DNA of 64,000 nucleotides, taken from positions 62,001 to 126,000 of IMG/VR virus record IMGVR_UViG_3300049048_000052; one strand, written 5' to 3'. Below, piece by piece: positions 1 through 64,000 of this stretch. Within the stretch, counting starts at the first letter, position 1; each line of letters begins with the position of its first letter. Below the pieces are notes generated by a model, which had not been told where the DNA came from, did no database searches, and saw nothing but the letters and a program-made list of their open reading frames with translations. The position numbers were made by a program, and so were the translations under genes.

Positions 1-243
1 CCACTACTACCTATCAGATAGGGAGCCTGAATTCATCTACATAGTAAATGAGAAGAACAAGAGTAGCGTTGGTCTACATATACCTACGCTATCTAGAATC
101 ATGGGTTCCTTATCTGAATTCTATTGCTTAGATTACATGGAATCTTCCATAGAACCACTACTAAAAAGGTGGCAAGCAATGATCAAAAAGTAGAATTGCA
201 GGGTTGGACATTAGGGTTGCATTAAATAGGCACAGAATGACAT

Positions 244-534
244 ATGAAATGGCGGCAGGATAGGGAGGGTGAGTGGAGGGCAGACCTAATGTCTGGTACT
301 CTAAGTCAGATCCTACAATGTAAATCTATTACCATTAAAGTAAGGAGAAAGTCTCCCTTATTACATGGGACAGCATATTGGGTTGGTCTGTATGCTCATG
401 AGCTTATATATGGTTATGAGTATATAGATGGCAATGATATGAATGCTAGGGTTACTGCGGTGGACCTTGTTAGACGTTATGTTAAACACTTGCTCACTAG
501 TGTTGAGCAACTAATATCTGTAGTAGAGGATTAA
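244..534 (+). CDS. hypothetical protein
   Basis: ORF track, 96 aa, colinear with neighbours. Confidence 0.6.
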   Translation: MKWRQDREGEWRADLMSGTLSQILQCKSITIKVRRKSPLLHGTAYWVGLYAHELIYGYEYIDGNDMNARVTAVDLVRRYVKHLLTSVEQLISVVED

Positions 535-576
535 ACAAGGGGCCAATAGGCCCCACTCAAAACAAAGGAGGGAGTT

Positions 577-1338
577 ATGAGTGACTTCGGTATAGGGCCA
601 GCTAGCCTTATAAAGGATGTCGATTGGTGCAAGAATATACTGGCTATGCCAGGGATAGACTTTGATCTATGGGCCAAGTGGAACGGGGCGGAGGCATCAA
701 TAGATGGCCAAGGTAGAACAGTAACCACTGAGAGTTATATGCCTACTCTAACCGTCAAGACCTCGCCCTTTAGTATTGCCTATGAGGCCCATCCTAACCA
801 TTACCGGAAGCTGAACGTACTATCTGTGACCAGTGAGGTTATAGGTCTAGTAGATTATCAGCTACAGCCGAGGGGCGGTATTGAGAAAAAGTATAAGAGG
901 AGTAAAGTTTACTACCTTATCACACCAGCTGGTGTCATTGCTTACTTGTTATGTTTACCAGGCCCTAAGGGAGATACTCTAAGGAGTATGCTTAGCCCTA
1001 AGGGTAATCTTACCTCTGATGAGAGGTGGGAGTTATTGGGTATAAGTGCGGAGCCTCCAGTTGTGAGGACTACGCCTAAGAAAGAGAAGCCGACACAGGC
1101 TAAGGCTGCATTAGTTGAGACCGCACCCCTTAAACCTCACAGTAATCCTATTATCGCAGGGTTAATGGCGGAGAGACAAAGGATCGTTGAGTTGGAAGCA
1201 GGTCTGAATCATCAGGTTGGTTTATTAGAGGACAGACTGACCCTATTAAAGAGTCAGGTTGCCCATGCAGCAGAGAAGAAAGAGGCCTTAGATAATCAAA
1301 TAACTGAGGCACTCATAATGTTGGGTGAGCTTACTTAG
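577..1338 (+). CDS. Bro-N/antirepressor-like DNA-binding protein with C-terminal coiled coil (paralog A)
   Basis: GGAG-like RBS; LITPAGVIAYLLCLPGPKGDTLR resembles the Bro-N C-terminal helices; paralogous to 1533..2240; heptad-rich tail. Confidence 0.5.
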   Translation: MSDFGIGPASLIKDVDWCKNILAMPGIDFDLWAKWNGAEASIDGQGRTVTTESYMPTLTVKTSPFSIAYEAHPNHYRKLNVLSVTSEVIGLVDYQLQPRGGIEKKYKRSKVYYLITPAGVIAYLLCLPGPKGDTLRSMLSPKGNLTSDERWELLGISAEPPVVRTTPKKEKPTQAKAALVETAPLKPHSNPIIAGLMAERQRIVELEAGLNHQVGLLEDRLTLLKSQVAHAAEKKEALDNQITEALIMLGELT

Positions 1339-1420
1339 GTAAGATGGGGTATCCACTACTGGTTACACCCTTAATCTTAGGGATGCCAGGTGTAGTCCTA
1401 GCAGGATCCCCCTTCTTACC
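1338..1420 (+). other. long nested intergenic stem-loop
   Basis: GGTAAGA-T-GGGG..ATCC pairs with GGAT..CCCC-T-TCTTACC; inner ACTAC/GTAGT, CTGG/CCAG and CCCT/AGGG helices. Confidence 0.55.
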
Positions 1421-1532
1421 TTTATTGCTCTTACGGGGCATGCCCGAGTAACCACCTATGTATGACATGACGACTTATTAATGTAGATATCGTCTACACA
1501 CTAACACACCTAGGAAGGGAAGGAATAGGATC

Positions 1533-2240
1533 ATGAACGCAGTAAGAAATCCTCTGTCAGAGATCATCAAGAATCAACAGAGCTGCATGCAGATGTTGGC
1601 AGCCATTAACTTCACCGCATGGGTGGGGTGGGATGGTAAGAAGGTAGTAACTATGCGGGAGGCAGAGGCGGTCACCAGTGGCACCTACCTCAATGTGTTG
1701 GCAGAAATAAAGATGCCCTCTGTCTACACTAGGAAGACCATTGCCTACTATGCAAATCACTATAAGGAAGTGGGTCTGATCTATGTGAACCTAGAGGTAG
1801 CTAAGCAGGTCTATAATCAGACCAAGCCCAAAGATGCTGAGGCTAGACCGCTTCGGTCTGACCACAACCATTTCATTCTGAGGCCCTCGGCCCTAATAGC
1901 CTTTATGCTATCGGCGCCGGGTAGTAAGGCTGATGCACTCAGAAAGTCCTTGGGTATCGCAGAGAAACTAGAGTCTGCAGATAAGTGGGATATGTTGGGG
2001 CTTGGTCATATTCCGGTTGTAGGTTTTCCTAGAGATAGGAACAAAGCTAAGGCAGTGGTAGCTAAACCTTCTATTAAGGCTGCGGCCCTAGCTATAGTGC
2101 AGGATGTTCCCCCGGATAACAAGGCCATGGTACAGGGTCTTATGGCTCTGCGTAAGGCTAAGCAGGATTCTATCCTGGGTGTGCAGAGGGAGATCGAACA
2201 GTTGGATGCTGTACTGAAGATGTGTGGGGTTAAACCCTAA
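1533..2240 (+). CDS. Bro-N/antirepressor-like DNA-binding protein (paralog B)
   Basis: FILRPSALIAFMLSAPGSKADALRKSL aligns with the paralog A motif; same W-x-x-LG and coiled-coil end. Confidence 0.5.
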   Translation: MNAVRNPLSEIIKNQQSCMQMLAAINFTAWVGWDGKKVVTMREAEAVTSGTYLNVLAEIKMPSVYTRKTIAYYANHYKEVGLIYVNLEVAKQVYNQTKPKDAEARPLRSDHNHFILRPSALIAFMLSAPGSKADALRKSLGIAEKLESADKWDMLGLGHIPVVGFPRDRNKAKAVVAKPSIKAAALAIVQDVPPDNKAMVQGLMALRKAKQDSILGVQREIEQLDAVLKMCGVKP

Positions 2241-2246
2241 CAAAGC

Positions 2247-2279
2247 AAAAGGGTAGACATTCATCTACCCTTTTTGTTT
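2247..2279. terminator. bidirectional intrinsic terminator
   Basis: AAAAGGGTAGA-N6-TCTACCCTTTTT between convergent genes. Confidence 0.8.
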
Positions 2280-2288
2280 CATTTTTCC

Positions 2289-2426
2289 TTAAGTACGCTT
2301 AGCCTTGGCCTTAGCCCTAACTCTCTTAGTTTTGGGTTTGGCCTTGGCTTTCTTCTTGGCTGCTGGGCTACCATATATAGTAGTAACGTTGCCAAACTTA
2401 GTGGACTCGATCCTAATTGGTTCCAT
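2289..2426 (-). CDS. small Lys/Ala/Arg-rich basic protein (H1-tail-like)
   Basis: MEPIRIES...PAAKKKAKAKPKTKRVRAKAKAKRT; start taken at the ATG with an upstream GAGGAAG. Confidence 0.6.
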   Translation of the reverse strand: MEPIRIESTKFGNVTTIYGSPAAKKKAKAKPKTKRVRAKAKAKRT

Positions 2427-2548
2427 TCTTCTTCCTCTTTGATTTGGTCTTAGCTTTCTTCTTAGTACCACCACTATCCCCTGTATTTAGATAGGCTGTA
2501 TCCATAAAGAGGGTAGCCATAGACATCGCACTAGGGGGTACATTATTC

Positions 2549-2695
2549 TTACTTCTTCTTCCTAGCATTGGAGGGCTTCCTCTTTGCCTTAGGTTTAGAC
2601 TTAACGGCTTTCTTCTTAGCGACAGCCTTACCAGCTCTTACTGGTGTGGCCTCTAGACTAGTAGTATAGGAGGCACTGATCATTCCACCCATCAT
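2549..2695 (-). CDS. small Lys/Ala-rich basic protein (48 aa, below ORF-track cutoff)
   Basis: manual translation MMGGMISASYTTSLEATPVRAGKAVAKKKAVKSKPKAKRKPSNARKKK*. Confidence 0.55.
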   Translation of the reverse strand: MMGGMISASYTTSLEATPVRAGKAVAKKKAVKSKPKAKRKPSNARKKK

Positions 2696-2738
2696 AATAT
2701 ATGACCTATGATATCAATTAATAATAAACCTATATTAG

Positions 2739-3026
2739 ATGAAGGGGCCAAAGGTAGGGATCATGAGGACCCACTTAACCCTTATCAACATCCAGGTAAA
2801 CAAAATGATAAAGATTAATAGAATAACAGCCCGTATATTTGCATGGGATATGCTACAGCTATCCTTAGGATTCGGGTTGAGTGAAAGAATAATGGACCTA
2901 TATAATACGGGGCACCTATATGATCGTATAGGTATAACCCAACTATGTACTATAGCCTTTGTAGAATCACTATTATTATTACTTAAGCCTGAAAGATACT
3001 ATGAGAAGGATAAGGAAGAAGTATAG
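2739..3026 (+). CDS. hypothetical protein
   Basis: ORF track; true start is probably the downstream ATG (MIKINRI). Confidence 0.55.
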   Translation: MKGPKVGIMRTHLTLINIQVNKMIKINRITARIFAWDMLQLSLGFGLSERIMDLYNTGHLYDRIGITQLCTIAFVESLLLLLKPERYYEKDKEEV

Positions 3027-3597
3027 CTTTGGTACTGAAGACTCCCAAATGATTAACTATAAGGCAGTTAGTCAATGGCTACTGAAGAGAGTAGGTCAGC
3101 CTTGGGATCAGATATACTCTGAACTGTTAGGTAAGATTAAAGGTTATGGATATGGCCGCATAGACCTGATTAAGCAATGTGTTAAATGGACAGTCATACC
3201 TAGAACCTTTAGGGATGATGATGGAACTATATATAAACCACATGGTCGTATGTTAGGTCCGGGTGAGTTCTATGTAGATCCAGAGGGCATCCTAAGAAGG
3301 GTGGCTAAACAGAAGAGGAAACGTAAGGTTCCTCAGGCTGAGCAGATAATCAGGATAGGAGATAACGAATATCTAAAGAGAGGGGAAAGCTGGTACTACG
3401 TAGCTAAGTTTAAGGAGAAGGTAGTTACTAAGGAGTTAGTCCTAGATGAACAAGAGAAGCCTGTATTCATCTACGATTATATGAAGAATGCTAAGGTGCC
3501 CCTGACCAAAGAAACAGTTACCTATAAAACTAATGTGCATCATTATCCTATTAGGAATGATGATCGAGTCAAGCTAAGAAAGAATGGTTATCTATAA
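3001..3597 (+). CDS. conserved hypothetical basic protein
   Basis: WLLKRVGQPWDQIYSEL motif recalled from uncharacterised phage/bacterial proteins. Confidence 0.65.
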   Translation: MRRIRKKYSFGTEDSQMINYKAVSQWLLKRVGQPWDQIYSELLGKIKGYGYGRIDLIKQCVKWTVIPRTFRDDDGTIYKPHGRMLGPGEFYVDPEGILRRVAKQKRKRKVPQAEQIIRIGDNEYLKRGESWYYVAKFKEKVVTKELVLDEQEKPVFIYDYMKNAKVPLTKETVTYKTNVHHYPIRNDDRVKLRKNGYL

Positions 3598-4328
3598 TGA
3601 ATGAGAAAGTAGTATTTGAATCCGCAGGCGGTTGGCTCCAAGTAATAGAGACAGCTAACAAGTTCTACTTTGCCCGTCGTAAGGGTAAGGACTCTGTTGC
3701 TGTGTTCTTAGTACGCCAGGGTAATGAGGGATGGGAAGTCCTTATTAGACGCCAACCCCTACCCCTACTTAATAGGGATACTGGTGATGATATGGAGTTA
3801 TACTCATGTCCTATTACAGGTGGGTATGAGTTAAACGAGTCTGCTGAAACATGCGCCCTACGTGAGGCATATGAGGAAGCAGGATATAAGCTGGATAAAC
3901 TTAGTTATCTTGGTGGTTACATCGTAGGTACCCAGACTGATGAGTATGTTGATATGTTCTGGGCTGACGTAACTAATGTTGAGCCTAGCATTCCTACTCA
4001 GGATGGTACTGTATTCGAGGCTGCCAGTGAGAATAAGTGGATGCCCATAGGTTTCCTGGATATGGACGGATCCTATGCTGCCCTGCAGATTGGGTTCCTT
4101 AGATTAAAAGAGGACCTGGCCCTGACCGAGGTAGAGAATATAGATTGGATGCCCCTAGCTATCAGATTATTAAACACCTGTATAGGTGATGTCTGTATAG
4201 AGGATCGCATACGTACCTATGACCTCATAGGTAAGCTAAGGTCTAAACTAGGTGAGGAATCCTTCGGTAGGTTATTAGGTACTAGATATTTAGAGCTATC
4301 CAATAAGATAGCGGAGGCCCTAGGTTAA
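3597..4328 (+). CDS. Nudix hydrolase
   Basis: Nudix box GGYELNESAETCALREAYEEAG. Confidence 0.9.
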   Translation: MNEKVVFESAGGWLQVIETANKFYFARRKGKDSVAVFLVRQGNEGWEVLIRRQPLPLLNRDTGDDMELYSCPITGGYELNESAETCALREAYEEAGYKLDKLSYLGGYIVGTQTDEYVDMFWADVTNVEPSIPTQDGTVFEAASENKWMPIGFLDMDGSYAALQIGFLRLKEDLALTEVENIDWMPLAIRLLNTCIGDVCIEDRIRTYDLIGKLRSKLGEESFGRLLGTRYLELSNKIAEALG

Positions 4329-4516
4329 TTACTATATAAGCTCAGCAATAATGCTGGCAATGACAACTGAAGTAAGAGAGGTTTATATGGTCTGTCAAGA
4401 GTGTGGTAAGGATCCTAAGCATTGCACTGCTGTAGAGCCTTGTAAACATTGGGCTTATCTACTCAGACAGGCCAATAAACCAAAGACAGTCGCTAGTAAT
4501 AGGGAGATTAAGGAAG

Positions 4517-4783
4517 ATGGTAACTGAGGATAGATTCACTAGCCTTGAGGTACTGCAGGAGGCTGTTGATAATGTAAGGACTGTGGCTGATATTCTAACA
4601 CTAGGGGCGGAGATTGACGCCTGTAGAAGTCAGCGTACAGACTTCTACAATAACGGTAATTTCTACAGAATAGAGTTTTATGGGGGAGTAGGTACCCGCT
4701 CTGTAGTCTACACCTTTGTCCCTCGGTCTAAGGTACCCTTACCAGGTTACCGAGAGGGTGAGTACACTCTAATAGAGGATTAA
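4517..4783 (+). CDS. hypothetical protein
   Basis: ORF track, AAGGA RBS. Confidence 0.6.
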   Translation: MVTEDRFTSLEVLQEAVDNVRTVADILTLGAEIDACRSQRTDFYNNGNFYRIEFYGGVGTRSVVYTFVPRSKVPLPGYREGEYTLIED

Positions 4784-4848
4784 GAGCAGACTCTGTCTGT
4801 ATGGGATAACAAATAAGAAAGGGTGGCATTAAGCCACCCTTCTGGGTT

Positions 4849-5046
4849 TTACCTGGAGCCGCCAGGAATTCTTCGACCAGGACTACCTCTCCTAGGAGGT
4901 GTCAGGCTGGTTACGGTTTCTTTATTGTTGCTACCACTTCGGATATCAGGGATATCCTTAGCTTCATCTATACGGTACTCAGTACCAATACTAATGACGA
5001 TGAAGACGGTAGTAATGGATAAGGTCATTAGCAACATGATCAACAT
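4849..5046 (-). CDS. small putative secreted/membrane peptide
   Basis: hydrophobic N-terminus; C-terminal PPRRGSPGRRIPGGSR; AGGAGG RBS; ends at a hairpin. Confidence 0.55.
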   Translation of the reverse strand: MLIMLLMTLSITTVFIVISIGTEYRIDEAKDIPDIRSGSNNKETVTSLTPPRRGSPGRRIPGGSR

Positions 5047-5224
5047 ATTGAGGATCCTCCTTAAGGTGAATCTAGTTGATTAGCCTAACAGGTTGATCGA
5101 CTTGTAAGGCTATGGTATTAAGATAACTGATATTCAACGTTAAAGGTGGGTGTAATTTAATTATTTCTTAATAATTGGATATAACTATAAAATGCTAGGG
5201 CTAATACCTTAGTAGTTATATATT

Positions 5225-5797
5225 GTGATATTGATTATGAAACTATTTGTATTAGATACGGAGACAGGTGGGTTAGACCCTACGGTACATTCAATCCTTA
5301 GCTTAGCCCTGGTAACCTTAGATCTAGAGAGTAGAACTATTGGGCCCAGTATAGAGATAAAGATATCAGAGGGGGTCTACATAGTTAACTCAGAGGCAAT
5401 GGCAATTAACAATATAGACCTGAAGGAGCATTCGATAGATGCTAAGACACCTACAGGTTCCATCAATATTATTAAGCAGTTCCTCAAAGGGCATAGGACA
5501 CCTGTTAATTTGGTTGGTCATAACGTACAGTTCGACATTGGGTTCCTCAAAAGGTTGTATAGGTTAGCAGATAACAAGATGGTGGGTAACTATGGCGATC
5601 TATTCAGTCATAGGGTGGTTGATACATGTTCCATATTAAGGTTCCTGCATCACTCGGGTAAGGTACCCATAGATGTCTCATCATCTGATAGGGCCTTTGC
5701 TCACTTTGATATAAAGATAGATAAGAAAGATAGACATACTGCATTGGGTGATGCTATGGGCACTGCCCAGTTATATTTAAAGTTACTAGATGTATAA
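5225..5797 (+). CDS. DEDDh 3'-5' exonuclease (DnaQ/epsilon-like)
   Basis: ExoI LDTETGG, ExoII GHNVQFD, ExoIII HTALGDA; likely ATG start at 5237. Confidence 0.9.
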   Translation: MILIMKLFVLDTETGGLDPTVHSILSLALVTLDLESRTIGPSIEIKISEGVYIVNSEAMAINNIDLKEHSIDAKTPTGSINIIKQFLKGHRTPVNLVGHNVQFDIGFLKRLYRLADNKMVGNYGDLFSHRVVDTCSILRFLHHSGKVPIDVSSSDRAFAHFDIKIDKKDRHTALGDAMGTAQLYLKLLDV

Positions 5798-5862
5798 AAT
5801 AAGCGCACTATCTTTAGCCTATAAATCATATGCTGTAGTAGAATCACAGCATATAACTCCCA

Positions 5863-8800
5863 ATGGCTAAGAAGAAGATTAATAGGCCTAGTTCCTCAAA
5901 GAGGGGATTCGCCAGTAGTGGTAGCATAATAGGTGGCTTCGGCAGTCGAGGCCCCAAGGGTAGCTCTGCTTATGAGGTGTGGAAAGAGCTAGGTAATGAT
6001 GGGGACGAGCAGCAGTTCCTACTAAGTATTAGGGGACCTGTTGGTGGTCCAGGTAAGTCAGCATATGAAGTCTGGTTAGATGAAGGCAACACTGGAACAG
6101 TAGGTGATTTCATCTATGCGTTACGCCGTCTCTCAGGTGGGGATGGTATCTCAGCCTATGACATATGGTTATCACTTGGTAATGTTGGTACTGAGGAAGG
6201 ATTCCTACAATCACTTAAGGGACCAATGGGTCCACAGGGTCCTCAAGGTAAGTCAGCATACCAAGTATGGTTAGACCAGGGTGTTATAGGTACTGAGTCT
6301 GACTTTATAAATGCATTAAGGGGACCAGCTGGTCCCACTGGTCCTAGTGGAAGTGTAGGACCTACTGGTCCCATTGGGCCAACAGGTCCCCAAGGATCTA
6401 CTGGTTCGGCTGGCCCTCGGGGTGCTGATGGTGTTACTGGTAAGTCAGCATATCAGGTATGGCTTGACCTAGGTAATATGGGTACCGAGCAACAGTTCCT
6501 TAATTCATTAAGAGGAAGTAATGGTGCTCAGGGCCCCCAAGGTATACAAGGCGCAACTGGTGCTAATGGGGTAGATGGTGAGTCTGCCTATAGCCTATGG
6601 TTATCCTTGGGTAACATGGGTACCGAGGAAGAATTTCTAGCCTCCTTTGTAGGACCAATGGGTCCACAGGGTCCTCAAGGTATACAGGGTGAATCTGGTT
6701 TAACCGGACCTAAGGGAGATACTGGACCCATAGGTTTGACTGGACCACAGGGTATTCCTGGTGAAGTAGGACCTAAGGGAGATCAAGGTGATACTGGTCC
6801 AGCAGGACCACAAGGTCCCATTGGTGCTCAAGGTATACAGGGTATACAAGGTGAGGTAGGACCTGCTGGTTTAACTGGGCCAATAGGCCCTGTTGGTCCC
6901 ATTGGACCTAAGGGTGAACCAGGAGATACAGGACCTGAGGGTCCACAGGGAGTCCAGGGTATACAAGGTGAGATAGGACCTCAGGGTATTGAGGGCCCCA
7001 TCGGAGCAACAGGACCACAAGGACCCTTTGGAGACTCAGCATATCAAGTATGGTTATCAGAGGGTAACCTAGGATCTCCCACTGACTTCCTGGATTCCCT
7101 AATAGGTGCACAGGGACCAACAGGTGCAATAGGACCGCAGGGTGAGATTGGTCCCATCGGACCCCAAGGACCACAAGGTATTACTGGTGCGCCAGGTCCC
7201 CAGGGACCTGCTGGTAACAATGGTGCCATAGGTGCAACAGGTCCCAAGGGTGATACTGGTGATACCGGACCACAAGGACCAATGGGACCCGAGGGACCCC
7301 AAGGTATACAAGGATTAACCGGAGAGACTGGACCTAAGGGTGACACTGGAGATCAGGGTCCTCAGGGTATACAAGGATTGATAGGGGCAACAGGAGCAAC
7401 AGGCCCACAGGGACCTAAGGGTGACACTGGTGAGCAGGGTATACAAGGTATAGCTGGTGCTACAGGTGCCACTGGACCCCAAGGTATACAAGGACCTATA
7501 GGTCCCTCTGGACCTCAAGGTGCTACGGGTCCAGAGGGACCCACTGGTGCAACGGGGGCTACCGGACCCAAAGGGGATACAGGTGATTCAGCATATCAAG
7601 CATGGTTAGCAGCAGGTAATACGGGCACAGAGGCAGACTTTCTTGCCTCTCTAGTAGGACCTCAGGGTCCAACCGGCGCTACGGGAGCAACAGGACCAAT
7701 AGGACCTGAGGGACCAGCTGGCCCTCAAGGTCCTGGCTCAGGCGATGTAATGGGGCCTGCTAGTTCTACTGTTACTGGAATAGCTATCTTCAGTAGCAAT
7801 ACAGGTAAAGCTATACAAAGTTCCACTGTTACTATTGATGTAAGCAATAATCTTAGTACAGCAGGAAACTTAAGTACTACAGGATCTGGTTACATTAGTA
7901 CTGCAAGGCCCATATTTTTGGGTACCTATACAGTAGCGGGGTTACCTACAGCATCAAGTTGGACCAATGCCATTGCTATTGCTACTAATGCTAATGCAGG
8001 TAATGGTGCCGCAGTTAGATCTGATGGTGCTAACTGGATTGATATGAGTTCTAACAGAGCAGCGAGTACAGATATGAACTCAGCTATGTTTGGGGCTCAG
8101 AGCTTTACGCCTAATGGTATCCCCCGTACCAATGGTAACTCAAGTAGACAGTTATTAAGCTCAAATGTAACCATTGATGCTAACAATGTACTGACTATAC
8201 CGGCATCCGGTAACCTTAAATTAAATAGTCCTGCCTTCCTTGGTACATACACAGTAGCAGGACTACCTGCTGCCGCTAGTTGGACTAATGCAATCGCAAT
8301 TGCCACTAACGCTAATGGGGGTGGGGGCACTATTGCAAAGTCTAATGGAACCAGCTGGTTAGATATAGTACAAGGTAAGACGGTAACTACTGCTACTAAT
8401 ATCATACCTAGTATTGCATTATCAGATACTGCACCATCAAGCCCTAGCAATGGGGACTTCTGGTTTAACTCTAGTCAATTAAAGTTAAAGGTTAGATATT
8501 TTGATGGTACAAATACCCAGTGGGTAGATGTATTACCTACTGGAGGCAGTAGTAGTACTGGGGTAAGCGTAGGTGATGTTGCTCCTGCAAGTCCTACTAA
8601 TGGAGCCCTATGGTGGGATAGTACTGTAGGTAAGTTAAGAATATATTATACAGACAGTGACTCTAGCCAATGGGTGGATGCCACATGGAACGGTAATGTA
8701 TCTAACCTTCAACTGTCCTCAGGTACAGCAGGCTCGCCCTCCCTATCATTTAGTGGGGATACAGGTACAGGACTCTACTTAGCATCAGCAGGTAACCTGG

Positions 8801-9165
8801 GTATAAGGGCAGCGGATACAGTATGGGTTGGTTCAGGTACTACACCGGCCACCACTACTACCCCTATACAGTCAGGTACTACAGCTAAGGCATTCGGTAG
8901 GTTCGTTGGATCTACTGCTACCATTAGTAAGTCCTACAACGTCAGCTCAGTAGTAAGGAATAGTTTAGGGGCATACACTGTTAACTTTACCCAGGCTATG
9001 CCTGATGCTAACTTTATAGTGGTGGGTGCGGGTGAGGCAGGCTCCAATAACGTAGCTGATGTTGTGGTCTATGCAAGAACAACCACCTCTGTATCCCTAG
9101 GTATGACCTTTGGTAATGGTAATAACTATGATGCCACTGTTAACTTTGCTATATTCAGTAACTAA
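5863..9165 (+). CDS. collagen-like tail fibre / adhesin
   Basis: long Gly-X-Y tracts interrupted by 8 SAY(E/Q)xW..GN.GT..FL.SL blocks; cyanophage-like [14 protein letters not shown] repeats; fibre-tip-like C-terminus. Confidence 0.85.
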
Positions 9166-9167
9166 TT

Positions 9168-10145
9168 ATGCCAGTATCCTTTCCCGCGTCACCCACACTT
9201 AATCAAACCTTTGTAGCTAATAGTATCACCTACGTATGGGATGGTAGCTCATGGTCAGTAGTAACGGGACAGAACATGATAGCAGGGGGTACCATATCAG
9301 GTAACCTTGTTGTCACAGGTTCTATTACTGCAGCCACAGTTGCCGTCGGTAGTAATCAGGTGGTCCTACCTACTGATCTACCCTCTCTAATAGAGGGGCT
9401 AACCACAAGTAGGAATACGGGTACACAGATAACAGTAGCATCAGGTAGAGCTATAACGACAGATGCTACAGGTACTAGTCGTAGGGTAACAACATTATCT
9501 AGTGCCATTACTAAGAGTCTCAGTTCTAACTGGGTAGTAGGTAATAGTAATGGAGGGTTAGATACAGGGGCCCTAGCTGCGGCCGCCACTTATCATATAT
9601 TCCTTATAGATAATACGAGTAACGTTGATGTACTCCTATCCACTAGCCTCACTCCTACTATGCCATCAGGCTATACATTCAGGAGAAGGATAGGTTCTAT
9701 CACTACAAGTGCTAGTACGATAGTAGAGTATACACAACAGGCTAAGTACTTTGAGTATAAGAATGTTATTAATGCCTTTAATAATTACAACGTATCAGCT
9801 ACAGGTGAGCTGATAGTAATGCCTATACCAATAGGTATCAGGTTAAAGGTACGTGCCTTCTATAGTCCTGGATATTCCCTTAGTGGATATGAAACCAGCC
9901 AAGTATGCCTTAGTCCAGATGTAACACCATATAGCCTTGGCAATGATATGCCTGCCAGGCCTGCATTCGTAGGTACAGTAGGAGGTTACTATGGAAGTTA
10001 TACAGATACCAGTGGTATTGAGATAGAGAGGGTAACAGATACCAGTGGGAGACTGTACTTCAGGAGAAGCTCCTTTGGTTACCTAGCTGGTGGCCTAAAT
10101 CAAAGTACCTTCAGAGTATTAGGCTATGAAGATATCGGTCTATAA
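9168..10145 (+). CDS. tail fibre/spike protein
   Basis: N-terminal MPVSFPASPTLNQTF..TYVWDG motif typical of cyanophage fibres; paralogous to the next gene. Confidence 0.75.
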   Translation: MPVSFPASPTLNQTFVANSITYVWDGSSWSVVTGQNMIAGGTISGNLVVTGSITAATVAVGSNQVVLPTDLPSLIEGLTTSRNTGTQITVASGRAITTDATGTSRRVTTLSSAITKSLSSNWVVGNSNGGLDTGALAAAATYHIFLIDNTSNVDVLLSTSLTPTMPSGYTFRRRIGSITTSASTIVEYTQQAKYFEYKNVINAFNNYNVSATGELIVMPIPIGIRLKVRAFYSPGYSLSGYETSQVCLSPDVTPYSLGNDMPARPAFVGTVGGYYGSYTDTSGIEIERVTDTSGRLYFRRSSFGYLAGGLNQSTFRVLGYEDIGL

Positions 10146-10172
10146 TTTAATTAATATAAATACTCTAAGAAC

Positions 10173-12374
10173 ATGGCTATAAATTTCCCCATTAACCCAT
10201 CTGCTGGTCAGACATTCACAGTGGGTAATGTAACATACCGATATACTAATTCCATATGGGAGGCCAATACCTCTGCGAATGAGGCTGAACCTAGAATATT
10301 AACAACTAGGGAAGGGTTAAGGTTATCTAAGACTGGCACCTATAATCTAGAGATAGCACCCGGACGATGTTTAGTATCAAGTGCTAGTGGAAATAGGGAT
10401 ATAGCTGTCCTTGGTACTACTACCACTAAGATATTGAACGTAGCATGGGCTGTTGGTACTGCTAATGGGGGCCTTGATATAGGTGCCATCAGTAGTCCTC
10501 AGACTTATCATATATATATAATTAAACGTACAGATACAGGTGTTGTAGATGTTATCGCTAGCCTATCAGCTAGTGCCCCTACCTTACCCACGGGATATAC
10601 ACACTATAAAAGAATTGGATCTATATTAATCAGGTCGAATACTATACTAGACTTCGACCAGTATGGAAATATATTTAAATGGAAGGCAGTACAAAGGGAT
10701 CTAGATAATGTCGCGGTACCTACAACTGCAACCCTCTATGCCTTAACAGTACCTACTGGTATTAACGTGGGAGTACTAGGGGTAATCAGCCCTGGTGTAG
10801 GGGCTGCCTCTGGTACAGGCTTATCAATCGCCGTAACCGACCCAGGACAGGATGACTATGTGCCTGCTAATGCAGGTCCAGCAGAAGGGGCTTTCAATAG
10901 TACAGCAGGATCTAGTAGCAATAGTGTCTACTTATATGCTAGTGCCACAATGCTATCAGGTCTAGTCACCAACACTACTGCACAGCTCCGATTCAGAAGG
11001 ACCAACGTTGCTTATTACAATAGTTCTTATCAAACAACATTCCAGACACTTGGTTATATTGATCATGCTTTGGATGTTGCAGGGGGTAGTGCATCAGGTG
11101 GAGGCACGGGAGACATTGCTGGCCCTAGCTCATCCACGGATAATGCAATCGCAAGATTTGATGGGACAACAGGTAAGCTATTACAAAACTCAACCAATGC
11201 AACCTTAGATGACAGTGGTAACCTCACTCTAAACGCTGTTGGGAGTACTACAGCCAACCCACGTGTTCTAGGATTCTCTCAGGCAAGTACAGAGGCCTGC
11301 CGTTTCCAGATAGGTAACGAGTCCGTCTCAATTAACAATGTCTTTGGTGGAGTACTTCAATTCCGTAGTTACTATGGATTCCAGTTCTTTGGTCAACAAC
11401 AGACGACAGGTTCCTATACTGAATCAGGATCCAATGGATATGGTCCTTACTCTGCGTTTGCTGCAGGATCATTTAGTGACCCCTGCCATGATTTCATTAG
11501 GGTACAATCAACTACCTCTAAGGCAGGAGCAATTGTTAGGCTGCGTAGAGGAGAGACAACTAATACAAACCCCTATCTATCCTGGGTAAACAATGCTGGG
11601 ACCATACAGGGTGCAATCACTCAATCAGGCGGACTATCCCTAGGCTCAAGTACTGATACTGCTTTAGGTTCAATACGTGCGGATGGTCCAGTAATATTTG
11701 GTACGTATACAGTTGCCACCCTACCTAACGCTGCTACGTGGAATGGTTTCTCAACAATCGCTACAGATGCTAATGCTGGATTTGGAGCTTGGGTACGATC
11801 AAATGGAGTCAACTGGATTGACCTAGGATATAGTAGGATTGTTACTACTGCGGCAGCTCCCAGCGGGGGTGGTGGTAGTAGTGTAATGCAGGAGTTAGTC
11901 CTACCTGCTAACTCAGGCTTTGGACCTACCTCTACAACACCAGCACGACCTGATGCTAGGAATGGACAACCTGTACTAGCCTTTGATGCTACTACCGCAT
12001 GGTTCTGGGAGTGGATTACTAGACTTCCCACTAACTATAATGGGAATGGACTTAATGTTGAAATCCTTTGGACAAGTGCAGCTACAGGCAGTGGGAATGT
12101 TATATGGAATGGCGCCTTTAGTCAGATTCAAAGTGGCACAACAAACCTAAGTAGTGCACCTACTTATGCGACTGCCCAAGCAGTAACAGGTGCGGCTCCT
12201 GGAACCACAGGGGTAGCCGTAGTTACAACCATTCCATTCACCAGTAGTCAGATTAGTTCAGCAGTTGCAGGTGAGTTTATTAAGTTCCGATTATCAAGGG
12301 ATGCTGCTAATGTCTTAGACTCCCTAAATGGAATTGAGGCACAAGTATTCTCTATAGTAATCAGAGGAGCTTAG
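10173..12374 (+). CDS. mosaic tail fibre protein
   Basis: N-terminal half paralogous to 9168..10145; GDIAGPSSSTDNAIARF and FGTYTVATLP modules shared with 5863..9165. Confidence 0.75.
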   Translation: MAINFPINPSAGQTFTVGNVTYRYTNSIWEANTSANEAEPRILTTREGLRLSKTGTYNLEIAPGRCLVSSASGNRDIAVLGTTTTKILNVAWAVGTANGGLDIGAISSPQTYHIYIIKRTDTGVVDVIASLSASAPTLPTGYTHYKRIGSILIRSNTILDFDQYGNIFKWKAVQRDLDNVAVPTTATLYALTVPTGINVGVLGVISPGVGAASGTGLSIAVTDPGQDDYVPANAGPAEGAFNSTAGSSSNSVYLYASATMLSGLVTNTTAQLRFRRTNVAYYNSSYQTTFQTLGYIDHALDVAGGSASGGGTGDIAGPSSSTDNAIARFDGTTGKLLQNSTNATLDDSGNLTLNAVGSTTANPRVLGFSQASTEACRFQIGNESVSINNVFGGVLQFRSYYGFQFFGQQQTTGSYTESGSNGYGPYSAFAAGSFSDPCHDFIRVQSTTSKAGAIVRLRRGETTNTNPYLSWVNNAGTIQGAITQSGGLSLGSSTDTALGSIRADGPVIFGTYTVATLPNAATWNGFSTIATDANAGFGAWVRSNGVNWIDLGYSRIVTTAAAPSGGGGSSVMQELVLPANSGFGPTSTTPARPDARNGQPVLAFDATTAWFWEWITRLPTNYNGNGLNVEILWTSAATGSGNVIWNGAFSQIQSGTTNLSSAPTYATAQAVTGAAPGTTGVAVVTTIPFTSSQISSAVAGEFIKFRLSRDAANVLDSLNGIEAQVFSIVIRGA

Positions 12375-12376
12375 AC

Positions 12377-13063
12377 ATGGCCTATACATTCAGTGGAACT
12401 AATGTCGCTACAGATCGAATTGAAACCAACTATACCGCAGATATTACCTCATTTACCTGCCTAGCTACTGTATACTTAACAGGCTACGGGGGTGGTGGGT
12501 TAGGCCGTATATTTGATAAGGCTGTCTCAACAGCCGCACAGTTTGGACTCTTTACAAACAGTAGTGGCACCGCAGGATTTGAACTTAGTAGACATTATAG
12601 TGGTAGTGCAAACTCACAGAACTGGGGTTGGGGCAGTACAATATCTAGTCCAGGTTTTAATAATGTTTTCAGGCTGGCTATAAGTCACTCTGGAGTTAGA
12701 ACTACGGATCCTATCCTATATTTAAATGGAACAGTTCGCTCTATTACAAATAGGGCAAATAATGGTACTAATAATATTAGTAATTCAGGGGCAGCCCTTA
12801 TTGTAGCTAACCGGGTAATAGGCGGGAGCACTAGATGCTTAGCAGGTTGGATGGCAGAGTTTGCCTTCTATAATACTCAGTTAGATAATAAGATCCTTGA
12901 GGCATATTCTAAAGGATGGTCACCTAATCACTTCCCTAGTAATAGGGTTATATATTTACCATTAGTTAGGGATAGTATAGACCTACACAATAATGTTATT
13001 AGTGTAGTAACAGCAACCCCTGTAGATAGCCATCCCCCAATGTTCAATGCATCGTTAAACTAA
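12377..13063 (+). CDS. LamG/concanavalin-A-like lectin domain virion protein
   Basis: beta-rich; GRIFDK, ILYLNG, G.MAEFAFYN..L and 'VIYLPL' pattern of LamG-like domains. Confidence 0.65.
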   Translation: MAYTFSGTNVATDRIETNYTADITSFTCLATVYLTGYGGGGLGRIFDKAVSTAAQFGLFTNSSGTAGFELSRHYSGSANSQNWGWGSTISSPGFNNVFRLAISHSGVRTTDPILYLNGTVRSITNRANNGTNNISNSGAALIVANRVIGGSTRCLAGWMAEFAFYNTQLDNKILEAYSKGWSPNHFPSNRVIYLPLVRDSIDLHNNVISVVTATPVDSHPPMFNASLN

Positions 13064-13077
13064 ATCTATATACACAT

Positions 13078-13713
13078 ATGAACTTAGATATATTCCCTAC
13101 TCAAATACTAATTAGTGGTAACCCATCCACTGGGCAATTCACAGGGGCGCTAATACGCTACATACCTGTAGATGGTACAACAGAGCAAACCACCGGCTTC
13201 AAGAGCGGGATAGCCTCTAACGCAGTTAAGATTGCTATAGGGGAGTATGCACACTCCGCCTACACCCAGAATGAGGTTCTACAAGAACAGAATCAAGCAT
13301 TGGAATCACAAGTTGCTCAGCTAGAATCTGATAAGGCCGCGCTGGCCCACCAGAAGGATGGTGAGATAGCAATTCTACAGGCCGCCAATGAGACCCTACA
13401 AGCACAGATTAATCAACTACTAGAAGAACTTAATCCTCCTGCATCCTCTGTAGATTGGGCAGGCTTCCGTGCCGCCATTGCAGTACATCCTGCATACCTA
13501 AGGATTGTATCCTCAACCCCTATAGCAACTAATATAAATACTACCCTTGTATGGGTAATGGGTGCTGGTGCCTTTACTGAGGTGCCCTCCCTATGGAATG
13601 TTATTGCCCAACAGGCAGTACCAACTGTAGAGGAGATAGCCGCCCTTAATACGTTAGCAGCAGCACATGATGTACCCTTCACCCTAAATGAAGATGGTAT
13701 GATCGTAGGCTAG
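13078..13713 (+). CDS. tail-fibre associated coiled-coil protein / chaperone
   Basis: last gene of the fibre operon; central heptad repeat. Confidence 0.5.
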   Translation: MNLDIFPTQILISGNPSTGQFTGALIRYIPVDGTTEQTTGFKSGIASNAVKIAIGEYAHSAYTQNEVLQEQNQALESQVAQLESDKAALAHQKDGEIAILQAANETLQAQINQLLEELNPPASSVDWAGFRAAIAVHPAYLRIVSSTPIATNINTTLVWVMGAGAFTEVPSLWNVIAQQAVPTVEEIAALNTLAAAHDVPFTLNEDGMIVG

Positions 13714-13811
13714 ATTATATTCTAATTAATATATATATATATATAAGCGTAAACATAATTCATAGGGGTGGTCCGAGAGGGCCGCCTCATTTCTTTTAGG
13801 AGGTTATTACT

Positions 13812-14333
13812 TTGAGACAGGCGATGATAGGTAGAAAGGTCGGTCTATTAACCGTACTTAAACCCAGCCCAGATGAAAAGGGTAAGTTCCTTTGTAGATG
13901 TGAGTGTGATAATAAGATAGTCTCAGTATGGGGCTCCGCACTATCTCAGGGTAGAACTACCTCATGTGGGTGTTATGGTAGTAAGTTCCATAGGCTGCAG
14001 CTGACAGGACAAAGATTCGGTAGGTTAACAGTAGTAGGGTTTGCCTATATAAAAAAGGGGGCATCCTACTGGGATTGTATCTGTAAGTGTGGTAATAGTA
14101 AGGTTGCGCTAGGGAGTTTACTTACCTCAAACCAGGTAAAATCATGTGGATGTCTCGCTAAAGATGTCAATCGAGATAAGGCCTCAAGGATGAAAAGGGA
14201 GACACTGATAGAGGCTGGAGGAAAAACACTCAATATCACAGAATGGTCCAAGCACTTAAAACTTCCCTACTATACTATAAGGTATAGGGTCAGGAAGGGG
14301 CTGAATATAATCACAGGAGAGGAACTAGAATGA
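13812..14333 (+). CDS. homing-endonuclease-related Zn-binding repeat protein, no catalytic motif seen
   Basis: two G.rfG.LTV...W.C.C.CG...L..G.t.SCGC repeats plus C-terminal HTH-like TLNITEWSKHL. Confidence 0.6.
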   Translation: MRQAMIGRKVGLLTVLKPSPDEKGKFLCRCECDNKIVSVWGSALSQGRTTSCGCYGSKFHRLQLTGQRFGRLTVVGFAYIKKGASYWDCICKCGNSKVALGSLLTSNQVKSCGCLAKDVNRDKASRMKRETLIEAGGKTLNITEWSKHLKLPYYTIRYRVRKGLNIITGEELE

Positions 14334-14569
14334 GAGAGAAACTAGCCGCTCTATCCCACAGGATATGGGCTAAGTGGATGATGTATCTATTTGCCCAATG
14401 CACTATGAATGAGGATGGTACTGCTACTATCCCTAAGGACAAGGTAGAGAGATGGCAGAGACAAATGAATACTGACTATCCAGATCTCAGTGAGAAGGAG
14501 AAGGATAGTGATAGACATCAAGCAGATCTAATATTGGGGCTGATAGATGGAATACACAAAGGTCTGTAG
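14330..14569 (+). CDS. conserved hypothetical phage protein
   Basis: LAALSHRIWAKWM...YPDLSEKEKDSDR motif (RyR-like pattern). Confidence 0.6.
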   Translation: MREKLAALSHRIWAKWMMYLFAQCTMNEDGTATIPKDKVERWQRQMNTDYPDLSEKEKDSDRHQADLILGLIDGIHKGL

Positions 14570-14621
14570 TATTAATTGGTGACCTATAGATATCTCTGAC
14601 CTAGAGAACATAAGCCTAGTG

Positions 14622-14646
14622 AAGGGGGACCCAACAGTCCCCCTTT
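14622..14646 (+). terminator. intrinsic terminator
   Basis: AAGGGGGAC-N6-GTCCCCCTTT. Confidence 0.7.
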
Positions 14647-14667
14647 GTCATACATAGGTAACTCGTA

Positions 14668-14940
14668 ATGGATAGAGTTAGGATAGGTAAGGTTTATATA
14701 AATCTTAAGAAGGGTACGTTCTATAGGGTGATCACCTTTGCTATTCATAGTGAGACTGTAGAACCCTTAGTTATATATGGGGCAACAGAGGAGGCACCCA
14801 GTACTAAACTAGGATTCTTCCTAATAAACCTAGGATTAAACCTAGTAAACGTAGAGAAGATATGGGCCCGACCTGTGGAACTATTCAAAGAGAAGTTCCA
14901 AGAGCTATCTGAGTTTGAAAGGGATATAGATAAAGGTTAA
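14668..14940 (+). CDS. DUF1653-like protein
   Basis: YRVI..AIHSET.EPLVIY...WARPVELF. Confidence 0.75.
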   Translation: MDRVRIGKVYINLKKGTFYRVITFAIHSETVEPLVIYGATEEAPSTKLGFFLINLGLNLVNVEKIWARPVELFKEKFQELSEFERDIDKG

Positions 14941-14945
14941 ATATA

Positions 14946-15263
14946 ATGAGTAGAAAGAGATTAGAGTTAAACATAGGTACTAGATATGGACTATGGTCCG
15001 TAATAAATAGAGATATATCCCATGACAAACATACTTACTATAAGTGTAAGTGTTTAGGATGCGGTACTGTTAAGCCTGTTAGTGCCTCTGCCATACTGAG
15101 AGGTAAGTCGACAGGGTGCTCACAGTGTAAAGATATAGATAGAGATGCAGAGGTATTAGTTATACCCAGCGGACCAAAGCAAGTCACTAGAACAACCCAG
15201 CACGTACCTCAACAATCTATGTTCAACAGAGGTATGCGTATGCTAGCAGAAGGGATCCGTTAG
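14946..15263 (+). CDS. single Zn-binding repeat protein related to 13812..14333
   Basis: IGTRYGLWSVI...YKCKCLGCG...ILRGKSTGCSQC. Confidence 0.55.
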   Translation: MSRKRLELNIGTRYGLWSVINRDISHDKHTYYKCKCLGCGTVKPVSASAILRGKSTGCSQCKDIDRDAEVLVIPSGPKQVTRTTQHVPQQSMFNRGMRMLAEGIR

Positions 15264-15334
15264 CGACGATAATTAATATTACTTACGCCTATATAAGCTG
15301 TCACTAGCACACACCAGGGACTCCAAGGAGACTT

Positions 15335-15592
15335 ATGGTTACAGTAAAATCGACAGTAGAATCAATACCTGGCACCGGTAATAGAAGATTTGATATCATC
15401 TATGACCTAACCAGAATCAGCACAGTCCAAGATAACCTAGAAAGGGAAGGATTAACTATGGCAGGACAACCTAAAGCAGCAAGAGATCCCGAGGACTACC
15501 CCCAAGAAGGAGAAGGATGGGACCTCTCAATGGAAGACAACCCACCAACAGACCAGAGCACATCATCCAACGATGAGACTCACAATGACTAA
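15335..15592 (+). CDS. small acidic hypothetical protein
   Basis: ORF track; may start at the internal MAGQPK. Confidence 0.45.
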   Translation: MVTVKSTVESIPGTGNRRFDIIYDLTRISTVQDNLEREGLTMAGQPKAARDPEDYPQEGEGWDLSMEDNPPTDQSTSSNDETHND

Positions 15593-15843
15593 TGGCAGAG
15601 CTTCAACTACCAGCAAACTGTATAGTAGCTAAGACACTAGAGGGCAGAGAATGTGAGCTCACAGCCCTAATAGGGTGGCATCCAGAGATGGAGTACTACT
15701 CTCGTGTACTAATAAATGGAGAGGAGCTAATGTACCATCCCCATATACCCAATAAGGATAGGATAGCCCCTACCCTTTACGGTATAGCTAAAGTACCTGA
15801 CTGCTACCTAAAGCTACTAGAAAGTATGAAGCCCACCCAATAA
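15592..15843 (+). CDS. hypothetical protein
   Basis: ORF track; TAATG coupling. Confidence 0.6.
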   Translation: MAELQLPANCIVAKTLEGRECELTALIGWHPEMEYYSRVLINGEELMYHPHIPNKDRIAPTLYGIAKVPDCYLKLLESMKPTQ

Positions 15844-15887
15844 TCTCCGTCCATGCGATTATCATAGTGTAAACTTAGGGTAATCGC

Positions 15888-16364
15888 ATGGACATACAGA
15901 GGAACCAAGGGTTCACTCTAATAGAGTTATTAGTAGTTATAGTCATCATAGGTATACTAGGAGCCATAGCGCTGCCTAGCTATCTAAGGCATAGTGCTAA
16001 GGCTAGAGAGAGTGAGGCCAAAAGTACAATAGGTTCTATGAATAGGGCCCAACAGGCATACTTTGCAGAGAACATTGCATTTGCCAGCACTGTAGAGAAC
16101 CTAGGAATAGGAATAACTGATTCTAGTAATTATAGATACTCAATAACCTCGGTAGGCACCAACGTCAATAACATAGCACTAGCCAATGGTGGCAACACTA
16201 AATCCTATGCTACTAAGTTAAGTCTGATACAACTAAATGTTAGCTCAGGTATTAGGATAGAGGCATGTCAAACCAAGACACCCTCTAAGACAGTACCAGT
16301 GTTAGATGTGGCTACTAGCGGTAAACAGCTATGTCAATCATATAATATGGACATAATGCAATGA
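15888..16364 (+). CDS. type IV prepilin (cyanobacterial pilin G/H-like)
   Basis: class III signal QG|FTLIELLVVIVIIGIL with Glu+5; ARESEAK..IGSMNRAQQAY motif; C-terminal Cys pair. Confidence 0.88.
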   Translation: MDIQRNQGFTLIELLVVIVIIGILGAIALPSYLRHSAKARESEAKSTIGSMNRAQQAYFAENIAFASTVENLGIGITDSSNYRYSITSVGTNVNNIALANGGNTKSYATKLSLIQLNVSSGIRIEACQTKTPSKTVPVLDVATSGKQLCQSYNMDIMQ

Positions 16365-16828
16365 TTAAAATAGGACCAGAACCAGGAATCCTAGGATTAC
16401 TAACACAGTATAAGGATACAGCCCAAGCACTATCTCTATTTGCACAGGCAATCATGAGAGATATACCTAGCAACCTAAGTCATAAGGAACGTGAAGTAGT
16501 AGCCGCTGTAGCCAGCTACTATAATAAATGTAAATTCTGTACAAATAGCCATAATGCTATTGCTGATGCATTGGATGGGGATGATGGAATGGGAGAGAGT
16601 CTATTCCCTATAGTTCGTGCAGTAGTTAACAAGGAGAAAGTAGAGGATGCCCTAATTGAGGCAGCCCAAAATGAGGGTTATACGGATAAGGATATCAACT
16701 TAGTTGTAGTAATAGCCACAGCCTTCTGTATGTTCAATCGTTATGTCGAGGCCCTTAACCCTAGGGAGGCCTCAGCTGATGAGTATGCCGCCATTGGTAA
16801 GCAGATAGCAGAACATGGTTACCTATAG
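16361..16828 (+). CDS. AhpD/carboxymuconolactone decarboxylase family peroxidase-like protein
   Basis: REVVAAVASYYNKCKFCTNSH (CxxCxxxH); AFCMFNRYV. Confidence 0.8.
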   Translation: MIKIGPEPGILGLLTQYKDTAQALSLFAQAIMRDIPSNLSHKEREVVAAVASYYNKCKFCTNSHNAIADALDGDDGMGESLFPIVRAVVNKEKVEDALIEAAQNEGYTDKDINLVVVIATAFCMFNRYVEALNPREASADEYAAIGKQIAEHGYL

Positions 16829-16829
16829 T

Positions 16830-17372
16830 TAATGTTATATATGGGGATGTACCAACATCCTGTGTGTTGCAAGATAAGCTGGGCCGTCTCAACAGCGGCC
16901 CATTTCTTATTCTTAATACTATATAAGCACCATAAGGTGTACCTGAGATAGATGGGAGTACTGTCCACTATAATCCCATCTATCTCAAAGCATCGTCAAG
17001 GAAAGGCAAGTAGAGGGCAGGGGACAGCCTCCCTCATTCCTTATAATAATGATTATATATGCGGTTTACACCGTAGGATAGAGAGGACCGTCCACCATAA
17101 TCTCTAACTTTCTTGTTCATTAAAGTCTTAGTAATGATTTTGCCTATTTAGGGATAGTAGTGATGGACATACTATCCCGTTTATTATTACATTATTATAT
17201 AAGTGGTTAAGACCACACATCTCGTTGGAGATGTAGACTCCCTTCCTGAGAGGTGAATCACCACTCACCTCTCTTCCTTATAATAATGATTATATAAGCT
17301 TGATCTAGGACAAGTACTTTAGTCAGTTTTACTACGGTTTATTATGGGGAAGCCTAGACTCCCCTTTACTTA
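16830..17372 (+). ncRNA. array of five putative small RNA units (promoter-hairpins-terminator)
   Basis: TATATA(A/T)G at 16836, 16920, 17054, 17196 and 17291, each followed by unique hairpins and a GC stem plus T-run; no ORF. Confidence 0.55.
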
Positions 17373-17382
17373 GTATTGATAT

Positions 17383-18048
17383 ATGAAAGTAATAATTAAA
17401 GGTGAGGAGACTGATCTCAGTCCTAAGATATTCACAGCTTACTGTATGGGACTCCTAGACGAGGGTATGAGACCCTTTGAATCCTATATAGATGACTATT
17501 TAGATGAGACTTATAATAGGAATCTCTTCTTATCTAGATGGATACGTAGTATGAAGGGTATGGATCTAGATAAGATGGAACTATCTATGAATAGAGGTAA
17601 GTATCATCATCTCTTTGCAGATAAGAAGAGTGGTATATACTTCCATTGTTTCTTGTATTTCATATGGTCCTCAGGTAGGTATCCAGGTGAAAGAGAGGAT
17701 GTTGCGGCCCCCTTAGATATGAGGAATAAATGGATACTAGAATGTCTCAAGGAGCATATCCTCTACTCTGGTGATAATATTCCTAGCTGTCTATTAAGGA
17801 TATACGTGGACCTAGCAGTCTACTGTAAGAGTATCATTCAGCATAGTGACATGCACCTTATAGTGGCTAGTTATGTAAATAGGGATTCCATAGAAAAGAC
17901 CCTGAGTCTTATAGATCAACAGGGTCTAGTAATTAAGGATGATGATAAATATATATGGGTAGATAGTGGGGTAAAGGCCCGGCTCTCTAATTATCCTTAT
18001 GGTCAGCTACTACTAGATTGTGCTACTAAAACTTGTCAATCGCTTTAG
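17383..18048 (+). CDS. hypothetical protein
   Basis: ORF track 221 aa. Confidence 0.7.
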   Translation: MKVIIKGEETDLSPKIFTAYCMGLLDEGMRPFESYIDDYLDETYNRNLFLSRWIRSMKGMDLDKMELSMNRGKYHHLFADKKSGIYFHCFLYFIWSSGRYPGEREDVAAPLDMRNKWILECLKEHILYSGDNIPSCLLRIYVDLAVYCKSIIQHSDMHLIVASYVNRDSIEKTLSLIDQQGLVIKDDDKYIWVDSGVKARLSNYPYGQLLLDCATKTCQSL

Positions 18049-18307
18049 TAATAATCTTAGTGGCTATATCTTCTTTATTAGGACCTGGGATACCCTTAGG
18101 TGTGTAGACATCACTAATGTCATTGACCCTGGCTACTAATACAGCGGCACCCCCAACTAAGAGATTAAAGATAACAACCATATCCTTAACGGTAACAGCC
18201 TTAGCATCAGCCATCCTCTCAAGCTGAGGACCAATGGTCTGCAGGGCAATGATAAGTATTACCCAGAATGTAGGAGTGGCAAATAGAGATTGAGGTTTAG
18301 GATTCAT
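18026..18307 (-). CDS. holin-like two-TM membrane protein
   Basis: two hydrophobic segments, then DVYTPKGIPGP; holin role is inference. Confidence 0.45.
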   Translation of the reverse strand: MNPKPQSLFATPTFWVILIIALQTIGPQLERMADAKAVTVKDMVVIFNLLVGGAAVLVARVNDISDVYTPKGIPGPNKEDIATKIITKAIDKF

Positions 18308-18370
18308 ATGGATTCTGTATAAAGTACTAACCTAGTAGTACCACAGAGGTCCTAGTGGATTGTGTTCATA

Positions 18371-18419
18371 GCTGAATCCTTCTTGCAGGATCTAGTTAGG
18401 GTTGGAATCCCTAATCAGC
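18371..18419 (+). other. three-way junction with T-arm-like hairpin
   Basis: GCTGA/TCAGC closing ATCCT-N6-AGGAT and TTAGGG-TTGGAAT-CCCTAA. Confidence 0.35.
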
Positions 18420-18498
18420 AATTACTAACCCGATCGCGTGTGCAAGGTATTGCTGTCTGTCCCCCCTCCCTGTCCCTTGTTAGGTTACGAGAAGCACC

Positions 18499-19269
18499 AT
18501 GATCGAGAATAGCGATGCCGCGCTGGCAGTTGACCTGATCCGTAGAGTCCTTACTATAGGAGTGGGTCTTACGCCTCTAGACTACATAACATCTTTGGAT
18601 GAAGATAGTATGAGGAGTCTAGAGAGATACTTCTCATCTCTTAATGAGGGAGAGTATCTCTACTTCCTTCGCACCTTCGCCGAAATAGATAGTAGAATGT
18701 ATATCAATCTCATACCCTTGTTTAGGGAGTTGTATGATATGAGATATACAACTAAGAGAGGTAGTGTGGCATTAGTTCCCTTGAGGGACTTTGTCATATC
18801 CATGAAGGAGGCCGTATGGCGTCCTCATGTTGAGATCTTCTTCCCCGGCTCTGGAGATGTGTTAAACCAGATAAGCAGTGTCCTGGTTAGTAAAAGAGAG
18901 GTCCTTATTGCTTGGTTAGATGAATACATAACTAAGCATGACCTTATGTCCATAATTAATAGAGAGGAGTACACAAGTGTACGAGAGGCGACTAGATTCT
19001 TAACACCGCTCAATAGGTGCTTACTCATTGAGCGCTTAGCAACTAAGGTATTACCTAGGCAGGTTGGTGGTATTGTCCTAGCACTATACGATATTAGTAA
19101 AGAAAGTCCTGACTATAAAGGGCTCCTCTACTACATCGTTGATGCAATGAATAGAGGAGCCCTTCCCTTGAGGGATTTCTTTATTTCAGATAAGCATACT
19201 ATAGAGGTCAAACCTCATGCCCAGGTCATACTTTGGCAACCAAAAGCTTTGGACTCTGATCTAAACTAG
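18499..19269 (+). CDS. hypothetical helical protein
   Basis: ORF track 256 aa. Confidence 0.7.
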   Translation: MIENSDAALAVDLIRRVLTIGVGLTPLDYITSLDEDSMRSLERYFSSLNEGEYLYFLRTFAEIDSRMYINLIPLFRELYDMRYTTKRGSVALVPLRDFVISMKEAVWRPHVEIFFPGSGDVLNQISSVLVSKREVLIAWLDEYITKHDLMSIINREEYTSVREATRFLTPLNRCLLIERLATKVLPRQVGGIVLALYDISKESPDYKGLLYYIVDAMNRGALPLRDFFISDKHTIEVKPHAQVILWQPKALDSDLN

Positions 19270-20251
19270 TTGGAATAGCTAGTTTAGGGAATATGTCCTT
19301 GATGAATTTAAAGTGCCCAGCAGGATTAGTCTGATTCAATATGGACCTTTGTATTCTCTCTATTAGTTTGAATACATTCATATAGGAAACGGCTAGGTTA
19401 TAGCGGATCATCCTTTTAGCTGATTCTTCTATACCATTAGGACTAATAAAGACTAGTCTTACTTTCTTGCCTCTGTATTTCTTCTTTGCTAGGTCGAGAT
19501 ACCCCCTCTCACCTAAGATTTCCTTTATATGATCGGCAGTTACTACGTCCCTCTTGAGTTCGTAGATGATCACCTCCTTCTTACCTCTACGTTCTACAAG
19601 ATCAAATCTTCTAGTCTTAGAGGTTTTGTCCAGCGTATTAATCAGGGTCTCTTCCTGTGTCAGTTTGATACGGGTGGAGTAAGTTGATAGTAGTGCTATC
19701 CTAGTCTGAATCTCTTCCTCACTTAAGTAGGTTAGTGATTCGACTGGGGTAGTTAGTACTATCGGATTAATAGCCTCAGCACCTAATAAGGTGAAATCTG
19801 TGGCCGCATCCGATCTACCTCTAGTTAAGTACCAATAGGCAATAGGCCATTCACATATATATAACTCAGGCGCCCTACCAAGATCACCACCAATATAGTG
19901 TTTCCATAAGTCCTTAAATGTCCTTAGCTCTTGGGTTTTCAGCTTCATGACAAAGGGTCTCTTACCTGTAGACTCCTGGAACTGAGCACTGATGGTTACC
20001 TTATTACTTGCCCAGTTATTAGAGAAGTCTCTACTATCTACTCCCTTAGCCGTGGCTAGTTGATTAGATACAAAGAAGGCACCCTTACCAGGACCCCCTG
20101 GTATCCAATTAATATTGTACTTCTTACATAGATTAGATAACTTCTTAATGATTAGAGGATCAGCCTTAGGCGTATCCATCATAATGGCCTCCTCTAATGA
20201 GGGTCTCTTGGATAACTTATTACTGTTATTAGGGTCGAAGTATCTATCCAT
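19226..20251 (-). CDS. putative DNA-binding domain fused to PD-(D/E)XK nuclease
   Basis: EEEIQ..RFDLVE..IIYELK matches E..D..(E)xK; N-terminal region Bro/KilA-like (weak). Confidence 0.55.
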   Translation of the reverse strand: MDRYFDPNNSNKLSKRPSLEEAIMMDTPKADPLIIKKLSNLCKKYNINWIPGGPGKGAFFVSNQLATAKGVDSRDFSNNWASNKVTISAQFQESTGKRPFVMKLKTQELRTFKDLWKHYIGGDLGRAPELYICEWPIAYWYLTRGRSDAATDFTLLGAEAINPIVLTTPVESLTYLSEEEIQTRIALLSTYSTRIKLTQEETLINTLDKTSKTRRFDLVERRGKKEVIIYELKRDVVTADHIKEILGERGYLDLAKKKYRGKKVRLVFISPNGIEESAKRMIRYNLAVSYMNVFKLIERIQRSILNQTNPAGHFKFIKDIFPKLAIPTSLDQSPKLLVAKV

Positions 20252-20331
20252 ATCAGTTATTCATACAATTAAATATATTGTGCCCATTATATACCACTAA
20301 TAGTACGGTTGTATATAGAGGCGCATAGCAG

Positions 20332-20421
20332 TGGGATGTAGCTGGTAATTGGTAACCACACAAACTGTTAATTTGTACCCCTAAACATGGGGCCCTGGAG
20401 GTTCGAGTCCTCCCATCCCAG
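20332..20421 (+). tRNA. trnN: tRNA-Asn(GUU) with long variable arm
   Basis: acceptor TGGGATG/CATCCCA, G73, U1:A72; ACAAA-CTGTTAA-TTTGT; variable stem CCCC-TAAACAT-GGGG; T arm GGAGG-TTCGAGT-CCTCC; no CCA. Confidence 0.85.
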
Positions 20422-20456
20422 TTAAATAAATAACAGCAGGTATTTGAGGAGTAAGT

Positions 20457-21146
20457 ATGACCCTAGTTAATTTGCCATGGACAATTGCCGATAATACTGT
20501 CACTCGAATGGGCGGTGATATTGACACCCTCAAGAAGCAAGGAGGAGGTGGGCTCAAAGTAAGAGTATCTCTAAAGCATAAGATCGCAGCTATGTCTGAG
20601 GAACAGCTGACTCAGTACCTTACTGAGTTAGTTGGAGAGAAGAGGGCTAAGCTGGAGTTGTTGGAGCTGGTTGAGGAGTCCCTTAGGAAGTTACGGGTGG
20701 CTAAGAAGATTGAGGAGGTTCAATCTGGACTAATCCACATTCTTGCTAGAAGGGATGAGGCCGAGGCCCTCTACGTTAGATCTAAGTGGAGTATGGAACA
20801 ACTTCAGGGCTACCATCTACAGAGCCCTGAAGATGCCGCTCAGATGTTGAGGACCATATGTCTGCTGAACAGGGACAAGTCATCTGTAGTACCTGAGAAT
20901 GAGAATACTGTAGAGGCCTATGTTTGTACTACAGAGCTTGAGGAGGAACGGAGATGCATGGAAGAATGCCTCCGAGCGTTCAATAAGGCTGAAGAGTTAC
21001 TCACTGAGTATGTGACTAAGGTCTTCATTAGTCTGAATCTAGAGGACTTAATCATAAGTCGTTTTGGTCTGGATAGTTATGTTGTCAAGACTGGTGAGAC
21101 TACAGCGCCAGCAATCCCTAACGGGGGAGAAAGTAAGGAGACCTAA
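20457..21146 (+). CDS. hypothetical coiled-coil protein
   Basis: ORF track; GAGGAG RBS. Confidence 0.7.
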   Translation: MTLVNLPWTIADNTVTRMGGDIDTLKKQGGGGLKVRVSLKHKIAAMSEEQLTQYLTELVGEKRAKLELLELVEESLRKLRVAKKIEEVQSGLIHILARRDEAEALYVRSKWSMEQLQGYHLQSPEDAAQMLRTICLLNRDKSSVVPENENTVEAYVCTTELEEERRCMEECLRAFNKAEELLTEYVTKVFISLNLEDLIISRFGLDSYVVKTGETTAPAIPNGGESKET

Positions 21147-21181
21147 ATCTCTAAGCAAGAGGATACGTTCACGTCAGTTAA

Positions 21182-21514
21182 TTGATTGGAGAACATATGG
21201 AACCACAACAATTGTTTGAGGCTATTAAGCCTTTGGTTGAGTCTGGTATCACAAGGATGGAGATCGAGGTTAAGGAAGTGAACCATGGAACCCTGAAAGG
21301 GGTTATCTGTGTTGTCACCCAGAGCGCCCCGGATCGCCCTGTCAACATCATCGATGTCTTTCAACCAGACGGTAAGCCTGTGGCTCACTATGAGCTAGAG
21401 GTGATGCCAATGCAATCACCCCAACAACCGATGGACCAACAACCTGAACAAGAGCAGATGGATCCGCAGCAACAGAACTCCCAGACGGTCAGACCTGTTC
21501 TGACTCCTAGGTAG
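21182..21514 (+). CDS. hypothetical protein with Gln/Pro-rich tail
   Basis: ORF track; likely start MEPQQ after GGAG. Confidence 0.65.
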   Translation: MIGEHMEPQQLFEAIKPLVESGITRMEIEVKEVNHGTLKGVICVVTQSAPDRPVNIIDVFQPDGKPVAHYELEVMPMQSPQQPMDQQPEQEQMDPQQQNSQTVRPVLTPR

Positions 21515-21589
21515 TCCGTTTGATAGGGGTAGGTCAGCACTTATCCCTATCAGTGTTAATGTCAGGTTACAATTACCATAAGGATAACT

Positions 21590-21796
21590 ATGGGATTATT
21601 TGATAGTTTGTGGGAGGCTCTAGCCCCTAAGAGTAAGGAACCTACTCAGGAGCAGCGCCAAGCTATGCAGGATTATGCTGACTTTGCTGGGGTAGATAAC
21701 TTCAGTCAAGTATTTGGCAAGCGAGAGGGACAACCCTATGGAGGGGAGTTACCCTCGCAAGAGGAGATCGATAGGGCTAAGAACAAACGGCCCTAG
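21590..21796 (+). CDS. hypothetical protein
   Basis: ORF track; AAGGA RBS. Confidence 0.6.
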   Translation: MGLFDSLWEALAPKSKEPTQEQRQAMQDYADFAGVDNFSQVFGKREGQPYGGELPSQEEIDRAKNKRP

Positions 21797-21840
21797 TTTA
21801 TTGGGGTGAGTGACTACCCACCCCAATAAACAAATATTGA

Positions 21841-22893
21841 TTGTCTTACCTAAGTGTAAAGACAGTGCGTAAATTAGCAAGTATACAGAAGATTGTAAGT
21901 GTAGAAGCCATTGAGGGTAAAGATAGAATAGTACAGTGTGGGGTCCTTGGCTGGTCAATGGTTACTCAGAAGTCTAATAACTTCCAAGTGGGTGACTACT
22001 GTGTGTTCTTTGAGATAGATAGTATATTACCTGAGGCAGAGTGGTCAGCCTTCTTAGAAGGTAAGACTAGGATCAGGACTAGGAAGTTTGGTGGTGTATT
22101 AGCACAAGGTCTCATGTTACCCATCGATGCTATACCTGAGGTAGAGTCACATCTACGTCAAGTGGATGGGGATATCGAAGGTCTAGATCTAACAGAGCTA
22201 TTAGGTGTAATACAATGGGAGCCTCCTGTTGATGCTAATACTGGTGAGAGTAGAGGTAACTTCCCTACCCATATCATTAGTAAGACCGATGAGATCAGGA
22301 TACAGAGTTGTCCTAAGGTCTTAGAGGAATTGAAGGGACTACCTTGGTATGCTGCCCTTAAGATGGATGGCTCCAGTGCTACCTACTTCTGGGATGATGC
22401 CCCGCCTAAGATGGATATGTCCCCAGGCTTTGTCAGTTGCTCACGTAATATGAGAAAGAGTGAGGACTCTCATTTCCATCAGGTTGCGCTGAGGTATGGA
22501 CTAGATGAGATATTGAAGACCAATGATTACCTAGTATTCCAGGGTGAGGTAGTAGGTCCAGGTATTCAAGCTAATAGGTTAGGACTTAAAGAGTTAGACC
22601 TATTCATATTTAACGTATATGACAGAAGGGAGAAGAGATACTTAACCCTATCTGAGGCTCTGCAAGTATGTAAGTTTGGTAAGCTCAAGCATGTACCCAT
22701 TATCGATCAAGGGGAGTCCTTTGATCTAACTCAGGAGGCATTAGTCCAAATGAGTATAGGTGAATATGAGGGCACTAAGAATCCTAGAGAGGGTATCGTA
22801 GTGCGCCCTCAGACTCCCGTCTATAGTAATGTATTGAGGGACAGACTGTCCTTCAAAGTAGTTAATCCTAATTATCTGTTGAAGTATGAATAG
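21841..22893 (+). CDS. ATP-dependent RNA ligase (Rnl2/DRB0094-like) with N-terminal OB-like domain
   Basis: motif I KMDGSS, FQGEVVGPGIQ, motif IV EGIVVR, motif V FKVVNPNYLLK; start probably GTG at ~21866. Confidence 0.9.
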   Translation: MSYLSVKTVRKLASIQKIVSVEAIEGKDRIVQCGVLGWSMVTQKSNNFQVGDYCVFFEIDSILPEAEWSAFLEGKTRIRTRKFGGVLAQGLMLPIDAIPEVESHLRQVDGDIEGLDLTELLGVIQWEPPVDANTGESRGNFPTHIISKTDEIRIQSCPKVLEELKGLPWYAALKMDGSSATYFWDDAPPKMDMSPGFVSCSRNMRKSEDSHFHQVALRYGLDEILKTNDYLVFQGEVVGPGIQANRLGLKELDLFIFNVYDRREKRYLTLSEALQVCKFGKLKHVPIIDQGESFDLTQEALVQMSIGEYEGTKNPREGIVVRPQTPVYSNVLRDRLSFKVVNPNYLLKYE

Positions 22894-23119
22894 CTATTAT
22901 TGTACAAGCATAAACACAGTGCTAGGTCCTAGATCTGTATTAGTAGATATCCATCCTCTTAAGAGTGGAGGTTATCAAGCAGACTATATAGTCTATCTGG
23001 GTGAGGCAAAAGGTAATGTTAGTTTATCTGTCTTCGTAGGTCATCCTGATCTGAGACCCTCGGCCCAGTTAGTATGGGATAATGGTAAACACCTGCTGGG
23101 TAATATAAGCCCTAATTAA
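22886..23119 (+). CDS. hypothetical protein
   Basis: ORF track; overlaps ligase stop. Confidence 0.55.
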   Translation: MNSYYCTSINTVLGPRSVLVDIHPLKSGGYQADYIVYLGEAKGNVSLSVFVGHPDLRPSAQLVWDNGKHLLGNISPN

Positions 23120-23132
23120 ATAGTTAGATAAG

Positions 23133-23154
23133 AAGGGTCCATTAATGGACCCTT
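23133..23154. terminator. GGGTCC/GGACCC hairpin
   Basis: AAGGGTCC-ATTAAT-GGACCCTT. Confidence 0.6.
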
Positions 23155-23168
23155 AGTTCCCTTTATAG

Positions 23169-24032
23169 GTGGTACTAATGCAATTAATACTGGAGGATCT
23201 CGTCTTTGATGAGGGTAAAAGGGTAACTAGATTAGCCTCTATTGCTAAAAGTTTAGGGCATGAGGCTAAGATAATACATGCACTAAGAGAGTTACCTAGT
23301 GTGGACTTCAAGAGTCCTGCTATATTCTATGGCTCTATTAATGGGGCCCGTAGGATAACTAAGCCTAAGTTCTGGGGCAAGAGTGATGACATAGTTATGC
23401 CTGGGATAATTGGTGAGTGGAATAACTTTAGGTGTACCACTTACTATAATCATCTGGGTCCATATTTACTAAACAGAACCTATGTGATGGCGCCATTAAG
23501 AGAAATCTTTAGGATGGCCTCACTATATAGTGTGATGTTCCATAGCATAGGTGAGAGCTATAGTGACGATGGTCTATTCATAAGACCTGATGATCCCTAT
23601 AAAAGCTTCACTGGTCAACTGGTAGGTGTAAAGGAACCCTTAGATAGGTTCATGAGAGCTAACTGTCTATTCATAGATGAGCCTGATAAGATGGCCGTGG
23701 CCTCAGGTATGAAAAGGATATCTGCAGAGTACCGGCTATTCATTAAGGACTCAGAGATAATCACAGGCTGTCAGTATAGTAGAGAGGGTGACTCTCATTA
23801 TGTCGATGCATTACCCGAATGCCTACTTCTATATGTCCGTCTAGTATTAGACAGTACTAGTTGGAGACCTGCCCGTTTATGGGTTATGGATATAGGGGTG
23901 TATGATGGTCGTTATAGTGTTCTAGAGATAGGCCTAGCTAATTGCTGTGACCTATATGTTTGTAATGAGGAACTTTTTGTAAGAGCATTATTAGAGGTTG
24001 CACTAGATGACTGGAACGATTCTCAAAGCTAG
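23169..24032 (+). CDS. ATP-grasp domain protein (DUF4343/R2K-like)
   Basis: LFIRPDDPYKSFTG, EYRLFI..IITGCQY, VMDIG..VLEIG. Confidence 0.75.
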   Translation: MVLMQLILEDLVFDEGKRVTRLASIAKSLGHEAKIIHALRELPSVDFKSPAIFYGSINGARRITKPKFWGKSDDIVMPGIIGEWNNFRCTTYYNHLGPYLLNRTYVMAPLREIFRMASLYSVMFHSIGESYSDDGLFIRPDDPYKSFTGQLVGVKEPLDRFMRANCLFIDEPDKMAVASGMKRISAEYRLFIKDSEIITGCQYSREGDSHYVDALPECLLLYVRLVLDSTSWRPARLWVMDIGVYDGRYSVLEIGLANCCDLYVCNEELFVRALLEVALDDWNDSQS

Positions 24033-24348
24033 AGATATACCTGGCTACCCATTAAGGGACCTATCTAATGCTCTGGTTGCTCATAGGGCTAATCGTAAGC
24101 CTGAATTCTTAAGTCTGCATCAATCCTTACTGCCTAGGAAGGAGGGATGTCCTCATTGTGGGGAGTCTCGCTACTACATGAATGATGGTGAGAGACATTG
24201 GGCAGTATGTCCGATGCATAATACTAGCTGGCCCATCGGGAAAGGTTGGTATAATACATGGATGAAAGAGAATCCTACTATATGGATCCGTAACAGGTTC
24301 CGTCTAAGAAGAACGACCCTGGTTAATCCAGTGGTTGTTTATAAGTAA
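24007..24348 (+). CDS. hypothetical Zn-ribbon protein
   Basis: CPHCG...CPMH. Confidence 0.55.
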   Translation: MTGTILKARDIPGYPLRDLSNALVAHRANRKPEFLSLHQSLLPRKEGCPHCGESRYYMNDGERHWAVCPMHNTSWPIGKGWYNTWMKENPTIWIRNRFRLRRTTLVNPVVVYK

Positions 24349-24411
24349 CTATCTATCATTGGTGCCTGGGGTTAATCCAGGCACCTTGCCTAATCACAGG
24401 GAGCCCTTATC

Positions 24412-24714
24412 ATGTTTTACACTGCGGTATATGTCTCAGTCAGACCGTTAAGATGGGTACCAGTGGTAGTCACTACTAACACTCCACCCACTATTTGGTT
24501 TAGGGATGGTATCAAACTAAGATTAGCTTGTCTTAGGGAACCTACCACCTCTGAGCTATCTGAATACCTCAGAAGTTATAGACCTGAGGAGGATGTGACA
24601 TTAGCTGGGGATGGGGTACCTAATGCTATTAGCCTTGATACTCTAAGGCAACTTAGGTATAAGAATGAGGTACCCAGTACATTTGAAGCCATTTGGAGAT
24701 CATTGTTCGATTAA
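24412..24714 (+). CDS. hypothetical protein
   Basis: ORF track. Confidence 0.6.
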   Translation: MFYTAVYVSVRPLRWVPVVVTTNTPPTIWFRDGIKLRLACLREPTTSELSEYLRSYRPEEDVTLAGDGVPNAISLDTLRQLRYKNEVPSTFEAIWRSLFD

Positions 24715-24723
24715 GCCTTTGCT

Positions 24724-25017
24724 ATGACGACCGATAGAATAAGATCAAAAGTTTACATAATGAAGGCGGACTTTAGCTCCGCCAATGGGGTTAATATGTC
24801 AGTAGGTAGTGTTATGGGTATAGACCCTAACATAATAGACCTACCTGAGGGTTGGGTAGTATGTGATGGTCGTAATATTAATGACCTCACGTATTACCCC
24901 GCCCTGCAGAACTACTTAAGGCGTGGAGGAGAGAAAAGGCTCCCCACACAGGAAGAGATATCTGAGACCATTAACAATTGGAAGCTGACTATACAAGACC
25001 GTAATATACTGAACTAG
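24724..25017 (+). CDS. phage tail-collar-like domain protein
   Basis: GSVMG..LPEGWVVCDGRNI...YPAL matches the collar consensus P.GWL.CDG....YP.L. Confidence 0.6.
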   Translation: MTTDRIRSKVYIMKADFSSANGVNMSVGSVMGIDPNIIDLPEGWVVCDGRNINDLTYYPALQNYLRRGGEKRLPTQEEISETINNWKLTIQDRNILN

Positions 25018-25046
25018 CTACATAAGCAGTTTATCCAGGCACTGAC

Positions 25047-25580
25047 ATGCAACTCAATAAAGGTTCGTTAGTCCGGTTACGTGCTAATCAGATTGCTACT
25101 ATGAGAAGCAATCTGGTTGATGTAGAATGGTTGATTCAGAATGAGGACCTATATTGTAGGTCTCTTGCTCTTCTGTTACCTAAAGTTGGCCAATATTGGA
25201 GGAATGCAATTGATGGTAGTCCTAAGACTTTAAGGGAGGCTATAGAGTGGTTGAGTAATCAACGCTTTAAGGTTACCCTAACAGCACCAGAGGGTGCCAT
25301 CAGGGTTATTGTTCAGCATCCTATTACGGGCCGCATGGCTACACTACTTACTGCATGGGTAGAACTCAATACAGTAATAACAAGGACTGAGCCTCTAATG
25401 GTAGGTGTGGCCCTTAATAAACAGGGTGAGGTTCTAAGAGATCCTGATGGTAACCCTATTAGGATTGAGCCTCATAATGTTGAGTTCTTTGTGGAGCCCG
25501 TTCCATTGGAGAAACAGCCTGCAATGAGCGGGGGTAATACTAGAGGAGGAAGAAAGGTGGGAAGGGCACCTAAGTCGTAA
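25047..25580 (+). CDS. hypothetical protein
   Basis: ORF track. Confidence 0.65.
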   Translation: MQLNKGSLVRLRANQIATMRSNLVDVEWLIQNEDLYCRSLALLLPKVGQYWRNAIDGSPKTLREAIEWLSNQRFKVTLTAPEGAIRVIVQHPITGRMATLLTAWVELNTVITRTEPLMVGVALNKQGEVLRDPDGNPIRIEPHNVEFFVEPVPLEKQPAMSGGNTRGGRKVGRAPKS

Positions 25581-25743
25581 TGTGTTTGAATGAGGATATG
25601 ATATGTCTTCCCTATGAGGAGGACATCTGGTACTATGATGGACCTTGGGCTATGGGGACAGCAGTAGATCCCCCTAGACCAGAGGTCGGATCGGTGGACA
25701 GTAGATCCACTGATCTACCATGCCTTCATGCTATGATTAATAC

Positions 25744-26052
25744 ATGGCAAGAAGGCACAAACTTATTGGAATCTATAGAATAGAGTGTCTCTCCTCAGGT
25801 AAGGTATACATTGGTTCATCCAAGGATATCTGCATGAGATGGAGTTCACATCTATTAGACTTAATCATGGGTAGACACCATAACCAGGGAATGCAAGATG
25901 ACTTCCGGCGTTATGGTCTACCCGGATTTAAGTTCACCATACTTAAATTGGTTGATACTGTTAGGGGCCTAAAGATGGCCGAACAGGTGGAGATGGATCA
26001 GGTAGACCTACGCAAACTATATAACATGAAGAGAGCAGTAGCTAAGAGATAA
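25744..26052 (+). CDS. GIY-YIG endonuclease (minimal)
   Basis: GIYRIECLSSGKVYIGSS..RW..H; conserved Glu and terminal YN. Confidence 0.88.
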   Translation: MARRHKLIGIYRIECLSSGKVYIGSSKDICMRWSSHLLDLIMGRHHNQGMQDDFRRYGLPGFKFTILKLVDTVRGLKMAEQVEMDQVDLRKLYNMKRAVAKR

Positions 26053-26102
26053 GGGGGCCAAACAGCCTCCTTATTTATTGTTTATAGAAGTAGGTATATA
26101 AG

Positions 26103-26789
26103 ATGATGTATATTCCAAGTGATGGAATGTTTGGGGACATACTAACATTAATGGACCTGTCAAAGAAGGATCCTAGTAAGGTTATGCCTCTGTTTAAGGT
26201 ACCGGGGAGTAGACCCTTGGAGACCTTTACTTTAGAGGGTGTTATCTATAGCACACTACGTGAGATAGCAGCCTATACTGGATTCTCCGAATCTACTATA
26301 TCAGGTAGAAGGAGCGATGAAGAGTTCAGATATAGAAAGATATTTGGGGAGAATCATAAGAACAAATCTGTCTCTCCTGAGCTAATGAGGGCAGGTGGTA
26401 TGTCTGAGGATCGTATACCCAAAATGTCTCATCAGGGTATTGCTATAGATGAGATAGTCTGGGCTCTTATGTGTATCAACAGAGTAAACCTAATGGATGG
26501 TAGAGGCAGTGTTGCTATTACCCCCGTAGCTATTGAGATACTTGATAAGTTAGAGGTAATTAAGCCTGCCATAGCTAGTCCTGCCTCTATATTAAATAGT
26601 GTAATGAGTAGGAAGGGTAAATTTGTAGAGGCACAAGGTATAAAGATATACTCTGATTGTCTTAGGGAAGCAGCCAGGTTAGGAATAACTACTGATGCTC
26701 TGAACGCAGATGATGCTCCTATAGAGTTCACTGGTACTATGATTGCCCCCATGAAGACTATTCTGGAGCTATTATCCCAATGCTATTAG
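26103..26789 (+). CDS. putative DNA-binding protein
   Basis: HTH-like TLREIAAYTGFSESTIS; TATATAAG immediately upstream. Confidence 0.5.
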   Translation: MMYIPSDGMFGDILTLMDLSKKDPSKVMPLFKVPGSRPLETFTLEGVIYSTLREIAAYTGFSESTISGRRSDEEFRYRKIFGENHKNKSVSPELMRAGGMSEDRIPKMSHQGIAIDEIVWALMCINRVNLMDGRGSVAITPVAIEILDKLEVIKPAIASPASILNSVMSRKGKFVEAQGIKIYSDCLREAARLGITTDALNADDAPIEFTGTMIAPMKTILELLSQCY

Positions 26790-27217
26790 AAACTATTAAG
26801 TCTGACCTAAATGAGTCTAGGAGATCAGGGGACTCTGCTAAGCGAGATATCCTAACTGTATTACTATCCCAAGTCGAGGCCAGGATTAAAGATACAGGTC
26901 AAGAAGTAGTCGATGCCGATGTTATTAACCTAGTTAAGAAATGTATCAAGGAGAGAGAGGAGCTAGCTGGTGCATATGTAACAGCAGGTAGACCCACACT
27001 CAATATTGATACAGAGATATCTATACTTAAGGCATATATCCCTCAGCAAATAAGCCGAGAGGATTTAAAGACCATCATAACTACTGTTAAAGAAGTAAGT
27101 GCTAATGCAGATGGCCCCAAGTTAAAGGGTGTGGTCATGAAGTATCTGAAGCAGAACTATGATGGCACCTATGATCCAAGTATGGCATCTTCTATTATTG
27201 ATGAAATAAATAAATAA
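26780..27217 (+). CDS. yqeY: GatB/YqeY domain protein
   Basis: LLETIKSDLNESRR..E..ILKAYIPQQIS..MGVVM pattern. Confidence 0.85.
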   Translation: MLLETIKSDLNESRRSGDSAKRDILTVLLSQVEARIKDTGQEVVDADVINLVKKCIKEREELAGAYVTAGRPTLNIDTEISILKAYIPQQISREDLKTIITTVKEVSANADGPKLKGVVMKYLKQNYDGTYDPSMASSIIDEINK

Positions 27218-27222
27218 CTATT

Positions 27223-27347
27223 GCCTGGTATGGTTCTCTATGTACCCCATAGAAAACTCTAGTGAATACAGCGCTTAACTGTTCCTATGCCCAGGCTTTC
27301 CTATTTGGATAAGGGTGAGCATTCTTAGATCTTTAAGGCTCACCCTT
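27223..27347 (+). other. structured intergenic region (multi-stem fold plus hairpin)
   Basis: GCCTGG/CCAGGC closing TCTATG/CATAGA and ACAG/CTGT; then AAGGGTGAGC/GCTCACCCTT. Confidence 0.4.
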
Positions 27348-27399
27348 TGTCATAGCTAAGATTTATTATATACAAACCACTATATGGACTATATTTATT

Positions 27400-28185
27400 A
27401 TGACTAAGGCAAGGATAACCTCTGGCTACTGCGAGGGCAAGAGGGGTGGCGATAATGGGTACTCTCAATTAATGCTAGGTGTACTAATTCCTAAGGATCA
27501 TGACACCTGTAAATTGTATGGAGCAGTAGAGGACTTCCAACAATCTATTGCTATATGTTTAGAGGCTAACGAGCTAATGGATCCCTCATTAGAGCATGTG
27601 ATGAAGTGGTTACATACTAATATGTTCTCCCTTTCCTCCTATGCTTTTATGAAGGGTGAGACCTCTAACCATGAGATGCCCCAGGGATTCCTTCATTATA
27701 TTGAGGGAGCCATAGAGGATATGAAGGCTGATATAGGGGATGCACCTGACTTTCTGGTGTACTCCCATAAGAGTCTCATCCACCTGAATGAAATTAGAAT
27801 TAGAACTAGAGAAGTAGAAAGTAGATTTGTTGGTTGGAAGCGTAGCTTGGAGATGCAGTTACACCTCAAGGGACCTCTTGCCGTCCTACCGTTTGAGGTG
27901 AATGTCCCTCTCTCCTGGTATGAAGGTAAGCATAGTGCCCTCGTAGAGAAGCTGTTTGGTAAGAGATACCTTCTCCCGATTATTAATTATCATATACAAG
28001 TGTTAAACAGACTTTCCTCTTACTTCTTCTGGGCCTCTAGGGTTCAGGGTAAATTACTAGCTGGTAGATCTGAGGATAGTGGCCTCATTGAGAGATACTG
28101 GCAGGGTAAGATTGAGGAATTCGATATTGATTGTGCTAAACAGAAGGAAGCATATGTCGGAAGAACAATTGGAGCAACAGCCTGA
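27400..28185 (+). CDS. PduO-type cob(I)alamin adenosyltransferase-like protein
   Basis: GGDNG..PKD..YGAVED (cf. TGDxG..KD..YGxVDE) and LNRLSSYFFWASR (cf. LNRLSDxLFxxAR). Confidence 0.7.
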   Translation: MTKARITSGYCEGKRGGDNGYSQLMLGVLIPKDHDTCKLYGAVEDFQQSIAICLEANELMDPSLEHVMKWLHTNMFSLSSYAFMKGETSNHEMPQGFLHYIEGAIEDMKADIGDAPDFLVYSHKSLIHLNEIRIRTREVESRFVGWKRSLEMQLHLKGPLAVLPFEVNVPLSWYEGKHSALVEKLFGKRYLLPIINYHIQVLNRLSSYFFWASRVQGKLLAGRSEDSGLIERYWQGKIEEFDIDCAKQKEAYVGRTIGATA

Positions 28186-28492
28186 GGTAGAGACGACCTT
28201 TAAGGACACCTTAGATCAATACAGTAACCTAGTCCTAGGTTATGTGTTGCAGTCCTTAAAGGCCCGTAACTTCACCTTCTATGGGGTATCCTTGGTATCC
28301 CTAGTAGGTCTATTCTTAGCTCTAGAAGTAGGGGATATCTTTAATAAGATCCCTTTCTATGGAAGTCTAAGTACTACAGCATTCACAGGATGGCTTATCT
28401 ATTCTATGGTGACTGTAGAACGTAGGAAGGTACTCTTTGCTAAGCTTGATGAGATCAAGGCAGCAGTCTTAGGTACTGAAGAACAAACCTAG
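28154..28492 (+). CDS. CAAD/CURT1-like thylakoid membrane protein
   Basis: two TM helices ...GDIFNKIPFYGSL..TGWLIY then amphipathic ERRKVLFAKLDEIKAAVLG, matching the CURT1/CAAD pattern; start after AAGGAAG. Confidence 0.65.
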   Translation: MSEEQLEQQPEVETTFKDTLDQYSNLVLGYVLQSLKARNFTFYGVSLVSLVGLFLALEVGDIFNKIPFYGSLSTTAFTGWLIYSMVTVERRKVLFAKLDEIKAAVLGTEEQT

Positions 28493-28500
28493 GAAAACTA

Positions 28501-28522
28501 AGAGGGACCCATGGGTCCCTCT
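28501..28522. terminator. GGACC/GGTCC hairpin
   Basis: AGAGGGACC-CATG-GGTCCCTCT. Confidence 0.6.
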
Positions 28523-28532
28523 ATTCATTTAT

Positions 28533-29066
28533 ATGGTAAATACTATGGATGCAAATGATATATATGGGGCGCCAGCAATAGCCTCAACCTTTGATCTAAG
28601 TCAGATAATAGGGGTATATACCAATATATTCCCTGAGCTTAATGTTATTGGTTCATTCAATCAGAGGACCAGGGATAACATTAGAGAGAATAATAGGTCA
28701 ATAGAGTTCAGGGTAACCCATCAGTTCAGCAATAGCTATGAGAGGTACAATGATGTCTCATCCTGGCTGATAGCCTCCATGTGGTATAACAGTGAGGCCT
28801 TTATGATTATGAGGAACGTAGGAAGGAATGGGGATAACTACCCTAGCTTCTTTGTGACTGATAGCCAGACCTATCATACTGCCCTATACCATCTATTCAG
28901 TCTACTAGAGGTTGATGCTGACTTCTCTGATGAGGCATGGTCACCCCTCTCGGGAACCATAACTACGATGCCAGGGGAGCTAACAATGGTAGAGGTGGCC
29001 TATGATGATCCTACTTTGATCAAGGCATTAAATCATAGTATTAGATATGGTCCATTGACTTATTGA
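28533..29066 (+). CDS. hypothetical protein
   Basis: ORF track. Confidence 0.65.
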   Translation: MVNTMDANDIYGAPAIASTFDLSQIIGVYTNIFPELNVIGSFNQRTRDNIRENNRSIEFRVTHQFSNSYERYNDVSSWLIASMWYNSEAFMIMRNVGRNGDNYPSFFVTDSQTYHTALYHLFSLLEVDADFSDEAWSPLSGTITTMPGELTMVEVAYDDPTLIKALNHSIRYGPLTY

Positions 29067-29096
29067 TTATCAGTATTAAATAAAAGGTATATAAAC

Positions 29097-29942
29097 ATGA
29101 CGGCCTGGTGTAAGACGGATAAGGGCATTACTGCTTCCTATAGAGGCAAGATATATAACATATTAAGTACTAATCCTAAATATGGTGAGATCATTGAGCT
29201 CATTAAGGCTAAGGAATGGGAGAGTGCTATTGAGTTACTTGATGTAGCTCAGACAATCGAAAAGAAATCTGATGGTGCCTTTAGTGTTAGGGATGGTCTA
29301 GTGTATGTTAAGGGTGAGGATCGTCCTCTACCCGAGGTGTTATCTAAGAGAGTCCTAGACTTCTATGAGGAGGGCCTAGATTATGCACCGTTACTTAAGT
29401 TCTGGGGCCATGTTAAGTTGAACCCCAGTAACCGGGCAGTGGATAGATTATATGAATGTCTAGAACATAATCATCATCCTATTACTGAGGACGGCAACTT
29501 CCTTGCATATAAGAAGGTAAGGCAGAGTCCTGATGGTAACCTATATGATATTTATACCTATAGGAATGATAAGGGGACCTTCCTTAATAATGTAGGTCTT
29601 ACTGTAACTATACAAAGGAATCTAGTTGATGAGAATATCGACCAAACATGCTCTTATGGGTTGCATGTGGCTTCTTATGATTATGCTGCTAGAGTTTATG
29701 GTTCTGATAGCGATGTGCTCCTAGAGGTCGAGGTTAATCCTAAGGACGTAGTTGCTATTCCTCGTGACTATAATAACCAAAAGATGAGAGTCTGTGCCTA
29801 TAAGGTATTAGCTATCAGTGCTGGTTATGAGAGGACTGAGGCATACGTTGGGTATGATCAGTACGAGGATGAGGACGAAGAGGAAGCCTATTGGGATGAC
29901 CATTACAGCTATCTCTATGGGGACTATGATGAAGAATACTAA
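29097..29942 (+). CDS. rIIB: rIIB-like lysis-inhibition protein
   Basis: NPS.RAV..LY..L...PIT.DG.FLAYKKV; CS.GLHV; V.VNP.DVVAIP.DYN..K.RVC. Confidence 0.85.
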   Translation: MTAWCKTDKGITASYRGKIYNILSTNPKYGEIIELIKAKEWESAIELLDVAQTIEKKSDGAFSVRDGLVYVKGEDRPLPEVLSKRVLDFYEEGLDYAPLLKFWGHVKLNPSNRAVDRLYECLEHNHHPITEDGNFLAYKKVRQSPDGNLYDIYTYRNDKGTFLNNVGLTVTIQRNLVDENIDQTCSYGLHVASYDYAARVYGSDSDVLLEVEVNPKDVVAIPRDYNNQKMRVCAYKVLAISAGYERTEAYVGYDQYEDEDEEEAYWDDHYSYLYGDYDEEY

Positions 29943-30513
29943 GATAATTGGTATAGATATTGATGGAACTGTAGCCGATACGGGAGAGTGGTTTGCAAAG
30001 GCTCTCTCCAGGGCTACAGGTAAACAGTTGGGTTACTTGGATATCAGTGGTCATGGTTGGGTAGAGGAGGGTATATGCACTCCTCTCCAGTGTGAGGCAG
30101 TACTAAGAGAGTACTGGGATACTGGGTATATGGAAGTGGAACCTATGGAGGGAGCACGTAGGAAGATAAGAGGTCTATTGTTTAGTAGTGCGGCCCCCTG
30201 GGAGATCATATTTGTTACCGCTAGACCTATAGATATGCATGATAAAACGGAGGAGTGGCTGTGTAAACATGACTTCTATTATGATAGGTTGATCTGCACG
30301 GGCTCCCATAATAAGCATGAGCTACCCATAGACTTCTCCCTATTCATTGAGGATAGATATGAGACAGCCCTAGCATTTGCTGAGAAGGGTGTCCCATGTC
30401 TCCTCATTGATAACCCTTGGAACGCAGGTAAACCTGAGCATGACCTAATACATAGGTGTTATGGGGGTTGGGAAGAGGTTGGTGCCTATATTAGCGAAGG
30501 TGTGTATGTCTAA
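29929..30513 (+). CDS. HAD-family 5'(3')-deoxyribonucleotidase
   Basis: IGIDIDGTVAD, FVTARP, FIED, PWN. Confidence 0.85.
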   Translation: MKNTKIIGIDIDGTVADTGEWFAKALSRATGKQLGYLDISGHGWVEEGICTPLQCEAVLREYWDTGYMEVEPMEGARRKIRGLLFSSAAPWEIIFVTARPIDMHDKTEEWLCKHDFYYDRLICTGSHNKHELPIDFSLFIEDRYETALAFAEKGVPCLLIDNPWNAGKPEHDLIHRCYGGWEEVGAYISEGVYV

Positions 30514-30838
30514 AGAGTTCTTCATAACTGATGCACAGGAAGCTAAGCTTAACAAATGGTTAACCCAGGTTAAGAAGGAAGTCTGTGAGGAACAGATGGC
30601 CTTCTATCGTGATGCCATCATTAATCGTAGGGATGATGATATCTTACCTATTGAGTGGTATCAAACTAAACTTAGCTTCATAGAATCCTGTTACAGAGAA
30701 GACAAGTATTATCCTTATGAGGGGGCCTCTGGTGGAGGTCTAAGCTATACATTTGTGCCTACTGGTCTTGGTATGGCTGTCAGCTGTAATTACTTCGGAC
30801 GTGAGATAGACCTTACTGACCTCAATAGTTGGGGATAA
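30506..30838 (+). CDS. hypothetical protein (paralog of 31395..31754)
   Basis: QEAKLNKWL...SYTFVPTGLG...EIDL. Confidence 0.65.
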   Translation: MSKEFFITDAQEAKLNKWLTQVKKEVCEEQMAFYRDAIINRRDDDILPIEWYQTKLSFIESCYREDKYYPYEGASGGGLSYTFVPTGLGMAVSCNYFGREIDLTDLNSWG

Positions 30839-30840
30839 TT

Positions 30841-31392
30841 ATGCTCAAAGTAATTAGTCTGATGGGAGCCCCTGGCACAGGTAAGAGTACCTTAGCCCAT
30901 GGGCTCTTTTATTTGATTAGATCTCAGTTCCCCTATATTAAAACAGAGTTCGTCTCTGAATTTGCTAAAGACATGGTATGGAGAGGGGAACCCTTCCTTA
31001 GTCAAGGCTACATTACAAGTAACCAGTTCTACAGGATGAGGATTCTGCAGGGTAAGGTTGACCTAGTAGTAAGTGATAGTTGCCTTCTCAATGGTTTGTT
31101 ATACAAAGGAACCTGGGACAATAACTATATAGAAGATTTAATATTGGGTCTCCATAGTCACTTTGATAACTATGTAATACATACAGGCCCTCCTCCTAAA
31201 GAGTATGAATCCTCAGGTAGGATTCAGGAATATGAGGAGAGTATGGAGATACATAGGAATGGTATAGAAGAACTAAGACCTATGTCATCAAAGATGAAGA
31301 CGATACTACCTCATTTCCAGTCAGCTGAGTCTGTACTTGCTAGTGTTATTGATAATGGGTTTCTAGATAAGTTATTAGGTAAGACAAGTTAG
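30841..31392 (+). CDS. NadR/AAA_28-like P-loop kinase
   Basis: Walker A GAPGTGKST; EFAKD.VW; VVSDS. Confidence 0.8.
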   Translation: MLKVISLMGAPGTGKSTLAHGLFYLIRSQFPYIKTEFVSEFAKDMVWRGEPFLSQGYITSNQFYRMRILQGKVDLVVSDSCLLNGLLYKGTWDNNYIEDLILGLHSHFDNYVIHTGPPPKEYESSGRIQEYEESMEIHRNGIEELRPMSSKMKTILPHFQSAESVLASVIDNGFLDKLLGKTS

Positions 31393-31394
31393 TT

Positions 31395-31754
31395 ATGTTA
31401 GGTATAGATGATTATACTCTTGCACTATCGGATGAGCAGAGGACAAGACTAGAAGCCTGGATAGGGCCGGTAAGAGAGGCAGTAGCAGCCCAATATGTAA
31501 ATGATAGATGGGCAAAGTTCCATGCTTGGCATCCAGACTTTGGAGATAGCATAGATGTCCTAGAGACTTACGCTGAGATAGCAGAGGAACGGTTTGAGGC
31601 TGGGGACTATGAGGTACCCACTGAACTAGATGATGCTCTAACCATCATGTTTACTCATACTGAGGATGGCATAGTCACCCGTTGTAGATATCATGGTTAT
31701 GAGATAAACCTAGATACTGGTGAAGAGAGATATACTGGTGAAGATGATTATTAA
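31395..31754 (+). CDS. hypothetical protein (paralog of 30506..30838)
   Basis: QRTRLEAWI...TIMFTHTEDG...EINL. Confidence 0.65.
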   Translation: MLGIDDYTLALSDEQRTRLEAWIGPVREAVAAQYVNDRWAKFHAWHPDFGDSIDVLETYAEIAEERFEAGDYEVPTELDDALTIMFTHTEDGIVTRCRYHGYEINLDTGEERYTGEDDY

Positions 31755-31839
31755 CCTTTGTAACTAATGGGATGAGGGCATCCCGGTAATAACTATTGAA
31801 GCATCTATCTATTAGGTGTAGTTCTTAGCGGAGAAACTC

Positions 31840-32415
31840 ATGTCCATATTTACCAAGGAGCAGTTGCTTCATATCTACGATGGTAGGTTTAGAGATAAAA
31901 ACGGTAAGCTCCTCAAAAGGATGACTGACATCCTAAATATACCCTGCACTATCTTCTGTGATATTACCAAGAACGATATGATCTTAGTATTTGTTCAAGG
32001 TATACAGGAAGGTAAACAAGTTACCTATGAGGTGGTAGAGGTTGAGATAGGAGATAATGTACCTCCTATCTTAGATGTTAGAGGAGAGGAGAGACCCCTT
32101 AATAAGGCACTGATCATTCCAGTAGCTGTATTACCTCATGTTATACCTGGACGTATCCTCAATAAACCTCCAGACTTTGGAGATACTGAAAGGCGAATCA
32201 ACAAGGGTAAGACCCTGTTCTTCTCTTATGAAGAAGAGCAAACAGGTAGACATGTCTATCACCTGATCTGGAAGGTGGGTCTTGACACTAGGGGTAGGGA
32301 CTATATAGCTGTACTGGGTTTAGAGGCAAAGCCCTTTAAGCAACTAAAGCTGTATACACCTCAGTTTGCAAGGACCAAATCTGAGGCGAGAGAGCTTAAG
32401 CTTGTGGCCAATTGA
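31840..32415 (+). CDS. hypothetical protein
   Basis: ORF track; GGAG RBS. Confidence 0.7.
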   Translation: MSIFTKEQLLHIYDGRFRDKNGKLLKRMTDILNIPCTIFCDITKNDMILVFVQGIQEGKQVTYEVVEVEIGDNVPPILDVRGEERPLNKALIIPVAVLPHVIPGRILNKPPDFGDTERRINKGKTLFFSYEEEQTGRHVYHLIWKVGLDTRGRDYIAVLGLEAKPFKQLKLYTPQFARTKSEARELKLVAN

Positions 32416-32440
32416 TTGTTCTACATAAGGAACAATAAGA

Positions 32441-33037
32441 ATGGGATGCTTTGATAGCACCTGTGCATTGACGAGGACCTCTATCCATCATGGTGACGAG
32501 GTCCTTTATGTTCAGGTTCAACCTGATGATGCAATGGACACCTATAGCTTAGTGCATGAATTCTGGAGAGTTAAAGCTCTAGCCAAATACCATGCAGAGT
32601 GTGAAGACTTAATAAAAGAGAACCCGGCACATGCTAAGTTATTTGAGATCCAAGAGCGGCAAGTTAGAAGGTTTATCCGTCATGTAGCCATTGGTATATA
32701 TGATGATTATGGCTCTATCGAGGGCTTTGATAACGAGGACAGTGTGACTAGAAGGGATTGGATGGAGTTTCAATTCATGATTCATAGGAAGGCGGCTGAG
32801 CTATTTCTAGGTGAGTCCTTGGATCCAAATAGTCTATTTGATCAGTTAGATAGGCTAGTAGAGAAGTGTTTCTCAGCTCGTATCCAACTCTTTGGTCATC
32901 ATCTTATAGGTGCCCAACACTTTGATAGGGAAGAGTTAGCTCTACAGGAGTTAGTGATTGAGGCTACTCAACTCATGATCAATGAGAAGAAAGAATATAT
33001 TAGAATCAATTGGGATGAAGATGATGAAGGACAATGA
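32441..33037 (+). CDS. conserved hypothetical phage protein
   Basis: MGCFD.TC..T..SI..GD.V N-terminus; YDDYG.IE motif. Confidence 0.7.
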   Translation: MGCFDSTCALTRTSIHHGDEVLYVQVQPDDAMDTYSLVHEFWRVKALAKYHAECEDLIKENPAHAKLFEIQERQVRRFIRHVAIGIYDDYGSIEGFDNEDSVTRRDWMEFQFMIHRKAAELFLGESLDPNSLFDQLDRLVEKCFSARIQLFGHHLIGAQHFDREELALQELVIEATQLMINEKKEYIRINWDEDDEGQ

Positions 33038-33209
33038 TGGATGTACTATTTTATGCAGACTCACTAGTAATGGGGAGTCTAAACGCATATGGTTACCCGA
33101 GTCTGAGGCTGTAGTAGGAAAAGAACTAGACCTTGAGACCGAGGGTCGTTGGACTTACAAGTGGTTAGTAGAAGAGATCAATCTTGATCCTAATATAGTA
33201 GAAGGATAG
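32982..33209 (+). CDS. hypothetical protein
   Basis: ORF track. Confidence 0.5.
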   Translation: MRRKNILESIGMKMMKDNDGCTILCRLTSNGESKRIWLPESEAVVGKELDLETEGRWTYKWLVEEINLDPNIVEG

Positions 33210-33540
33210 CTGATATATAAGGGCTCTCCTCGAAGAGCAATATAGGGAATCATTCTTGACCTGATGGTTCCCTTTCCTATTTACAATATTATAGAAGAGC
33301 CTAGGCTCACTGGTTTAGTAGTTGGATATTCCGGGGTCCCCATAAAGGACCCCTTTCTACATTAATTAATATATAAGGTCCCTTGTGATCGTCTCAAATC
33401 CCTAAATGTGGAGGGTCCCAACTAGGACCCTCTTTCTTATAGTAACTATTATATAAACCGCACCCCTCCCTTTGTGAACAATATAAGGGATGTCCTGAGG
33501 GGTGTGTTGATATGGGTAGACATCCCTATTTCTTAAACTA
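33210..33540 (+). ncRNA. second array of four putative small RNA units
   Basis: TATATAAG-like boxes at 33214, 33290, 33370 and 33450, each followed by 60-85 nt ending in a hairpin plus TTTC. Confidence 0.5.
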
Positions 33541-33552
33541 AGGATCAAGTAT

Positions 33553-34299
33553 ATGAATAAGCCACTATGGTTACACGCTCTCATAGCCCAGATAACTGAT
33601 ACTAAGAAGAGAGCGGAGGGCATCAAGAAGTCCGTATATCAGAAGTTACAGAAGGCTACTCTCTTCGTAGCTACACTAAAGGAGTACACCCCATTAGTAG
33701 AGGGAGGTATACAGTACACATCTGAGGGTACATCAATCGTACCTGAATCAGTACCTCTACTATTGGATGAGTTCAATGAGGCTGTCTCCAAACTATTAAA
33801 TGAGATGGCTACCCAGGATTGGGGCAATACAAAGGCTAAGGCCGATGTTATTATTGATGATATAGTTATTGTTAAGGATGCACCTGTAACATTCCTAATG
33901 GCGTTACAGAGTCAGCTAATTGATTATAGAACTTTGTTTGATCATGTACCCACTCTAAGTCCCGTGGACAAGTGGGAATATAATGCAGGTCAAATGGTAT
34001 GGAGCACACCAGCTACCATTACTAATAAGGAACAAGTAATTAAGGAGTGGGTACCTATCTTCCAACCTACAGAGCACCACCCAGGTGAGGCCAAGGAAGT
34101 ATCTAGGACAAAGCTAGAGGGTACATGGGAGAGCCGTAAGTTTAGTACTGCACTACTCCCTTCCCACAGGAAAGAATTGCTACAGAGGGTTGATAGACTA
34201 ATTGAGGCGGTAAAGGTGGCACGTGAGGAGGCCAACCGTATTCAAGTAGAACCCAAGGATGTAGCTACAAGTATCATTGGGTACCTAATGGGTGCCTGA
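33553..34299 (+). CDS. conserved uncharacterised coiled-coil protein (DUF7873-like by recall), cognate of the downstream tRNA-mimic RNA
   Basis: ATQDWGNTKAKADV..D...APVTFLMALQSQL.D...P...W; F.PTEHHP; G.W....FS.AL....ELL.RV..L.EAVK.AREEAN. Confidence 0.7.
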   Translation: MNKPLWLHALIAQITDTKKRAEGIKKSVYQKLQKATLFVATLKEYTPLVEGGIQYTSEGTSIVPESVPLLLDEFNEAVSKLLNEMATQDWGNTKAKADVIIDDIVIVKDAPVTFLMALQSQLIDYRTLFDHVPTLSPVDKWEYNAGQMVWSTPATITNKEQVIKEWVPIFQPTEHHPGEAKEVSRTKLEGTWESRKFSTALLPSHRKELLQRVDRLIEAVKVAREEANRIQVEPKDVATSIIGYLMGA

Positions 34300-34712
34300 T
34301 GGTAAACGGCGTAGGCTAAGGTTAAAGGTGTATAGGTAATAGTGTAGGTTCGAATCCTGCCCTTCCCATATATGGGAAGGTAGTCCAACTGGTAGAGACT
34401 GTCCAATACACTATATAAGACTGAGCATTAAGTTCAGATTATCGCCCTAGACTAAGTCTAAGGACAACAGCTCAGGTCGACTGTCTAGGACAACATTGAC
34501 CCACGTTGGTTCGAATCCAACCCAGGCCGCTTGGGGGCGACCCTATATGGGTAGGTAGCTGTCACACTTCTACCCCTTTCTTGGCCTGGTAGACTAGAGG
34601 TTAGTCAGGTCTTTATTAGATTGATCCTAGACAACTGGAAATGAGAATACTGAGATCACTGTTGATGGGGGATTACTAATGCAAGGCATACTGCATGGTA
34701 ATCCCCTTCCTA
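34300..34712 (+). ncRNA. tandem circularly permuted tRNA-mimic RNA (two YrlA-like modules)
   Basis: module 1: T arm 34344-60, closed acceptor CCTTCCCA-TATA-TGGGAAGG, D arm 34383-99; module 2: T arm 34505-21, CCAGGCC/GGCCTGG, D arm GACT-AGAGGTT-AGTC, closing TGTCTAGGA/TCCTAGACA; 3' hairpin GGGGATTAC/GTAATCCCC. Confidence 0.8.
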
Positions 34713-34734
34713 TTATTAATAAAGGAGAAAGAAG

Positions 34735-35034
34735 ATGGGCGCACATAGTACGTTGGACATAAGTAAGTCCGATGCAATTAGTCAGGTTACAAGATGGTTA
34801 GAAGAGAAGAAGGATAGGATCGTAAGGGATCCTAATAGTCTACTAACTAGGGCGCTCACTAAGTTTGAAGCCGAGAAGGCAAGGAAGTTCCTATTGGATG
34901 AGCCGTTAAATGAGGCTGAGTGGGAGGCACTCAAGGACTCCATACCTACTCTAAGTAGAGAGGAATTAGAAGTATTACTAGATAGGTTGGAGGAGGACCT
35001 GTATAACTATAATGTCATCGAGTGGGAGCATTAG
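34735..35034 (+). CDS. hypothetical protein
   Basis: AAGGAG RBS; MGAHSTLDIS...YN motif. Confidence 0.7.
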   Translation: MGAHSTLDISKSDAISQVTRWLEEKKDRIVRDPNSLLTRALTKFEAEKARKFLLDEPLNEAEWEALKDSIPTLSREELEVLLDRLEEDLYNYNVIEWEH

Positions 35035-35206
35035 GATCAACAGGGAGGAAGCCTTTGCCATTCTATGGCAGGAGGTTGCTATGAAACGTGATGTAATTAG
35101 TAATGAGACCTTAGGTCAACTAGTTAGTGTTATTAAGGGGGATGACTACGAAGTGGTAGATCCCCCATTGACTATAGATAAAGAGAGTAATGAATCTGAT
35201 ACGTAA
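35012..35206 (+). CDS. hypothetical protein
   Basis: ORF track. Confidence 0.5.
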   Translation: MSSSGSIRINREEAFAILWQEVAMKRDVISNETLGQLVSVIKGDDYEVVDPPLTIDKESNESDT

Positions 35207-35420
35207 AGTTGAGGCAGTTGGCCTCATTAAGACTTATTTGGAATCCAACAAGAAGAATATAGTCCTAGATGATGGAGGGATGGCCCTCTCTAATCTTGAT
35301 GGTATACCCATAAAAGATAACTGGGATAATACCTTCAGGGGTGTAGGTAGGTTAACTATCCCTGAGTTACAGGGGATACTCAATACAATAGATCCAACCT
35401 CAGGTTACAAAGTCATATGA
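35190..35420 (+). CDS. hypothetical protein
   Basis: ORF track. Confidence 0.55.
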   Translation: MNLIRKVEAVGLIKTYLESNKKNIVLDDGGMALSNLDGIPIKDNWDNTFRGVGRLTIPELQGILNTIDPTSGYKVI

Positions 35421-35642
35421 TCCCAGTAGAGATCGGGAGTCTACCCCATTGACATAGAGGAGTAGGTATCTCACAGTTTAGGAATTTGTCATCCTAGACC
35501 TTGGGGAGTCTCTTAGTAGGTAATAGGTACCTGATTGCTTGCTATATAGTTGTCCTTAATAATGGCCATTATCTCTGGACAATCTTGGTATTCGGGGGAG
35601 TATATCTCCCCTATTTTAATAATAGGAAGTTAAGGAGTAGTC

Positions 35643-36017
35643 ATGAGTCATTTCCAACCGGTACGCACAAGAGTTACAGACATTGAAGCTCTCAAGAAGG
35701 CTATCGAGGCCTGTGGTATGCGCTACACTAGCAATGTCCACATCACTAACTGCGCTGGTGCCCTAAGAGATAGACCCGCATTATTGGGGGTTCTCTGCCC
35801 TGACCTTATTAGTAAAGGTATGGACAGAGGCTGCCGTCTGGGTTTTGAGCAGGGTGCTGATGCTATCTTTGCTACTTACTATGTAAGTGATAGCGAAGAT
35901 GCGAGTAATCAACTGGAGCAAATCCTCTCTCGCTATGCTGCTATCGAAGTGCAGCAAAAGGCCCAAAGTAGGACAGGACTCAAGGGGGCTATCGTCAATG
36001 TCTCAGTGCAACATTGA
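35643..36017 (+). CDS. DUF1257/Ycf35-like protein
   Basis: MSHF..V.T.VTD.EALKKA; I..RYA..EV..KA. Confidence 0.7.
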   Translation: MSHFQPVRTRVTDIEALKKAIEACGMRYTSNVHITNCAGALRDRPALLGVLCPDLISKGMDRGCRLGFEQGADAIFATYYVSDSEDASNQLEQILSRYAAIEVQQKAQSRTGLKGAIVNVSVQH

Positions 36018-36636
36018 TTGCCAGTATTACCTGGTAGCAAGAAAACCTCTGTGCACCTTCCATATCAAACCACCTCCTAGATTTGAGGAATGTAGTGCTT
36101 ATATTAAGGATGATTCCGAACTCCTTAGTAGAGACTCTGCTAAGACTTACTGGGAGATGTATGGCAATGGCAGATCTCAGCTGCCTAAATGGTTGGGGGT
36201 GGGGAAACACCATGAAGTTCTTAATAGTACATTAACTATTAAGAGTGAAGGCAGAAACATTAGGCTCGTAGATATGACTATCACAGTCAAGAGCGGTACC
36301 AGCCCTAGTTATGTACTCACTAATGTCTTAAGGGGAATGATTAGTAGTTGGTCCCCTAACTACAAGATAAGCACTATGGGTATGGGTAGGTTCTATGTTA
36401 TTAAGCTGTCTTTTGAGATTGCTAGACATAGGCTCTGGGAGATCAGCCGTAAACCTAAGAAGGTAATACACAGGCCTAGTGATAGAAAGAGATATAGGAT
36501 GTTAGATACTATCCTTGAGTACACCAACTTTATGGGTTATGGTAATGGTCCTATAACCCCTCCTAATGTCTTTAATCTAACGGTAGAGGAGATGAGTGTC
36601 TTCATGGATAAATATCTAAGACCTAATCAGCCTTAG
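35887..36636 (+). CDS. hypothetical protein
   Basis: ORF track; true start probably MSQCNID at ~35998. Confidence 0.6.
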   Translation: MIAKMRVINWSKSSLAMLLSKCSKRPKVGQDSRGLSSMSQCNIDCQYYLVARKPLCTFHIKPPPRFEECSAYIKDDSELLSRDSAKTYWEMYGNGRSQLPKWLGVGKHHEVLNSTLTIKSEGRNIRLVDMTITVKSGTSPSYVLTNVLRGMISSWSPNYKISTMGMGRFYVIKLSFEIARHRLWEISRKPKKVIHRPSDRKRYRMLDTILEYTNFMGYGNGPITPPNVFNLTVEEMSVFMDKYLRPNQP

Positions 36637-36683
36637 TCATATATGGAGGGGTAATCGCCTCTCCATATATCACAAGGAGCTAT

Positions 36684-37472
36684 ATGGATCTGGCAGTCAG
36701 GATCAAGGAATTCTATGAGTATGCATACCGCACCTTCCTACCCAGGAGGATGCCAGTCATACTTAGAGTAGATGGTAAGGCATTCCACTCTTATACAAGG
36801 GGTATGAATAGACCCTTTGATGAGAGATTGGAAGAAGTAATGAACCTTGTAGCTATTAAGCTATGTAAGGAAATACAAGGTGCTCAGATAGCCTATGTGC
36901 AATCTGATGAGATCAGTATATTAATTCATGGTTATAAGAAGCTCAATAGTGAGTCATGGTTTGGTAATAATGTACAGAAGATGACCAGTGTTAGTGCTGG
37001 TATAGCTAGTGCATGGTTTACCTACCACTCATCTAGGTTAACTACTGTATCTGAGGATATAGGTAATACCCAACAGTTTATAGAATCTAAGCTAAAGCCA
37101 GCAGTATTTGACTCTAGGGTATTCGTACTCCCTGAATCAGAGGTATGTAACTACTTCATATGGAGACAGCAGGATGCTACTCGCAATAGTATCTCTATGC
37201 TTGCCCAGTCTTTATACTCCCATAAGGAGTTAAATGGGGTTACATGTAATCAGATGCAGGAGCTCTGTTTCCAGAAGGGTCATAACTGGAATGATCTACC
37301 TATCATTAGAAAGAGGGGTAGATGTATTCGTAAGTTTATTAGGTATACACCTGTAGCTGGAAGACCTGAGGGTAATACAGTTGCTAGATCCTATTGGGAT
37401 GTAGACTATGAGACTCCTATCTTTACTGAGAATCGTAACTATATTGAAGATCTATTAAAGACATATGAGTAG
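36684..37472 (+). CDS. thg1: tRNA(His) guanylyltransferase Thg1/TLP
   Basis: RVDGKAFH, YVQSDEIS, FDSRV, NYF.WRQ.DA.RNSI. Confidence 0.93.
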   Translation: MDLAVRIKEFYEYAYRTFLPRRMPVILRVDGKAFHSYTRGMNRPFDERLEEVMNLVAIKLCKEIQGAQIAYVQSDEISILIHGYKKLNSESWFGNNVQKMTSVSAGIASAWFTYHSSRLTTVSEDIGNTQQFIESKLKPAVFDSRVFVLPESEVCNYFIWRQQDATRNSISMLAQSLYSHKELNGVTCNQMQELCFQKGHNWNDLPIIRKRGRCIRKFIRYTPVAGRPEGNTVARSYWDVDYETPIFTENRNYIEDLLKTYE

Positions 37473-37863
37473 TATTAAAGAGGAGAGGGCCAGAGAACTG
37501 GCCGGGTATATATCCAAAATACTGAGAGTAGTAGGGCAAGCAGATATCTCACCCTCTTCCTCTGTTTACCACTATAGAGGAGGGGATAAATATCCCTTTA
37601 TCCTTAGAGCCTGCATGGGACCTGTTAGTTTTGAATATGAGACTAATGGACTAATCAGGAAGAAGAATAGCTACATGATAGAGGTCCTATCTCTAGGTGT
37701 TAAACAATGTTGGTTTAGACTAAGGATGTTCCCTAAAGTTAAGGGTGGCTATCGGTATAGGGTAGATACCTTATTAGAGGGCCCCTGGATTGAACAGCTA
37801 ATGGACCTAAATAAACAGGTGCTGATACTTCAGACTACTAAGGATCTAATGACTATTAAATAG
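37465..37863 (+). CDS. hypothetical protein
   Basis: ORF track. Confidence 0.6.
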   Translation: MSSIKEERARELAGYISKILRVVGQADISPSSSVYHYRGGDKYPFILRACMGPVSFEYETNGLIRKKNSYMIEVLSLGVKQCWFRLRMFPKVKGGYRYRVDTLLEGPWIEQLMDLNKQVLILQTTKDLMTIK

Positions 37864-37936
37864 TCTAATAGAGAACTGTAGAGTAGGGTTGCAAACATCC
37901 TACTCATTTTCTGCTGTCTCTTAATAAGAGGTATAT

Positions 37937-38119
37937 ATGAATGAGGATAAAATGTATGAGAAGTTATCTCGTGCTGTACTTTATCTTGACCGTGCGTTTA
38001 AGAATCACTACGCTATGCATGGTCAAGAGATGGAGTTGAGTGTAGCTATAGACTCAATAATAAATAGATTTGAACCTACTATAAATAGATTAGCCCTAAG
38101 GAATATAGATGAGTCATAA
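37937..38119 (+). CDS. hypothetical protein
   Basis: GAGG RBS. Confidence 0.55.
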   Translation: MNEDKMYEKLSRAVLYLDRAFKNHYAMHGQEMELSVAIDSIINRFEPTINRLALRNIDES

Positions 38120-38471
38120 AGTATATGCCTGTTATGGACTCACTAGAGACTGTATCGGTGAGTTTGAATCCATAGAGATAAGTATAGTAGATCCTACCTG
38201 TTGGATGAGTACTGAGGATGAAAGGGTACCTAAGTTCTATGGAACAGGATTACCTGTTACTACCTGGAAAGCCAACAATGGAACTCTAAGGCCTATCCTT
38301 ACTGATGTGGATTACATAATGATCCATGTTAGTGAAGAAAGTTTAGGTGACTTTGAGTTAAGAGTAATACCTATAGAAATGTTCCTAGATATAAAGAAGG
38401 AATGTAAGGTAAAGAGTGCTAAAGGTGAGGGCGCCATAACGTTCAAGATGCGTACAGAAACAAACAGCTGA
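38109..38471 (+). CDS. hypothetical protein
   Basis: ORF track. Confidence 0.6.
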   Translation: MSHKVYACYGLTRDCIGEFESIEISIVDPTCWMSTEDERVPKFYGTGLPVTTWKANNGTLRPILTDVDYIMIHVSEESLGDFELRVIPIEMFLDIKKECKVKSAKGEGAITFKMRTETNS

Positions 38472-38489
38472 TTGATTTAGGAGAGTAGA

Positions 38490-38672
38490 ATGTATTGGAA
38501 TAATAGGAACTACAAGATCGCAATGGTATTACTTGTGTACGCTCTAGGCTTTTCCGTAGTAGTAGTACCTCACTTCTTTATGACAGGAACCTTTGACCTA
38601 ATTAGGTTTGTCAGATACACAATCCTTTATGCCCTTGGCGCAGTTTTAGGATGGTTATGGGAGAGCTCATGA
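38490..38672 (+). CDS. small two-TM membrane protein
   Basis: two hydrophobic segments. Confidence 0.55.
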   Translation: MYWNNRNYKIAMVLLVYALGFSVVVVPHFFMTGTFDLIRFVRYTILYALGAVLGWLWESS

Positions 38673-38971
38673 CAGTAACCCTTGTAATAATACTACTAGC
38701 CTCTGGAATTCTAGCCCTCTACTCCCTAGAGGCTAGGGCCACTGCCATCGACGCTCAGGTCACCTATGATGCTATCGTAGCTAACAAAGAGCCCACGCTT
38801 ATGCTCAATGAGATATCGGAGCTTACTGGTATGAGCATAAGAAGGACAGAGAAGGCAGTGGATCAGTTAGTGGAACATGGTTGGTTGAAGAGGAGTATCA
38901 ATGCTCCATTCCATAAGGAGGACTACCATTACTTCTGTGGCGACATTCTTTATTACTTACCTGGGAGGTAA
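38651..38971 (+). CDS. membrane-anchored winged-helix protein
   Basis: N-terminal TM; LNEISELTGMSIRRTEKAVDQLVEHGWL. Confidence 0.55.
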   Translation: MVMGELMTVTLVIILLASGILALYSLEARATAIDAQVTYDAIVANKEPTLMLNEISELTGMSIRRTEKAVDQLVEHGWLKRSINAPFHKEDYHYFCGDILYYLPGR

Positions 38972-39176
38972 AATGCAAGTTCAAGTATCCCTTTCTCTTC
39001 CTTTAATCATACCAATCCTCATAGCTGCCTTCTCTACAGGTATCAGTGCTGGTGTGATCATAAGCTGTTGGTTCTTAGATTCTAAATTACCTAAGGGCCC
39101 TCTAAGCTGGATATTCTACTCTGGCTTATTTGCAGCAGGCTCATTATCAAGCTTACTACTAATCCTTACCAGGTAG
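38901..39176 (+). CDS. small membrane protein
   Basis: hydrophobic; likely start MQVQV. Confidence 0.5.
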   Translation: MLHSIRRTTITSVATFFITYLGGKMQVQVSLSLPLIIPILIAAFSTGISAGVIISCWFLDSKLPKGPLSWIFYSGLFAAGSLSSLLLILTR

Positions 39177-39264
39177 TACTATAACAGTAGGGATAAACAA
39201 CCCTACTGTTATATCCACCAGAGTACCCTTGACATAGAGTTTAATATTTGATATCAATATGTAT

Positions 39265-39337
39265 AGGTAGCTGGTCCAATATAGGAACGGGCTGTCTCGA
39301 TAAGAGGCTATGCTAGGTTCGAATCCTAGGCTGCCTA
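39265..39337 (+). tRNA. degenerate tRNA-like gene (Ile GAU-like)
   Basis: AGGTAGC/GCTGCCT plus A; T arm CTAGG-TTCGAAT-CCTAG; bulged anticodon stem, C at position 33, aberrant D loop. Confidence 0.45.
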
Positions 39338-39356
39338 TTGGTAAATAGAATTAGTC

Positions 39357-39776
39357 ATGATAAATGTATTTAAGTATTCAGTTAAGGACAAGTCTTTAGT
39401 AAGAATAGGTAAGTTTGATAGTCTTAAGGTAAGGGATGTAAAGCAATCTCTTAGTCGTAGCAGCTATACAGAACTGAATCCACATATGGGAGATAGCCAT
39501 GATAACTATGGTGCGGAGATACAGGACCTAATCTACTTCAATTTGATATTGGGTGAATTATGGAACAACTATCTAGATAGAGAACATAGAGTTGTCATAC
39601 AGCTTATACCAGGAGAATATGATTACTGTACAAGGGACCATTTGGATAGAGTATATTATCTAGAGGTAGGTAAGGGTCCCTTCCAAAGAAGGATGACAGA
39701 TTGCATGAGCCTAAGGATAAGAGAGATTAAAGGACCTGCTAAAGGTCTACATACATCACTAGAGACAATCATATGA
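39357..39776 (+). CDS. hypothetical protein
   Basis: ORF track. Confidence 0.6.
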   Translation: MINVFKYSVKDKSLVRIGKFDSLKVRDVKQSLSRSSYTELNPHMGDSHDNYGAEIQDLIYFNLILGELWNNYLDREHRVVIQLIPGEYDYCTRDHLDRVYYLEVGKGPFQRRMTDCMSLRIREIKGPAKGLHTSLETII

Positions 39777-39926
39777 ATACTGATAAAGATAAGGAACAAG
39801 AGCAAGAGGCCCAAGAGGAATCCATGGAGTCTGTCCTACAAAGGATAGAGGCTATTAAGGATGCTCAAGAGAAAGGTCTAGTTCAAGGTTAAAGATTAGG
39901 GAGTTAATGATAACTCCCTTATACAT

Positions 39927-39986
39927 GCCGCTGGATATGGTCAGGGACCTGATCACCCCTTGAGGTTCGATTCCTCACAGTTGGCT
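39927..39986 (+). ncRNA. minimal tRNA-like RNA (acceptor, one hairpin, T arm)
   Basis: GCCGCTG/CAGTTGGC; TGAGG-TTCGATT-CCTCA; single GGTCAG/CTGATC hairpin. Confidence 0.45.
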
Positions 39987-40026
39987 TCAGGAGATAATAT
40001 ATATCTCCTATCTAAAGGGTATTAAT

Positions 40027-40140
40027 GAGGGGGCCACCCGACCCTAGGTTCGAATCCTAGTTACGCCATCCGGCTGCGTAATGGCTGAGTGGCTAAAAGC
40101 AGGTAGTAGGAAAATCCTACTCATCGTCGGGAGCCTCCTC
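40027..40140 (+). ncRNA. YrlA-like circularly permuted tRNA mimic
   Basis: GAGGGGGC..CCCGAC/GTCGGG..GCCTCCTC closing stem; T arm CTAGG-TTCGAAT-CCTAG; closed acceptor TTACGC-N9-GCGTAA; D arm TG-GCT-GAGTGGCTAAA-AGC. Confidence 0.75.
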
Positions 40141-40161
40141 TTCAATACCCTTTCTTATTGA

Positions 40162-40560
40162 TTGTCTTACCTAGTAGAGACAGTAATGTTTGAAGATACA
40201 GAAGTAATAATCTCCGAGGATATCTCTACGCCTACCAAGTTGGTGAAGGCTATTGAGAGAGTAATGGAATTAGATAATGATAGACAGGGTTATGACCATC
40301 AATATAACTTAGAGCGCTTCAGCGGTCGGATAGTAGGTAACGCTGCCTGTCTAATCATCATCTCAAGATTGGCTAATGATGTTAGTGCTAGTATAGCCCT
40401 AGAGCATAGGGTGGCTGAGGTGCTGAGAATGGATTGGAATAGACCCAAACACCTAGAGGTATATAGGAGTAAGGCTAACGAAGATATAGATCAACTGAGA
40501 ATGAAGTTAATCGTCTATACCTTCAATAGCTGTGGTGAGCCCCTAATTGATCTAGGTTAA
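40162..40560 (+). CDS. hypothetical protein
   Basis: ORF track; likely ATG start MFEDTE. Confidence 0.6.
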   Translation: MSYLVETVMFEDTEVIISEDISTPTKLVKAIERVMELDNDRQGYDHQYNLERFSGRIVGNAACLIIISRLANDVSASIALEHRVAEVLRMDWNRPKHLEVYRSKANEDIDQLRMKLIVYTFNSCGEPLIDLG

Positions 40561-40596
40561 TCGCCCACTGATAAATATTAAGTAAATCTTAAGATA

Positions 40597-40803
40597 GTGG
40601 TTAACCTAAAGGAGGTGATTACTATTTTAAGATTAACGCTAGTTTGGACATTCATCCTATCTGGCTGTGCTGAGCCTCGTGTACTCACTGTATATGAGAT
40701 GCAAGAAGGTACCTGCTATAGAGTAACTTATACGGTTAGATCTAGAAATGACTCAGTATTAACTGAGAGGGATCCAGTATCAAAGGAGATGTGTCGTGCG
40801 TAG
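40597..40803 (+). CDS. small lipoprotein
   Basis: lipobox ILSG|C after a hydrophobic stretch. Confidence 0.55.
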   Translation: MVNLKEVITILRLTLVWTFILSGCAEPRVLTVYEMQEGTCYRVTYTVRSRNDSVLTERDPVSKEMCRA

Positions 40804-40965
40804 AGCCCTGGTTATATCAGGTTGTTTAGGATTAACATTCCTCTTAGGGGGATGTGATAAGTATGAGTGGAGAAAGGTAGGTGACCGTACCCAATGTTAT
40901 CGGATAGGTATCATTGGGGAACCCACAACCGCACCTCATCAGATGTGTAGGGAGAAAGCAGGTAA

Positions 40966-41151
40966 ATGACGTTCGGTGATTTACACAAAGGAGCTATCTT
41001 CCTCTATGCCAACCTCAAACTAAGAAAGGTAGCAGAAGATAAGGGCGAGGTCCTAGAAGACTGTAATGGCTTTGAGGCGGGACAGTCCTTACCTATAGGG
41101 ACAGATGAGGAAGTAATGCCTCAGTATGATAGAGCCCTACGCCCATTCTAA
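40966..41151 (+). CDS. hypothetical protein
   Basis: MTFGDLHKGAIF motif. Confidence 0.55.
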   Translation: MTFGDLHKGAIFLYANLKLRKVAEDKGEVLEDCNGFEAGQSLPIGTDEEVMPQYDRALRPF

Positions 41152-41718
41152 CTATTGACTTCATTGATTTACCCTATTGATTGTTTACCTCATAGGATAA
41201 ACACAGTGCGTAGATCAAAGAAACTAGCCAAGGCCCTCGCTAATCGTCAAGCAGCATTCGATATCTATGCTGCATCGGCAGGTCAACGAGGTCCGGCTTG
41301 GAATGCATACCCAGGTGGATTCACCCGTCCGGGTTCAAATAAGAAGGGCTTCCGTTAATGAGGGATGTTCTGTTAACTATACTTAACATGCTGGTGGGTA
41401 TAGGCCTATTTATCCTAGCTATCTGGGTATTAGGTCCTTTAACTCATTAGTTATTTGTAGCTCATTTATAACCCCAAGGAGGGTAGAGCTATGACCCAGA
41501 TCATCGATCCGTTTGCCAAGGCCTTCTTTATCATAATCGTAGGATTGATCGTATTAGTCATAAGGCTAATAGTGATGACATTCACGCACAGGCCTAGGTA
41601 GTCCTTAGAAAGGAGGAGGGTTAATCTCCTCCTTTTATTATGTTGCCCACTAGATTACAGATCCTAGATATGTTAATAACTACTAGGAAACATCCGGTTG
41701 TAATAAAGGTGAGGGGAT

Positions 41719-41943
41719 ATGGTATTGGCAATTAGAAGATTCCTGTTCCATAACAACGGGGTCGCTGCGGATAGCTACACAGAGGATCAATGTGTAGCTA
41801 TGAGAAAAGAGCTAAATGATATAGGGGCCGGGTTGCCTATTAGTACATCAGATAAGGTGGTAGCAACTACCTACCGCAACCTGATGCAAGAGGAAGAGGA
41901 TGAAGGGTACTGTTATCCTTCATCTAGAGATTACGAAGGTTAG
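41719..41943 (+). CDS. hypothetical protein
   Basis: GAGGGG RBS. Confidence 0.55.
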   Translation: MVLAIRRFLFHNNGVAADSYTEDQCVAMRKELNDIGAGLPISTSDKVVATTYRNLMQEEEDEGYCYPSSRDYEG

Positions 41944-41981
41944 ATAAATAAGTATTGGGGATATCCCCAATACTCTTACTT

Positions 41982-42146
41982 GCCTGGTATGCACTAAGGT
42001 AGTGCGATTAGACCACATATGTTTGGGCTCATAGTTCAATGGATAGAATGATTCCCTCCTAAGGATTAGATCTAGGTTCGATTCCTAGTGGGCCTGCTTT
42101 TTATATGGTGGTTTAGTTATAGTGGGTTCGATTCCCACACCAGGCG
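41982..42146 (+). ncRNA. outer tRNA shell enclosing tRNA-Arg(CCU)
   Basis: acceptor GCCTGGT/ACCAGGC plus G; D arm GCAC-TAAGGTA-GTGC; extended stem ATTAGACCAC-ATAT/ATAT-G-GTGGTTTAGT; T arm GTGGG-TTCGATT-CCCAC. Confidence 0.8.
42025..42096 (+). tRNA. trnR: tRNA-Arg(CCU)
   Basis: GGGCTCA/TGGGCCT plus G; D loop AATGGATA (A20); loop CT-CCT-AA; T arm CTAGG-TTCGATT-CCTAG. Confidence 0.88.
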
Positions 42147-42167
42147 TTAGTTAATTAGGGATAATGT

Positions 42168-42575
42168 ATGATTGGTGGGTTAATAGGGACCCTAGTAGTC
42201 TATGCATTACTAGGTATTAGTATCATGGCCTTTGTGTCTGACGAAGTGGGAATTGAGGAGGGTATCTTTGTAGCAAAGGTGTACTTCTCCCCATTCTTCC
42301 TTATCTTCTTACTTATAACAGAGCTAAGCCTATTAGCCTTTAGATTTACGAGGATGTCCCGCAGAATCAAGGCTAAGGCAAAATGTGATGCTACAAATAG
42401 GTTGGCTGGATTAGAAGGGCTGGATATTTCTCATCTTCTAATAGAGATACCTGAGAACTGTAATCTGGAGTTTGTAGAGAATCCAGTACAGAGATTCCTG
42501 TGGTTCGAGACCTATAAGAGAGAATACAATAATACTCTCAGGGTTATGTCCGATGAGTCATGGTTAAATAGATAG
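42168..42575 (+). CDS. membrane protein (paralog of next gene)
   Basis: two TM segments; LEFVENPVQRFLWFETYKREYN. Confidence 0.65.
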   Translation: MIGGLIGTLVVYALLGISIMAFVSDEVGIEEGIFVAKVYFSPFFLIFLLITELSLLAFRFTRMSRRIKAKAKCDATNRLAGLEGLDISHLLIEIPENCNLEFVENPVQRFLWFETYKREYNNTLRVMSDESWLNR

Positions 42576-42585
42576 TTGGGACAAT

Positions 42586-43038
42586 ATGTTTGAATTAATA
42601 CTGACCCTTGTTATGCTGCAATGCTTTGCAGTACTTATATTCGCAGCCTTTGGTTGGATTTTAGGAGGGGCAGGAGGTGCTGCCTATGGTGTTGCCTCAA
42701 GTCTAATGCCTGCCGTATTTGTAATACATTTACCTAGTCTATTGGCTAAAGAGATAGCCCTCATATGCTTCCAGGGAACAAGGGACTATGAGATGTTAGC
42801 TCATAGGGCGCAATTAGATATAGAGCAGGACCTAGAAGTAGTACAGAAGAATCCTAGGGTGGGTAGGTTAGTAAATACTACCAGGGACTGTAAGATAGAT
42901 TGGATAGAGGATCCCCTAACTAGATTTTTATGGTTAGAGTCCTACAAGAGAATCTATAATCCCCCTATGAAAAAGCTCTTAGATGAGATAGATAGGAAGA
43001 AGATTACAGACAGAAAAGTAGACTGGTTATCTAGGTAG
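42586..43038 (+). CDS. membrane protein (paralog of previous gene)
   Basis: two TM segments; IDWIEDPLTRFLWLESYKRIYN. Confidence 0.65.
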   Translation: MFELILTLVMLQCFAVLIFAAFGWILGGAGGAAYGVASSLMPAVFVIHLPSLLAKEIALICFQGTRDYEMLAHRAQLDIEQDLEVVQKNPRVGRLVNTTRDCKIDWIEDPLTRFLWLESYKRIYNPPMKKLLDEIDRKKITDRKVDWLSR

Positions 43039-43073
43039 TTTAAAGGGCGCACCTAAAGACCGCTTAGGTTGAT

Positions 43074-43292
43074 ATGCTTTTGGAAAAGTTACGAGGTACG
43101 GTTATGGGACAAGAGAAGAGACCTAACATATTTGATGTGGCCAAGAGGGTTGAGGAGGAGGATCTAGTATCCTTTAGTGATCTAATAGAGGCAGTGGATG
43201 GTCCAGAGGCATTTACCCCTGAAGGCTACGAGGCTGTAGAATCATTATTGGAGCGCAACCTCAGTGGTAAGGCCCCTCGTCATATAGCCTAA
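43074..43292 (+). CDS. hypothetical protein
   Basis: ORF track. Confidence 0.55.
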   Translation: MLLEKLRGTVMGQEKRPNIFDVAKRVEEEDLVSFSDLIEAVDGPEAFTPEGYEAVESLLERNLSGKAPRHIA

Positions 43293-43331
43293 CTAATATT
43301 ATTGATTGCTTAGTCCGATAAAAGGTTTGTA

Positions 43332-43628
43332 ATGGACATCAGCAACAACAGCTCCTTCAAAATATTCATCAGTGATGAAGATAAGTTCAAGAGCACATAT
43401 CCTAAAGTAGGTATGGCATCCCAAGGACTTGTAGATATCTCTGAGCAGGATATGTCTACTTATGCATTTGTACATTGTGCGGTATATGAGGACGATCCTT
43501 ATACGTTCGTAGTATTGTACTCAGGTATAGGGGACAACAATAATAATATATTAATAGGTCTTACCTACTCTCCAGATGGGACTCTAACTGAGGCCGCAAT
43601 GGAAGTAGTAATAGACTGGGAACTCTAA
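43332..43628 (+). CDS. hypothetical acidic protein
   Basis: ORF track. Confidence 0.6.
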   Translation: MDISNNSSFKIFISDEDKFKSTYPKVGMASQGLVDISEQDMSTYAFVHCAVYEDDPYTFVVLYSGIGDNNNNILIGLTYSPDGTLTEAAMEVVIDWEL

Positions 43629-43665
43629 GGTTCCACTTATTGATTGACCTCACTAATTAAAGGTT

Positions 43666-43926
43666 ATGGAATTAAACCAGAAAGTCCTAGATCAAATGAG
43701 AAGCGATCTAGAGAGCTGTAAGCGGTGTGTAGAAATGCCATCAGCTTCACAGGTGCTGACCCTAATGAGTCATATGGAAGCACTCTTAGACTTTGCAGGA
43801 CCTGCGTTAGAGTTGGTAGTCCATACAGGCTTAGGGCCGTTTATGTTAAAGGTTCCTTATATACCTAAGACATATCCTATGCCTCATGGTAATAACTCGC
43901 ATGTGACTGACCTACCTACTGGGTAA
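43666..43926 (+). CDS. hypothetical protein
   Basis: ORF track. Confidence 0.55.
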   Translation: MELNQKVLDQMRSDLESCKRCVEMPSASQVLTLMSHMEALLDFAGPALELVVHTGLGPFMLKVPYIPKTYPMPHGNNSHVTDLPTG

Positions 43927-43959
43927 GATTGATTGCCTAGTATCAGATAGGTTACGAGT

Positions 43960-44670
43960 ATGGCAGTATATGACGGTTGCACCATATTAAATCCTAAAGG
44001 GGAGTTTCTAACATGGTGCGCCTCCAAAAAAGCAAGATGGTATCTCAATAAGGGTAGGGCTAAACTAGTAGACCAGGATAAGGATGGAAGGCTAACTATA
44101 CAGTTAGAGTTTGAACCTAAGGGACCTGGTGTAATAGATAACCCCTACTACAGAGAACCAAAAGAGAATAAGTGTGTAGTCTGTGGGACCACTGATGATT
44201 TAACAAGACATCATGTGGTCCCTCGTTGTTATAGGAAACATTTCCCTAATGATGTTAAGTCTTTTGCTTCTCATGATGTGTTGGCGGTATGTCATGAATG
44301 TCATGAGAAGTATGAGGCTAGTGCAGACCTATTCAAGGTAGAGCTATTAGCTGAGGTAGATATTAAAGAGGAGGATATCCTAAGGATTAATAGTCTGATA
44401 AAGGCGGCATCCTCCTATCTATCTACCAACATTAGGAGCCGTAAGGGTAGTGCTAACTTCAATAGATTAAAGGAGTACTTTGGCACCTCAAATTTCAATA
44501 GGTCAGATCTAGAGGAACTAGCTAACCTTAAGATAGATAAGCATAGTTATGTTGTATCTAACATAGAGAGTGTTGAACACTTCTGTCAGAGGTGGAGGGA
44601 ACACTTTGTTAAGTATGCTAAACCCCAGTACCTACCTAAGTACTGGACTGTTGAGGGTACATGGTGCTAA
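43960..44670 (+). CDS. HNH-like nuclease resembling the EXD2 C-terminal domain
   Basis: YDGC.IL.P.GE.L..C..KKA.WYL.KG; YY..PKEN.CVVCG; RHHVVP..YRKHFP..K...SHDVL..CH.CH. Confidence 0.75.
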   Translation: MAVYDGCTILNPKGEFLTWCASKKARWYLNKGRAKLVDQDKDGRLTIQLEFEPKGPGVIDNPYYREPKENKCVVCGTTDDLTRHHVVPRCYRKHFPNDVKSFASHDVLAVCHECHEKYEASADLFKVELLAEVDIKEEDILRINSLIKAASSYLSTNIRSRKGSANFNRLKEYFGTSNFNRSDLEELANLKIDKHSYVVSNIESVEHFCQRWREHFVKYAKPQYLPKYWTVEGTWC

Positions 44671-44732
44671 CTATAAGAGACTCTATTTAAGAGTGTAGAC
44701 TCATTCTCATATTATTAGATTAGGGGGAACTT

Positions 44733-44948
44733 ATGTCTCATGGAGTCTTAGATAGAAGTTTCATTCTGCCATCAGGCAGAAGTGTGGGTCAGGTAGAGGA
44801 TGAGGTAGTCCTAGGTTTAATGCATGAGGACTGCCCTATTACACATCAGCAGTGTGCTGATCCCTGCCTCTTTGGTATGCTCATGAGTATCGATCTAGGT
44901 GAGCTAATTGGTACTCTAATGCTTGCTGTTTTCTTTACCAGTGATTAG
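44733..44948 (+). CDS. hypothetical protein
   Basis: ORF track. Confidence 0.5.
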   Translation: MSHGVLDRSFILPSGRSVGQVEDEVVLGLMHEDCPITHQQCADPCLFGMLMSIDLGELIGTLMLAVFFTSD

Positions 44949-45037
44949 ATATTCTTATCTAGTTAAATAAGATGGACTTTGATGGGCACTTTCACTAAGG
45001 AGGTGCCCATTATTGTTATCACTTGTTAATTTAATCT

Positions 45038-45538
45038 TTGAGGACCATGAATAAGATTGATGCCCTAAGAGGGTTAGCCGATAAGTTGAGGGATCCTAGT
45101 ACCTATTACTATTGGAACCATGCCTCTACTTGCAACTGTGGCCTCTTAGCCCAGGTGACTAGTGGTGTCACAGAGAAAGAACTCTTAGATAACCCTTATA
45201 TTAAGAGGACCTGGAATTCTGTTCTGAATTGTTATGATGCAGCGCTTTGTCGTATCACTAATATACGGTTAGCCGTAATAGTTGAATCTCTACTTAATAC
45301 GGGCTTCACTCATGATGAGATCCGGGGCCTAGAATACATCAATCATTGCAAGATCATTAACTATATGAAGTCAAGGCATATGCCTTATCAGCCTAGTAAG
45401 GAGAATAGGTGGGCCGCGCTCTCATATGTTGAGGCATGGATTGAGTATGAAGAGGAGCAGGCAGTCCAACAATTGTCTAGCTCCCTGGTTAAGGTTAAAC
45501 CTAAACAAATGGTAGGAGTCGGCTGTGGGATTAACTAA
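45038..45538 (+). CDS. Cys-motif protein (tandem paralog 1)
   Basis: YYYW...CNCGLLAQV. Confidence 0.65.
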   Translation: MRTMNKIDALRGLADKLRDPSTYYYWNHASTCNCGLLAQVTSGVTEKELLDNPYIKRTWNSVLNCYDAALCRITNIRLAVIVESLLNTGFTHDEIRGLEYINHCKIINYMKSRHMPYQPSKENRWAALSYVEAWIEYEEEQAVQQLSSSLVKVKPKQMVGVGCGIN

Positions 45539-46022
45539 AATCAAGGCTCTAAAAGGTCTTGAGGCTAAACTAGCAGATTCCTCTGTGTATTACCAGTGGA
45601 GTGAGGCATTTGCCTGCAACTGTGGGCTGTTAGCTCAAGTGGTTAATAATGTGACAGACAATGAGTTAGCAGATGTAGCCTGGATATCTGGCCCCTGGGA
45701 AGATATTCTAAATGACTATGACAACCCCTCGTTAGGGGACGTTGTATGTCCAGTCACAGGCTTAACCTGGCGTAAGGTTGTAGAGTCCTTATGGAACTTA
45801 GGGTTTACAGACTCTGAGATAAAAGGCTTAGAGATGCTTAACCAAAGAAGTATCCTGGAAAGACTAAAGACTAAGGGACATGAGAACCTCACTCGTAACC
45901 ACAGAGGACATGTGTTACTCTATGTACAAACCTGGATTGAACTTGAGGAGGAGGCAGTTATAGAAGTGGCACTCCGTCAACTCTGGCTAAGCAAGTCTGA
46001 ACCAGGGCTACCAGTATTCTAA
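45525..46022 (+). CDS. Cys-motif protein (tandem paralog 2)
   Basis: YYQW...CNCGLLAQV. Confidence 0.65.
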   Translation: MGLTKIKALKGLEAKLADSSVYYQWSEAFACNCGLLAQVVNNVTDNELADVAWISGPWEDILNDYDNPSLGDVVCPVTGLTWRKVVESLWNLGFTDSEIKGLEMLNQRSILERLKTKGHENLTRNHRGHVLLYVQTWIELEEEAVIEVALRQLWLSKSEPGLPVF

Positions 46023-46107
46023 CTTAGGTTAGATTATGGTTAGTCCAGTCTGTCTCCCTTACTGTTCTAACCATCAATAAGGGGGACACTTAGCTCTCCT
46101 CGGAGAG

Positions 46108-46605
46108 ATGTCGAATTCAGCTAATAAAGGAATGTTAGAAACTTTAACTCTACTTGGAATGATTGCATCCGTCTCTATCCATGATGCGGATATACCTCAT
46201 GTTAAACCTGAGCCTCTCAAGGTAACCTATGTTACTAAGCAGGTAACCAGTTATAGATCCATAGGATGTGCTGATGTCTCATGGTATGGTCCTGGGTTTA
46301 ATGGTAATACAACTGCAAACGGTGAAGTCTTTAATCAGGATGGCATCAGTGCAGCCCATAAAGACTTGCCCTTTGGTACTATGCTCAGGGTTACCAACCA
46401 GGAGAATGGTCGCAGTGTAATAGTCAGGATCAATGATAGAGGTCCTTATGCTCCAGGTCGATTTGTTGACCTAAGCAAAGGTGCGGCAGAGGTTATTGGA
46501 AGCACTCATAGAGGTGTAGTCTATGGTTGTGCTGATATAGTAGAGAAGAGATGGGTGACTATACCCAGGTTACCAGGCACTGTAATTGCAGAGTCTGGAT
46601 TATAG
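46108..46605 (+). CDS. rlpA: RlpA-like lytic transglycosylase (DPBB)
   Basis: SWYGPGFNG..TANGE.F..AAHK.LPFGT..V.V.INDRGPY..R.VDLS. Confidence 0.92.
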   Translation: MSNSANKGMLETLTLLGMIASVSIHDADIPHVKPEPLKVTYVTKQVTSYRSIGCADVSWYGPGFNGNTTANGEVFNQDGISAAHKDLPFGTMLRVTNQENGRSVIVRINDRGPYAPGRFVDLSKGAAEVIGSTHRGVVYGCADIVEKRWVTIPRLPGTVIAESGL

Positions 46606-46644
46606 AGTAAATTGGAGAGGGTCCTTAATGGACCCTCTAATAAT

Positions 46645-47385
46645 ATGAAGATATTAATAGTAAGTGATATACACTTTGAACGACATGACTACCCTAAGAC
46701 CTTCATAGATAGATTACCTGAGGCTGATGTACTTATAGTAGCTGGGGATATGATTCCCTTTACTGATTATAATTATCGGAACGTAGTGTACAGCCTATCC
46801 AACAAGTATGATGACTTCATACATATAGCAGGTAATCATGAGTTCTATGGTAATGGGATAAAAGAGGGCACCCTTATAGCTAGAGAGGAAGAACATAAAC
46901 AATATAGCTATGTTTACCTAGATAACCAGGTAACTACTGTAGGTGATACAGACCTTATAAGTATTGCTGGCTCTACCACCTGGTTCCCTTGGGTACCTGA
47001 GGTAGATACAGAACGCATATACCTTAATGACTACAACTATATAAAAGAGTTCAAGAAGGACCCTAAGGTGCCCCATGAGTTAAATCAGAAGGCCATAGAG
47101 TTCTGGTGTAACGTAAATGCTGACATATGGGTGATGCACCATTTACCCAGTAAGCAATCAGTACACCCTAAGTATGAGGGTGATGCCTTCAACTGCTTCT
47201 TCCTATCTGATATGGAGGAAGTAATAAGAGAGAGGCAACCTAAGCTAGTTATACATGGGCATACACATGATAGCTTTGATTACCATATAGGTGAGACAAG
47301 GGTTATCTGTAATCCCTATGGTTATGACACATGGAACCATAAGCAATTAAATAAGAACTTTAAACATTTAATCGTGGAGATATAA
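46645..47385 (+). CDS. calcineurin-like metallophosphoesterase
   Basis: SDIH, AGD, GNHE, MHH, HGHTH. Confidence 0.9.
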   Translation: MKILIVSDIHFERHDYPKTFIDRLPEADVLIVAGDMIPFTDYNYRNVVYSLSNKYDDFIHIAGNHEFYGNGIKEGTLIAREEEHKQYSYVYLDNQVTTVGDTDLISIAGSTTWFPWVPEVDTERIYLNDYNYIKEFKKDPKVPHELNQKAIEFWCNVNADIWVMHHLPSKQSVHPKYEGDAFNCFFLSDMEEVIRERQPKLVIHGHTHDSFDYHIGETRVICNPYGYDTWNHKQLNKNFKHLIVEI

Positions 47386-47602
47386 GATGGATAATAACCA
47401 ATTAATAGAAGCTATAGATGATGCCTTGGTAAATGGTAGTATTCCTAGAAATATATATGAGGCCGCTAACAATGCTCAAAACATCCTTGAAGATCCTCCC
47501 TTAGCAAGGGCAATCCTGGATATAGGAGAGGCAGTATTTGATGGCAAGGTAATTATTGAAGATTAATATTTAAGATGGGACCAAGGTCCCATTATTTGTT
47601 TA

Positions 47603-48307
47603 TTGATTAGTGGTTGTGAGATGCCAAAGTTAGTTGCACCAAGTCAACATAAGCGTAGAAAAGGCCGTAAGGCTGATTACTTTCAGCTACCCAACCTACT
47701 CAGCCTAGAGACCCTAAATAGGATGGATCTTATTGAGGTCCGTAGGGCAATGAGGGACAAGGGTATTAGCTGCCTTCCTACTACCGATCTAAAGCAGGTG
47801 TTGAGGGAGCTAATTGCAAAGCGTAAAGCAATAGAGATAGGCTCAGGTAACAACCTGTTATGTGGTTATCTCCAAATATTAGGCACTGACTCCTTTGCTG
47901 GAGTCAAGGATGCAACCCTATCAATGTGGATGACCTCAATAGGATTCTCATTACCAACCCCTAACATACATCTAGTAAAAGAGATGGAGGCCTTAGAGGC
48001 AGTAGAGCATTATAAACCTAAGGTAGTCATAGGGGCATGGATACCTGATAAACATACCTGCTTTGGTAAGGAGAGAGGATATGGGGTAGATGAGGTGGCC
48101 ATACTAGAGAGCCCCTATGTAGAGACATATATCCACATAGGTAATACCTTAGTCCACCAGAACAAGACAATCAATCAAATACCCCATAAAGTGTTTGATG
48201 CCCCTACAATATCTATTGCTAATAGGGGTAAGGATATCATTCAGGTGTGGACTAAGGTGGATATAGATTCACCTGAGGGATCCGTTGACGACGATAATTA
48301 CACATAG
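47603..48307 (+). CDS. hypothetical protein
   Basis: ORF track. Confidence 0.65.
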   Translation: MISGCEMPKLVAPSQHKRRKGRKADYFQLPNLLSLETLNRMDLIEVRRAMRDKGISCLPTTDLKQVLRELIAKRKAIEIGSGNNLLCGYLQILGTDSFAGVKDATLSMWMTSIGFSLPTPNIHLVKEMEALEAVEHYKPKVVIGAWIPDKHTCFGKERGYGVDEVAILESPYVETYIHIGNTLVHQNKTINQIPHKVFDAPTISIANRGKDIIQVWTKVDIDSPEGSVDDDNYT

Positions 48308-48316
48308 GACACACAG

Positions 48317-48598
48317 ATGCTACTTACAACAGAACAGATCCTCAACAACCTCCAAGCTGAGGTAGGTCCAGGGCGTCACTTCATGGCAACCTTAGACAAA
48401 ACTGGGGATACCAAACATGCATGGGATCCATCCAAGGCAGAAGAGGTGGCAGTAGCCAAGGCAACCTTTGATAGCCTAAAGAAGAAAAGCTACATAGCCT
48501 ACACAGTAAATCCAGATGGCAGTAAGGGTGAGATCATGCATGAATTCAATGCACTAGCAGCGGTCATCATCATGAGTCAACCCATGGTAAGTGGTTGA
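48317..48598 (+). CDS. conserved small protein ending in MVSG
   Basis: D.TGDTK..WDP...EEV..A...FD..KKK.Y.AY motif. Confidence 0.65.
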   Translation: MLLTTEQILNNLQAEVGPGRHFMATLDKTGDTKHAWDPSKAEEVAVAKATFDSLKKKSYIAYTVNPDGSKGEIMHEFNALAAVIIMSQPMVSG

Positions 48599-48601
48599 GG
48601 T

Positions 48602-49222
48602 ATGACACAAACAACCAACTACCTAAGATCACTTGTCTGGAAGGACTGGGTTGATAGTGCGATCACAATGAGTGCACAGGCTACACACCTTGCTAGGTAT
48701 GGAACGACTACCGTTGACTACTTATGGCCCAAATGGGTAACGGACGTGGCAACTACTAGCATCGAGATACCTATGAGAAGACCTGTGCAGGCAACTATAC
48801 AGGTTATCGACAGAGAACAAGAGAGGCTAGCAGTCCGACATAGAATGGCTGAGCAGGAGTCTGAAAGACTCAGGTGGAGTCAAGCTATGAAGGAAGCTGA
48901 GGAGAGATCCTTAGCCTTACTATTGGCTATGTTACCTGTTGAGCTGGCTGTAGAACTAAGGACAAAGAAGTTCTTCACTATCACAACACCAGCGGGTAAT
49001 AGGTATCAGATCCATGGCTACCGTACTCATAATGTGAAACAGTTAGATACTGAAGGTAAACCCTTCATGTCCTATTGTTATCACTCACCTAGCCATATTC
49101 CTATCTATGACAGCATGGTAGCCCAATTGTTACTGCTGATGACTGATGAGGAGGACTTCCTAGCCCGTGCTAATAGGAGAGATCTTAGAACAGGTCTCTA
49201 CCATCAGGCCAGGGTGAGATAA
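48602..49222 (+). CDS. conserved partner protein of the upstream small gene
   Basis: YCYH...P..D.M.AQ.L.L.TDE..FL..AN. Confidence 0.65.
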   Translation: MTQTTNYLRSLVWKDWVDSAITMSAQATHLARYGTTTVDYLWPKWVTDVATTSIEIPMRRPVQATIQVIDREQERLAVRHRMAEQESERLRWSQAMKEAEERSLALLLAMLPVELAVELRTKKFFTITTPAGNRYQIHGYRTHNVKQLDTEGKPFMSYCYHSPSHIPIYDSMVAQLLLLMTDEEDFLARANRRDLRTGLYHQARVR

Positions 49223-49304
49223 GAATACTAAGGGCAGGAAAGCCTGCCCTTAGTATTAAGTTAGTAGTAGCAACCCCTAAGGGATTCAAGATAAAGGAGA
49301 GATA

Positions 49305-49652
49305 ATGTTAGAAGTACTAAGAATAACCGTAGATACTATTAGATTTCTATATAGTCTTAGTGTAGCCGTATTTATATTAAAGATGCTGATCTTCTCAGAA
49401 ATGAGGAAAGATCCAGATGCAATGCTCAAGTGTCTCCTATGGCCCTTTACTAAACTGATCAAGAAGAGACGGTTACGTGCAGTTAGCGGCATAGTTACAG
49501 TATGTTTCAGTATATTCTTTGTAGGGGCAGCAGTATCAGATAGCTATAGGTTAGCGGCACTAAGTGAGTCCTTTCTATGGGCAGGTATGATAACAGGCAT
49601 TATGATGTCCTCTACATTAGATCTTTACTCTGCTGAATATACTAAGGAATAG
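49305..49652 (+). CDS. membrane protein
   Basis: three hydrophobic segments; AAGGAG RBS. Confidence 0.6.
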   Translation: MLEVLRITVDTIRFLYSLSVAVFILKMLIFSEMRKDPDAMLKCLLWPFTKLIKKRRLRAVSGIVTVCFSIFFVGAAVSDSYRLAALSESFLWAGMITGIMMSSTLDLYSAEYTKE

Positions 49653-49657
49653 ATATC

Positions 49658-50059
49658 ATGCAGATTGTAAAACAAATGGCTTTAGGCCTAATGTTCCTAG
49701 GTATAGGGCTAGCTCTAACACGGTTAATCAGACCTCCTCAGTCTAAAGATAGGGCTGCCTTATCTAAAGCTGATATAGATAGAGTAACTAATAAGGTGGA
49801 GGAGATTATCTACCTAGCCCATAGTTCTATACCAGAGGGTATGGGTGTGATAGTACTACTCAGTAAGGAAGAACATGAGGCTCTCCCTTGGGATCCCACT
49901 GATATCATTAGTACAGCAAAGGCTAAGCTAAGATTCAATGAACTTATAGAAGATAAGTACGCAATGATTAAGGTTAGTAGTAACTTAGATAGCGCGCTAG
50001 AAACCACTGACTTTGATCCTTATGCAAGAGTCGTACTTGCTGTGCGTAATAAGGACTAA
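49658..50059 (+). CDS. membrane-anchored hypothetical protein
   Basis: N-terminal TM. Confidence 0.6.
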   Translation: MQIVKQMALGLMFLGIGLALTRLIRPPQSKDRAALSKADIDRVTNKVEEIIYLAHSSIPEGMGVIVLLSKEEHEALPWDPTDIISTAKAKLRFNELIEDKYAMIKVSSNLDSALETTDFDPYARVVLAVRNKD

Positions 50060-50117
50060 TGCTTACTCTAATAGGTCAGGGCATTGATATACTACCCCCA
50101 CTAAGGAGGAATAGTAT

Positions 50118-50396
50118 ATGAAACCAGGACCTAAGAAGGGTAGTAGTCAGAGTAAATCCCATGTTGCCAAGAGGGCCAAGGCTGTAAAAGGTAAGGCCAA
50201 TGGTATGTTTAAGGATGGAAGACGTTCCTATCGTTCCATAGCGGGAGCTAGGAATAGCGATGGAAAAGTTGTGCATCACAAGGACGGTGATAGGACCAAT
50301 AATTCAAGATCTAATCTAAAGGTCCTGAATGATGGTCCTAGTAGGCCAGGTAGGAAGACAACTAGTAAGCATGAAAGACTTACTAGACGTAAGTAG
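50118..50396 (+). CDS. small HNH endonuclease-like protein
   Basis: VVHHKDGDRTNNSRSNLKVL. Confidence 0.75.
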   Translation: MKPGPKKGSSQSKSHVAKRAKAVKGKANGMFKDGRRSYRSIAGARNSDGKVVHHKDGDRTNNSRSNLKVLNDGPSRPGRKTTSKHERLTRRK

Positions 50397-50567
50397 CCAG
50401 TGTAGCTTAAAAGGTAAAGCGTACCCCTCTCAGGGTATACCGAAAGGGTCCATAGGTAATAGGTGTAGTTGCAAGATTCTGTGAGAGTTATAAACTCCGT
50501 ATTCGGCAGAGTCCCAGACTGCACAACTATACCTATGGATATGAGGGTTCGATCCCCTTCACTGGCG
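50396..50567 (+). ncRNA. 172-nt tRNA-like RNA with a giant variable-region domain
   Basis: GCCAGTG/CACTGGC plus G; D arm GCTT-AAAAGGTA-AAGC; TACCC-CTCTCA-GGGTA; inserted helices TCCATAGGTA/TACCTATGGA, GTGTAGT/ACTGCAC, GATTCTG/CAGAGTC; T arm GAGGG-TTCGATC-CCCTT. Confidence 0.78.
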
Positions 50568-50654
50568 TTGACTAAGATAGAACAATGAGACATAAAGAAA
50601 TGCCCCTCTATGTAAGACACATAAGAGGGGGTCCAATTAACTTAGGAGTAAATA

Positions 50655-50969
50655 ATGATAAATCCAGTATCAGAGATATTATTAGGGGAATCCAAAGAGG
50701 GAGTCCAGTTTATGACACCGATGGCTGCGGCAGCTAAGGATATATATGTAAGAGCTTTAAGAGCTGGATTAGATGTAACATTAACCGCAGCTAACCAAGA
50801 GGTGAGTATAGATCCTCAGTCTGGACTGTTAGAGGCAAGCTTGAATCTATGTGAGGTCGAGGGATATAGACCCTCGGTAGCTGAGTATTATAAGTTAGTG
50901 GATATCATGACAGGGGCCCTAGCTGCCCTTAAGGAAGTTAAGAACGAATGGAAAGCTCCTACTAAATAG
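50655..50969 (+). CDS. hypothetical protein
   Basis: AGGAG RBS. Confidence 0.65.
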   Translation: MINPVSEILLGESKEGVQFMTPMAAAAKDIYVRALRAGLDVTLTAANQEVSIDPQSGLLEASLNLCEVEGYRPSVAEYYKLVDIMTGALAALKEVKNEWKAPTK

Positions 50970-51372
50970 CCCTATTAGGATCAAGGGTACATTTATGATG
51001 ATGCTTATCTAAAGTCTCATATGTACCCTGCACCTTGTGATAGATAACTCTTCTAGAGGGAATAATCCCCGGTTTAGAATAAGTAACTTGACAACCCTCT
51101 AGTGTCCACTGGTAATCCCAGTCCCTCTGGTTACCTTCATAGTATAGGGTACTGAAGATAGTAAAGCTAATATCGGGTTTTATAAGTAAGTCTCTCCCTA
51201 TGTATCCATCATTAAATAAGGACATAGCAGGGACTGCTGTCATACCATAGAGTAATTTAAACCTACCTGGTTGAGGTAGCCAAAACTCTTCAAACTTAAA
51301 CAGAATCATATCGCCATGCTTGATAAAGGTATCTCGGCTGGCATATGGATCCGCGCTTATATCTACTAACAT
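50962..51372 (-). CDS. hypothetical protein
   Basis: ORF track; fills the gap on the minus strand. Confidence 0.55.
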   Translation of the reverse strand: MLVDISADPYASRDTFIKHGDMILFKFEEFWLPQPGRFKLLYGMTAVPAMSLFNDGYIGRDLLIKPDISFTIFSTLYYEGNQRDWDYQWTLEGCQVTYSKPGIIPSRRVIYHKVQGTYETLDKHHHKCTLDPNRAI

Positions 51373-51954
51373 ATGAATCCTAATACTGAATTACAAATAA
51401 TAAATAACATAAAGACTCCCCTAATTGAGGAGCCTCATAAATATCATGCCTTTGTGGGCCCTAGGGATCTCTCAGGTATGCCCGAAGAGAAAATAGATGA
51501 GTATAAGCAACAGGTTCATGTAACTTGTGCTGCAGGTACTATGGTTAGAACAGGGGCGGCACCGGGGGCTGATCAGTTATCTGCTGATAGTGCTCTCTAC
51601 TTAGAAGAGAAGGTGTCCTTATGTCTACCCTGGAAAGGTTACCAGAAGGAATGGAGAAGGATTATTCCTAGACATCTAGTGGAAGAACTCATATTCGACG
51701 AAAGTATACATAAGGAAGCTGCAGACTCTGTAGATAAGTATCATCCTAATCCTCTAGCTGTTAAGTCCAACTTCGCTACATTCCATCTTATGGGCCGTAA
51801 CTACCTAATCATGGTAGACCCAAAGACAGGTCCCGTAGGTAGAGTGGTAGCCCTATGTTACCTAGATGAACAAGGTAAGCCAAAGGGCGGTACAGGTCAG
51901 GCTATTAGAATCGCAGAGGCTTTGGGGATTCCGACCCTTCTGATTCACCCTTAG
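51373..51954 (+). CDS. SLOG/DprA-like nucleotide-binding protein
   Basis: RTGAAPGADQ; RN..M; GGTGQAIRIA..LGIP. Confidence 0.6.
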   Translation: MNPNTELQIINNIKTPLIEEPHKYHAFVGPRDLSGMPEEKIDEYKQQVHVTCAAGTMVRTGAAPGADQLSADSALYLEEKVSLCLPWKGYQKEWRRIIPRHLVEELIFDESIHKEAADSVDKYHPNPLAVKSNFATFHLMGRNYLIMVDPKTGPVGRVVALCYLDEQGKPKGGTGQAIRIAEALGIPTLLIHP

Positions 51955-52285
51955 GATCTGGATATATATAAGAGGAGCCATCATAACTCATCTGGAAACT
52001 CTCTACGTTAAGCCTATTCTTTACAGGGGAGGCTGTGGACTTCATAGACTCATAGATACAACCATGATATAGAATAGCAGTCTGTCTATAAGCAGGCTCT
52101 AATCTATTGATGAGACAGAAGCCATACTTCTGAGCTAGTGGCAGTACTCTGTAATCTATGTAGCCCTGCTCTACAATTATGACCTCAGGGCCTACATCAA
52201 TTAGATTAAAGGCACCAAACATTATGGATTCCTCATCAGCCATTATCCATAGTTGATAGGGGGGTGTTGCTACTGATTCATTCAT
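51905..52285 (-). CDS. hypothetical protein
   Basis: ORF track. Confidence 0.5.
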   Translation of the reverse strand: MNESVATPPYQLWIMADEESIMFGAFNLIDVGPEVIIVEQGYIDYRVLPLAQKYGFCLINRLEPAYRQTAILYHGCIYESMKSTASPVKNRLNVESFQMSYDGSSYIYPDPKGESEGSESPKPLRF

Positions 52286-52326
52286 ATTAATACCTGTAAA
52301 TATAAGTTCATTATAACTTAAGGAAC

Positions 52327-52980
52327 ATGAGAGTAATAACAGATACGGTAACTAGACATAGGGTTACCTCTACCCTTATTACTAAGGGACTCTACTTAAT
52401 TCTAGAGGAACGTAGCATAAACAATGAGGCTGAAATGCCTCAGGAGTTGGATCTACTCAATGCTTTCTTCTGTAAGCAGGAGAATGGAACCGGGGACAGA
52501 TACTATTACTACCCTAAGGAAGCATGGGATCATTACAGTAGCATGCCCTACTCCGGATACATAAGAACCATAGGTCTAGCCACATTGAAGGCTGATGAGG
52601 TAGTAAATCTGCCTGAGTTTGACCTTGATCTAATAGGTCGTATGCACATAGGTTCCTACTTCATGTACAGGTGGAACAAGATTGATCCAATCACTAGGCC
52701 CTATGTGACTGAGGCTAATGAACTCATATGGGACCTGTTTGACTTAGATAACATGAGGATTTACTTAGAGCAGCACCCTTATGTTAGTGATATTCAAAGC
52801 AGACCAACTGACGAGAATAAAGCAGGACTTAGAATAGAGGTTCTATTGCCTCAAGATGTTCATGATCAAGTCTGGAAGGACTCTCATATACATGGCCTTG
52901 GGATGTGGGAAATGCTGTGGCCGGAGCACTCTGGTGCTGAGTTCGATATACTCAATATCAAACAATTCCTGTTGCCCTAA
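52327..52980 (+). CDS. hypothetical protein
   Basis: AAGGA RBS. Confidence 0.65.
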   Translation: MRVITDTVTRHRVTSTLITKGLYLILEERSINNEAEMPQELDLLNAFFCKQENGTGDRYYYYPKEAWDHYSSMPYSGYIRTIGLATLKADEVVNLPEFDLDLIGRMHIGSYFMYRWNKIDPITRPYVTEANELIWDLFDLDNMRIYLEQHPYVSDIQSRPTDENKAGLRIEVLLPQDVHDQVWKDSHIHGLGMWEMLWPEHSGAEFDILNIKQFLLP

Positions 52981-52985
52981 CAACT

Positions 52986-53540
52986 ATGACAGATAAGAAA
53001 GCTTGGTCAGTTATCTTTAGGATGGGAGGCATTAGCTTTACCTCAGTAGAGGAAGAGGATGCCTTCATCAATTATCTAGAGGCACAGGATGATATCCTGA
53101 GTAGTCTGGATGTTTGGGGTGCTGACAACAAATTGAAGCGCCTACTCTACGAGTTCTCTAAACCTACACTACCTGAGCTACAACTGAGAAGGTTATATTA
53201 TCGGCCTGGTACAGATGCCTATGATACAGACTTCTTTATTGCTACTGCAGACAAAGGGGAGACAGTAGAGGGACTTCATATTACTTGGTCTCAGCTCCCA
53301 ACTTTAAAGAGTGTGTATCGAATTGATATACCTAATCCTGAGGTATGGTGTCCTGCCCCTGAGTATGTTCATAAGGATGCTTGGTGGGTTATGCAGGCAA
53401 ATATTAGGGATGCCAGGAATAAGTTAGCGGAGACTCTTGCAGGATCTCGTGTACTTAGATGGGCTATAGGTCCCGCCCCTAAGAAGGAAGAGAAGCCCCC
53501 TGTGGAATACCCTGATTACATAGTAACAGTGGAGGATTAG
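52986..53540 (+). CDS. hypothetical protein (tandem paralog)
   Basis: AW..I...EEE.AFI..L..Q..IL; L.RLYY; WC.APE.V. Confidence 0.65.
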   Translation: MTDKKAWSVIFRMGGISFTSVEEEDAFINYLEAQDDILSSLDVWGADNKLKRLLYEFSKPTLPELQLRRLYYRPGTDAYDTDFFIATADKGETVEGLHITWSQLPTLKSVYRIDIPNPEVWCPAPEYVHKDAWWVMQANIRDARNKLAETLAGSRVLRWAIGPAPKKEEKPPVEYPDYIVTVED

Positions 53541-54049
53541 TGGATTATAAACTAGCTTGGAAGATCATACTAACAGCCAACGATGTGGAATGTCGCACTA
53601 ACGAGGAAGAGGCTGCCTTCATTGATCATCTAGATCAACAAGAGGGTATCTTAGAGACGCTAGACAATCATTGGTGTATGAGGGATAAGCTTTATGAGTT
53701 ACTAGAGACATTCACAAAGCCTCCATTAGGTCCACTAGATCTGAATAGGCTGTATTACAAGAAGGGCAGCACACTCTATAATACCCAGTACTTTCTTCCT
53801 ACTCACGAGGGAGTTGGTATGGTAGGAGGCTTCTTAGTTACTCGCCATAAGGGTGTAGATGAAACATCTATATCCAGGCATAGGATTCCTGGCGAGGAAT
53901 GGTGTCTAGCCCCTGAGCATGTGGAGTCTGAGGTAGCACCTGTCTTAAGTGATTACTTGGATAGTCTAAATGTGCGTGTGGAGACAACTAGGTTAGCTCA
54001 AGTGCGCCTAGAGGAGCTACTAACAAAAGTAAAAGAGGTTATTGAGTAG
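53540..54049 (+). CDS. hypothetical protein (tandem paralog)
   Basis: same motifs as the previous gene. Confidence 0.65.
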   Translation: MDYKLAWKIILTANDVECRTNEEEAAFIDHLDQQEGILETLDNHWCMRDKLYELLETFTKPPLGPLDLNRLYYKKGSTLYNTQYFLPTHEGVGMVGGFLVTRHKGVDETSISRHRIPGEEWCLAPEHVESEVAPVLSDYLDSLNVRVETTRLAQVRLEELLTKVKEVIE

Positions 54050-54055
54050 GATTCT

Positions 54056-54298
54056 ATGAGAAAGCTAGTGAGTCTAACAATTCTAGTGCTAATGAGCATA
54101 TCACTATGGTCCTGTGGTGCGAGCCCTACTCCCAGCCCTCCTCCTGCAGTTAGGGCAAGTGGGTCACCCTTTGAGGTATATAACCTTGAGGGTACTGAAG
54201 GTTTCCCTGATGTTAGAGTTATCACTGGTAGCATGATGAGTGACCCTGTAGTCATACTCAAGTGCGGCCAGGATACTAAGCTGTGGAGGCAGCAATGA
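54056..54298 (+). CDS. small lipoprotein
   Basis: MRK + hydrophobic + LWS|C, Pro-rich linker. Confidence 0.6.
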   Translation: MRKLVSLTILVLMSISLWSCGASPTPSPPPAVRASGSPFEVYNLEGTEGFPDVRVITGSMMSDPVVILKCGQDTKLWRQQ

Positions 54299-54675
54299 CA
54301 GATCCGGAGTTAGAGGTCATTAAGCAAAGGGAACTTGATAGGTGGACCCAAGCTATCATGCTCTTAATGTCTGTGGGCCTAAGTGCGCCCGCATCTATGT
54401 CCCATCGTTACGGGTTCTACCTTATCTTTGAGCAGGTTATGAGACCTGGGCTCACCTGTAATGTTGAGTATATGGCTGATGGTTGGTGTAGAGTAACTCT
54501 GACTGATGGTTATACTAAATGGACCGCCTATGGTTACCATTTACTCTTTGCTATGACTAAGGCAACCCTACATTACCTTGGGGTTAGTGTGGATACCCTA
54601 GAGGACGAGGAAGAAGAATCCGAGTTAAATGAGGTACCTGATTTACAGGTCATGATGCCTAGCTTTAAGTGCTAG
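54283..54675 (+). CDS. hypothetical protein
   Basis: ORF track. Confidence 0.55.
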   Translation: MEAAMTDPELEVIKQRELDRWTQAIMLLMSVGLSAPASMSHRYGFYLIFEQVMRPGLTCNVEYMADGWCRVTLTDGYTKWTAYGYHLLFAMTKATLHYLGVSVDTLEDEEEESELNEVPDLQVMMPSFKC

Positions 54676-54720
54676 ATAAGAGGGCCCTTATAGGCCCTCT
54701 TTATATATAAGGATATAAAT

Positions 54721-55140
54721 ATGTGCCTAGCTGAATACGTATTCATAATTAAGACTAGCAGCAGTACTACTCAGATAGATAGGGACATGACTGCCTTTAT
54801 CACTGGCAGACAGGGAGATAGTGGGGCTAGTCCCGAGTGCCTTAAGGCTGCTGAGGAAGAGCTAAGTGAGTATGCCGAGGACTGGTTTGATAATGCAGTT
54901 AGCTGGATTCCAGGTGAGTGCGGGGACGCTATATGTGAACCTTGGTACAACAACAAATTAAAGGCTTGGTCTAGTGTAGCCATCTTCCTGTCAGAGGAAC
55001 CTGAGGAGGATATAGCTGAACTAATGAAGATTAGGGCTATACGCTTTGCTGAGATGACAGGTATAAAGATACTGGGCTTTGAGCTAATAAGCCAGGAAGT
55101 AGTAGAGACAACAATATGGGAAACAGAAAAGACAAATTAG
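54721..55140 (+). CDS. conserved hypothetical acidic protein
   Basis: ORF track; TATATAAG upstream. Confidence 0.6.
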   Translation: MCLAEYVFIIKTSSSTTQIDRDMTAFITGRQGDSGASPECLKAAEEELSEYAEDWFDNAVSWIPGECGDAICEPWYNNKLKAWSSVAIFLSEEPEEDIAELMKIRAIRFAEMTGIKILGFELISQEVVETTIWETEKTN

Positions 55141-55331
55141 TCCAGGATGTTAATGGGGCTTATGTATTGGACCCCAAAGAGACAGCCCTACATATAATAA
55201 TAGGTAATGCTGAGATCCATGTATTTAAACTGGATAAAGCTTTAGAGGTAACTGTATATGGTAGAAGGGATGAGCCTCTAGTATATGCACTACCTAGATA
55301 TGAGGATATAGATAAGGAACCCGATGAGTAG
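55116..55331 (+). CDS. hypothetical protein
   Basis: resembles the next gene. Confidence 0.55.
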   Translation: MGNRKDKLVQDVNGAYVLDPKETALHIIIGNAEIHVFKLDKALEVTVYGRRDEPLVYALPRYEDIDKEPDE

Positions 55332-55560
55332 TTTAGTTCAGTCAAATGAGGAGGAGTATAGACTCAAGGCTAATGGGCGCCATAATCATGTATGGATTAT
55401 CGTAGATAACCTCAAGGTTTATATAAGGAGAACTGACATGGGCGTCACAGTAGATCTTTACCCTACCGAGGGTAATACTGACGAGTGTCTTGCTGGTACA
55501 TACGCCTTCTTTAGTGAGGCTATATATGATGAGGATGAAGAACCTCCCGTGAAGAAGTAG
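55324..55560 (+). CDS. hypothetical protein
   Basis: WIIVDNLKVYIRRTD.GV.VDLY. Confidence 0.6.
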   Translation: MSSLVQSNEEEYRLKANGRHNHVWIIVDNLKVYIRRTDMGVTVDLYPTEGNTDECLAGTYAFFSEAIYDEDEEPPVKK

Positions 55561-55569
55561 AAGAATGTT

Positions 55570-55764
55570 ATGAATGACTTCAAGGAAGAAGACACTAATG
55601 AACCTCAAAGCCTGGAGGAGCTTAGGCAGATTATCAATAAAACCATATTTGCTAAGCAGATAGTAGTGCCTATAACAGTGGAGGGAGATAGAGTGTACTT
55701 CTCCTTTATTGTCCCAAGTAATAATGTTCAAGGTAGGTTTCAGGTGACTCTACCTACAAGCTAG
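55570..55764 (+). CDS. hypothetical protein
   Basis: ORF track. Confidence 0.5.
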   Translation: MNDFKEEDTNEPQSLEELRQIINKTIFAKQIVVPITVEGDRVYFSFIVPSNNVQGRFQVTLPTS

Positions 55765-55793
55765 AGAATACACAAGCCCTTTATTGGAGTTTT

Positions 55794-56198
55794 ATGGTTA
55801 AACCACGACGACGTAGAAGGTCTGCTGGCTTTAAGCTGTTGAGGCAATGGGCCTTTGTTACAATTGGTTTGATCGTAGTATCAATGGTACTTACCTCAAT
55901 CAACCCAATGCTACTGAACTCTAACCTCGCGCTGTTAGGCTTCTTGGTATGGGCAATATTAGCTATAGGTACTATAGGTTTTGCTGCCTATAGTCTGGAT
56001 GTAGCAATCCAGGCCTCAAAGGTAAGGAAGATCTTCGTTGAGAGGTTTCCTACCTACGAGGCCCTGTCCTGGTATGACTTCTTGGGTATATACCCAGAGG
56101 AAGTGCTGGATAACATTGAGCTCCTAGCTCAGATATGTCGAGAGGAGGAAGACCTCCATGTTTCTTTGTTTGAACTATTAAGGAGAGACTTTCGGTGA
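55794..56198 (+). CDS. two-TM membrane protein
   Basis: basic N-terminus plus two TM segments; coupled to the SPFH gene. Confidence 0.6.
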   Translation: MVKPRRRRRSAGFKLLRQWAFVTIGLIVVSMVLTSINPMLLNSNLALLGFLVWAILAIGTIGFAAYSLDVAIQASKVRKIFVERFPTYEALSWYDFLGIYPEEVLDNIELLAQICREEEDLHVSLFELLRRDFR

Positions 56199-57115
56199 AG
56201 TTAAGCCGTTTGATTTGTGGTGTGAGTTTATTTGCTGGTTCCTTATTCCTAGGCGCCTGCGGGGTAATCCCCGGCACTAATGTGGAAACTGTCCAGCCTG
56301 GCTATACGGGCCTCTTGATTGACCTCTATGGAGGTAATAAGGGTATCGAGAATGCTCAGATTGTTAACGGTAGGGTTTGGTACAACGGCTATACTCAAGA
56401 CATTGTTGTATTCCCTACCTTTGTTAGTACATACTCCTTCACCTCTAGTGTAGAAGAGGGTGCTGCTAGGGATGAATCTATCACCTTCGCCGTGGGTGGC
56501 AGTCCAGTCTCTGGGGACGTTGGGGTATCTTTTGGGTTCAGTACTGAGCAAGCACCGGGTAGCACTAAGACCAAACTGCATCAGTTTTATGAGACTTACC
56601 GTAAGGAACCTCAACAATTCATGCAGTCTGATATGCGTAACGGCCTGCGGGATTGCTTCACTAGAGCTGCCGAGGACCTAAAACTGATTCCCTCCGTGCT
56701 ATCCACCAACCAACAGAAGCTAGTGGCCAAGGTAAGAGACTGCCTCCAAATACGCTACCCTGTTGTTAATATCTCTGATGTGAGTCTATTGGGACCTCTG
56801 CGTCTACCTCCTGATATCCAAAAGAGTATCAATGAACAACAGACAGCTCAACAGGCCGCACAGACTGCGGAGGCCAATAAGCGTAAGGTAGAAGCTGAAG
56901 CCGCCTCTAATGTAGCTAGAGCTAAGGGCGAAGCCCAGGTAACTATTGAACAAGCCCGTGCTGAGGCGGAGGCCAACAGGCTACGCTCCGGCTCCGTTAC
57001 TAATCAACTGCTGGAACTGGAACGCTTACGTGTTGAGCGTGCTCGTATTGAGAAGTGGGATGGTCAACAGGCCCCCACTATCCAAACACCAGTAGTCCAG
57101 TTGGGCGGCAAGTAG
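56195..57115 (+). CDS. SPFH/Band-7 family lipoprotein
   Basis: lipobox LGA|C; VQPGYTG; LP..IQ.SI; AE/Q-rich coiled coil; IEKWDG. Confidence 0.85.
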   Translation: MKLSRLICGVSLFAGSLFLGACGVIPGTNVETVQPGYTGLLIDLYGGNKGIENAQIVNGRVWYNGYTQDIVVFPTFVSTYSFTSSVEEGAARDESITFAVGGSPVSGDVGVSFGFSTEQAPGSTKTKLHQFYETYRKEPQQFMQSDMRNGLRDCFTRAAEDLKLIPSVLSTNQQKLVAKVRDCLQIRYPVVNISDVSLLGPLRLPPDIQKSINEQQTAQQAAQTAEANKRKVEAEAASNVARAKGEAQVTIEQARAEAEANRLRSGSVTNQLLELERLRVERARIEKWDGQQAPTIQTPVVQLGGK

Positions 57116-57170
57116 TTAAATCTTGGGGTGTATTTCTACACCCCACAAACCTATTGATTGAAGGCAACTT

Positions 57171-57704
57171 ATGACAAAGCTTTTGGAGGCTGAAGCTCAG
57201 AGTATCATAACCTCGGGACATCCTGAGGACTTGAATAAGATGGCTAATGATCTATTGATCTTAGGTAGTACTCGATTGGAAGCTAGGGTGACAAGCAATC
57301 CTGAGCAGGTTAGGTTGAATATGATACTGCTGACCAGACAGTTAGCTGAGGCTAGAGGACGTAACCTCACAGCCATGGCTGTGTTAGGTCTATTCGCATG
57401 TGTAACACTCCTTATCCTAACCCTGATATATCTGGATGTACAGAAGAGTAGAGAGGACTATGATAGGTCCCTAGGTGCCTATGTGCTGCTTAGTGATGCC
57501 AATTGGCTTAAGTGTAAGATCGTGTACGATAGCACCACTAGGTGCCCCAGGTTACCTGATGAGTACATAGATGGTAGAGAGCCTAAGGTAGAGGACTACT
57601 TTGCGGGTTACCCACCTAAGTTAATCCAGGCAAAACAAGAAATTGACAGTGCTGGTAAAACAAGGAGAGTTATTGATGAAGCCAGAAGAAGTGGCCGTCC
57701 TTGA
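57171..57704 (+). CDS. membrane protein
   Basis: central TM segment. Confidence 0.6.
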   Translation: MTKLLEAEAQSIITSGHPEDLNKMANDLLILGSTRLEARVTSNPEQVRLNMILLTRQLAEARGRNLTAMAVLGLFACVTLLILTLIYLDVQKSREDYDRSLGAYVLLSDANWLKCKIVYDSTTRCPRLPDEYIDGREPKVEDYFAGYPPKLIQAKQEIDSAGKTRRVIDEARRSGRP

Positions 57705-58095
57705 GAGGGACCTCGCTGACGCCAAGTTACGTGTTAAGGAGATAGAGGATAAGTTACAGGCCACTCAGCTTGTAAGGGCCTCTAGCCCAGAGTTTAAAGA
57801 TAAGATGGTAGGACCTTACAATATAAGTAGGTTCCATCATGTTCTTGATCTATTGGTTGCAGGTAGGACCTGTGTCTTCCGGCATGAATCCTATGGGGAA
57901 TATGTTGTATATACCCATAAGGAGACAGGTCATGTTAAGGTAAGGAAGACGAAGCCAGGTCCTAATGAAGGGATTATGGCTATCCAACCACCCTATCAAC
58001 AGATCAATGACCAAACTATATTCAGATGTATGGTCCTGTCTGATACGGGGGAGTGGTTTGTTTATCCTGAAGAGGATAAAGATGAGAAGCCCTAG
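57643..58095 (+). CDS. hypothetical protein
   Basis: likely start MKPEEV. Confidence 0.6.
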   Translation: MTVLVKQGELLMKPEEVAVLERDLADAKLRVKEIEDKLQATQLVRASSPEFKDKMVGPYNISRFHHVLDLLVAGRTCVFRHESYGEYVVYTHKETGHVKVRKTKPGPNEGIMAIQPPYQQINDQTIFRCMVLSDTGEWFVYPEEDKDEKP

Positions 58096-58429
58096 AGTAG
58101 CGCTCATTATCTTGCTACTAAGTCTAGTAGCAGCACCTGTTTTGGCAAGGAAACCTAATCCTAAGGGTGCAACCTTCTGTGAACTGGGTAGCGGCTACTG
58201 GACTGTAACTATAGTCTCGGGTATCTCTGGAGAGGAGATGTCAGTAGTTATCTCAGAGTTCCTTGCTAAGGAAGAGCTGATCACTTACTACACTTTTATG
58301 GGCCTATGCAATAATAGGACTCCTAGAGAGTTGTGGGTACAGGGCCTTAATGAGGCCAGTGCTAAGAAGGTCTACAACTTCCTGAGAAGGAGGTATCCCG
58401 ATAGGGAAGTGTATAACATTAGACCATAA
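57965..58429 (+). CDS. putative secreted protein
   Basis: signal peptide MRSPRVALIILLLSLVAAPVLA (start ~58082). Confidence 0.55.
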   Translation: MKGLWLSNHPINRSMTKLYSDVWSCLIRGSGLFILKRIKMRSPRVALIILLLSLVAAPVLARKPNPKGATFCELGSGYWTVTIVSGISGEEMSVVISEFLAKEELITYYTFMGLCNNRTPRELWVQGLNEASAKKVYNFLRRRYPDREVYNIRP

Positions 58430-58489
58430 ATCTTAGGGCGTAAGCCCTTATTCATTCCTCAGTGGCGCAGTGGATAGCGCACCCGCCTT

Positions 58490-59179
58490 TAGGATAGGAG
58501 CACTTCTAGGGGAAACCCTTAAAGTGAATGTGGTTAAATTCAGGGAAGACTAAGTAGATTATGATCAAACTCCCAATGACAGTTAGGACATAGAGGTACT
58601 AAGTTGTCTACAGAGTTAATGTCGTTAACTAAGGTTTCATGTGGAAAACTAGAGATGGCCTTTCTATGGGCTATTTCAACATGTTTGTTATACCCACAGT
58701 TAATACAACAAGACCAGTCGAGTTTTGCTGCTACAGCTCTAGCCCTTGCTCTAACTAAAGCATAGGCTGAGGACCTGTGATGTTTATTGTACATGGCTTC
58801 TTCTAAAGTGACATTTAGATTTAGTCCCTTACGATGAGATCCAAAGCAGGATTTACAGTAGGTTCTGGAGTTACTTATAGGAGTGGTGCATACCAAGCAT
58901 TTATTCTCGGGTTTCCTCTTGGGGAAATTACGATTATTATGTGTAGCAGCACAACTCTTACTACAGAACTTAGGGTTAGTTGTTTCCTTATTACAGTTGA
59001 GACAATTCATAGTTTATATGTTAATCCTGAGCCAAGCTATTCGAAAGCCCTATTATATCATGGGTTCGAATAGAAGGTGCAGAGACTTAACAGCCACCAC
59101 CTAAGGTCATAAGACTATGGTGAAGATAAAGTCCAGACTACAAACACTCTTGAGTGGCAGCTAAAGCTGTAGTAGGAGG
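58490..59179 (+). mobile_element. group I intron (tRNA-Leu(UAA)-intron-like) inserted after U34
   Basis: P AAATTCAGGGAA 58536, Q AATCCTGAGC 59023, R GTGCAGAGACT 59077, S AAGATAAAGTCC 59123; P1 CTT/GAG, P10 TAG/CTA; terminal G59179. Confidence 0.88.
58540..59010 (-). CDS. intron-encoded HNH homing endonuclease (antisense)
   Basis: Cys-rich Zn fingers; CINCG..VEIAH..N...NLVPLCPNCH.EFD. Confidence 0.85.
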   Translation of the reverse strand: MNCLNCNKETTNPKFCSKSCAATHNNRNFPKRKPENKCLVCTTPISNSRTYCKSCFGSHRKGLNLNVTLEEAMYNKHHRSSAYALVRARARAVAAKLDWSCCINCGYNKHVEIAHRKAISSFPHETLVNDINSVDNLVPLCPNCHWEFDHNLLSLP

Positions 59180-59237
59180 CTAAGCGGTCGGTCGCAGGTT
59201 CGAATCCTGCCTGGGGAGTTTTAGTTAGGAGAAGATC

Positions 59238-59942
59238 ATGAGAATCATGACATATAAGGGCAGGCATGATTACTATGATCATGCTATGGCCTATGGTACT
59301 GATGAGAAGATTGTCTATGTTAGGCATCCTAAGGAGTTTCACTTAGACCAGGTATTCAAGGGACGTGAGATACGTCAATATTATAGAGAGTTAAATCATT
59401 GGTTACCTCAGGATATAAGGGCCTCCGTCCTAGGTTTCTGTGGTACGTTGTACCCTGTCTATAGATACGAGGACACATACGGCATGTCTCCTGAGTACCT
59501 ACTCGGTAAGCAGAAAGACGATGCTAGAAGAAGGTTAGAGGCTCTGCTTAATAAGCATGTCCTTTCTCCCTGGAATTATAAAGACGCCCTCCTCAAAGAC
59601 AGGATGGTCAAAGAGATGATAGGTAAGGAACTGGGAATTGAGACCTTTAATAAGTTAAGGTCTCCTTGTTTTCATATGCAGATGGAGTTTGGACGTACTG
59701 GTTTTCAGTATACCCTGACCACAAATCCTATACTTGTAGAGTTAGGGTTCCAGGTTATAGAAGAACCTATGTATTGTTATCAAGAGATCTATATGTTTAT
59801 AGATAACCTTAATGCAAGTATAGGTCCCGTAGATGAGTCCACTAAGTCCGATGATGTGATTGCAAAGTCTAAGGGTCATGATCCTAAGACATCCTTTAGA
59901 ACTAATAGTCCTGGTAAGAAGGCCAGGAGGAGAAGTAAGTGA
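59238..59942 (+). CDS. conserved hypothetical large-phage protein
   Basis: MRI...DYYD..A.YG.D..I.Y.R; NP.L..LGF; YQEI.MFI; SKGHD..TSFR. Confidence 0.7.
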   Translation: MRIMTYKGRHDYYDHAMAYGTDEKIVYVRHPKEFHLDQVFKGREIRQYYRELNHWLPQDIRASVLGFCGTLYPVYRYEDTYGMSPEYLLGKQKDDARRRLEALLNKHVLSPWNYKDALLKDRMVKEMIGKELGIETFNKLRSPCFHMQMEFGRTGFQYTLTTNPILVELGFQVIEEPMYCYQEIYMFIDNLNASIGPVDESTKSDDVIAKSKGHDPKTSFRTNSPGKKARRRSK

Positions 59943-60178
59943 GATATAGATTGAATACAGAGGGACCTCAGGGTGCTGCGGCTGCGAAGCTTGTAGCTAT
60001 AGTCGTAGGATCTATTAGCACCTTTATGCTATTAGTGTCCTTTGCTTACCTATTATTTGGTACGCCCTCAGGGGCTGCTGTCCTAGGTTGCATACTGGGT
60101 CTGTTATTGGGAGCTGGGGGTATTGTCCTCTCGGCCATCGGATTCATTATGGGTGCCGTAGCTCAGGATGAAGATTAA
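59939..60178 (+). CDS. two-TM membrane protein
   Basis: hydrophobic. Confidence 0.55.
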   Translation: MRYRLNTEGPQGAAAAKLVAIVVGSISTFMLLVSFAYLLFGTPSGAAVLGCILGLLLGAGGIVLSAIGFIMGAVAQDED

Positions 60179-60200
60179 GTAGTTATTAGGAGTATAGAGA

Positions 60201-60464
60201 ATGCGTAGACATAGCAATGATGATTTCGATTCCATGTTTAATAGCATGGCCGATACCATATCCAAGGCCCAGAGGAGAGCTAAGAGAATCTTCCTCATTC
60301 TAGGCCTGATATCGGTAAGTGCCCTGTTAGGCTGCTTTTGGGCTCTGTTTATGGGTAACCTGAGCATGTCCGCAACTGTGGGGGCCTGTCTAGGCATCCT
60401 GATTTCAGCACCATTAAGCTGGGTAAGTCTAGCAACTGTATTGGCTTCGAGTATTAAGGCATAG
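60201..60464 (+). CDS. two-TM membrane protein
   Basis: AGGAG RBS; hydrophobic. Confidence 0.6.
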   Translation: MRRHSNDDFDSMFNSMADTISKAQRRAKRIFLILGLISVSALLGCFWALFMGNLSMSATVGACLGILISAPLSWVSLATVLASSIKA

Positions 60465-60505
60465 TTTGACTAACATGGGTATATAGAAGTATACTCATGT
60501 AACAT

Positions 60506-60586
60506 GGGTGGATGACCGAGAGGCCGATGGTGCCTGACTGTAAATCAGGTCGTAACAGCGCGCTGGTTCGAATCCAGCTCCACCCA
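60506..60586 (+). tRNA. trnY: tRNA-Tyr(GUA)
   Basis: GGGTGGA/TCCACCC plus A; CCTGA-CTGTAAA-TCAGG; T arm GCTGG-TTCGAAT-CCAGC. Confidence 0.92.
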
Positions 60587-60595
60587 TTTCAATAA

Positions 60596-60678
60596 CGGCA
60601 GGCTAGGCGAGTTGGTGATCGCTGGGGAGTGTACAACCCTACCTTATAGGAACGTTGGTTCGAATCCAACCCTGCTGA
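60596..60678 (+). tRNA. degenerate class II tRNA-like gene (anticodon ambiguous)
   Basis: CGGCAGG/CCTGCTG plus A; GCGA/TCGC D stem; 9-nt loop AGTGTACAA; long variable arm; T arm GTTGG-TTCGAAT-CCAAC. Confidence 0.5.
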
Positions 60679-61429
60679 TTCTACATAGTAAACAGGGGAA
60701 TGTTATGGTGAGTCGTAGTGTCTACAGACTTACATATAGGTGTAAATGTAAGCACTGTAATAGACCATCGGAATATAAAAGCCATATGATTAGATCTGGC
60801 AATAAGAGATGCAGGGCCCTCAATAAGAAGGCCCTTAATAATATTAATATTGATGATGATACATATGATCCTATATTCGTTGATATAGGTTACACCGATT
60901 AAGGAGAAACAATATGCCACCAGAAGAGGAAGTTAATGATGAGGAAGTCACCAATCCAATCGAGGATGAAGTGGAGAGACAGAAGGCCATCTTTGGCTAT
61001 GCTGATATCGATGAGAAAGCAGAGGAACTTAAAGTCCTCTTTGGCACTGACAGAGACTCTGCCTAGTATCGCGGTAATCATACTGGCCCTGTTTGCTATA
61101 GCGGCTAGTGCGGTGTATGGGATACCAGTATGACTAAATGCGAGGCGTGTAATGATAGTAAATGGTTGTACAGGAGTGTAAGGAATGAGCAAGGTAATAT
61201 CATCTGGGAACCAACAGAGTGCTTCTGCGTCCAAGAGGAAGCAACGGGGAGCCAACCTACTGGTGACGACGATCAGACACAACACCCGTTGTAATTGCGG
61301 CAGAGTTGTTAATGTAAGTAGGGAGGTGCTTAACTATAAGTGCCTTACTTGTTATATAGGTAATTGATTATTAGGACTCAGTAGGTAACCGCTTACTGAG
61401 TCTATTAACTTATTAGGAAGATACTTATT

Positions 61430-61774
61430 ATGTTGGTTAAGATTAATGGGGAAGACCATATTATTGGATTCCACTATGTGAGATGCCCCCTTGGTGAGGC
61501 CCCTAAGAATAAACGGGAGGCTGATGTAGAACGGTCATATATTATACAGAAGTTCTTTGAAGGTAAACTGCCTCCTTATAATAAGGATATGCACCCCTTC
61601 GCATCCATTTGTTATATTAAAAAGCAGGCCACTGGTGAAATGCTAGCTGCCGCAGTATCCATATGTATTGAAGAGGATAACTTCAGTAGGAAAGTTGGTA
61701 GAACTAAGTCTTATAACTCTCTATTAAAGATATTGAATATAGATGCTGATAAGCTGGAGATTATTAATAAGTGA
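61430..61774 (+). CDS. hypothetical protein
   Basis: A.SIC.EEDNFSRKVGR motif. Confidence 0.65.
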   Translation: MLVKINGEDHIIGFHYVRCPLGEAPKNKREADVERSYIIQKFFEGKLPPYNKDMHPFASICYIKKQATGEMLAAAVSICIEEDNFSRKVGRTKSYNSLLKILNIDADKLEIINK

Positions 61775-62301
61775 AGGTAGCCATTGGTACTCAAAGTGGT
61801 CCTAAGATAGAGTCTGTACTCAATGGATTTGAAGTACTAGGCCTAATCGCTATAGATATATATCCTAAGAATTGTATAACGGGAATAGTACAGCCCAAGT
61901 CCTTAAGTCAAATGGAGAACTGTGCTATGACAAGAATGGAGCAGTTGCAGGATGAATTTGGGGACTGTATCTATCATGTGGTAGTTGAGAGTGGCCTTAT
62001 TCAAAAGAGGGCACCCATAGGTAATACTGAAACTACGCTTTGTCTCATTAAGCATGTGCCAACAGGTACTCTAGGTTATGGGACTGGGGGTGAATGGAGG
62101 GTACCTGAGTACATTATCGATCAGCTAAATGAATGTGGTGAGATGGGTAAGACTCAGGTTAAGGGTGCTCAACCCTTAGATAAGCTAGCTATTGGTGGTA
62201 GTGTTATTGATGCTATCACAGGTGGGAGATGGAATAGGGTTGACCAAATAGAGGTTGCCACTATACATGCCCTTGCTTATTTGTTACATGAAGTAGAATA
62301 G
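61771..62301 (+). CDS. yjjX: inosine/xanthosine triphosphatase (YjjX/DUF84-like)
   Basis: MKVAIGTQS.PKI.SV; QP.S; VV.ESGL; GG.I..IT.GR..R. Confidence 0.7.
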   Translation: MKVAIGTQSGPKIESVLNGFEVLGLIAIDIYPKNCITGIVQPKSLSQMENCAMTRMEQLQDEFGDCIYHVVVESGLIQKRAPIGNTETTLCLIKHVPTGTLGYGTGGEWRVPEYIIDQLNECGEMGKTQVKGAQPLDKLAIGGSVIDAITGGRWNRVDQIEVATIHALAYLLHEVE

Positions 62302-62328
62302 ATCATAGCCCCTTAAGTGGGGCACCAC

Positions 62329-62402
62329 GTCCCTGTGGTCCAACTGGTAGAGGTAACGGACTTAAAATCCGTGTGTTGTGGGTTCGAATCCCACCAGGGA
62401 CA
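62329..62402 (+). tRNA. trnL: tRNA-Leu(UAA) with short variable loop
   Basis: GTCCCTG/CAGGGAC plus A; ACGGA-CTTAAAA-TCCGT; 5-nt variable loop; T arm GTGGG-TTCGAAT-CCCAC. Confidence 0.85.
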
Positions 62403-62405
62403 TTT

Positions 62406-62480
62406 GCCGCAGTAGCCCAATTGGGTAGAGGCTGTAGGTTGAGGGCTTACATGTTACAGGTTCAAATCCTGTCTGCGGTA
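62406..62480 (+). tRNA. trnL: tRNA-Leu(GAG) with short variable loop
   Basis: GCCGCAG/CTGCGGT plus A; TGTAGG-TTGAGGG-CTTACA; T arm ACAGG-TTCAAAT-CCTGT. Confidence 0.75.
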
Positions 62481-62501
62481 TTATCACTATAAAGGATATG
62501 T

Positions 62502-64000
62502 ATGTTTGAGCAATTAAGATCGGCCGTTAAGGCTCGTTTTGCTTCCCTCGTTGTAGGGAATGGTGAGAATATGTTTGTCCTGGATATCTCTAGGGATGAT
62601 CTATGGAACACTTATATAACTGGATATCCAGAGGGCGCTGAAAGACAAGAGAACAACTGCAACGCCTGTAGATCTTTCATTAAGAATTATGGAGGTCTTG
62701 TATGGGTAGACCCCAACACCTATGAGCTCCATAATATCTGGCAGCTAGAAGGACCCATGGCTGACTATGGCCCAGTTAAGGCTCTGAGAGAATTGGTAGA
62801 ACTAGCTACTATTCGGGATGCGTTCATTAACGATACCCGTAAGTTAGGTGTTGACTATAACTTCGCCGCTGAGAGTATGACCAAGTGGACACATCTCTTC
62901 TATGAGATGCCTAGGTCATTTCCTACGCAGGTACGTAGTGAAGTGCCTACCCTGCTTAATGATATTAGGACTGGTGCTAAGGCGTTTGAAAGGGCTCTAA
63001 TTGAGCTAACTACAGACAGTGTAGAGACAGTCCTAGAACTCATAGAGACTAACTCAATCTATCGAGGTGCTGAAAGTAAGGGGGTCCTTCAATCCTTCTT
63101 AACCCTAAAGCAGACCTATGATGCCTTACCAGATTACTCTAGGAAGCAAGCCTTCGCTTGGCTTACCTCTAGGAGGAATCCTGGTATAAGCCGTATCAAG
63201 AATACGGCTATCGGTACTCTGCTGGAGGATATATCTGGGGGCATGGAGCTAACCCCTGCTGTTCACAGATTTGTGGATAAAATGGATCCCAATAAGTACC
63301 AGAGACGTACTGCTGTAGTATCCTCTGGTATGATCAAGCAGGCAGAGCAGAAAGTCCTAGAGTTAGGTCTGGATACAGCCTTAGCTAGACGACACTCGAC
63401 CCTGGATGACCTGCGTATTGAGGATGTCCTCTATGTTAATAGAGATGCTGTCAAGGGAGCCCAGTCTCTCTTTGGTGAGATCATGGGAGAGGTAGAGACT
63501 AAGGTTGATCCCAAGAAGTTTGAGGACCTCAAGGATGTTACAGTAGATACGTTCCTAGAGAGTGTACTACCCGGTGCATCTAAGGTAGAGGTTCTCTTTG
63601 AGGGTAGACACTTCTCTAACCTGGTCAGCTTGACTACCGCAGTTAACCCTGATGCCAAGTATCTCTTCAAATGGGATAACCATCACTCCTGGTGTTACAA
63701 TGGGGCCCTTGCGGACTCAAGTACTAAGGCTTTGGTTAAGGCGGCAGGTGGTCAAGTAGAGGGTATACTTCGGTGTTCTCTAGGTTGGGGCAATGGAGAT
63801 GATCTAGACTTGCATCTTGAGGAACCTAACGGTTTCCATATTTACTTTGGATCTAAGAAATCTCCAACTGGAGGGGCCCTAGATGTAGATATGAATGCTG
63901 GCGGTATTGACAATAGTACCAACCCAGTAGAGAACATTATCTACCCCTATGGTAGTAACATGAGGGAAGGGGTGTATAAGGTCTGGGTAAATAACTACTC
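62502..64000 (+). CDS. large conserved phage protein, 3' end outside the window; YfaP/DUF2135-like C-terminal domain
   Basis: manual translation MFEQLRSAVKARF..NNCNACRSFIKNYG..DDLDLHLEEP..ALDVDMNAGG..PVENI; open to the window end. Confidence 0.75.
   Translation, partial: MFEQLRSAVKARFASLVVGNGENMFVLDISRDDLWNTYITGYPEGAERQENNCNACRSFIKNYGGLVWVDPNTYELHNIWQLEGPMADYGPVKALRELVELATIRDAFINDTRKLGVDYNFAAESMTKWTHLFYEMPRSFPTQVRSEVPTLLNDIRTGAKAFERALIELTTDSVETVLELIETNSIYRGAESKGVLQSFLTLKQTYDALPDYSRKQAFAWLTSRRNPGISRIKNTAIGTLLEDISGGMELTPAVHRFVDKMDPNKYQRRTAVVSSGMIKQAEQKVLELGLDTALARRHSTLDDLRIEDVLYVNRDAVKGAQSLFGEIMGEVETKVDPKKFEDLKDVTVDTFLESVLPGASKVEVLFEGRHFSNLVSLTTAVNPDAKYLFKWDNHHSWCYNGALADSSTKALVKAAGGQVEGILRCSLGWGNGDDLDLHLEEPNGFHIYFGSKKSPTGGALDVDMNAGGIDNSTNPVENIIYPYGSNMREGVYKVWVNNY

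What the first reader, a model, noticed from the sequence alone, without database searches (positions are those of the whole stretch)
20332..62480. Genome-wide tRNA mimicry and repair toolkit
Seen in one window: at least six anticodon-less or uncharged-looking tRNA folds, six plausibly functional tRNAs with odd architectures, plus an RNA ligase, Thg1 (3'-5' polymerase / 5' end repair), YqeY, a metallophosphoesterase, a HAD phosphatase and a P-loop kinase. Established: phages counter anticodon nucleases with replacement tRNAs and end-healing/sealing enzymes (T4 Pnk/Rnl1 against PrrC). Inference: this phage adds a decoy layer that presents tRNA elbows without cleavable anticodons.
Basis: inference. 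Interest (0 to 1): 0.7.

Follow-up and report, generated by a model that had tools for sequence, protein, structure and literature searches.

The report
Phage tRNA-mimic RNAs with partner protein
This soil jumbo phage really does carry anticodon-less tRNA look-alikes, and two of them belong to a widespread, so far unannotated phage cassette: a protein of unknown function (DUF7873) followed by two rearranged tRNA-shaped RNAs.

Summary
The window is bases 62001-126000 of a 252-kb soil jumbo phage. It has 6 ARAGORN tRNAs, one more tRNA split by a group I intron, and 7 extra tRNA-like folds without a normal anticodon loop. All six named enzymes are present.

The decoy-plus-repair reading is only partly supported. 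Three mimics (34332-34405, 34493-34614, 40032-40106) are circularly permuted tRNA-like modules, in the order T-arm, closed acceptor stem, D-arm. That is the architecture of bacterial YrlA Y RNAs.

The first two lie directly downstream of DUF7873 (33553-34299). This arrangement recurs in about 78 of 80 IMG/VR loci and in isolated Gordonia, Klebsiella, Ralstonia, Rhizobium, Vibrio and Pseudanabaena phages. None of it is annotated there.

- The stems covary.
- U8 and A14 are invariant.
- The 15:48 Levitt pair covaries perfectly.
- Discriminator plus CCA follows the acceptor 3' strand in 44% of modules.
- Module A copies tRNA-Leu.
- None of six complete genomes checked encodes Ro60.

Best reading: a Ro60-independent, Y-RNA-like ribonucleoprotein. 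Its function is inferred, not shown. The Thg1-like gene shows no conserved linkage to the cassette. The other four mimics have no relatives to compare with. I rate it a new variant of a known kind.

The parts
20332..20421 (+). tRNA-Asn(GTT), 90 nt, with an unusual long variable arm
   Evidence: ARAGORN; Rfam tRNA 43.7 bits; fold
21841..22893 (+). RNA ligase of Rnl5 / Naegleria NgrRnl type: N-terminal OB domain plus nucleotidyltransferase domain, KxDG motif present
   Evidence: PF21189 and PF09414; phrog_968; PDB 5COT E 7e-43
26780..27217 (+). YqeY (GatB/YqeY-type) protein
   Evidence: PF09424 E 2e-23; phrog_1460
29818..30513 (+). HAD-superfamily phosphatase, NT5C-like. It may work in nucleotide metabolism rather than RNA end healing.
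   Evidence: PF06941 E 5e-9; phrog_420 and phrog_415; no PDB relative by sequence
30829..31392 (+). P-loop protein of AAA_28 type, substrate unknown
   Evidence: PF13521 E 6e-7; phrog_2107, annotated 'thymidylate kinase'
33553..34299 (+). DUF7873 protein (248 aa), the conserved partner of the two permuted tRNA-like RNAs
   Evidence: PF25283 E 1e-59; 2693 cluster representatives; AF2 model pLDDT 95.6 with no known fold; single copy in the genome
34327..34413 (+). Module A, core 34332-34405. A permuted tRNA-like RNA with T-arm at 34344-34360, closed 7-bp acceptor stem, discriminator A, then U8 and a D-arm almost identical to the phage's tRNA-Leu(TAA), all enclosed by a closing stem. tRNA-Leu mimic.
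   Evidence: Rfam YrlA weak hit 34312-34432; fold; model R1 62.2 bits; family-wide covariation; tRNA-Leu likeness
34471..34645 (+). Module B, core 34493-34614. Second permuted tRNA-like RNA with T-arm at 34505-34521 and a 7-bp acceptor stem closed by a 54-nt branched insert, followed by a D-arm, all inside a long closing stem.
   Evidence: Folds; parse; R1 35.4 bits
36684..37472 (+). Thg1-like protein of bacterial TLP type: a 3'-5' polymerase that repairs tRNA 5' ends
   Evidence: PF04446; phrog_4717 E 2e-85; PDB 4KGK E 3e-63
39265..39337 (+). T3: a 73-nt cloverleaf-like RNA with normal acceptor and T arms, but a 5-bp/5-nt-loop hairpin where the anticodon arm should be
   Evidence: Sequence; fold; not called by ARAGORN or Rfam
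39927..39986 (+). T4: mini tRNA-like RNA with acceptor stem (one bulge), one 7-bp hairpin and a T-arm; no D-arm or anticodon arm
   Evidence: Sequence; fold
40014..40153 (+). T5, core 40032-40106: third permuted tRNA-like module (T-arm, 6-bp closed acceptor, U8, A14, G15:C48, D-arm, extra hairpin) inside a long closing stem. It is not next to a DUF7873 gene.
   Evidence: Fold; R1 36.7 bits, E 7e-11
42025..42097 (+). tRNA-Arg(CCT), ordinary
42092..42146 (+). T6: acceptor/T-arm minihelix whose 5' strand overlaps the 3' end of tRNA-Arg (6 of 7 pairs). Possibly a degenerate tRNA remnant.
   Evidence: Sequence; fold; my own reading of the pairing
46612..47385 (+). Calcineurin-type metallophosphoesterase
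   Evidence: PF00149 E 8e-16; phrog_1649; no PDB relative by sequence
50396..50567 (+). T7: tRNA-like RNA with canonical acceptor, D and T arms, a 6-nt 'anticodon' loop and a ~100-nt hairpin in the variable region
   Evidence: Rfam tRNA 38.7 bits; fold; the ARAGORN intron model is unconvincing
58455..59219 (+). tRNA split in its anticodon loop by a 690-nt group I intron (58489-59178). Reads as Ser-GCT by ARAGORN, or Arg-UCU if the junction is 1 nt further on.
   Evidence: Rfam RF00028 54 bits; ARAGORN -i
58540..59010 (-). HNH endonuclease ORF inside the group I intron, on the opposite strand
   Evidence: PF13391 E 1e-6
60505..60678 (+). Two tandem tRNA-Tyr(GTA) genes; the second is below the Rfam threshold
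62329..62481 (+). tRNA-Leu(TAA) and tRNA-Leu(GAG), 74 and 77 nt, both without the long variable arm
   Evidence: Short tRNA-Leu genes are common in DUF7873-carrying phages.

Best explanation
The window is a tRNA-rich early/auxiliary region of a 252-kb soil jumbo phage.

**Core.** A conserved three-part cassette: the DUF7873 protein gene, followed on the same strand by two small RNAs, A and B.
- Each RNA is a circularly permuted tRNA. A variable-loop base (48) and T-arm come first. Then the 3' acceptor strand, discriminator (often CCA) and a closing loop. Then the 5' acceptor strand, U8 and the D-arm.
- The anticodon arm is replaced by a long closing helix.
- These RNAs fold into the tRNA L-shape. 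Module A copies tRNA-Leu: its D-arm, A15:U48 and A73.

**Inferred mechanism.**
- The RNAs are co-transcribed with DUF7873.
- They are recognised by tRNA-maturing enzymes: RNase P at the 5' acceptor strand, 3' trimming or CCA addition at the discriminator, and TruB/Dus-type modification.
- This yields closed or two-piece tRNA mimics.
- The mimics work together with DUF7873 as a Y-RNA-like ribonucleoprotein, analogous to Ro60 with YrlA/YrlB. It would interact with tRNA-binding host or phage factors during infection.

**Rest of the window.**
- A third permuted module (T5) and four non-permuted anticodon-less tRNA-like folds are lineage-specific additions of unknown standing.
- The Thg1-like protein, Rnl5-type ligase and phosphoesterases are an ordinary jumbo-phage tRNA-repair set. 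They sit nearby but are not evolutionarily tied to the cassette.
For: **Shown**
- Architecture of the three modules.
- DUF7873 is followed by one or two such modules in the window, in L001, L002 and L004 and in nearly all of 80 IMG/VR loci. A strict pattern finds them on the coding strand; the only reverse-strand hit is an inverted cassette.
- Model R1 finds paired hits in 36 loci not used, or only partly used, to build it.
- The cassette is present in isolated phages of Gordonia, Klebsiella, Ralstonia, Rhizobium, Vibrio and Pseudanabaena.
- Negative control: 638 kb around phage Thg1 genes gives one hit.
- Covariation: 11 of 12 stem pairs change on both sides, covariation score 0.90 against 0.19 in shuffles. 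RNAalifold independently recovers the T, acceptor and D stems.
- Tertiary features not used for selection: U8 92/92, A14 91/92. The 15:48 pair is A:U or G:C in 91 of 92 modules. In module B it is 25 A:U, 21 G:C and 0 others, Fisher p 1.4e-13.
- N-CCA directly after the 3' acceptor strand in 57 of 131 modules, against 1.6% by chance. This holds even where neighbouring tRNA genes lack CCA.
- Module A's D-arm is closest to tRNA-Leu in 43 of 46 cases. The discriminator is A in 35 of 46.
- No TROVE/Ro60 in this genome or in 5 other complete DUF7873 phage genomes.

**Known precedent**
- YrlA tRNA mimics are modified by tRNA enzymes. In M. smegmatis they are cut by RNase P and receive CCA (PMC4201824).
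Against: - No expression data: only one soil DNA run holds the region.
- Binding of DUF7873 to the RNAs is inferred from synteny alone.
- The family has a near-neutral pI (median 6.4) and no recognisable RNA-binding or catalytic fold.
- The window's own modules lack encoded CCA.
- The window's module B lacks the UUAAACG motif seen after B in most relatives.
- The Rfam YrlA score is far below threshold: 26.8 against 69 bits.
- T3, T4, T6 and T7 could not be compared with any relative, because no close relative of this phage was found.
Confidence: 0.55

Rival explanations
1. Decoy layer. The anticodon-less tRNA mimics soak up host tRNA-targeting defence nucleases, or their sensors, that recognise the tRNA elbow or acceptor. 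Real tRNAs are spared, and the ligase, Thg1-like protein and phosphoesterases repair what is cut.
For: - The mimics keep the tRNA L-shape determinants and often a CCA end.
- They sit in tRNA arrays of many phages.
- Repair enzymes are encoded in the same window.
- Phage tRNAs and repair enzymes as counter-defence are established (PMC7824862).
Against: - A passive decoy does not explain strict linkage to one protein, two distinct conserved module types, or mimicry of tRNA-Leu in particular.
- To my knowledge (not checked here), most known defence tRNases cut the anticodon loop, which these RNAs lack.
- No conserved linkage to Thg1-like genes.
- No expression or protection data.
Confidence: 0.2
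2. Chargeable two-piece tRNA mimics. After RNase P and 3'-end processing the modules expose a CCA end, and module A is leucylated by LeuRS. The aminoacyl-RNAs then serve as substrates for DUF7873 acting as an aminoacyl-tRNA-dependent enzyme. Alternatively they enter the ribosome, as the tRNA-like domain of tmRNA does.
For: - Encoded discriminator plus CCA in 44% of modules, more often than in neighbouring tRNA genes.
- Module A carries A73, A15:U48 and a tRNA-Leu D-arm.
- From memory, not checked here: E. coli LeuRS does not need the anticodon.
- The gene order equals that of permuted two-piece tmRNA genes, and this phage also encodes a permuted tmRNA-like RNA.
Against: - Module B has no clear identity.
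- DUF7873 has no GNAT, Fem, cyclodipeptide-synthase or SmpB-like fold.
- No tag reading frame follows the modules.
- The window's copies lack CCA.
Confidence: 0.12
3. Cis-acting processing or stability signals. The tRNA-like folds only recruit RNase P / RNase Z to cut the DUF7873 transcript out of a tRNA-array precursor, or protect its 3' end. They have no function in trans.
For: - The modules are always downstream and on the same strand.
- The cassette is often embedded in tRNA arrays, which are processed by the same enzymes.
Against: - One minihelix would be enough for that job.
- Instead there are two different module types with a conserved D-arm, tertiary pairs, closing helices and extra conserved motifs (AUCGCUC after A, UUAAACG after B).
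- In one locus the RNAs lie upstream of the gene and in one they are inverted.
Confidence: 0.1
4. Decaying tRNA genes. The non-permuted anticodon-less folds (T3, T4, T6, T7) are pseudogenes or recombination scars in a fast-evolving tRNA region, with no function of their own.
For: - T6 overlaps the 3' end of tRNA-Arg and pairs only 6 of 7.
- T3 breaks the 15:48 rule (A15 with G48).
- None has a detectable relative.
- HNH/intron activity is present in the region.
Against: - All are on the coding strand with intact 5-bp T-arms and acceptor stems.
- This does not apply to modules A and B, which are conserved across phyla of hosts.
Confidence: 0.35

Closest known systems
YrlA / YrlB Y RNAs with Ro60 (Rsr), Rfam RF02553 (Chen et al. 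2014, PMC4201824)
   Same: - Permuted tRNA-like domain: T-arm, loop-closed acceptor stem, then D-arm.
- The domain is set in a long helix formed by the RNA's ends.
- Levitt-pair covariation.
- Two RNAs in tandem next to one protein gene, on the same strand.
- Occurs in phages.
[quoted passage not shown]
   Different: - No Ro60/TROVE gene in the genome; the partner is DUF7873, with an unrelated fold.
- No GNCGAA motif outside the T-loops in 34280-34760.
- Rfam score 26.8 against a threshold of 69 bits.
- 7-bp acceptor stems with frequent encoded CCA.
- One module mimics tRNA-Leu specifically.
Two-piece (permuted) tmRNA genes of cyanobacteria and alpha-proteobacteria
   Same: - Same gene order: T-arm, 3' acceptor strand with CCA, intervening segment, 5' acceptor strand.
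- The anticodon arm is replaced by a helix.
- A dedicated small partner protein exists (SmpB).
   Different: - No G3:U70.
- No tag reading frame or pseudoknots.
- A full D-arm is kept.
- DUF7873 is not SmpB-like.
- The phage has a separate tmRNA-like gene outside the window.
Phage T4 Pnkp/Rnl1 tRNA healing-and-sealing, and jumbo-phage RNA repair sets (Iyer et al. 2021, PMC7824862)
   Same: RNA ligase, Thg1-like 3'-5' polymerase, phosphoesterases and many tRNAs encoded by one jumbo phage.
   Different: - The ligase is Rnl5/NgrRnl type (nick sealing in duplex RNA), not Rnl1.
- No recognisable Pnkp.
- The genes are scattered over 25 kb rather than forming an operon.
- No conserved linkage to the mimics.
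Phage T4 stable RNAs C and D (species 1 and 2) in the tRNA cluster (from memory, not checked here)
   Same: Small stable RNAs of unknown function, encoded among phage tRNA genes and matured with them.
   Different: No known partner protein and no known permuted tRNA architecture. Not compared by sequence here.

Membership tests
YrlA (Y RNA-like, RF02553) | tRNA-like domain in permuted order (T-arm, closed acceptor-like stem, D-arm) within a helix formed by the 5' and 3' ends | tested here: met
   Folds and parses for 34327-34413, 34471-34645 and 40014-40153
YrlA (Y RNA-like, RF02553) | tRNA tertiary contacts kept, with compensatory 15:48 Levitt pair | tested here: met
   15:48 is A:U or G:C in 91 of 92 modules; module B p 1.4e-13; U8 invariant and A14 in 91 of 92
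YrlA (Y RNA-like, RF02553) | Encoded within about 4 kb of, and on the same strand as, a Ro60/TROVE gene | tested here: not met
   No PF05731 match in this genome or in 5 other complete DUF7873 phage genomes. The control search finds it in Deinococcus and Bacteroides.
YrlA (Y RNA-like, RF02553) | GNCGAAN0-1G motif near the 5' end (proposed Ro60 contact) | tested here: not met
   In 34280-34760 the only CGAA strings are the two T-loops (read by eye)
YrlA (Y RNA-like, RF02553) | Score at or above the Rfam gathering threshold (69 bits) | tested here: not met
   26.8 bits in the window; 37.9 and 25.0 bits in L004 and L001
Canonical elongator tRNA | 5-bp anticodon stem with a 7-nt loop carrying an anticodon; linear order acceptor, D, anticodon, T | tested here: not met
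   Not called by ARAGORN. Loops of 5 or 6 nt, or no anticodon arm at all.
tmRNA (two-piece) | G3:U70 alanine identity pair, tag reading frame, pseudoknots | tested here: not met
   Acceptor 3:70 is G:C in module A. ARAGORN -m calls a tmRNA only at genome 132310-132626. No Rfam tmRNA hit in the window.
DUF7873 (PF25283) | Full-length match above the Pfam gathering score | tested here: met
   202.5 bits against 27, residues 7-246
Thg1-like protein (bacterial TLP) | Thg1 domain, full-length similarity to a solved bacterial TLP | tested here: met
   PF04446 99.7 bits; 4KGK E 3e-63 over residues 6-257. Catalytic residues were not checked individually.
Rnl5 / NgrRnl RNA ligase | N-terminal OB domain plus nucleotidyltransferase domain with the lysine motif KxDG | tested here: met
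   PF21189 and PF09414; aligned to 5COT with K-M-D-G at the motif I position
T4-type Pnkp end-healing enzyme | Fused or paired polynucleotide 5'-kinase and 3'-phosphatase acting on RNA ends | tested here: inconclusive
   Separate NT5C-like HAD and AAA_28 genes 316 bp apart, with an ORF between them. There is a PHROG match to a family named 'polynucleotide kinase', E 2e-12, but no PDB relative. Activity cannot be tested here.

The most novel reading that the evidence does not exclude
DUF7873 and its twin anticodon-less tRNA mimics form a new, Ro60-independent class of phage ribonucleoprotein, found in phages of actinobacteria, cyanobacteria and proteobacteria. One mimic is a tRNA-Leu copy, and both often carry an encoded CCA. 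The RNAs would be matured by the tRNA-processing machinery into two-piece, possibly aminoacylated, tRNA-like molecules. They would act on translation or on tRNA-centred phage-host conflict.
Probability: 0.35. Interest if true: 0.9.

Novelty: new variant of a known kind. Interest (0 to 1): 0.78.

Why it matters
tRNA mimicry by Y-like RNAs has so far been tied to Ro60, because the published survey searched only genomes with a TROVE protein (PMC4201824).

Here the same RNA architecture appears with a different, uncharacterised protein. That family has about 2700 clusters at 50% identity. It occurs in phages of very different hosts, including cultivable model phages, where the RNAs are unannotated or mis-annotated.

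- **Annotation.** This gives a name and a testable partner to a large DUF.
- **Phage tRNA regions.** It reveals a hidden class of non-coding RNA genes there.
- **Experiment.** It offers a tractable system for asking what anticodon-less tRNA mimics do during infection: tRNA quality control, counter-defence, or translation.
- **Caution.** It also shows that the 'repair toolkit plus decoys' picture is not a single evolved unit.

Tried and rejected
**Looking for relatives of the phage**
- Megablast of 6.5 kb against GenBank phages gave no match. A tail-fibre protein search gave only collagen-repeat hits.
- Single-protein locus searches with DUF7873 and with ORF 39357-39776 found no close relative. 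The best Thg1 relatives are 56% identical. So T3-T7 could not be tested for conservation.

**Function of DUF7873**
- PDB profile search gave nothing.
- Foldseek against PDB gave nothing. AFDB clusters gave only uncharacterised proteins.
- VIA-align wide gave only generic helical bundles, Z 8.2 or less.
- The atlas returned only the DUF7873 family itself.
- No PHROG matches and no paper mentions the family.

**Protein-RNA complex prediction**
- The job was not folded and gives no verdict. It is not evidence either way.

**Expression**

**Other searches**
- The promoter/terminator scan found nothing decisive around the cassette.

**Rejected ideas**
- The extra R1 hits at 62366-62438 and 60550-60628 are not mimics. 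They are junctions of tandem tRNAs.
- The Thg1-like gene is not part of the cassette.
- The ARAGORN intron model of T7 as tRNA-Gly has a mismatched stem and an odd intron position.
- The Plastid-ycf2 and mascRNA hits are reverse-strand or low-score echoes of tRNAs.

Full report
**Origin and observation**

The window is bases 62001-126000 of a 251,780-bp IMG/VR virus record with an estimated completeness of 100%. Only one soil-metagenome DNA run holds it. Almost all ORFs lie on the + strand.

ARAGORN finds six tRNAs. Rfam adds a tRNA-like hit at 50396-50567 and a group I intron at 58479-59155.

The T-arm consensus GGTTCRAWTCC occurs 19 times against 1.8 expected. Genome-wide, strict T-arm hairpins number 33 on the + strand and none on the - strand.

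Seven T-arms lie outside called tRNAs and sit in folds without a 7-nt anticodon loop, at 34344, 34505, 39313, 39961, 40044, 42122 and 50543. An eighth, at 59194, is the 3' half of a tRNA split by the intron.

**What the mimics are**

Three of them are circularly permuted: 34332-34405, 34493-34614 and 40032-40106. A T-arm comes first. It is followed by a 7-nt 3' acceptor strand, a discriminator, a closing loop and the complementary 5' acceptor strand. Then come two bases and a D-arm. The whole module is enclosed by a long helix where the anticodon arm would be.

This is the architecture described for bacterial YrlA Y RNAs (PMC4201824). Rfam's YrlA model gives a weak hit at 34312-34432: 26.8 bits, E 0.16, threshold 69.

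**The conserved cassette**

The first two modules lie directly after ORF 33553-34299, a full-length member of Pfam DUF7873. Homologues from a 174-kb metagenomic contig, a 30-kb contig and a Micromonospora contig are each followed by two modules of the same build. Their acceptor sequences are entirely different.

A profile search finds 2693 cluster representatives of the family, and IMG/VR holds at least 127 loci.

- **Pattern search.** A strict pattern requires a 5/5 T stem, a 7/7 acceptor stem and a D stem. In 80 loci it finds one or two modules, about 150 nt apart, just downstream of the gene in about 75 loci. The reverse strand gives a single hit, which is an inverted cassette.
- **Covariance model.** Model R1 was built from 59 modules. 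It finds paired hits in nearly all of 36 loci not used, or only partly used, for the model.
- **Isolated phages.** R1 also finds the modules in Gordonia GodonK, Klebsiella vB_KpM_FBKp24, Ralstonia phiRSL1, Rhizobium RHph_TM30, Vibrio K479 and Pseudanabaena Pam2. The RNAs are unannotated there. In the Klebsiella record one is overlapped by a 'tRNA-Sup-TTA' annotation.
- **Negative control.** 638 kb around phage Thg1-like genes gives one hit and no DUF7873.

**Evidence that the RNAs fold as tRNA**

My alignment was selected for pairing, so the 100% paired cells are by construction. The diversity of pairs is not. Eleven of 12 stem pairs change on both sides, and the covariation score is 0.90 against 0.19 in shuffles and at most 0.19 when partners are slid. 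RNAalifold, with no structure given, recovers the T, acceptor and D stems on a 30-sequence alignment with flanks.

Positions not used in the selection behave as in tRNA:
- U8 is present in 92 of 92 unique modules and A14 in 91 of 92.
- The tertiary 15:48 pair is A:U or G:C in 91 of 92.
- Within module B there are 25 A:U, 21 G:C and no other combination (Fisher p 1.4e-13).

The window's three modules obey the same rule.

**Two module types and the CCA end**

- **Module A.** It has discriminator A in 35 of 46 and A15:U48 in 44 of 46. Its D-arm segment is closest to tRNA-Leu in 43 of 46 cases, out of 282 phage tRNAs from the same loci. In the window its D-arm nearly equals that of the phage's own tRNA-Leu(TAA).
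- **Module B.** It has discriminator U in 31 of 46 and no clear isoacceptor likeness.
- **CCA.** Discriminator-CCA follows the 3' acceptor strand in 57 of 131 modules, against 1.6% expected. This includes 19 of 41 in loci whose neighbouring tRNA genes mostly lack CCA. A mature tRNA-like 3' end, or at least its sequence, therefore seems to matter. The window's copies lack CCA, as do this phage's tRNA genes.
- **Flanking motifs.** Conserved flanking motifs exist. There are hexamer repeats upstream of A and an AUCGCUC-type motif after A that can pair with a GAGCG upstream. UUAAACG follows B in most loci but not in the window.

**The partner protein**

DUF7873 gives a confident AlphaFold model: pLDDT 95.6, long helices plus a beta-sheet with a long hairpin. 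Nothing convincing matches it in PDB, AFDB, the ESM Atlas or PDB sequences.

It is absent from PHROGs v4, from the searched literature and from 14 model cellular genomes. Its pI is near neutral. It occurs once in this genome.

No TROVE/Ro60 gene is present here or in five other complete carrier genomes. The published YrlA survey searched only TROVE-containing genomes, which explains why this set was missed.

**The enzymes**

- The Thg1 homologue is of the bacterial TLP type (4KGK, E 3e-63).
- The ligase is of the Rnl5/NgrRnl type with KxDG (5COT, E 7e-43).
- From published work on those families (recalled, not checked here), both act on duplex, acceptor-stem-like ends.
- The HAD protein is NT5C-like and the P-loop protein is AAA_28-like. 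The metallophosphoesterase has no close solved relative.
- Such sets, including sporadic Thg1, are already described for jumbo phages (PMC7824862).
- The genes are spread over 25 kb, and the Thg1-like gene shows no conserved linkage to the cassette.

**The remaining mimics**

- T3 (39265-39337) is a 73-nt cloverleaf with a 5-nt loop in place of the anticodon loop.
- T4 (39927-39986) lacks the D and anticodon arms.
- T6 (42092-42146) is a minihelix overlapping the end of tRNA-Arg.
- T7 (50396-50567) has a 6-nt loop and a ~100-nt variable-region hairpin.

No relative of this phage close enough to test them was found. They may be functional mimics or decaying tRNA genes.

**Interpretation**

*Shown*
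- A conserved DUF7873 plus twin permuted tRNA-mimic cassette exists.
- It has tRNA-like tertiary architecture and is independent of Ro60.

*Inferred*
- Co-transcription with DUF7873.
- Maturation by tRNA enzymes.
- Action together with DUF7873 as a Y-RNA-like RNP.

*Still open*
- The decoy idea, a chargeable two-piece tRNA mimic, and a purely cis-acting processing role remain possible. Each is ranked under rival explanations with its refuting experiment.

The find fails three of five YrlA membership features: Ro60 linkage, the GNCGAA motif and the Rfam score. I therefore file it as working like a Y RNA tRNA mimic but not as a member of that family. It is a new variant of a known kind.

Noticed in passing
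window 58455-59219 (intron 58489-59178; ORF 58540-59010 on the - strand): A phage tRNA is interrupted in its anticodon loop by a 690-nt group I intron. The intron carries an HNH endonuclease ORF on the opposite strand. tRNA identity depends on the exact junction: Ser-GCT or Arg-UCU.
   Followed up: partly
outside the window: genome 132326-132562 (L091 6326-6562) and genome 130487-130728 (L091 4487-4728): The phage also encodes a permuted, two-piece tmRNA-like gene. RF04321 scores 45 bits against a threshold of 47; cyano_tmRNA gives E 8e-9; ARAGORN calls it tmRNA*. A second group I intron lies nearby.
   Followed up: partly
outside the window: genome 50858-51592: ARAGORN calls a tRNA with a CTA anticodon ('Pyl', amber-reading) and two tRNAs with 2-base 'anticodons'. 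These are further irregular tRNA-like genes upstream of the window.
   Followed up: no
window 62329-62481, and tRNA-Leu genes in L001-L092: Short tRNA-Leu genes without the long variable arm (72-80 nt) make up 26 of the 42 tRNA-Leu genes in DUF7873-carrying phage loci. The window's odd Leu tRNAs therefore belong to a wider phage type.
   Followed up: partly
L089 2682-2761 (Klebsiella phage vB_KpM_FBKp24, MW394391.1): GenBank annotates a 'tRNA-Sup-TTA' that overlaps the upstream part of permuted module B. This is probably a mis-call caused by the permuted tRNA-like fold.
   Followed up: partly
L005-L090, regions flanking the modules; window 34300-34460: Hexamer repeats of the type CUNARN occur upstream of module A. 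A conserved AUCGCUC-type motif follows A, and UUAAACG follows B in most loci. The window's RNA B lacks UUAAACG.
   Followed up: partly
window 23169-24032 and 27400-28185: An R2K-clade ATP-grasp protein lies just after the RNA ligase. A PduO-type cobalamin-adenosyltransferase-like protein lies after YqeY. Their roles are unknown.
   Followed up: no
L001 3004-4173: In one 174-kb metagenomic phage contig an RtcB RNA ligase lies 1.8 kb upstream of the DUF7873 cassette. This recalls the rsr-yrlBA-rtcBA operon of Salmonella.
   Followed up: no
window 34667-34712: A strong hairpin followed by a U-rich stretch lies after RNA B. It may be the terminator of the cassette transcript. The simple scan did not flag it, because its loop is too long.
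   Followed up: partly
window 3597-4328, 46108-46605, 56195-57115, 61771-62301: A NUDIX hydrolase, a DPBB lytic transglycosylase, an SPFH/Band-7 protein and an NTPase_I-T (DUF84) protein are encoded in the same window.
   Followed up: no

What the first reader, a model, noticed from the sequence alone, without database searches (positions are those of the whole stretch)
28154..28492. Phage-encoded CURT1/CAAD-like thylakoid curvature protein
Seen: an acidic N-terminus, two TM helices joined by KIP, a GW-L-I-Y motif and an amphipathic ERRKVLFAKLDEIKAAVLG end. Established: CURT1/CurT shapes thylakoids, and CAAD anchors cyanobacterial aminoacyl-tRNA synthetases to them. Inference: the phage may remodel thylakoids or displace membrane-anchored synthetases; it lies two genes from YqeY.
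Basis: partly seen in the sequence, partly recalled or inferred. Interest (0 to 1): 0.62.

Follow-up and report, generated by a model that had tools for sequence, protein, structure and literature searches.

The report
Cyanophage gene resembling thylakoid-shaping CurT
A 252-kb soil cyanophage carries a small membrane-protein gene that looks like a very distant relative of CurT/CAAD, the cyanobacterial module that bends thylakoid membranes and anchors enzymes to them; I found no such gene reported in a virus, but its function is untested.

Summary
Window 28154-28492 (+) is a real-looking 112-aa gene: it has a Shine-Dalgarno site, phage-typical codon usage, a terminator hairpin, and two gene callers call it. 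It has an acidic N-terminus, two hydrophobic helices joined by an N-K-I-P loop, a TGWLIY motif and a C-terminal helix.

The CAAD/CURT1 reading is supported as remote homology, not as family membership.
- Pfam CAAD is the only Pfam hit, at 21 bits. That is below the 30.7-bit cut-off, and cellular CAAD domains score 31.7-125 bits.
- hhalign against 26 CurT proteins gives 94% probability.
- My own CurT and aaRS-CAAD HMMs align it end to end at 21-23 bits. None of 6000 shuffles exceeded 13 bits.
- Most of the score comes from the loop and the soluble C-terminal helix.
- Searched alone against 101 Cyanobacteriota genomes, its seven best hits all fall on CAAD loci.
- Several invariant residues are lost, and it has no close relative in the libraries searched.

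The genome is a complete 251,780-bp phage. It shares about 50 syntenic genes with Microcoleus phage My-WqHQDG and has an NblA-like domain. No CAAD-like gene turned up in GenBank phages, IMG/VR or PHROGs.

Thylakoid insertion and remodelling is the most likely function, but it is an inference. Displacement of membrane-anchored synthetases is speculative.

The parts
28143..28150 (+). Shine-Dalgarno-like GAAGGAAG; its GGA core ends 5 nt before the ATG
   Evidence: read from the sequence
28154..28492 (+). CDS of the 112-aa CAAD/CurT-like membrane protein (P0001), stop codon included
   Evidence: ORF and translation. Gene calls in two assemblies. Codon usage. Pfam CAAD 21 bits. hhalign 94.3%. Own HMMs 21-23 bits, aligned end to end.
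28181..28258 (+). residues 10-35: N-terminal cytoplasmic helix, acidic and amphipathic (muH 0.43 for residues 10-27)
   Evidence: hydrophobic-moment scan; AF2 helix 10-35 with the CurT alignment; aligns with low confidence to the pre-TM1 helix of CurT
28271..28342 (+). residues 40-63: transmembrane helix 1
   Evidence: Kyte-Doolittle maximum 2.0 at residue 54; AF2 helix 40-63; aligns to CurT TM1
28343..28366 (+). residues 64-71: short lumenal loop with N64-K-I-P67, matching the N-[DE]-[IV]-P loop conserved in nearly all the CurT sequences aligned; 3 residues shorter than in CurT
   Evidence: P67 is invariant across all 24 aligned sequences; shuffling the loop costs about 8 bits
28367..28411 (+). 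residues 72-86: transmembrane helix 2, with T78-G-W-L-I-Y83 matching CurT Y-[ST]-x-W-F-x-Y; the R-Y-L that follows in CurT is replaced by S-M and a gap
   Evidence: W80 invariant; AF2 helix 72-86; hhalign alignment
28415..28471 (+). residues 88-106: C-terminal cytoplasmic helix (R91, L94, K102 and then G107), matching the CurT/CAAD C-terminal helix R-x-E-L...L-K-x-Q-V-x-G
   Evidence: R91, L94 and G107 are invariant in alignment A2; this segment alone scores 9.1 bits, and shuffling it costs 13 of 22 bits
28501..28522 (+). terminator-like hairpin AGAGGGACCC-ATGG-GTCCCTCT (as written here: 10-nt arms, 2-nt centre; the scan counts 9 pairs and a 4-nt loop) with a T-rich tail, 9 nt after the stop
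   Evidence: consensus scan; 4 such sites in the region against 2.9 expected, so this is suggestive only
27400..28185 (+). upstream gene (261 aa) with a PduO-type cobalamin-adenosyltransferase-like N-terminal half; its last 32 nt overlap the start of the CAAD-like gene in another frame, which suggests translational coupling
   Evidence: Pfam Cob_adeno_trans 56.7 bits; coordinates
26780..27217 (+). YqeY/GatB-like gene, two genes upstream (context only)
   Evidence: Pfam YqeY 83.4 bits; phrog_1460

Best explanation
Window 28154-28492 encodes a small integral membrane protein. It is most likely a very diverged, stand-alone relative of the cyanobacterial CurT/CURT1-CAAD module, carried by a jumbo cyanophage of filamentous soil or mat cyanobacteria (Microcoleus-type host).

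Shown:
- It is a gene-like ORF.
- It has the CURT1 four-helix layout: cytoplasmic N-terminal amphipathic helix, TM hairpin with a short N-x-I-P loop, cytoplasmic C-terminal helix.
- It has specific but sub-threshold sequence similarity to CAAD along its whole length.

Inferred:
- During infection the hairpin inserts into host thylakoid membranes. CAAD is an autonomous membrane-targeting module that is thylakoid-specific in cyanobacteria.
- It then acts like a minimal CurT. The wedge-shaped hairpin and the amphipathic helix would bend or re-organise thylakoid membranes, either on their own or by joining host CurT oligomers.
- This would fit alongside the phage's NblA-like gene as a second means of reworking the photosynthetic apparatus.

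The changed TM2 motif (R-Y-L lost) and the shortened loop suggest altered, possibly antagonistic, behaviour relative to host CurT.
For: Sequence similarity to CAAD:
- CAAD is the only Pfam family hit out of 24,736 (E 3e-4; residues 38-107 against model positions 12-85 of 85).
- hhalign against 26 CurT proteins: 94.3% probability, E 1e-7, 67 columns.
- Three HMMs I built (32 stand-alone CurT; those plus 7 aaRS-CAAD; fused only) give 21.0, 22.3 and 22.9 bits. Each aligns HMM positions about 37-145 to residues 3-109.
- 6000 shuffles, including ones that preserve the topology, reach at most 13.2 bits. The next-best phage ORF scores 7.5 bits.
- The signal lies mainly outside the TM helices. Shuffling the soluble C-terminal helix costs 13 bits, the loop 8 bits and the TM helices 7 bits.
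- MAFFT places P67, W80, R91, L94 and G107 in columns that are invariant across all 24 sequences.

Reciprocal test and background:
- P0001 alone against six-frame translations of 101 Cyanobacteriota genomes: the seven best hits (19.4-21.4 bits, 27-34% identity) all lie on loci that Pfam CAAD marks. 14 of the 31 hits with E<=0.1 do so.
- In those 101 genomes the best non-family hits to Pfam CAAD reach only about 19 bits.
- Three related cyanophage records give no CAAD hit even at E<=1.

Architecture and charge:
- AF2 with the CurT alignment gives helices 10-35, 40-63, 72-86 and 88-106, with pLDDT 70.
- The charge distribution fits N-in/C-in by my reading: K36 and R38 before TM1, and RRK after TM2.
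- This matches the published CURT1 architecture (PMC9950537).

Host context:
- About 50 syntenic ORFs are shared with Microcoleus phage My-WqHQDG at 24-58% amino-acid identity. That phage is linked to its host by CRISPR spacers (bioRxiv 10.1101/2023.04.12.536658).
- One structural protein hits only cyanophages.
- An NblA-like domain scores above the Pfam cut-off.
- The source is a soil metagenome.
- CAAD targets membranes on its own, and thylakoids specifically in cyanobacteria (PMC4893482).
Against: - The Pfam score (21 bits) is below the gathering cut-off (30.7). It is far below all cellular CAAD domains sampled, including the divergent picocyanobacterial ones at 58-73 bits.
- Five of the 12 residues invariant in 26 CurT proteins are lost: G to T74, R to S84, Y to M85, L to a gap, E to V93. 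Three residues are also deleted at the loop/TM2 junction.
- No homologue was found among 5.8 billion or 1.84 billion proteins. So there is no conservation, covariation or selection evidence.
- The two assemblies and a second soil study carry identical DNA.
- The single-sequence AF2 model is poor (pLDDT 51). The better model leans on the CurT alignment, so it is not independent.
- ESM Atlas look-alikes by sequence features are unnamed clusters. By structure they are generic helical hairpins. The CAAD cluster appears only weakly, at TM 0.40.
- In the reciprocal search a second, unrelated family of about 490-aa ORFs recurs at up to 18 bits on the TM region. This shows how close the noise floor lies.
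- No RNA or protein evidence exists, and nothing tests localisation or membrane bending.
Confidence: 0.5

Rival explanations
1. It is an unrelated small phage membrane protein, such as a class II-type holin or antiholin, a superinfection-exclusion protein or an unknown membrane factor. Its likeness to CAAD would be chance or convergence between two-helix hairpins.
For: - The score is below the family threshold.
- There are no intermediates or homologues.
- Several invariant residues are lost.
- An N-in/C-in two-TM layout is also the class II holin layout (established knowledge).
- It gives a weak hit to a 53-position PHROG of unknown function over the hairpin (phrog_24854, E 0.0067).
- TM-region noise reaches 18 bits in the reciprocal search.
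- An rIIB-like gene lies two genes downstream.
Against: - Most of the score comes from the loop and the soluble C-terminal helix, not from TM composition.
- Shuffles that preserve the topology never exceed 10.3 bits.
- CAAD is the only Pfam hit, and the best reciprocal hits are CAAD loci.
- No holin or lysis PHROG is hit.
- The flanking genes are not endolysins. The amidase and LytH-like homologues lie about 157 kb away, at genome positions 246473-248063.
- The C-terminus has net charge 0, not the strongly basic tail typical of holins.
Confidence: 0.2
2. It is a true CAAD relative that acts as a decoy or competitor and not as a curvature protein. It would occupy the thylakoid sites or partners used by host CAAD modules: CurT oligomers, the ATP synthase alpha and beta subunits that bind the ValRS CAAD, or the anchoring sites of aaRS-CAAD enzymes. 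This would re-route translation or energy supply during infection.
For: - CAAD of Anabaena ValRS co-purifies with AtpA and AtpB, and it is what keeps the enzyme on thylakoids (PMC4893482).
- Microcoleus vaginatus carries a stand-alone CurT plus two CAAD domains inside long open frames of 843 and 1208 aa, which look like aaRS fusions.
- The fused-only HMM scores P0001 at least as well as the CurT HMM: 22.9 against 21.0 bits.
- The surrounding accessory region is rich in tRNA functions: RNA ligase, YqeY, Thg1 and six tRNA genes.
- The lost R-Y-L motif could make a dominant-negative subunit.
Against: - No interaction evidence exists. The complex prediction with M. vaginatus CurT gave no verdict.
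- Gene neighbourhood in a phage accessory region is weak evidence of shared function.
- Deleting CAAD from ValRS barely affects the enzyme's catalytic parameters (PMC4893482), so displacing it may achieve little.
- The exact host and its aaRS complement are unknown.
Confidence: 0.15
3. It is a thylakoid-anchoring partner for the adjacent enzyme. The CAAD-like hairpin would be co-translated with the upstream PduO-type adenosyltransferase-like protein (32-nt overlap). It would tether that protein to thylakoids non-covalently, or through a rare frameshift fusion. This would mimic how cyanobacteria fuse CAAD to aaRSs and, in lichen Nostoc, to VnfD.
For: - The two genes overlap by 32 nt, and a Shine-Dalgarno site lies inside the upstream gene.
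- CAAD is a modular anchor that has been fused to enzymes repeatedly. GluRS-CAAD probably arose by fusion of neighbouring gltX and curt1 genes (PMC4893482). A VnfD-CAAD fusion is reported in PMC5987646.
Against: - No slippery site or fused reading is evident in 28061-28185.
- Overlapping starts are common in phages and do not imply that the products form a complex.
- The function of the upstream ORF is itself uncertain, since only its N-terminal half matches Pfam.
Confidence: 0.07

Closest known systems
CurT (Synechocystis Slr0483) / plant CURT1A-D, the stand-alone members of Pfam CAAD (PF14159)
   Same: - It is a stand-alone small protein.
- It has the predicted four-helix layout: N-terminal amphipathic helix, TM hairpin, C-terminal helix, both ends cytoplasmic.
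- It keeps the N-x-[IV]-P loop, the W in TM2, the R...L...K...G pattern in the C-terminal helix, and an acidic N-terminal region.
- Its best hits in both directions are CurT/CAAD.
   Different: - It is encoded by a phage.
- It is 112 aa against about 140-160 aa, lacking the long N-terminal extension.
- It shares only 14-27% identity with the CurT proteins aligned.
- Its Pfam score of 21 bits is below the 30.7-bit cut-off.
- It has lost G, R-Y-L and E of the invariant set, and it has a 3-residue deletion at the loop/TM2 junction.
- No functional data exist.
CAAD domains inserted in cyanobacterial class I aminoacyl-tRNA synthetases (ValRS, GluRS, IleRS, LeuRS and others)
   Same: It has the same hairpin-plus-helix module. 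It scores equally well against an HMM built only from fused CAADs (22.9 bits). It sits among tRNA-related phage genes.
   Different: It is not fused to any enzyme. The synthetase-anchoring role therefore cannot apply directly, and only competition or mimicry could.
Cyanophage genes that act on the photosynthetic apparatus (psbA, hli, nblA)
   Same: It is probably a host-derived gene carried by a cyanophage that acts on the photosynthetic membrane system. This phage also has an NblA-like domain.
   Different: It would target membrane architecture, not reaction centres or antennae. This phage lacks psbA and hli. The gene is far more diverged from host versions than typical genes of this kind.
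Class II (two-TM) phage holins
   Same: It is a small phage protein with two TM helices and an N-in/C-in layout.
   Different: It gives no holin family hit, has no adjacent endolysin and lacks a basic C-terminal tail. Its sequence similarity points to CAAD instead.

Membership tests
Pfam CAAD (PF14159) / CURT1-CurT | Scores at or above the curated gathering threshold (30.7 bits) of the family model | tested here: not met
   21.0 bits, E 3e-4; 20.3 bits in the six-frame search. Cellular members score 31.7-125 bits.
Pfam CAAD (PF14159) / CURT1-CurT | Significant profile similarity to family members over the whole domain | tested here: met
   hhalign gives 94.3% probability and E 1e-7 over 67 columns. 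My own HMMs give 21-23 bits with end-to-end alignments. Shuffles reach at most 13.2 bits. The seven best reciprocal hits are CAAD loci.
Pfam CAAD (PF14159) / CURT1-CurT | Four-helix architecture: N-terminal amphipathic helix, two TM helices forming a hairpin, C-terminal helix, both termini on the cytoplasmic/stromal side | tested here: met
   Based on hydropathy, helical moment and the segment charges; the flanking basic residues (K36, R38; R90, R91, K92) are read. AF2 gives helices 10-35, 40-63, 72-86 and 88-106 (not independent of the CurT alignment). The architecture is as described in PMC9950537. This is prediction only.
Pfam CAAD (PF14159) / CURT1-CurT | Conserved loop motif N-[DE]-[IV]-P-L after TM1 | tested here: met
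   N64-K-I-P67-F; P is invariant in all 24 aligned sequences.
Pfam CAAD (PF14159) / CURT1-CurT | TM2 motif G-x-G-Y-[ST]-x-W-F-x-Y-R-Y-L, invariant G, Y, W, F, R, Y, L in 26 non-pico CurT proteins | tested here: not met
   The phage protein has T-T-A-F-T-G-W-L-I-Y-S-M-(gap). W is kept, and Y to F and F to L are conservative. G, R, Y and L are lost. The motif is also relaxed in picocyanobacterial members.
Pfam CAAD (PF14159) / CURT1-CurT | C-terminal helix motif R-x-E-L ... L-K-x-Q-V-x-G | tested here: met
   R91-K-V-L94 ... I-K102-A-A-V-L-G107. R, L and G are invariant and K nearly so; E is replaced by V. The segment alone scores 9.1 bits.
Pfam CAAD (PF14159) / CURT1-CurT | Thylakoid localisation, oligomerisation and membrane-curving activity | not testable with these tools
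   The complex prediction with M. vaginatus CurT returned no verdict. This needs localisation, TEM and liposome assays.
aaRS-inserted CAAD | Domain is inserted in, or fused to, a class I aminoacyl-tRNA synthetase | tested here: not met
   It is a stand-alone 112-aa ORF. The upstream ORF is in a different frame and is Cob_adeno_trans-like, not an aaRS.
Class II holin | Match to a holin family, a place in a lysis cassette next to an endolysin, and a basic C-terminal tail | tested here: not met
   No holin PHROG or Pfam hit. The neighbours are not lysins. The amidase homologue is about 157 kb away. C-terminal net charge is 0.

The most novel reading that the evidence does not exclude
This may be the first virus-encoded thylakoid-shaping protein. 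A jumbo cyanophage of Microcoleus-type hosts would have captured a CurT/CAAD module and pared it down. It would use it to re-sculpt or dismantle host thylakoid architecture during infection, for example by dissolving convergence zones or clearing space for replication and assembly, or to hijack the thylakoid-targeting code that anchors host enzymes. That would define a new class of cyanophage host-takeover gene acting on membrane architecture, not on photosystems or pigments.
Probability: 0.3. Interest if true: 0.8.

Novelty: new variant of a known kind. Interest (0 to 1): 0.6.

Why it matters
Cyanophages are known to carry photosystem, high-light-inducible and phycobilisome-degradation genes. 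No virus-encoded CURT1/CurT/CAAD protein turned up in any of these searches:
- GenBank phages by tblastn;
- IMG/VR by motif scans;
- PHROGs;
- the held literature.

If this protein does enter thylakoids, it would show that phages manipulate the physical architecture of photosynthetic membranes. Electron microscopy of infected filamentous cyanobacteria has long shown thylakoid rearrangement with no known viral effector (my own recollection of the LPP-1/Plectonema literature, not checked here).

A 112-aa natural minimal variant that lacks the R-Y-L motif would also be a useful probe. It could help decide which parts of CURT1 are needed for targeting, oligomerisation and bending. That question is still open, and no structure has been solved (PMC9950537).

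It also concerns biocrust and benthic-mat Microcoleus, which matter ecologically and, for anatoxin producers, toxicologically.

Tried and rejected
- Sequence homologues of P0001: only the protein itself was found in 5.8 billion proteins, 1.84 billion representatives, GenBank phages, IMG/VR, GTDB genome contigs by peptide patterns and PDB. No family alignment could therefore be built.
- Relatives through the neighbouring genes in IMG/VR: none.
- IMG/VR scans with CurT-derived motifs: none, with and without P0001 in the alignment.
- Single-sequence AF2: pLDDT 51, unusable.
- ESM Atlas: by sequence features, only unnamed clusters under 0.9. By structure, generic hairpins; the top row is a cyanobacterial ATP-synthase-subunit-I-like cluster, built on a low-confidence model. 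I did not take this as evidence.
- Atlas fold search with the alignment-based model: a CAAD cluster at TM 0.40/0.37. This is weak and circular.
- Complex prediction of P0001 with Microcoleus vaginatus CurT: no verdict, so it counts neither for nor against binding.
- Selection analysis: not possible, because the Logan and JGI contigs are identical over 20 kb and the second soil study shows no variants.
- RNA evidence: no RNA runs hold the sequence.
- Adding picocyanobacterial CAADs to the HMM did not raise the score (19.6 bits).
- A tail-protein query for kinship was uninformative because the family is broad across myoviruses.
- A frameshift fusion with the upstream ORF was considered. No slippery site is evident, so it is kept only as a low-probability rival.
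- The NCBIfam hit (pcaD, 13.8 bits) and the PDB hits (KAI2 hydrolases, E 0.35) were dismissed as noise.
Full report
**1. The observation**

The ORF at window 28154-28492 (+) translates to a 112-aa protein, P0001.
- An acidic N-terminus, with net charge -4 over residues 1-38.
- Two hydrophobic stretches, about residues 39-63 and 68-88, joined by VGDIFNKIPFYG.
- T78-G-W-L-I-Y83.
- A C-terminal VERRKVLFAKLDEIKAAVLG.

YqeY (26780-27217, Pfam 83 bits) is two genes upstream.

The ORF behaves like a gene.
- GAAGGAAG lies just upstream of the ATG, its GGA core ending 5 nt before it.
- Codon usage in this frame (0.243 bits/codon) is typical of the phage's genes (0.228 +/- 0.10). The other five frames are negative.
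- Two assemblies' gene callers give the same product.
- A GC-rich hairpin with a T-rich tail follows the stop at 28501-28522.
- The start overlaps the end of the upstream gene (27400-28185) by 32 nt.

**2. The genome**

The window is bases 62001-126000 of a 251,780-bp IMG/VR virus record, rated 100% complete. The record has 42.6% G+C. It comes from a soil metagenome and was seen again, with identical sequence, in a second soil study.

Several results place it among cyanophages.
- A baseplate-region protein hits only cyanophages: Microcoleus phage My-WqHQDG at 41% identity, and the Microcystis Ma-LMM01/MaMV group at 34%.
- A local tblastn of all ORFs against the 163-kb My-WqHQDG record finds about 50 shared genes at 24-58% identity. 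They are collinear in the structural and replication modules.
- The phage has an NblA-like domain just above the Pfam cut-off (26.3 against 25 bits). It has no psbA or hli.

Only three ORFs in 62-126 kb have counterparts in My-WqHQDG. The gene therefore sits in a lineage-specific accessory region. That region also holds an RNA ligase, an ATP-grasp protein, a GIY-YIG protein, YqeY, an rIIB-like protein, NT5C, Thg1, NUDIX and tRNA genes.

**3. Is it CAAD/CurT-like?**

*Family scans.* Pfam returns a single family, CAAD (PF14159). The score is 21.0 bits (E 3e-4), covering residues 38-107 and model positions 12-85 of 85. This is below the 30.7-bit gathering score. PHROGs and NCBIfam give nothing meaningful.

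*Calibration on real CAAD genes.* I fetched cyanobacterial genomes with a 16S primer pattern and scanned them with the Pfam model.
- In Microcoleus, Trichodesmium, Scytonema and Pseudanabaena, and in 101 genomes sampled across the phylum, true CAAD domains score 31.7-125 bits, nearly all 56 or more.
- They occur as stand-alone ORFs of about 150 aa, or inside open frames of 750-1200 aa, which look like aaRS fusions.
- A Gloeobacterales genome has none.
- The few non-family hits stop at about 19 bits.
- Picocyanobacterial CAADs, reputedly divergent (PMC6395441), still score 58-73 bits.

P0001 is thus far more diverged than any cellular member sampled. It fails the family's own threshold.

*Positive evidence for remote homology.*
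- HMMs that I built from 32 stand-alone CurT proteins, from those plus 7 fused CAADs, and from the fused ones alone give 21.0, 22.3 and 22.9 bits. Each has one collinear alignment from HMM position about 37 to 145 of 146, against residues 3-109 of 112.
- 3000 full shuffles reach at most 13.2 bits. 3000 shuffles that keep each segment in place reach at most 10.3 bits. The reversed sequence scores below 0.
- The next-best of the 1114 six-frame phage ORFs scores 7.5 bits.
- hhalign of P0001 against an alignment of 26 CurT proteins gives 94.3% probability and E 1e-7 over 67 columns.
- MAFFT aligns P0001 with 23 CurT proteins so that P67, W80, R91, L94 and G107 fall in fully invariant columns.

*Where the score comes from.* Shuffling only the soluble C-terminal helix costs 13 bits, only the loop 8 bits, and only the two TM helices 7 bits. 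The C-terminal 27 residues alone score 9.1 bits. So the similarity is not a hydrophobic-composition artefact.

*Reciprocal test.* I searched P0001 alone against six-frame translations of the 101 Cyanobacteriota genomes.
- The seven best hits (19.4-21.4 bits, 27-34% identity) all lie on the loci that Pfam CAAD had marked.
- 14 of the 31 hits with E<=0.1 do so.
- An unrelated family of about 490-aa ORFs recurs at up to 18 bits over the TM region only, so the margin over noise is small.

*Negative evidence.*
- Five of the 12 residues invariant in the 26 CurT proteins are changed: G to T74, R to S84, Y to M85, L to a gap, E to V93.
- Three residues are missing at the loop/TM2 junction.
- No homologue of P0001 exists in the large protein libraries. 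Conservation therefore cannot be tested.

I put the probability of true, remote homology at about 0.75.

**4. Architecture**

- Hydropathy and the flanking charges give an N-in, two-TM, C-in topology with a short lumenal loop. The charges are K36 and R38 before TM1, a near-neutral loop, and R90-R91-K92 after TM2. The hydropathy and segment charges are; the flanking residues are read.
- The single-sequence AF2 model is poor (pLDDT 51).
- With the CurT alignment, AF2 gives four helices at 10-35, 40-63, 72-86 and 88-106, with pLDDT 70. This is compatible with the CURT1 architecture of two TM and two soluble helices, the first one amphipathic (PMC9950537). It is not independent evidence.
- Residues 10-27 have a helical moment of 0.43, similar to the corresponding CurT helix at 0.44.
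- Fold searches are uninformative, and no CURT1 structure has been solved.

**5. Mechanism**

Shown: a gene-like ORF in a cyanophage encodes a CAAD-like hairpin protein.

Inferred from family knowledge:
- CAAD is an autonomous membrane-targeting module that goes to thylakoids in cyanobacteria (PMC4893482).
- CurT/CURT1 proteins oligomerise and bend thylakoid membranes.
- Loss of CurT abolishes curved convergence zones in Synechocystis (PMC9950537).

The most likely role is therefore a phage-made thylakoid membrane protein that alters thylakoid architecture. It could act on its own or by mixing into host CurT assemblies. The loss of the R-Y-L motif and the shortened loop make an antagonist role plausible.

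Rivals:
- A chance look-alike with a holin or other membrane function (0.2). The score decomposition, the lack of any lysis context (the amidase and LytH-like homologues are about 157 kb away) and the neutral C-terminus count against it.
- A decoy for CAAD partners, such as ATP synthase or aaRS-CAAD anchoring sites (0.15). This fits the tRNA-rich neighbourhood and the two long CAAD-bearing frames, probably aaRS fusions, in Microcoleus. There is no direct support, and the complex prediction gave no verdict.
- An anchor for the overlapping upstream PduO-like enzyme (0.07). The analogy is with gene fusions such as GluRS-CAAD and VnfD-CAAD.

**6. Comparison and novelty**

The protein works most like stand-alone CurT. 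It is not a member of Pfam CAAD by that family's threshold and is not an aaRS-CAAD.

No phage-encoded CurT/CAAD was found in any of these searches:
- GenBank phages, using either P0001 or a Microcoleus CurT as query;
- three related cyanophage records at E<=1 (the My-WqHQDG record is a 163-kb partial genome);
- IMG/VR by motif scans;
- 38,880 PHROG families;
- the held literature.

I rate it a new variant of a known kind: a pared-down, highly diverged CAAD-type module in a virus.

**7. Verdict**

CAAD-like is probably right, as remote homology. It is not a family member. The function is untested.
- Interest is 0.6. If thylakoid targeting and remodelling were shown, this would be the first viral effector of thylakoid architecture.

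Noticed in passing
window 58479-59155 (+), with an ORF at 58540-59010 (-): A group I catalytic intron (Rfam RF00028, 54.1 bits against a gathering score of 50). An HNH endonuclease ORF (Pfam HNH_2, 28.9 bits) lies inside its span on the opposite strand. The flanking ORFs 57965-58429 and 59238-59942 have no Pfam hit, so the interrupted gene is not identified.
   Followed up: partly
window 50396-50567 (+): An Rfam tRNA match (38.7 bits) spans 172 nt, and ARAGORN did not call it. It may be an intron-containing or otherwise interrupted tRNA gene. My-WqHQDG likewise has a 286-nt feature annotated as tRNA-Arg.
   Followed up: no
window 20332-20421; 60505-60678; 62329-62481; 42025-42097: Six tRNA genes were called by ARAGORN: an unusually long (90-nt) tRNA-Asn, two tandem tRNA-Tyr, tRNA-Leu(TAA), tRNA-Leu(GAG) and tRNA-Arg(CCT).
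   Followed up: no
window 21841-22893, 26780-27217, 36684-37472, 29818-30513, 3597-4328: A set of tRNA and nucleotide maintenance genes lies in the same accessory region: an RNA ligase with a PHA02142 OB-fold, YqeY/GatB-like, a Thg1-like tRNA-His guanylyltransferase, an NT5C 5'-nucleotidase and a NUDIX hydrolase. They suggest tRNA repair or a counter-defence against host anticodon nucleases.
   Followed up: partly
window 56195-57115 (+): An SPFH/Band 7 domain protein (Pfam 26 bits, cut-off 23.6). SPFH proteins organise membrane microdomains, including in cyanobacteria, so this is a second candidate membrane-organising gene in the phage.
   Followed up: no
window 27400-28185 (+): A 261-aa ORF whose N-terminal half matches PduO-type cobalamin adenosyltransferase (Cob_adeno_trans, 56.7 bits). 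It is an unusual phage gene, and its end overlaps the CAAD-like gene by 32 nt.
   Followed up: partly
window 5863-9165 and 9168-10145 (+): An 1100-aa protein with long collagen triple-helix repeats (172 bits) is followed by an ORF with a weak, sub-threshold match to the Mtd second domain (22.7 bits against 24.6). These are probably tail-fibre or receptor-binding proteins.
   Followed up: no
outside the window: genome 165291-165785 (L014:1165-1659), domain at genome 165627-165764: An NblA-like domain (26.3 bits, cut-off 25) lies at the C-terminal end of a 164-aa ORF, far longer than a typical NblA of about 60 aa. The true start may be internal. It supports a cyanobacterial host.
   Followed up: partly
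window 29097-29942 (+), and genome 148601-150688: An rIIB-like protein (281 aa, matching only the C-terminal part of the rIIB profiles) lies two genes downstream of the CAAD-like gene. The rIIA homologue is about 58 kb away, so the pair is split.
   Followed up: no

What the first reader, a model, noticed from the sequence alone, without database searches (positions are those of the whole stretch)
33553..34712. Candidate new ribonucleoprotein system: coiled-coil gene followed by an RNA with two permuted tRNA elbows and repeated linker motifs
Seen: directly after the stop of the 248-aa gene lies ~400 nt with no ORF, containing two modules ordered T arm, acceptor stem, D arm (a circular permutation of tRNA). 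In module 1 the acceptor is sealed by a TATA loop (CCTTCCCA/TGGGAAGG). In module 2 the acceptor (CCAGGCC/GGCCTGG) carries a 54-nt insert and sits on a long stem (TGTCTAGGA/TCCTAGACA; GACC/GGTC). Neither has an anticodon loop or free CCA, so neither can be charged. The linkers repeat an RCTRAG motif (AGGCTAAG 34313, AGACTGAG 34418, AGACTAAG 34449, ATACTGAG 34647). Established: bacterial YrlA Y RNAs have this T-AS-D topology and normally partner Ro60/TROVE; no TROVE gene is in this window. Inference: the uncharacterised upstream protein (DUF7873-like by my recall) binds the repeats and displays tRNA elbows as decoys or tethers for tRNA-recognising nucleases, toxins or ligases. A TATATAAG box at 34412 suggests module 2 may also be transcribed separately.
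Basis: partly seen in the sequence, partly recalled or inferred. Interest (0 to 1): 0.92.

Follow-up and report, generated by a model that had tools for sequence, protein, structure and literature searches.

The report
Unknown protein paired with double tRNA-mimic RNA
Next to a protein gene of unknown function (DUF7873) lies a roughly 400-base non-coding RNA built from two rearranged tRNA look-alikes, and this gene pair recurs, undescribed, in hundreds of bacterial species and many phages, so it is probably a new RNA-protein particle related in design to bacterial Y RNAs.

Summary
Window 33553-34299 encodes a Pfam DUF7873 protein (E 1e-59). The ORF-free stretch 34300-34717 holds two circularly permuted tRNA-like modules (T arm, closed 7-bp acceptor, D arm).

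A covariance model built only from other loci scores module 1 at 61.6 bits (E 1.5e-19). About 150 DUF7873 loci, from viral contigs and from cellular genomes of at least five phyla, carry the same two-module RNA beside the gene. Covariation is heavy. No other gene is conserved nearby.

- No Rfam family covers this RNA. Only YrlA gives a sub-threshold hit.
- No paper in the searched library mentions DUF7873.
- No TROVE/Ro60 gene lies in the window, in any locus, or in the complete Gordonia phage GodonK genome.

That implies RNase P cleavage and CCA tailing, so "cannot be charged" is doubtful.

Protein-RNA binding and function are untested. Most family members sit among cellular housekeeping genes, which weakens the anti-defence decoy idea. 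The separate TATA promoter is unsupported.

The parts
33553..34299 (+). DUF7873 protein gene (248 aa)
   Evidence: Pfam PF25283, E 1.2e-59, 202.5 bits. The family has 2693 clusters at 50% identity, all about 245 aa. AF2 model: pLDDT 94.7, mixed alpha/beta. No Foldseek match with E<=0.001 in the PDB or BFVD libraries.
34300..34326 (+). RNA leader with tandem hexads (GGCTAA 34314-34319, GGTTAA 34320-34325)
   Evidence: Sequence. This is the family-wide hexad zone, 24-48 nt before T loop 1. The spacing peak at exactly 6 nt has 132 cases against 3 expected.
34327..34413 (+). Permuted tRNA-like module 1: outer stem 34327-34333/34406-34412, T arm 34344-34360, closed 7-bp acceptor 34361-34380 (loop ATATAT), U8A9, D arm 34383-34399
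   Evidence: R1 gives 61.6 bits, E 1.5e-19, full length, with the window excluded from the model. Rfam YrlA gives 26.8 bits. ARAGORN calls no tRNA here.
34414..34481 (+). Linker: hexad copies at 34421, 34428, 34433, 34452, 34458, 34471; conserved box ATTATCGCCC 34438-34447; GGTCGAC 34475-34481 (5' side of the conserved internal loop)
   Evidence: Sequence. The box and the GATCGA element are conserved in the 24-locus alignment.
34482..34633 (+). Permuted tRNA-like module 2 on a long stem: stem 34482-34490/34625-34633, GACC/GGTC 34498-34501/34608-34611, T arm 34505-34521, acceptor 34522-34528/34583-34589 with 54-nt insert 34529-34582, D arm 34592-34606
   Evidence: R1 gives 21.3 bits, E 1e-5, for T arm plus acceptor across the insert. 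The MFE fold forms these stems. The equivalent long stem in the family is 88.6% paired, with covariation 1.03 against at most 0.18 when slid.
34634..34665 (+). 3' tail: ACTGGAAATGAG (34634-34645), the window/L002 variant of the family CTTAAACG box; CTGAG 34650-34654 can pair with CTCAG 34471-34475
   Evidence: Sequence. The box is near-invariant (TTAAA) in 24 loci. The variant CAACCGGAAAT occurs in the closest relative, L002. The CTCAG/CTGAG pairing is my inference.
34666..34717 (+). Terminator-like hairpin (GGGGATTAC 34668-34676 / GTAATCCCC 34698-34706) followed by TTCCTATTATT
   Evidence: Formed in the MFE fold. Its loop is too long for the simple terminator scan. Its role as a terminator is inferred.

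Best explanation
The window holds one member of an undescribed two-gene module: a DUF7873 protein and a dedicated structured non-coding RNA of about 350-420 nt.

The RNA is a Y-RNA-like (YrlA-type) tRNA mimic with two circularly permuted tRNA-like domains. Each domain runs anticodon-stem 3' strand, variable region, T arm, closed 7-bp acceptor stem, U8, D arm, anticodon-stem 5' strand. The domains are joined by tracts of a 6-nt periodic motif (consensus R-R-Y-U-N-A). The second domain stands on a long stem with a conserved internal loop (GAUCGA opposite CUUAAACG; the window has a variant).

Shown: the RNA structure, its covariation, its near-universal adjacency to DUF7873 in phages and bacteria, and the absence of a Ro60/TROVE gene in the window, within 4 kb of the gene in about 160 loci, and in one complete phage genome.

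Inferred mechanism:
1. The RNA is transcribed after, or independently of, the gene and ends at a hairpin terminator.
2. The tRNA-like domains fold into L-shapes that tRNA enzymes recognise.
3. RNase P opens the acceptor loops, and the 3' ends are trimmed and CCA-tailed. This leaves a nicked, base-paired RNA with two free acceptor ends.
4. DUF7873, probably as an oligomer, binds the hexad tracts and/or the conserved internal loop to form a stable particle.

By analogy with Ro60-Y RNA, the particle would couple DUF7873 to tRNA-recognising factors or tRNA-related substrates, in RNA surveillance, repair or translation-linked control. Phages would have picked it up from hosts along with tRNA arrays and tmRNA.
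For: - Protein family: PF25283; 2693 clusters.
- Association, viral loci: in about 66 of 69 viral loci, R1 finds module hits beside the gene. Usually there are two hits, 143-175 nt apart.
- Association, cellular loci: the same holds in nearly all of 80 cellular loci from Cyanobacteria, Actinomycetes, Myxococcota, Chloroflexota and Planctomycetota.
- No conserved protein neighbour in either set.
- The RNA is its own gene. It lies upstream of the protein gene in L054 and on the opposite strand in L024, L110 and L135.
- Covariation: 40 of 44 RNAalifold pairs show compensatory changes. In the seed set the T and acceptor stems are 97-99% paired and the covariation score is 0.73 against 0.20 in shuffles. 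In an independent set of 96 cellular modules the score is 0.67 against 0.19. The long stem, which played no part in my selection, is 88.6% paired with score 1.03 against at most 0.34.
- Hexads: 3-fold enrichment and a sharp 6-nt spacing peak.
- Processing signals: discriminator A in 84/104 loci for module 1 and U in 76/104 for module 2; the next base is C in about 80-90% of loops; full NCCA in 24 (module 1) and 42 (module 2) of 104 loci, against 1/64 by chance; U8 in 185/208.
- Precedent: the 7-bp-stem YrlA of M. smegmatis is cut by RNase P and CCA-tailed in vivo (PMC4201824; bioRxiv 10.1101/312249).
- No Ro60. GodonK complete genome.
- Syntenic contrast: Gordonia phage Forza has a Ro-like gene next to the syntenic tmRNA/tRNA array and no gene between tRNA-Asp and tRNA-Leu. 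GodonK has DUF7873 plus the RNA at that spot and no Ro.
- Shared element: the 3' box CTTAAACGCCGGTGG also occurs in the Ro-linked YrlA of phage Bxz1.
Against: - No experiment shows that the RNA is expressed or that DUF7873 binds it. Adjacency alone cannot prove a complex.
- The protein is mildly acidic (median pI 6.4, net charge -2). It has no recognisable RNA-binding domain or structural relative.
- It carries conserved His, Asp and Glu residues, which would also fit an enzyme.
- T-stem and acceptor pairing statistics are partly circular. My detector and model select for these stems.
- The window's own acceptor loops lack CCA, and its 3' box deviates from the family consensus.
- Hosts may encode Ro60, which could bind the RNA.
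Confidence: 0.6

Rival explanations
1. DUF7873 is an enzyme and the RNA is its substrate, cofactor or product. For example, it could process or modify the tRNA-like domains, or use their CCA (possibly aminoacylated) ends the way aminoacyl-tRNA-dependent transferases use tRNA.
For: - Conserved His176, the T-x-x-HPAQ motif, and many conserved acidic residues in an acidic protein.
- Module-specific conserved discriminator bases and encoded CCA point to functional acceptor ends.
- The family is abundant in Actinomycetes, Cyanobacteria and Myxococcota.
Against: - No similarity to any known catalytic fold or family.
- The hexad repeats and the conserved internal loop look like binding platforms rather than substrates.
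- No G3:U70 pair or other clear synthetase identity set was found.
Confidence: 0.15
2. One reading: a phage counter-defence decoy. The RNP displays tRNA elbows to soak up or tether host tRNA-targeting nucleases or toxins.
For: - Phage copies sit in tRNA arrays with tmRNA.
- Some loci or the window carry RNA repair genes: RtcB, PNKP, RNA ligase, Thg1.
- The modules lack an anticodon loop, so anticodon nucleases could bind them without cutting.
Against: - At least 566 bacterial species carry the pair, typically among housekeeping genes: ABC and MFS transporters, pheT, a lysyl-tRNA-synthetase fusion, homocysteine synthesis.
- No hits to defence-system models.
- No conserved defence or anti-defence neighbours.
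Confidence: 0.1
3. It is an ordinary Ro60-dependent Y RNA (a YrlA/YrlB-like pair) that works with a host or distant Ro60. DUF7873 is an accessory factor or merely linked.
For: - YrlA is the only Rfam family with any match.
- The 3' box is shared with the Ro-linked YrlA of Bxz1.
- Near-matches to the GNCGAA motif: GGCTAAGG and GGTCGAC.
- M. smegmatis makes YrlA and YrlB from one precursor (PMC4201824).
Against: - No TROVE gene within 4 kb in about 160 loci, and none in the complete GodonK genome.
- Phage genera with Ro and phage genera with DUF7873 are almost disjoint.
- The Rfam score is far below the gathering score in the window, and no YrlA hit reaches it in 34 other loci.
- DUF7873 is the only constant neighbour.
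Confidence: 0.08
4. The tRNA-like structures are a cis-acting 3' processing or stability element of the DUF7873 mRNA (RNase P-mediated 3' end formation, as for MALAT1/mascRNA), not a functional RNA partner.
For: - The RNA usually starts within 30-150 nt of the stop codon on the same strand.
- RNase P-type features are present.
Against: - The RNA is upstream of the gene or on the opposite strand in several loci (L054, L024, L110, L135).
- About 350 nt of conserved architecture, with two modules, hexads and an internal loop, is far more than a processing signal needs.
- A promoter is annotated between the gene and the RNA in phage vB_KpM_FBKp24.
Confidence: 0.04
5. Chance resemblance, decayed tRNA genes, or a tandem-tRNA junction artefact.
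For: Tandem tRNA junctions do score with the model. An example is window 62362-62445 at 36.3 bits. Chen et al. 2014 noted the same artefact.
Against: - The acceptor stems are closed hairpins, not two separate tRNAs.
- ARAGORN and the Rfam tRNA model find no tRNA there.
- Scores of 50-84 bits occur almost only next to DUF7873 genes.
- Compensatory changes are extensive across phyla.
Confidence: 0.01

Closest known systems
YrlA / bacterial Y RNA with Ro60 (Rsr), Rfam RF02553
   Same: - A circularly permuted tRNA-like domain (T arm, closed acceptor-like stem, D arm) on a long stem.
- Encoded beside its protein partner.
- Found in bacteria and in phages that carry tRNA arrays.
- A 3' box is shared with the phage Bxz1 YrlA.
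- Sometimes two RNAs come from one precursor.
   Different: - The partner gene is DUF7873, an alpha/beta protein of about 245 aa, not the roughly 550-aa TROVE/vWA ring.
- There are two full tRNA-like domains in one RNA.
- Hexad-repeat linkers are present.
- 7-bp acceptors with an encoded discriminator-C(CA) are the rule rather than the exception.
- The Rfam model scores 26.8 bits against a gathering score of 69.
Mycobacterium smegmatis YrlA (RNase P-cleaved, CCA-tailed Y RNA; PMC4201824)
   Same: A 7-bp acceptor stem closed by a loop. In M. smegmatis it is cleaved by RNase P and given a CCA end, leaving a two-piece RNA.
   Different: Processing here is inferred from sequence only. The M. smegmatis RNA is bound by Rsr and has one full tRNA-like domain.
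Two-piece (permuted) tmRNA with SmpB
   Same: - Gene order: T arm, acceptor 3' strand, CCA, spacer, acceptor 5' strand.
- The spacer is processed out.
- A small dedicated protein gene often lies adjacent.
   Different: - No G3:U70 pair.
- No match to tmRNA models or ARAGORN.
- A full D arm is present.
- There are two tRNA-like domains.
- Several of these phages carry a separate tmRNA.
TRAP-type and HutP-type proteins that read periodically spaced short RNA motifs
   Same: Short purine-containing motifs repeat at a fixed 5-6 nt period in single-stranded tracts. This fits one motif per subunit of an oligomer.
   Different: No fold or sequence relation was shown. The tracts are short (2-4 tandem copies in three zones). 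This comparison comes from my own knowledge and is an analogy only.
VIPR systems (RAMP protein plus tandem-repeat vrRNA; bioRxiv 10.64898/2026.04.26.720920)
   Same: A small stand-alone protein gene in phages, flanked by a non-coding RNA with short tandem repeats.
   Different: - VIPR repeats are GGY/NN pentads, 9-16 copies, in RNAs under 100 nt with no tRNA-like domain.
- Vipr is a roughly 20-kDa RAMP.
- Foldseek gave only weak Cas7 hits for DUF7873, and the second model did not reproduce them.

Membership tests
DUF7873 (Pfam PF25283) | Match to the Pfam HMM above its gathering score over the full length | tested here: met
   202.5 bits against a cut-off of 27; residues 7-246 of 248. All 61 aligned relatives also match.
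YrlA / Y RNA-like (Rfam RF02553) | tRNA-like domain in the permuted order T arm, acceptor-like stem-loop, D arm, enclosed by a stem | tested here: met
   Full-length alignment to the YrlA model with all helices. R1 gives 61.6 bits.
YrlA / Y RNA-like (Rfam RF02553) | Score at or above Rfam's gathering threshold (69 bits) | tested here: not met
   26.8 bits in the window. No YrlA hit at the gathering score in 17 viral or 17 cellular loci.
YrlA / Y RNA-like (Rfam RF02553) | Encoded within about 4 kb of a Ro60/TROVE gene, on the same strand (criterion of Chen et al. 2014) | tested here: not met
   No TROVE among the large ORFs. tblastn with two phage Ro proteins finds nothing in the window, the 80 viral loci, the 80 cellular loci or the whole GodonK genome.
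YrlA / Y RNA-like (Rfam RF02553) | GNCGAAN0-1G motif near the 5' end (the presumed Ro60 contact) | tested here: inconclusive
   The aligned position reads GGCUAAGG, with U where G is expected. GGUCGAC at 34475-34481 and the family GAUCGA(A/C) are near-matches only.
YrlA / Y RNA-like (Rfam RF02553) | Bound by Ro60/Rsr in vivo | not testable with these tools
   Needs immunoprecipitation.
tRNA | Contiguous cloverleaf with an anticodon loop and free acceptor ends | tested here: not met
   ARAGORN and the Rfam tRNA model call nothing at 34300-34717. The order is permuted and the anticodon stems run on into linkers.
tmRNA, including permuted two-piece forms | Match to tmRNA models | tested here: not met
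   No ARAGORN or Rfam tmRNA, alpha_tmRNA or tmRNA_permuted hit on this RNA. The same tools do find separate tmRNAs in neighbouring parts of L009, L031, L036, L039 and L056.
tmRNA, including permuted two-piece forms | G3:U70 alanine identity pair in the acceptor stem | tested here: not met
   That pair (columns 38/53 of A4) is U-G in 1 of 32 modules. The rest are G-C or C-G.
Permuted tRNA genes (Cyanidioschyzon type) | 3' half encoded upstream of the 5' half, joined through the acceptor ends | tested here: met
   T arm and 3' acceptor strand precede the 5' acceptor strand and D arm. The discriminator-C(CA) is encoded at the junction in most family members.
Permuted tRNA genes (Cyanidioschyzon type) | Termini that reconstitute an anticodon stem-loop, giving a decoding tRNA | tested here: not met
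   The anticodon-stem strands continue into conserved hexad linkers and a long stem. No anticodon loop can be drawn. A bulge-helix-bulge motif was not searched for.
VIPR / RAMP protein with tandem-repeat RNA | RAMP (Cas7-like) fold of the protein | tested here: inconclusive
The second model gave one, at E 0.64. No Pfam or PADLOC RAMP match.
VIPR / RAMP protein with tandem-repeat RNA | vrRNA made of 9-16 GGY/NN pentad repeats | tested here: not met
   The repeats here are R-R-Y-U-N-A hexads, 2-4 in tandem, in three zones.

The most novel reading that the evidence does not exclude
DUF7873 and its RNA form a previously unrecognised, widespread class of bacterial and phage ribonucleoprotein. An oligomeric protein reads 6-nt periodic tracts on an RNA scaffold. 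The scaffold carries two RNase P-processed, CCA-tailed tRNA-like heads with different conserved discriminators (A and U), and these may even be aminoacylated. Such a double-headed tRNA mimic would engage synthetases, EF-Tu, ribosomes or tRNA-dependent enzymes, with a function unrelated to Ro60.
Probability: 0.25. Interest if true: 0.92.

Novelty: new variant of a known kind. Interest (0 to 1): 0.8.

Why it matters
tRNA-like Y RNAs were known only as partners of Ro60. Here the same RNA design, doubled and elaborated, is tied to a different and wholly uncharacterised protein family. The pair occurs in hundreds of bacterial species and in cultured phages of Gordonia, Klebsiella, Vibrio, Rhizobium and cyanobacteria.

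- It gives DUF7873 its first functional lead.
- It adds a large structured RNA family that is missing from Rfam.
- It corrects annotations: the region is called a suppressor tRNA in one record and a small reverse ORF in another.
- It reopens the question of what tRNA mimicry does for bacterial non-coding RNPs, including whether such mimics carry working acceptor ends.

Tractable hosts and phages exist, so the question can be tested directly.

Tried and rejected
1. PHROGs scan of the protein and eight neighbours: no family.
2. PADLOC, and Pfam at relaxed E-values, on 61 family members: nothing besides DUF7873.
3. PDB sequence-profile search: only noise.
4. Foldseek of two independent AF2 models against PDB and BFVD: no hit at E<=0.001. 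The second model did not reproduce them, so I dropped it as evidence.
5. Rfam at gathering score on the window and 34 loci, and at relaxed E-value on the locus: only a sub-threshold YrlA hit.
6. Sigma-70 promoter scan: no + strand promoter at the TATATAAG box or elsewhere in 33000-35500.
7. Conserved protein neighbours in 160 loci: none. RtcB, PNKP, a DHH-family protein and AAA ATPases occur only in small subsets.
8. Leader and linker hexads pairing with each other: rejected as a general rule. In several loci the copies are direct repeats of the same sense.
9. tmRNA-like reading: rejected (no G3:U70, no model hit).
10. Literature: no paper mentions DUF7873, and none describes a two-domain tRNA-like RNA without Ro60.
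11. Not done: the rest of the 251,780-bp source contig outside the window could not be fetched, so a distant TROVE gene in this particular phage is not excluded.
Full report
**1. What is in the window**

The window is part of IMG/VR contig IMGVR_UViG_3300049048_000052, a 251,780-bp phage-like contig. It is rich in tRNA genes and contains a group I intron.

ORF 33553-34299 (+) encodes 248 aa and matches Pfam DUF7873 over its whole length (E 1.2e-59). From the stop codon to the next gene (ATG at 34735) there is no ORF apart from a 54-aa antisense one.

ARAGORN and the Rfam tRNA model call nothing here. The only Rfam family that responds is YrlA. It aligns end to end with module 1 at 26.8 bits, far below its gathering score of 69.

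**2.

A profile search of viral contigs returned 80 loci encoding DUF7873 relatives of 27-39% identity.

- The strict T-loop 11-mer GGTTCRANTCC lies 30-150 nt after the stop in most of them. A second copy usually follows about 150-170 nt later. ARAGORN does not call these as tRNAs.
- A simple detector showed that each T arm is followed by a closed 7-bp hairpin, a U, and a D arm.
- I built a covariance model (R1) from 32 such modules, leaving the window out.

R1 results:

| Target | Result |
|---|---|
| Window module 1 | 61.6 bits, E 1.5e-19 |
| Window module 2 | 21.3 bits (T arm plus acceptor, across the 54-nt insert) |
| 69 viral loci | about 66 have hits beside the gene, usually two |
| 80 cellular genome loci | nearly all have two hits just after the gene |
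| Klebsiella jumbo phage vB_KpM_FBKp24 | 49.5 and 50.6 bits |

The cellular loci come from Anabaena, Nostoc, Chamaesiphon, Actinomadura, Plantactinospora, Nonomuraea, Frankia, Streptomyces, Nocardia, myxobacteria, Ktedonobacteria, Planctomycetota and Armatimonadota. An exhaustive profile search counts 2693 protein clusters at 50% identity.

**3. The RNA is the only constant neighbour**

All-against-all clustering of flanking ORFs finds no other protein family shared by more than a handful of loci, in either the viral or the cellular set. Small subsets carry RtcB, PNKP, a DHH-family protein or an AAA ATPase. The window itself has a Thg1-like gene and an RNA ligase some kilobases away. Cellular neighbours are ordinary housekeeping genes.

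In L054 the RNA lies upstream of the gene. In L024, L110 and L135 it lies on the opposite strand. It is therefore a gene of its own, not a 3' UTR.

**4. Structure and covariation**

A MAFFT alignment of the whole RNA from 24 loci gives an RNAalifold consensus with T arm, acceptor and D arm for both modules, plus a 13-bp interrupted stem around module 2. Of 44 pairs, 40 show compensatory changes.

| Test set | Paired | Covariation score | Controls |
|---|---|---|---|
| 32-module seed | T stem 99%, acceptor 97% | 0.73 | 0.20 in shuffles (0/500); at most 0.27 when slid |
| 96 cellular modules, not used to build R1 | T stem 99.8%, acceptor 98.8% | 0.67 | 0.19 in shuffles; at most 0.20 when slid |
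| Long stem around module 2 | 88.6% | 1.03 | at most 0.18 when slid; at most 0.34 in 500 shuffles |

I flag that my detector and model select for T and acceptor pairing, so those figures are partly circular. The long stem played no part in the selection and is the independent test.

**5.

(a) The RCTRAG motif is family-wide. RVYTNAR occurs 6.1 times per 430 nt of RNA, against 2.1 in shuffles and 1.5 inside the gene. Successive copies are spaced by exactly 6 nt in 132 cases (3 expected), with further peaks at 12 and 19 nt. The copies cluster in the leader, in the linker and after module 2. The window has nine copies.

(b) Between the linker hexads lies a conserved box (ATTATCGCTC; ATTATCGCCC in the window). 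The lower stem of module 2 carries a conserved internal loop, GAUCGA opposite CUUAAACG. The window and its closest relative L002 have a variant of the 3' side. The same CTTAAACGCCGGTGG box follows the D arm of the Ro-linked YrlA of mycobacteriophage Bxz1.

(c) In 104 loci with two modules, the base after the 3' acceptor strand is A in module 1 (84/104) and U in module 2 (76/104). The next base is C in about 80-90% of loops. Full NCCA is encoded 24 times (module 1) and 42 times (module 2), against a chance rate of 1/64. U8 is kept in 185 of 208 modules.

[quoted passage not shown] The likely mature form is therefore a nicked RNA with two free acceptor ends. This is inference. The window's own loops (ATATAT, and a 54-nt insert) encode no CCA, which would have to be added.

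**6. The protein**

Two AlphaFold models built from deep alignments are confident: pLDDT 94.7 for the window protein and 90.6 for an Actinomadura member. They show long N- and C-terminal helices around a beta-alpha-beta-beta-alpha-beta core, plus a long beta hairpin.

- Foldseek finds no match with E <= 0.001 in PDB or BFVD.
- Sequence profiles find nothing in PDB, Pfam, PHROGs or PADLOC.
- The family is slightly acidic. It has conserved Lys/Arg on the hairpin, conserved Trp and His, and a T-x-x-HPAQ motif.

Neither RNA binding nor catalysis can be read off the sequence.

**7. Relation to Ro60**

No TROVE protein was found in the window, within 4 kb of the gene in about 160 loci, or in the complete genome of Gordonia phage GodonK.

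Among cultured phages, DUF7873 occurs in 73 records: Vibrio 29, Gordonia 12, Rhizobium 10, Klebsiella 7, Serratia 6, Arthrobacter 3, Pseudanabaena 2 and others. Ro-like proteins occur mainly in Mycobacterium, Streptomyces and Microbacterium phages.

Two Gordonia phages with syntenic tRNA arrays differ in a telling way:

- Forza has a Ro-like gene beside tRNA-Asn and tmRNA, and nothing between tRNA-Asp and tRNA-Leu.
- GodonK has no Ro, and has DUF7873 plus the RNA exactly there.

This fits the two systems being alternatives. It is a single pair of genomes.

**8. Interpretation**

The best-supported reading is a dedicated ribonucleoprotein of YrlA-like design with a new protein partner. It is cellular in origin and was borrowed by large phages together with tRNAs and tmRNA.

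The binding site (hexads or internal loop), the oligomeric state, processing, aminoacylation and biological role are all inferred or open. The anti-defence decoy idea is weakened by the cellular housekeeping context. An enzymatic role for DUF7873 is the strongest rival.

**9. Novelty**

No Rfam family covers the RNA. No paper in the searched library mentions DUF7873 or such an RNA.

Existing records mis-annotate the region. GodonK lists a 129-nt reverse ORF there. vB_KpM_FBKp24 lists a "tRNA-Sup-TTA". The recent VIPR systems are a different thing.

Noticed in passing
window 39893-40161 (module at 40028-40113; lone T arm about 39958-39976): A third permuted tRNA-like module with no DUF7873 gene beside it. 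R1 gives 34.7 bits, E 2.7e-10. It has T arm CTAGG/CCTAG, closed acceptor TTACGC/GCGTAA, a D arm, and then a closed hairpin AGTAGGA-AAA-TCCTACT. Another T-arm-like hairpin precedes it in the same ORF-free stretch.
   Followed up: partly
window 39267-39343: A tRNA-like sequence with a perfect T arm (39313-39329) and a G-U-rich acceptor. Neither ARAGORN nor Rfam calls it at gathering score.
   Followed up: no
window 50396-50567: An Rfam tRNA hit (38.7 bits) spanning 172 nt. This would be a tRNA gene with an insert of about 100 nt, possibly an intron. ARAGORN does not call it.
   Followed up: no
window 58479-59155: A group I intron (Rfam 54.1 bits) with a large insertion. A 156-aa ORF lies on the opposite strand at 58540-59010. 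The host gene was not identified.
   Followed up: no
window 36684-37472 and 21841-22893: A Thg1-like tRNA-His guanylyltransferase and an RNA ligase with a PHA02142 OB domain. Together they are a tRNA repair and editing toolkit in the same phage region.
   Followed up: partly
window 5863-9165 and 9168-10145: A 1100-aa protein with collagen triple-helix repeats, followed by a 325-aa protein with a sub-threshold match to the Mtd second domain (22.7 bits against a cut-off of 24.6). Mtd is the variable tail protein of diversity-generating retroelements.
   Followed up: no
L015:4001-4720: The DUF7873 homologue in this viral contig has an in-frame stop at codon 10 of the aligned region. Its two-module RNA is intact. 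Possible explanations are a downstream start, recoding or a sequencing error.
   Followed up: no
L167:2466-2825 (Klebsiella phage vB_KpM_FBKp24, NC_061421): The record annotates a "tRNA-Sup-TTA" at 2682-2761, overlapping module 2 of the DUF7873-linked RNA (R1 hits at 2518-2607 and 2718-2825). It also annotates a promoter between gp365 and the RNA. The suppressor tRNA call is probably a misreading of the permuted module.
   Followed up: partly
L039:1375-1903 / GodonK record 84631-85159: Rfam finds a 529-nt tmRNA here (90.3 bits). The GenBank record annotates only a 62-nt "tRNA-His" (gene 165, 85019-85080) inside it. The tmRNA appears to be unannotated in GodonK.
   Followed up: no
L083:5274-5353 (Gordonia phage Forza): A single YrlA-like permuted module (R1 31.3 bits) sits inside the tRNA array, about 1.2 kb downstream of the Ro-like gene. 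It is followed by GCGCUAAAAACCCGG, a variant of the CTTAAACG box.
   Followed up: no
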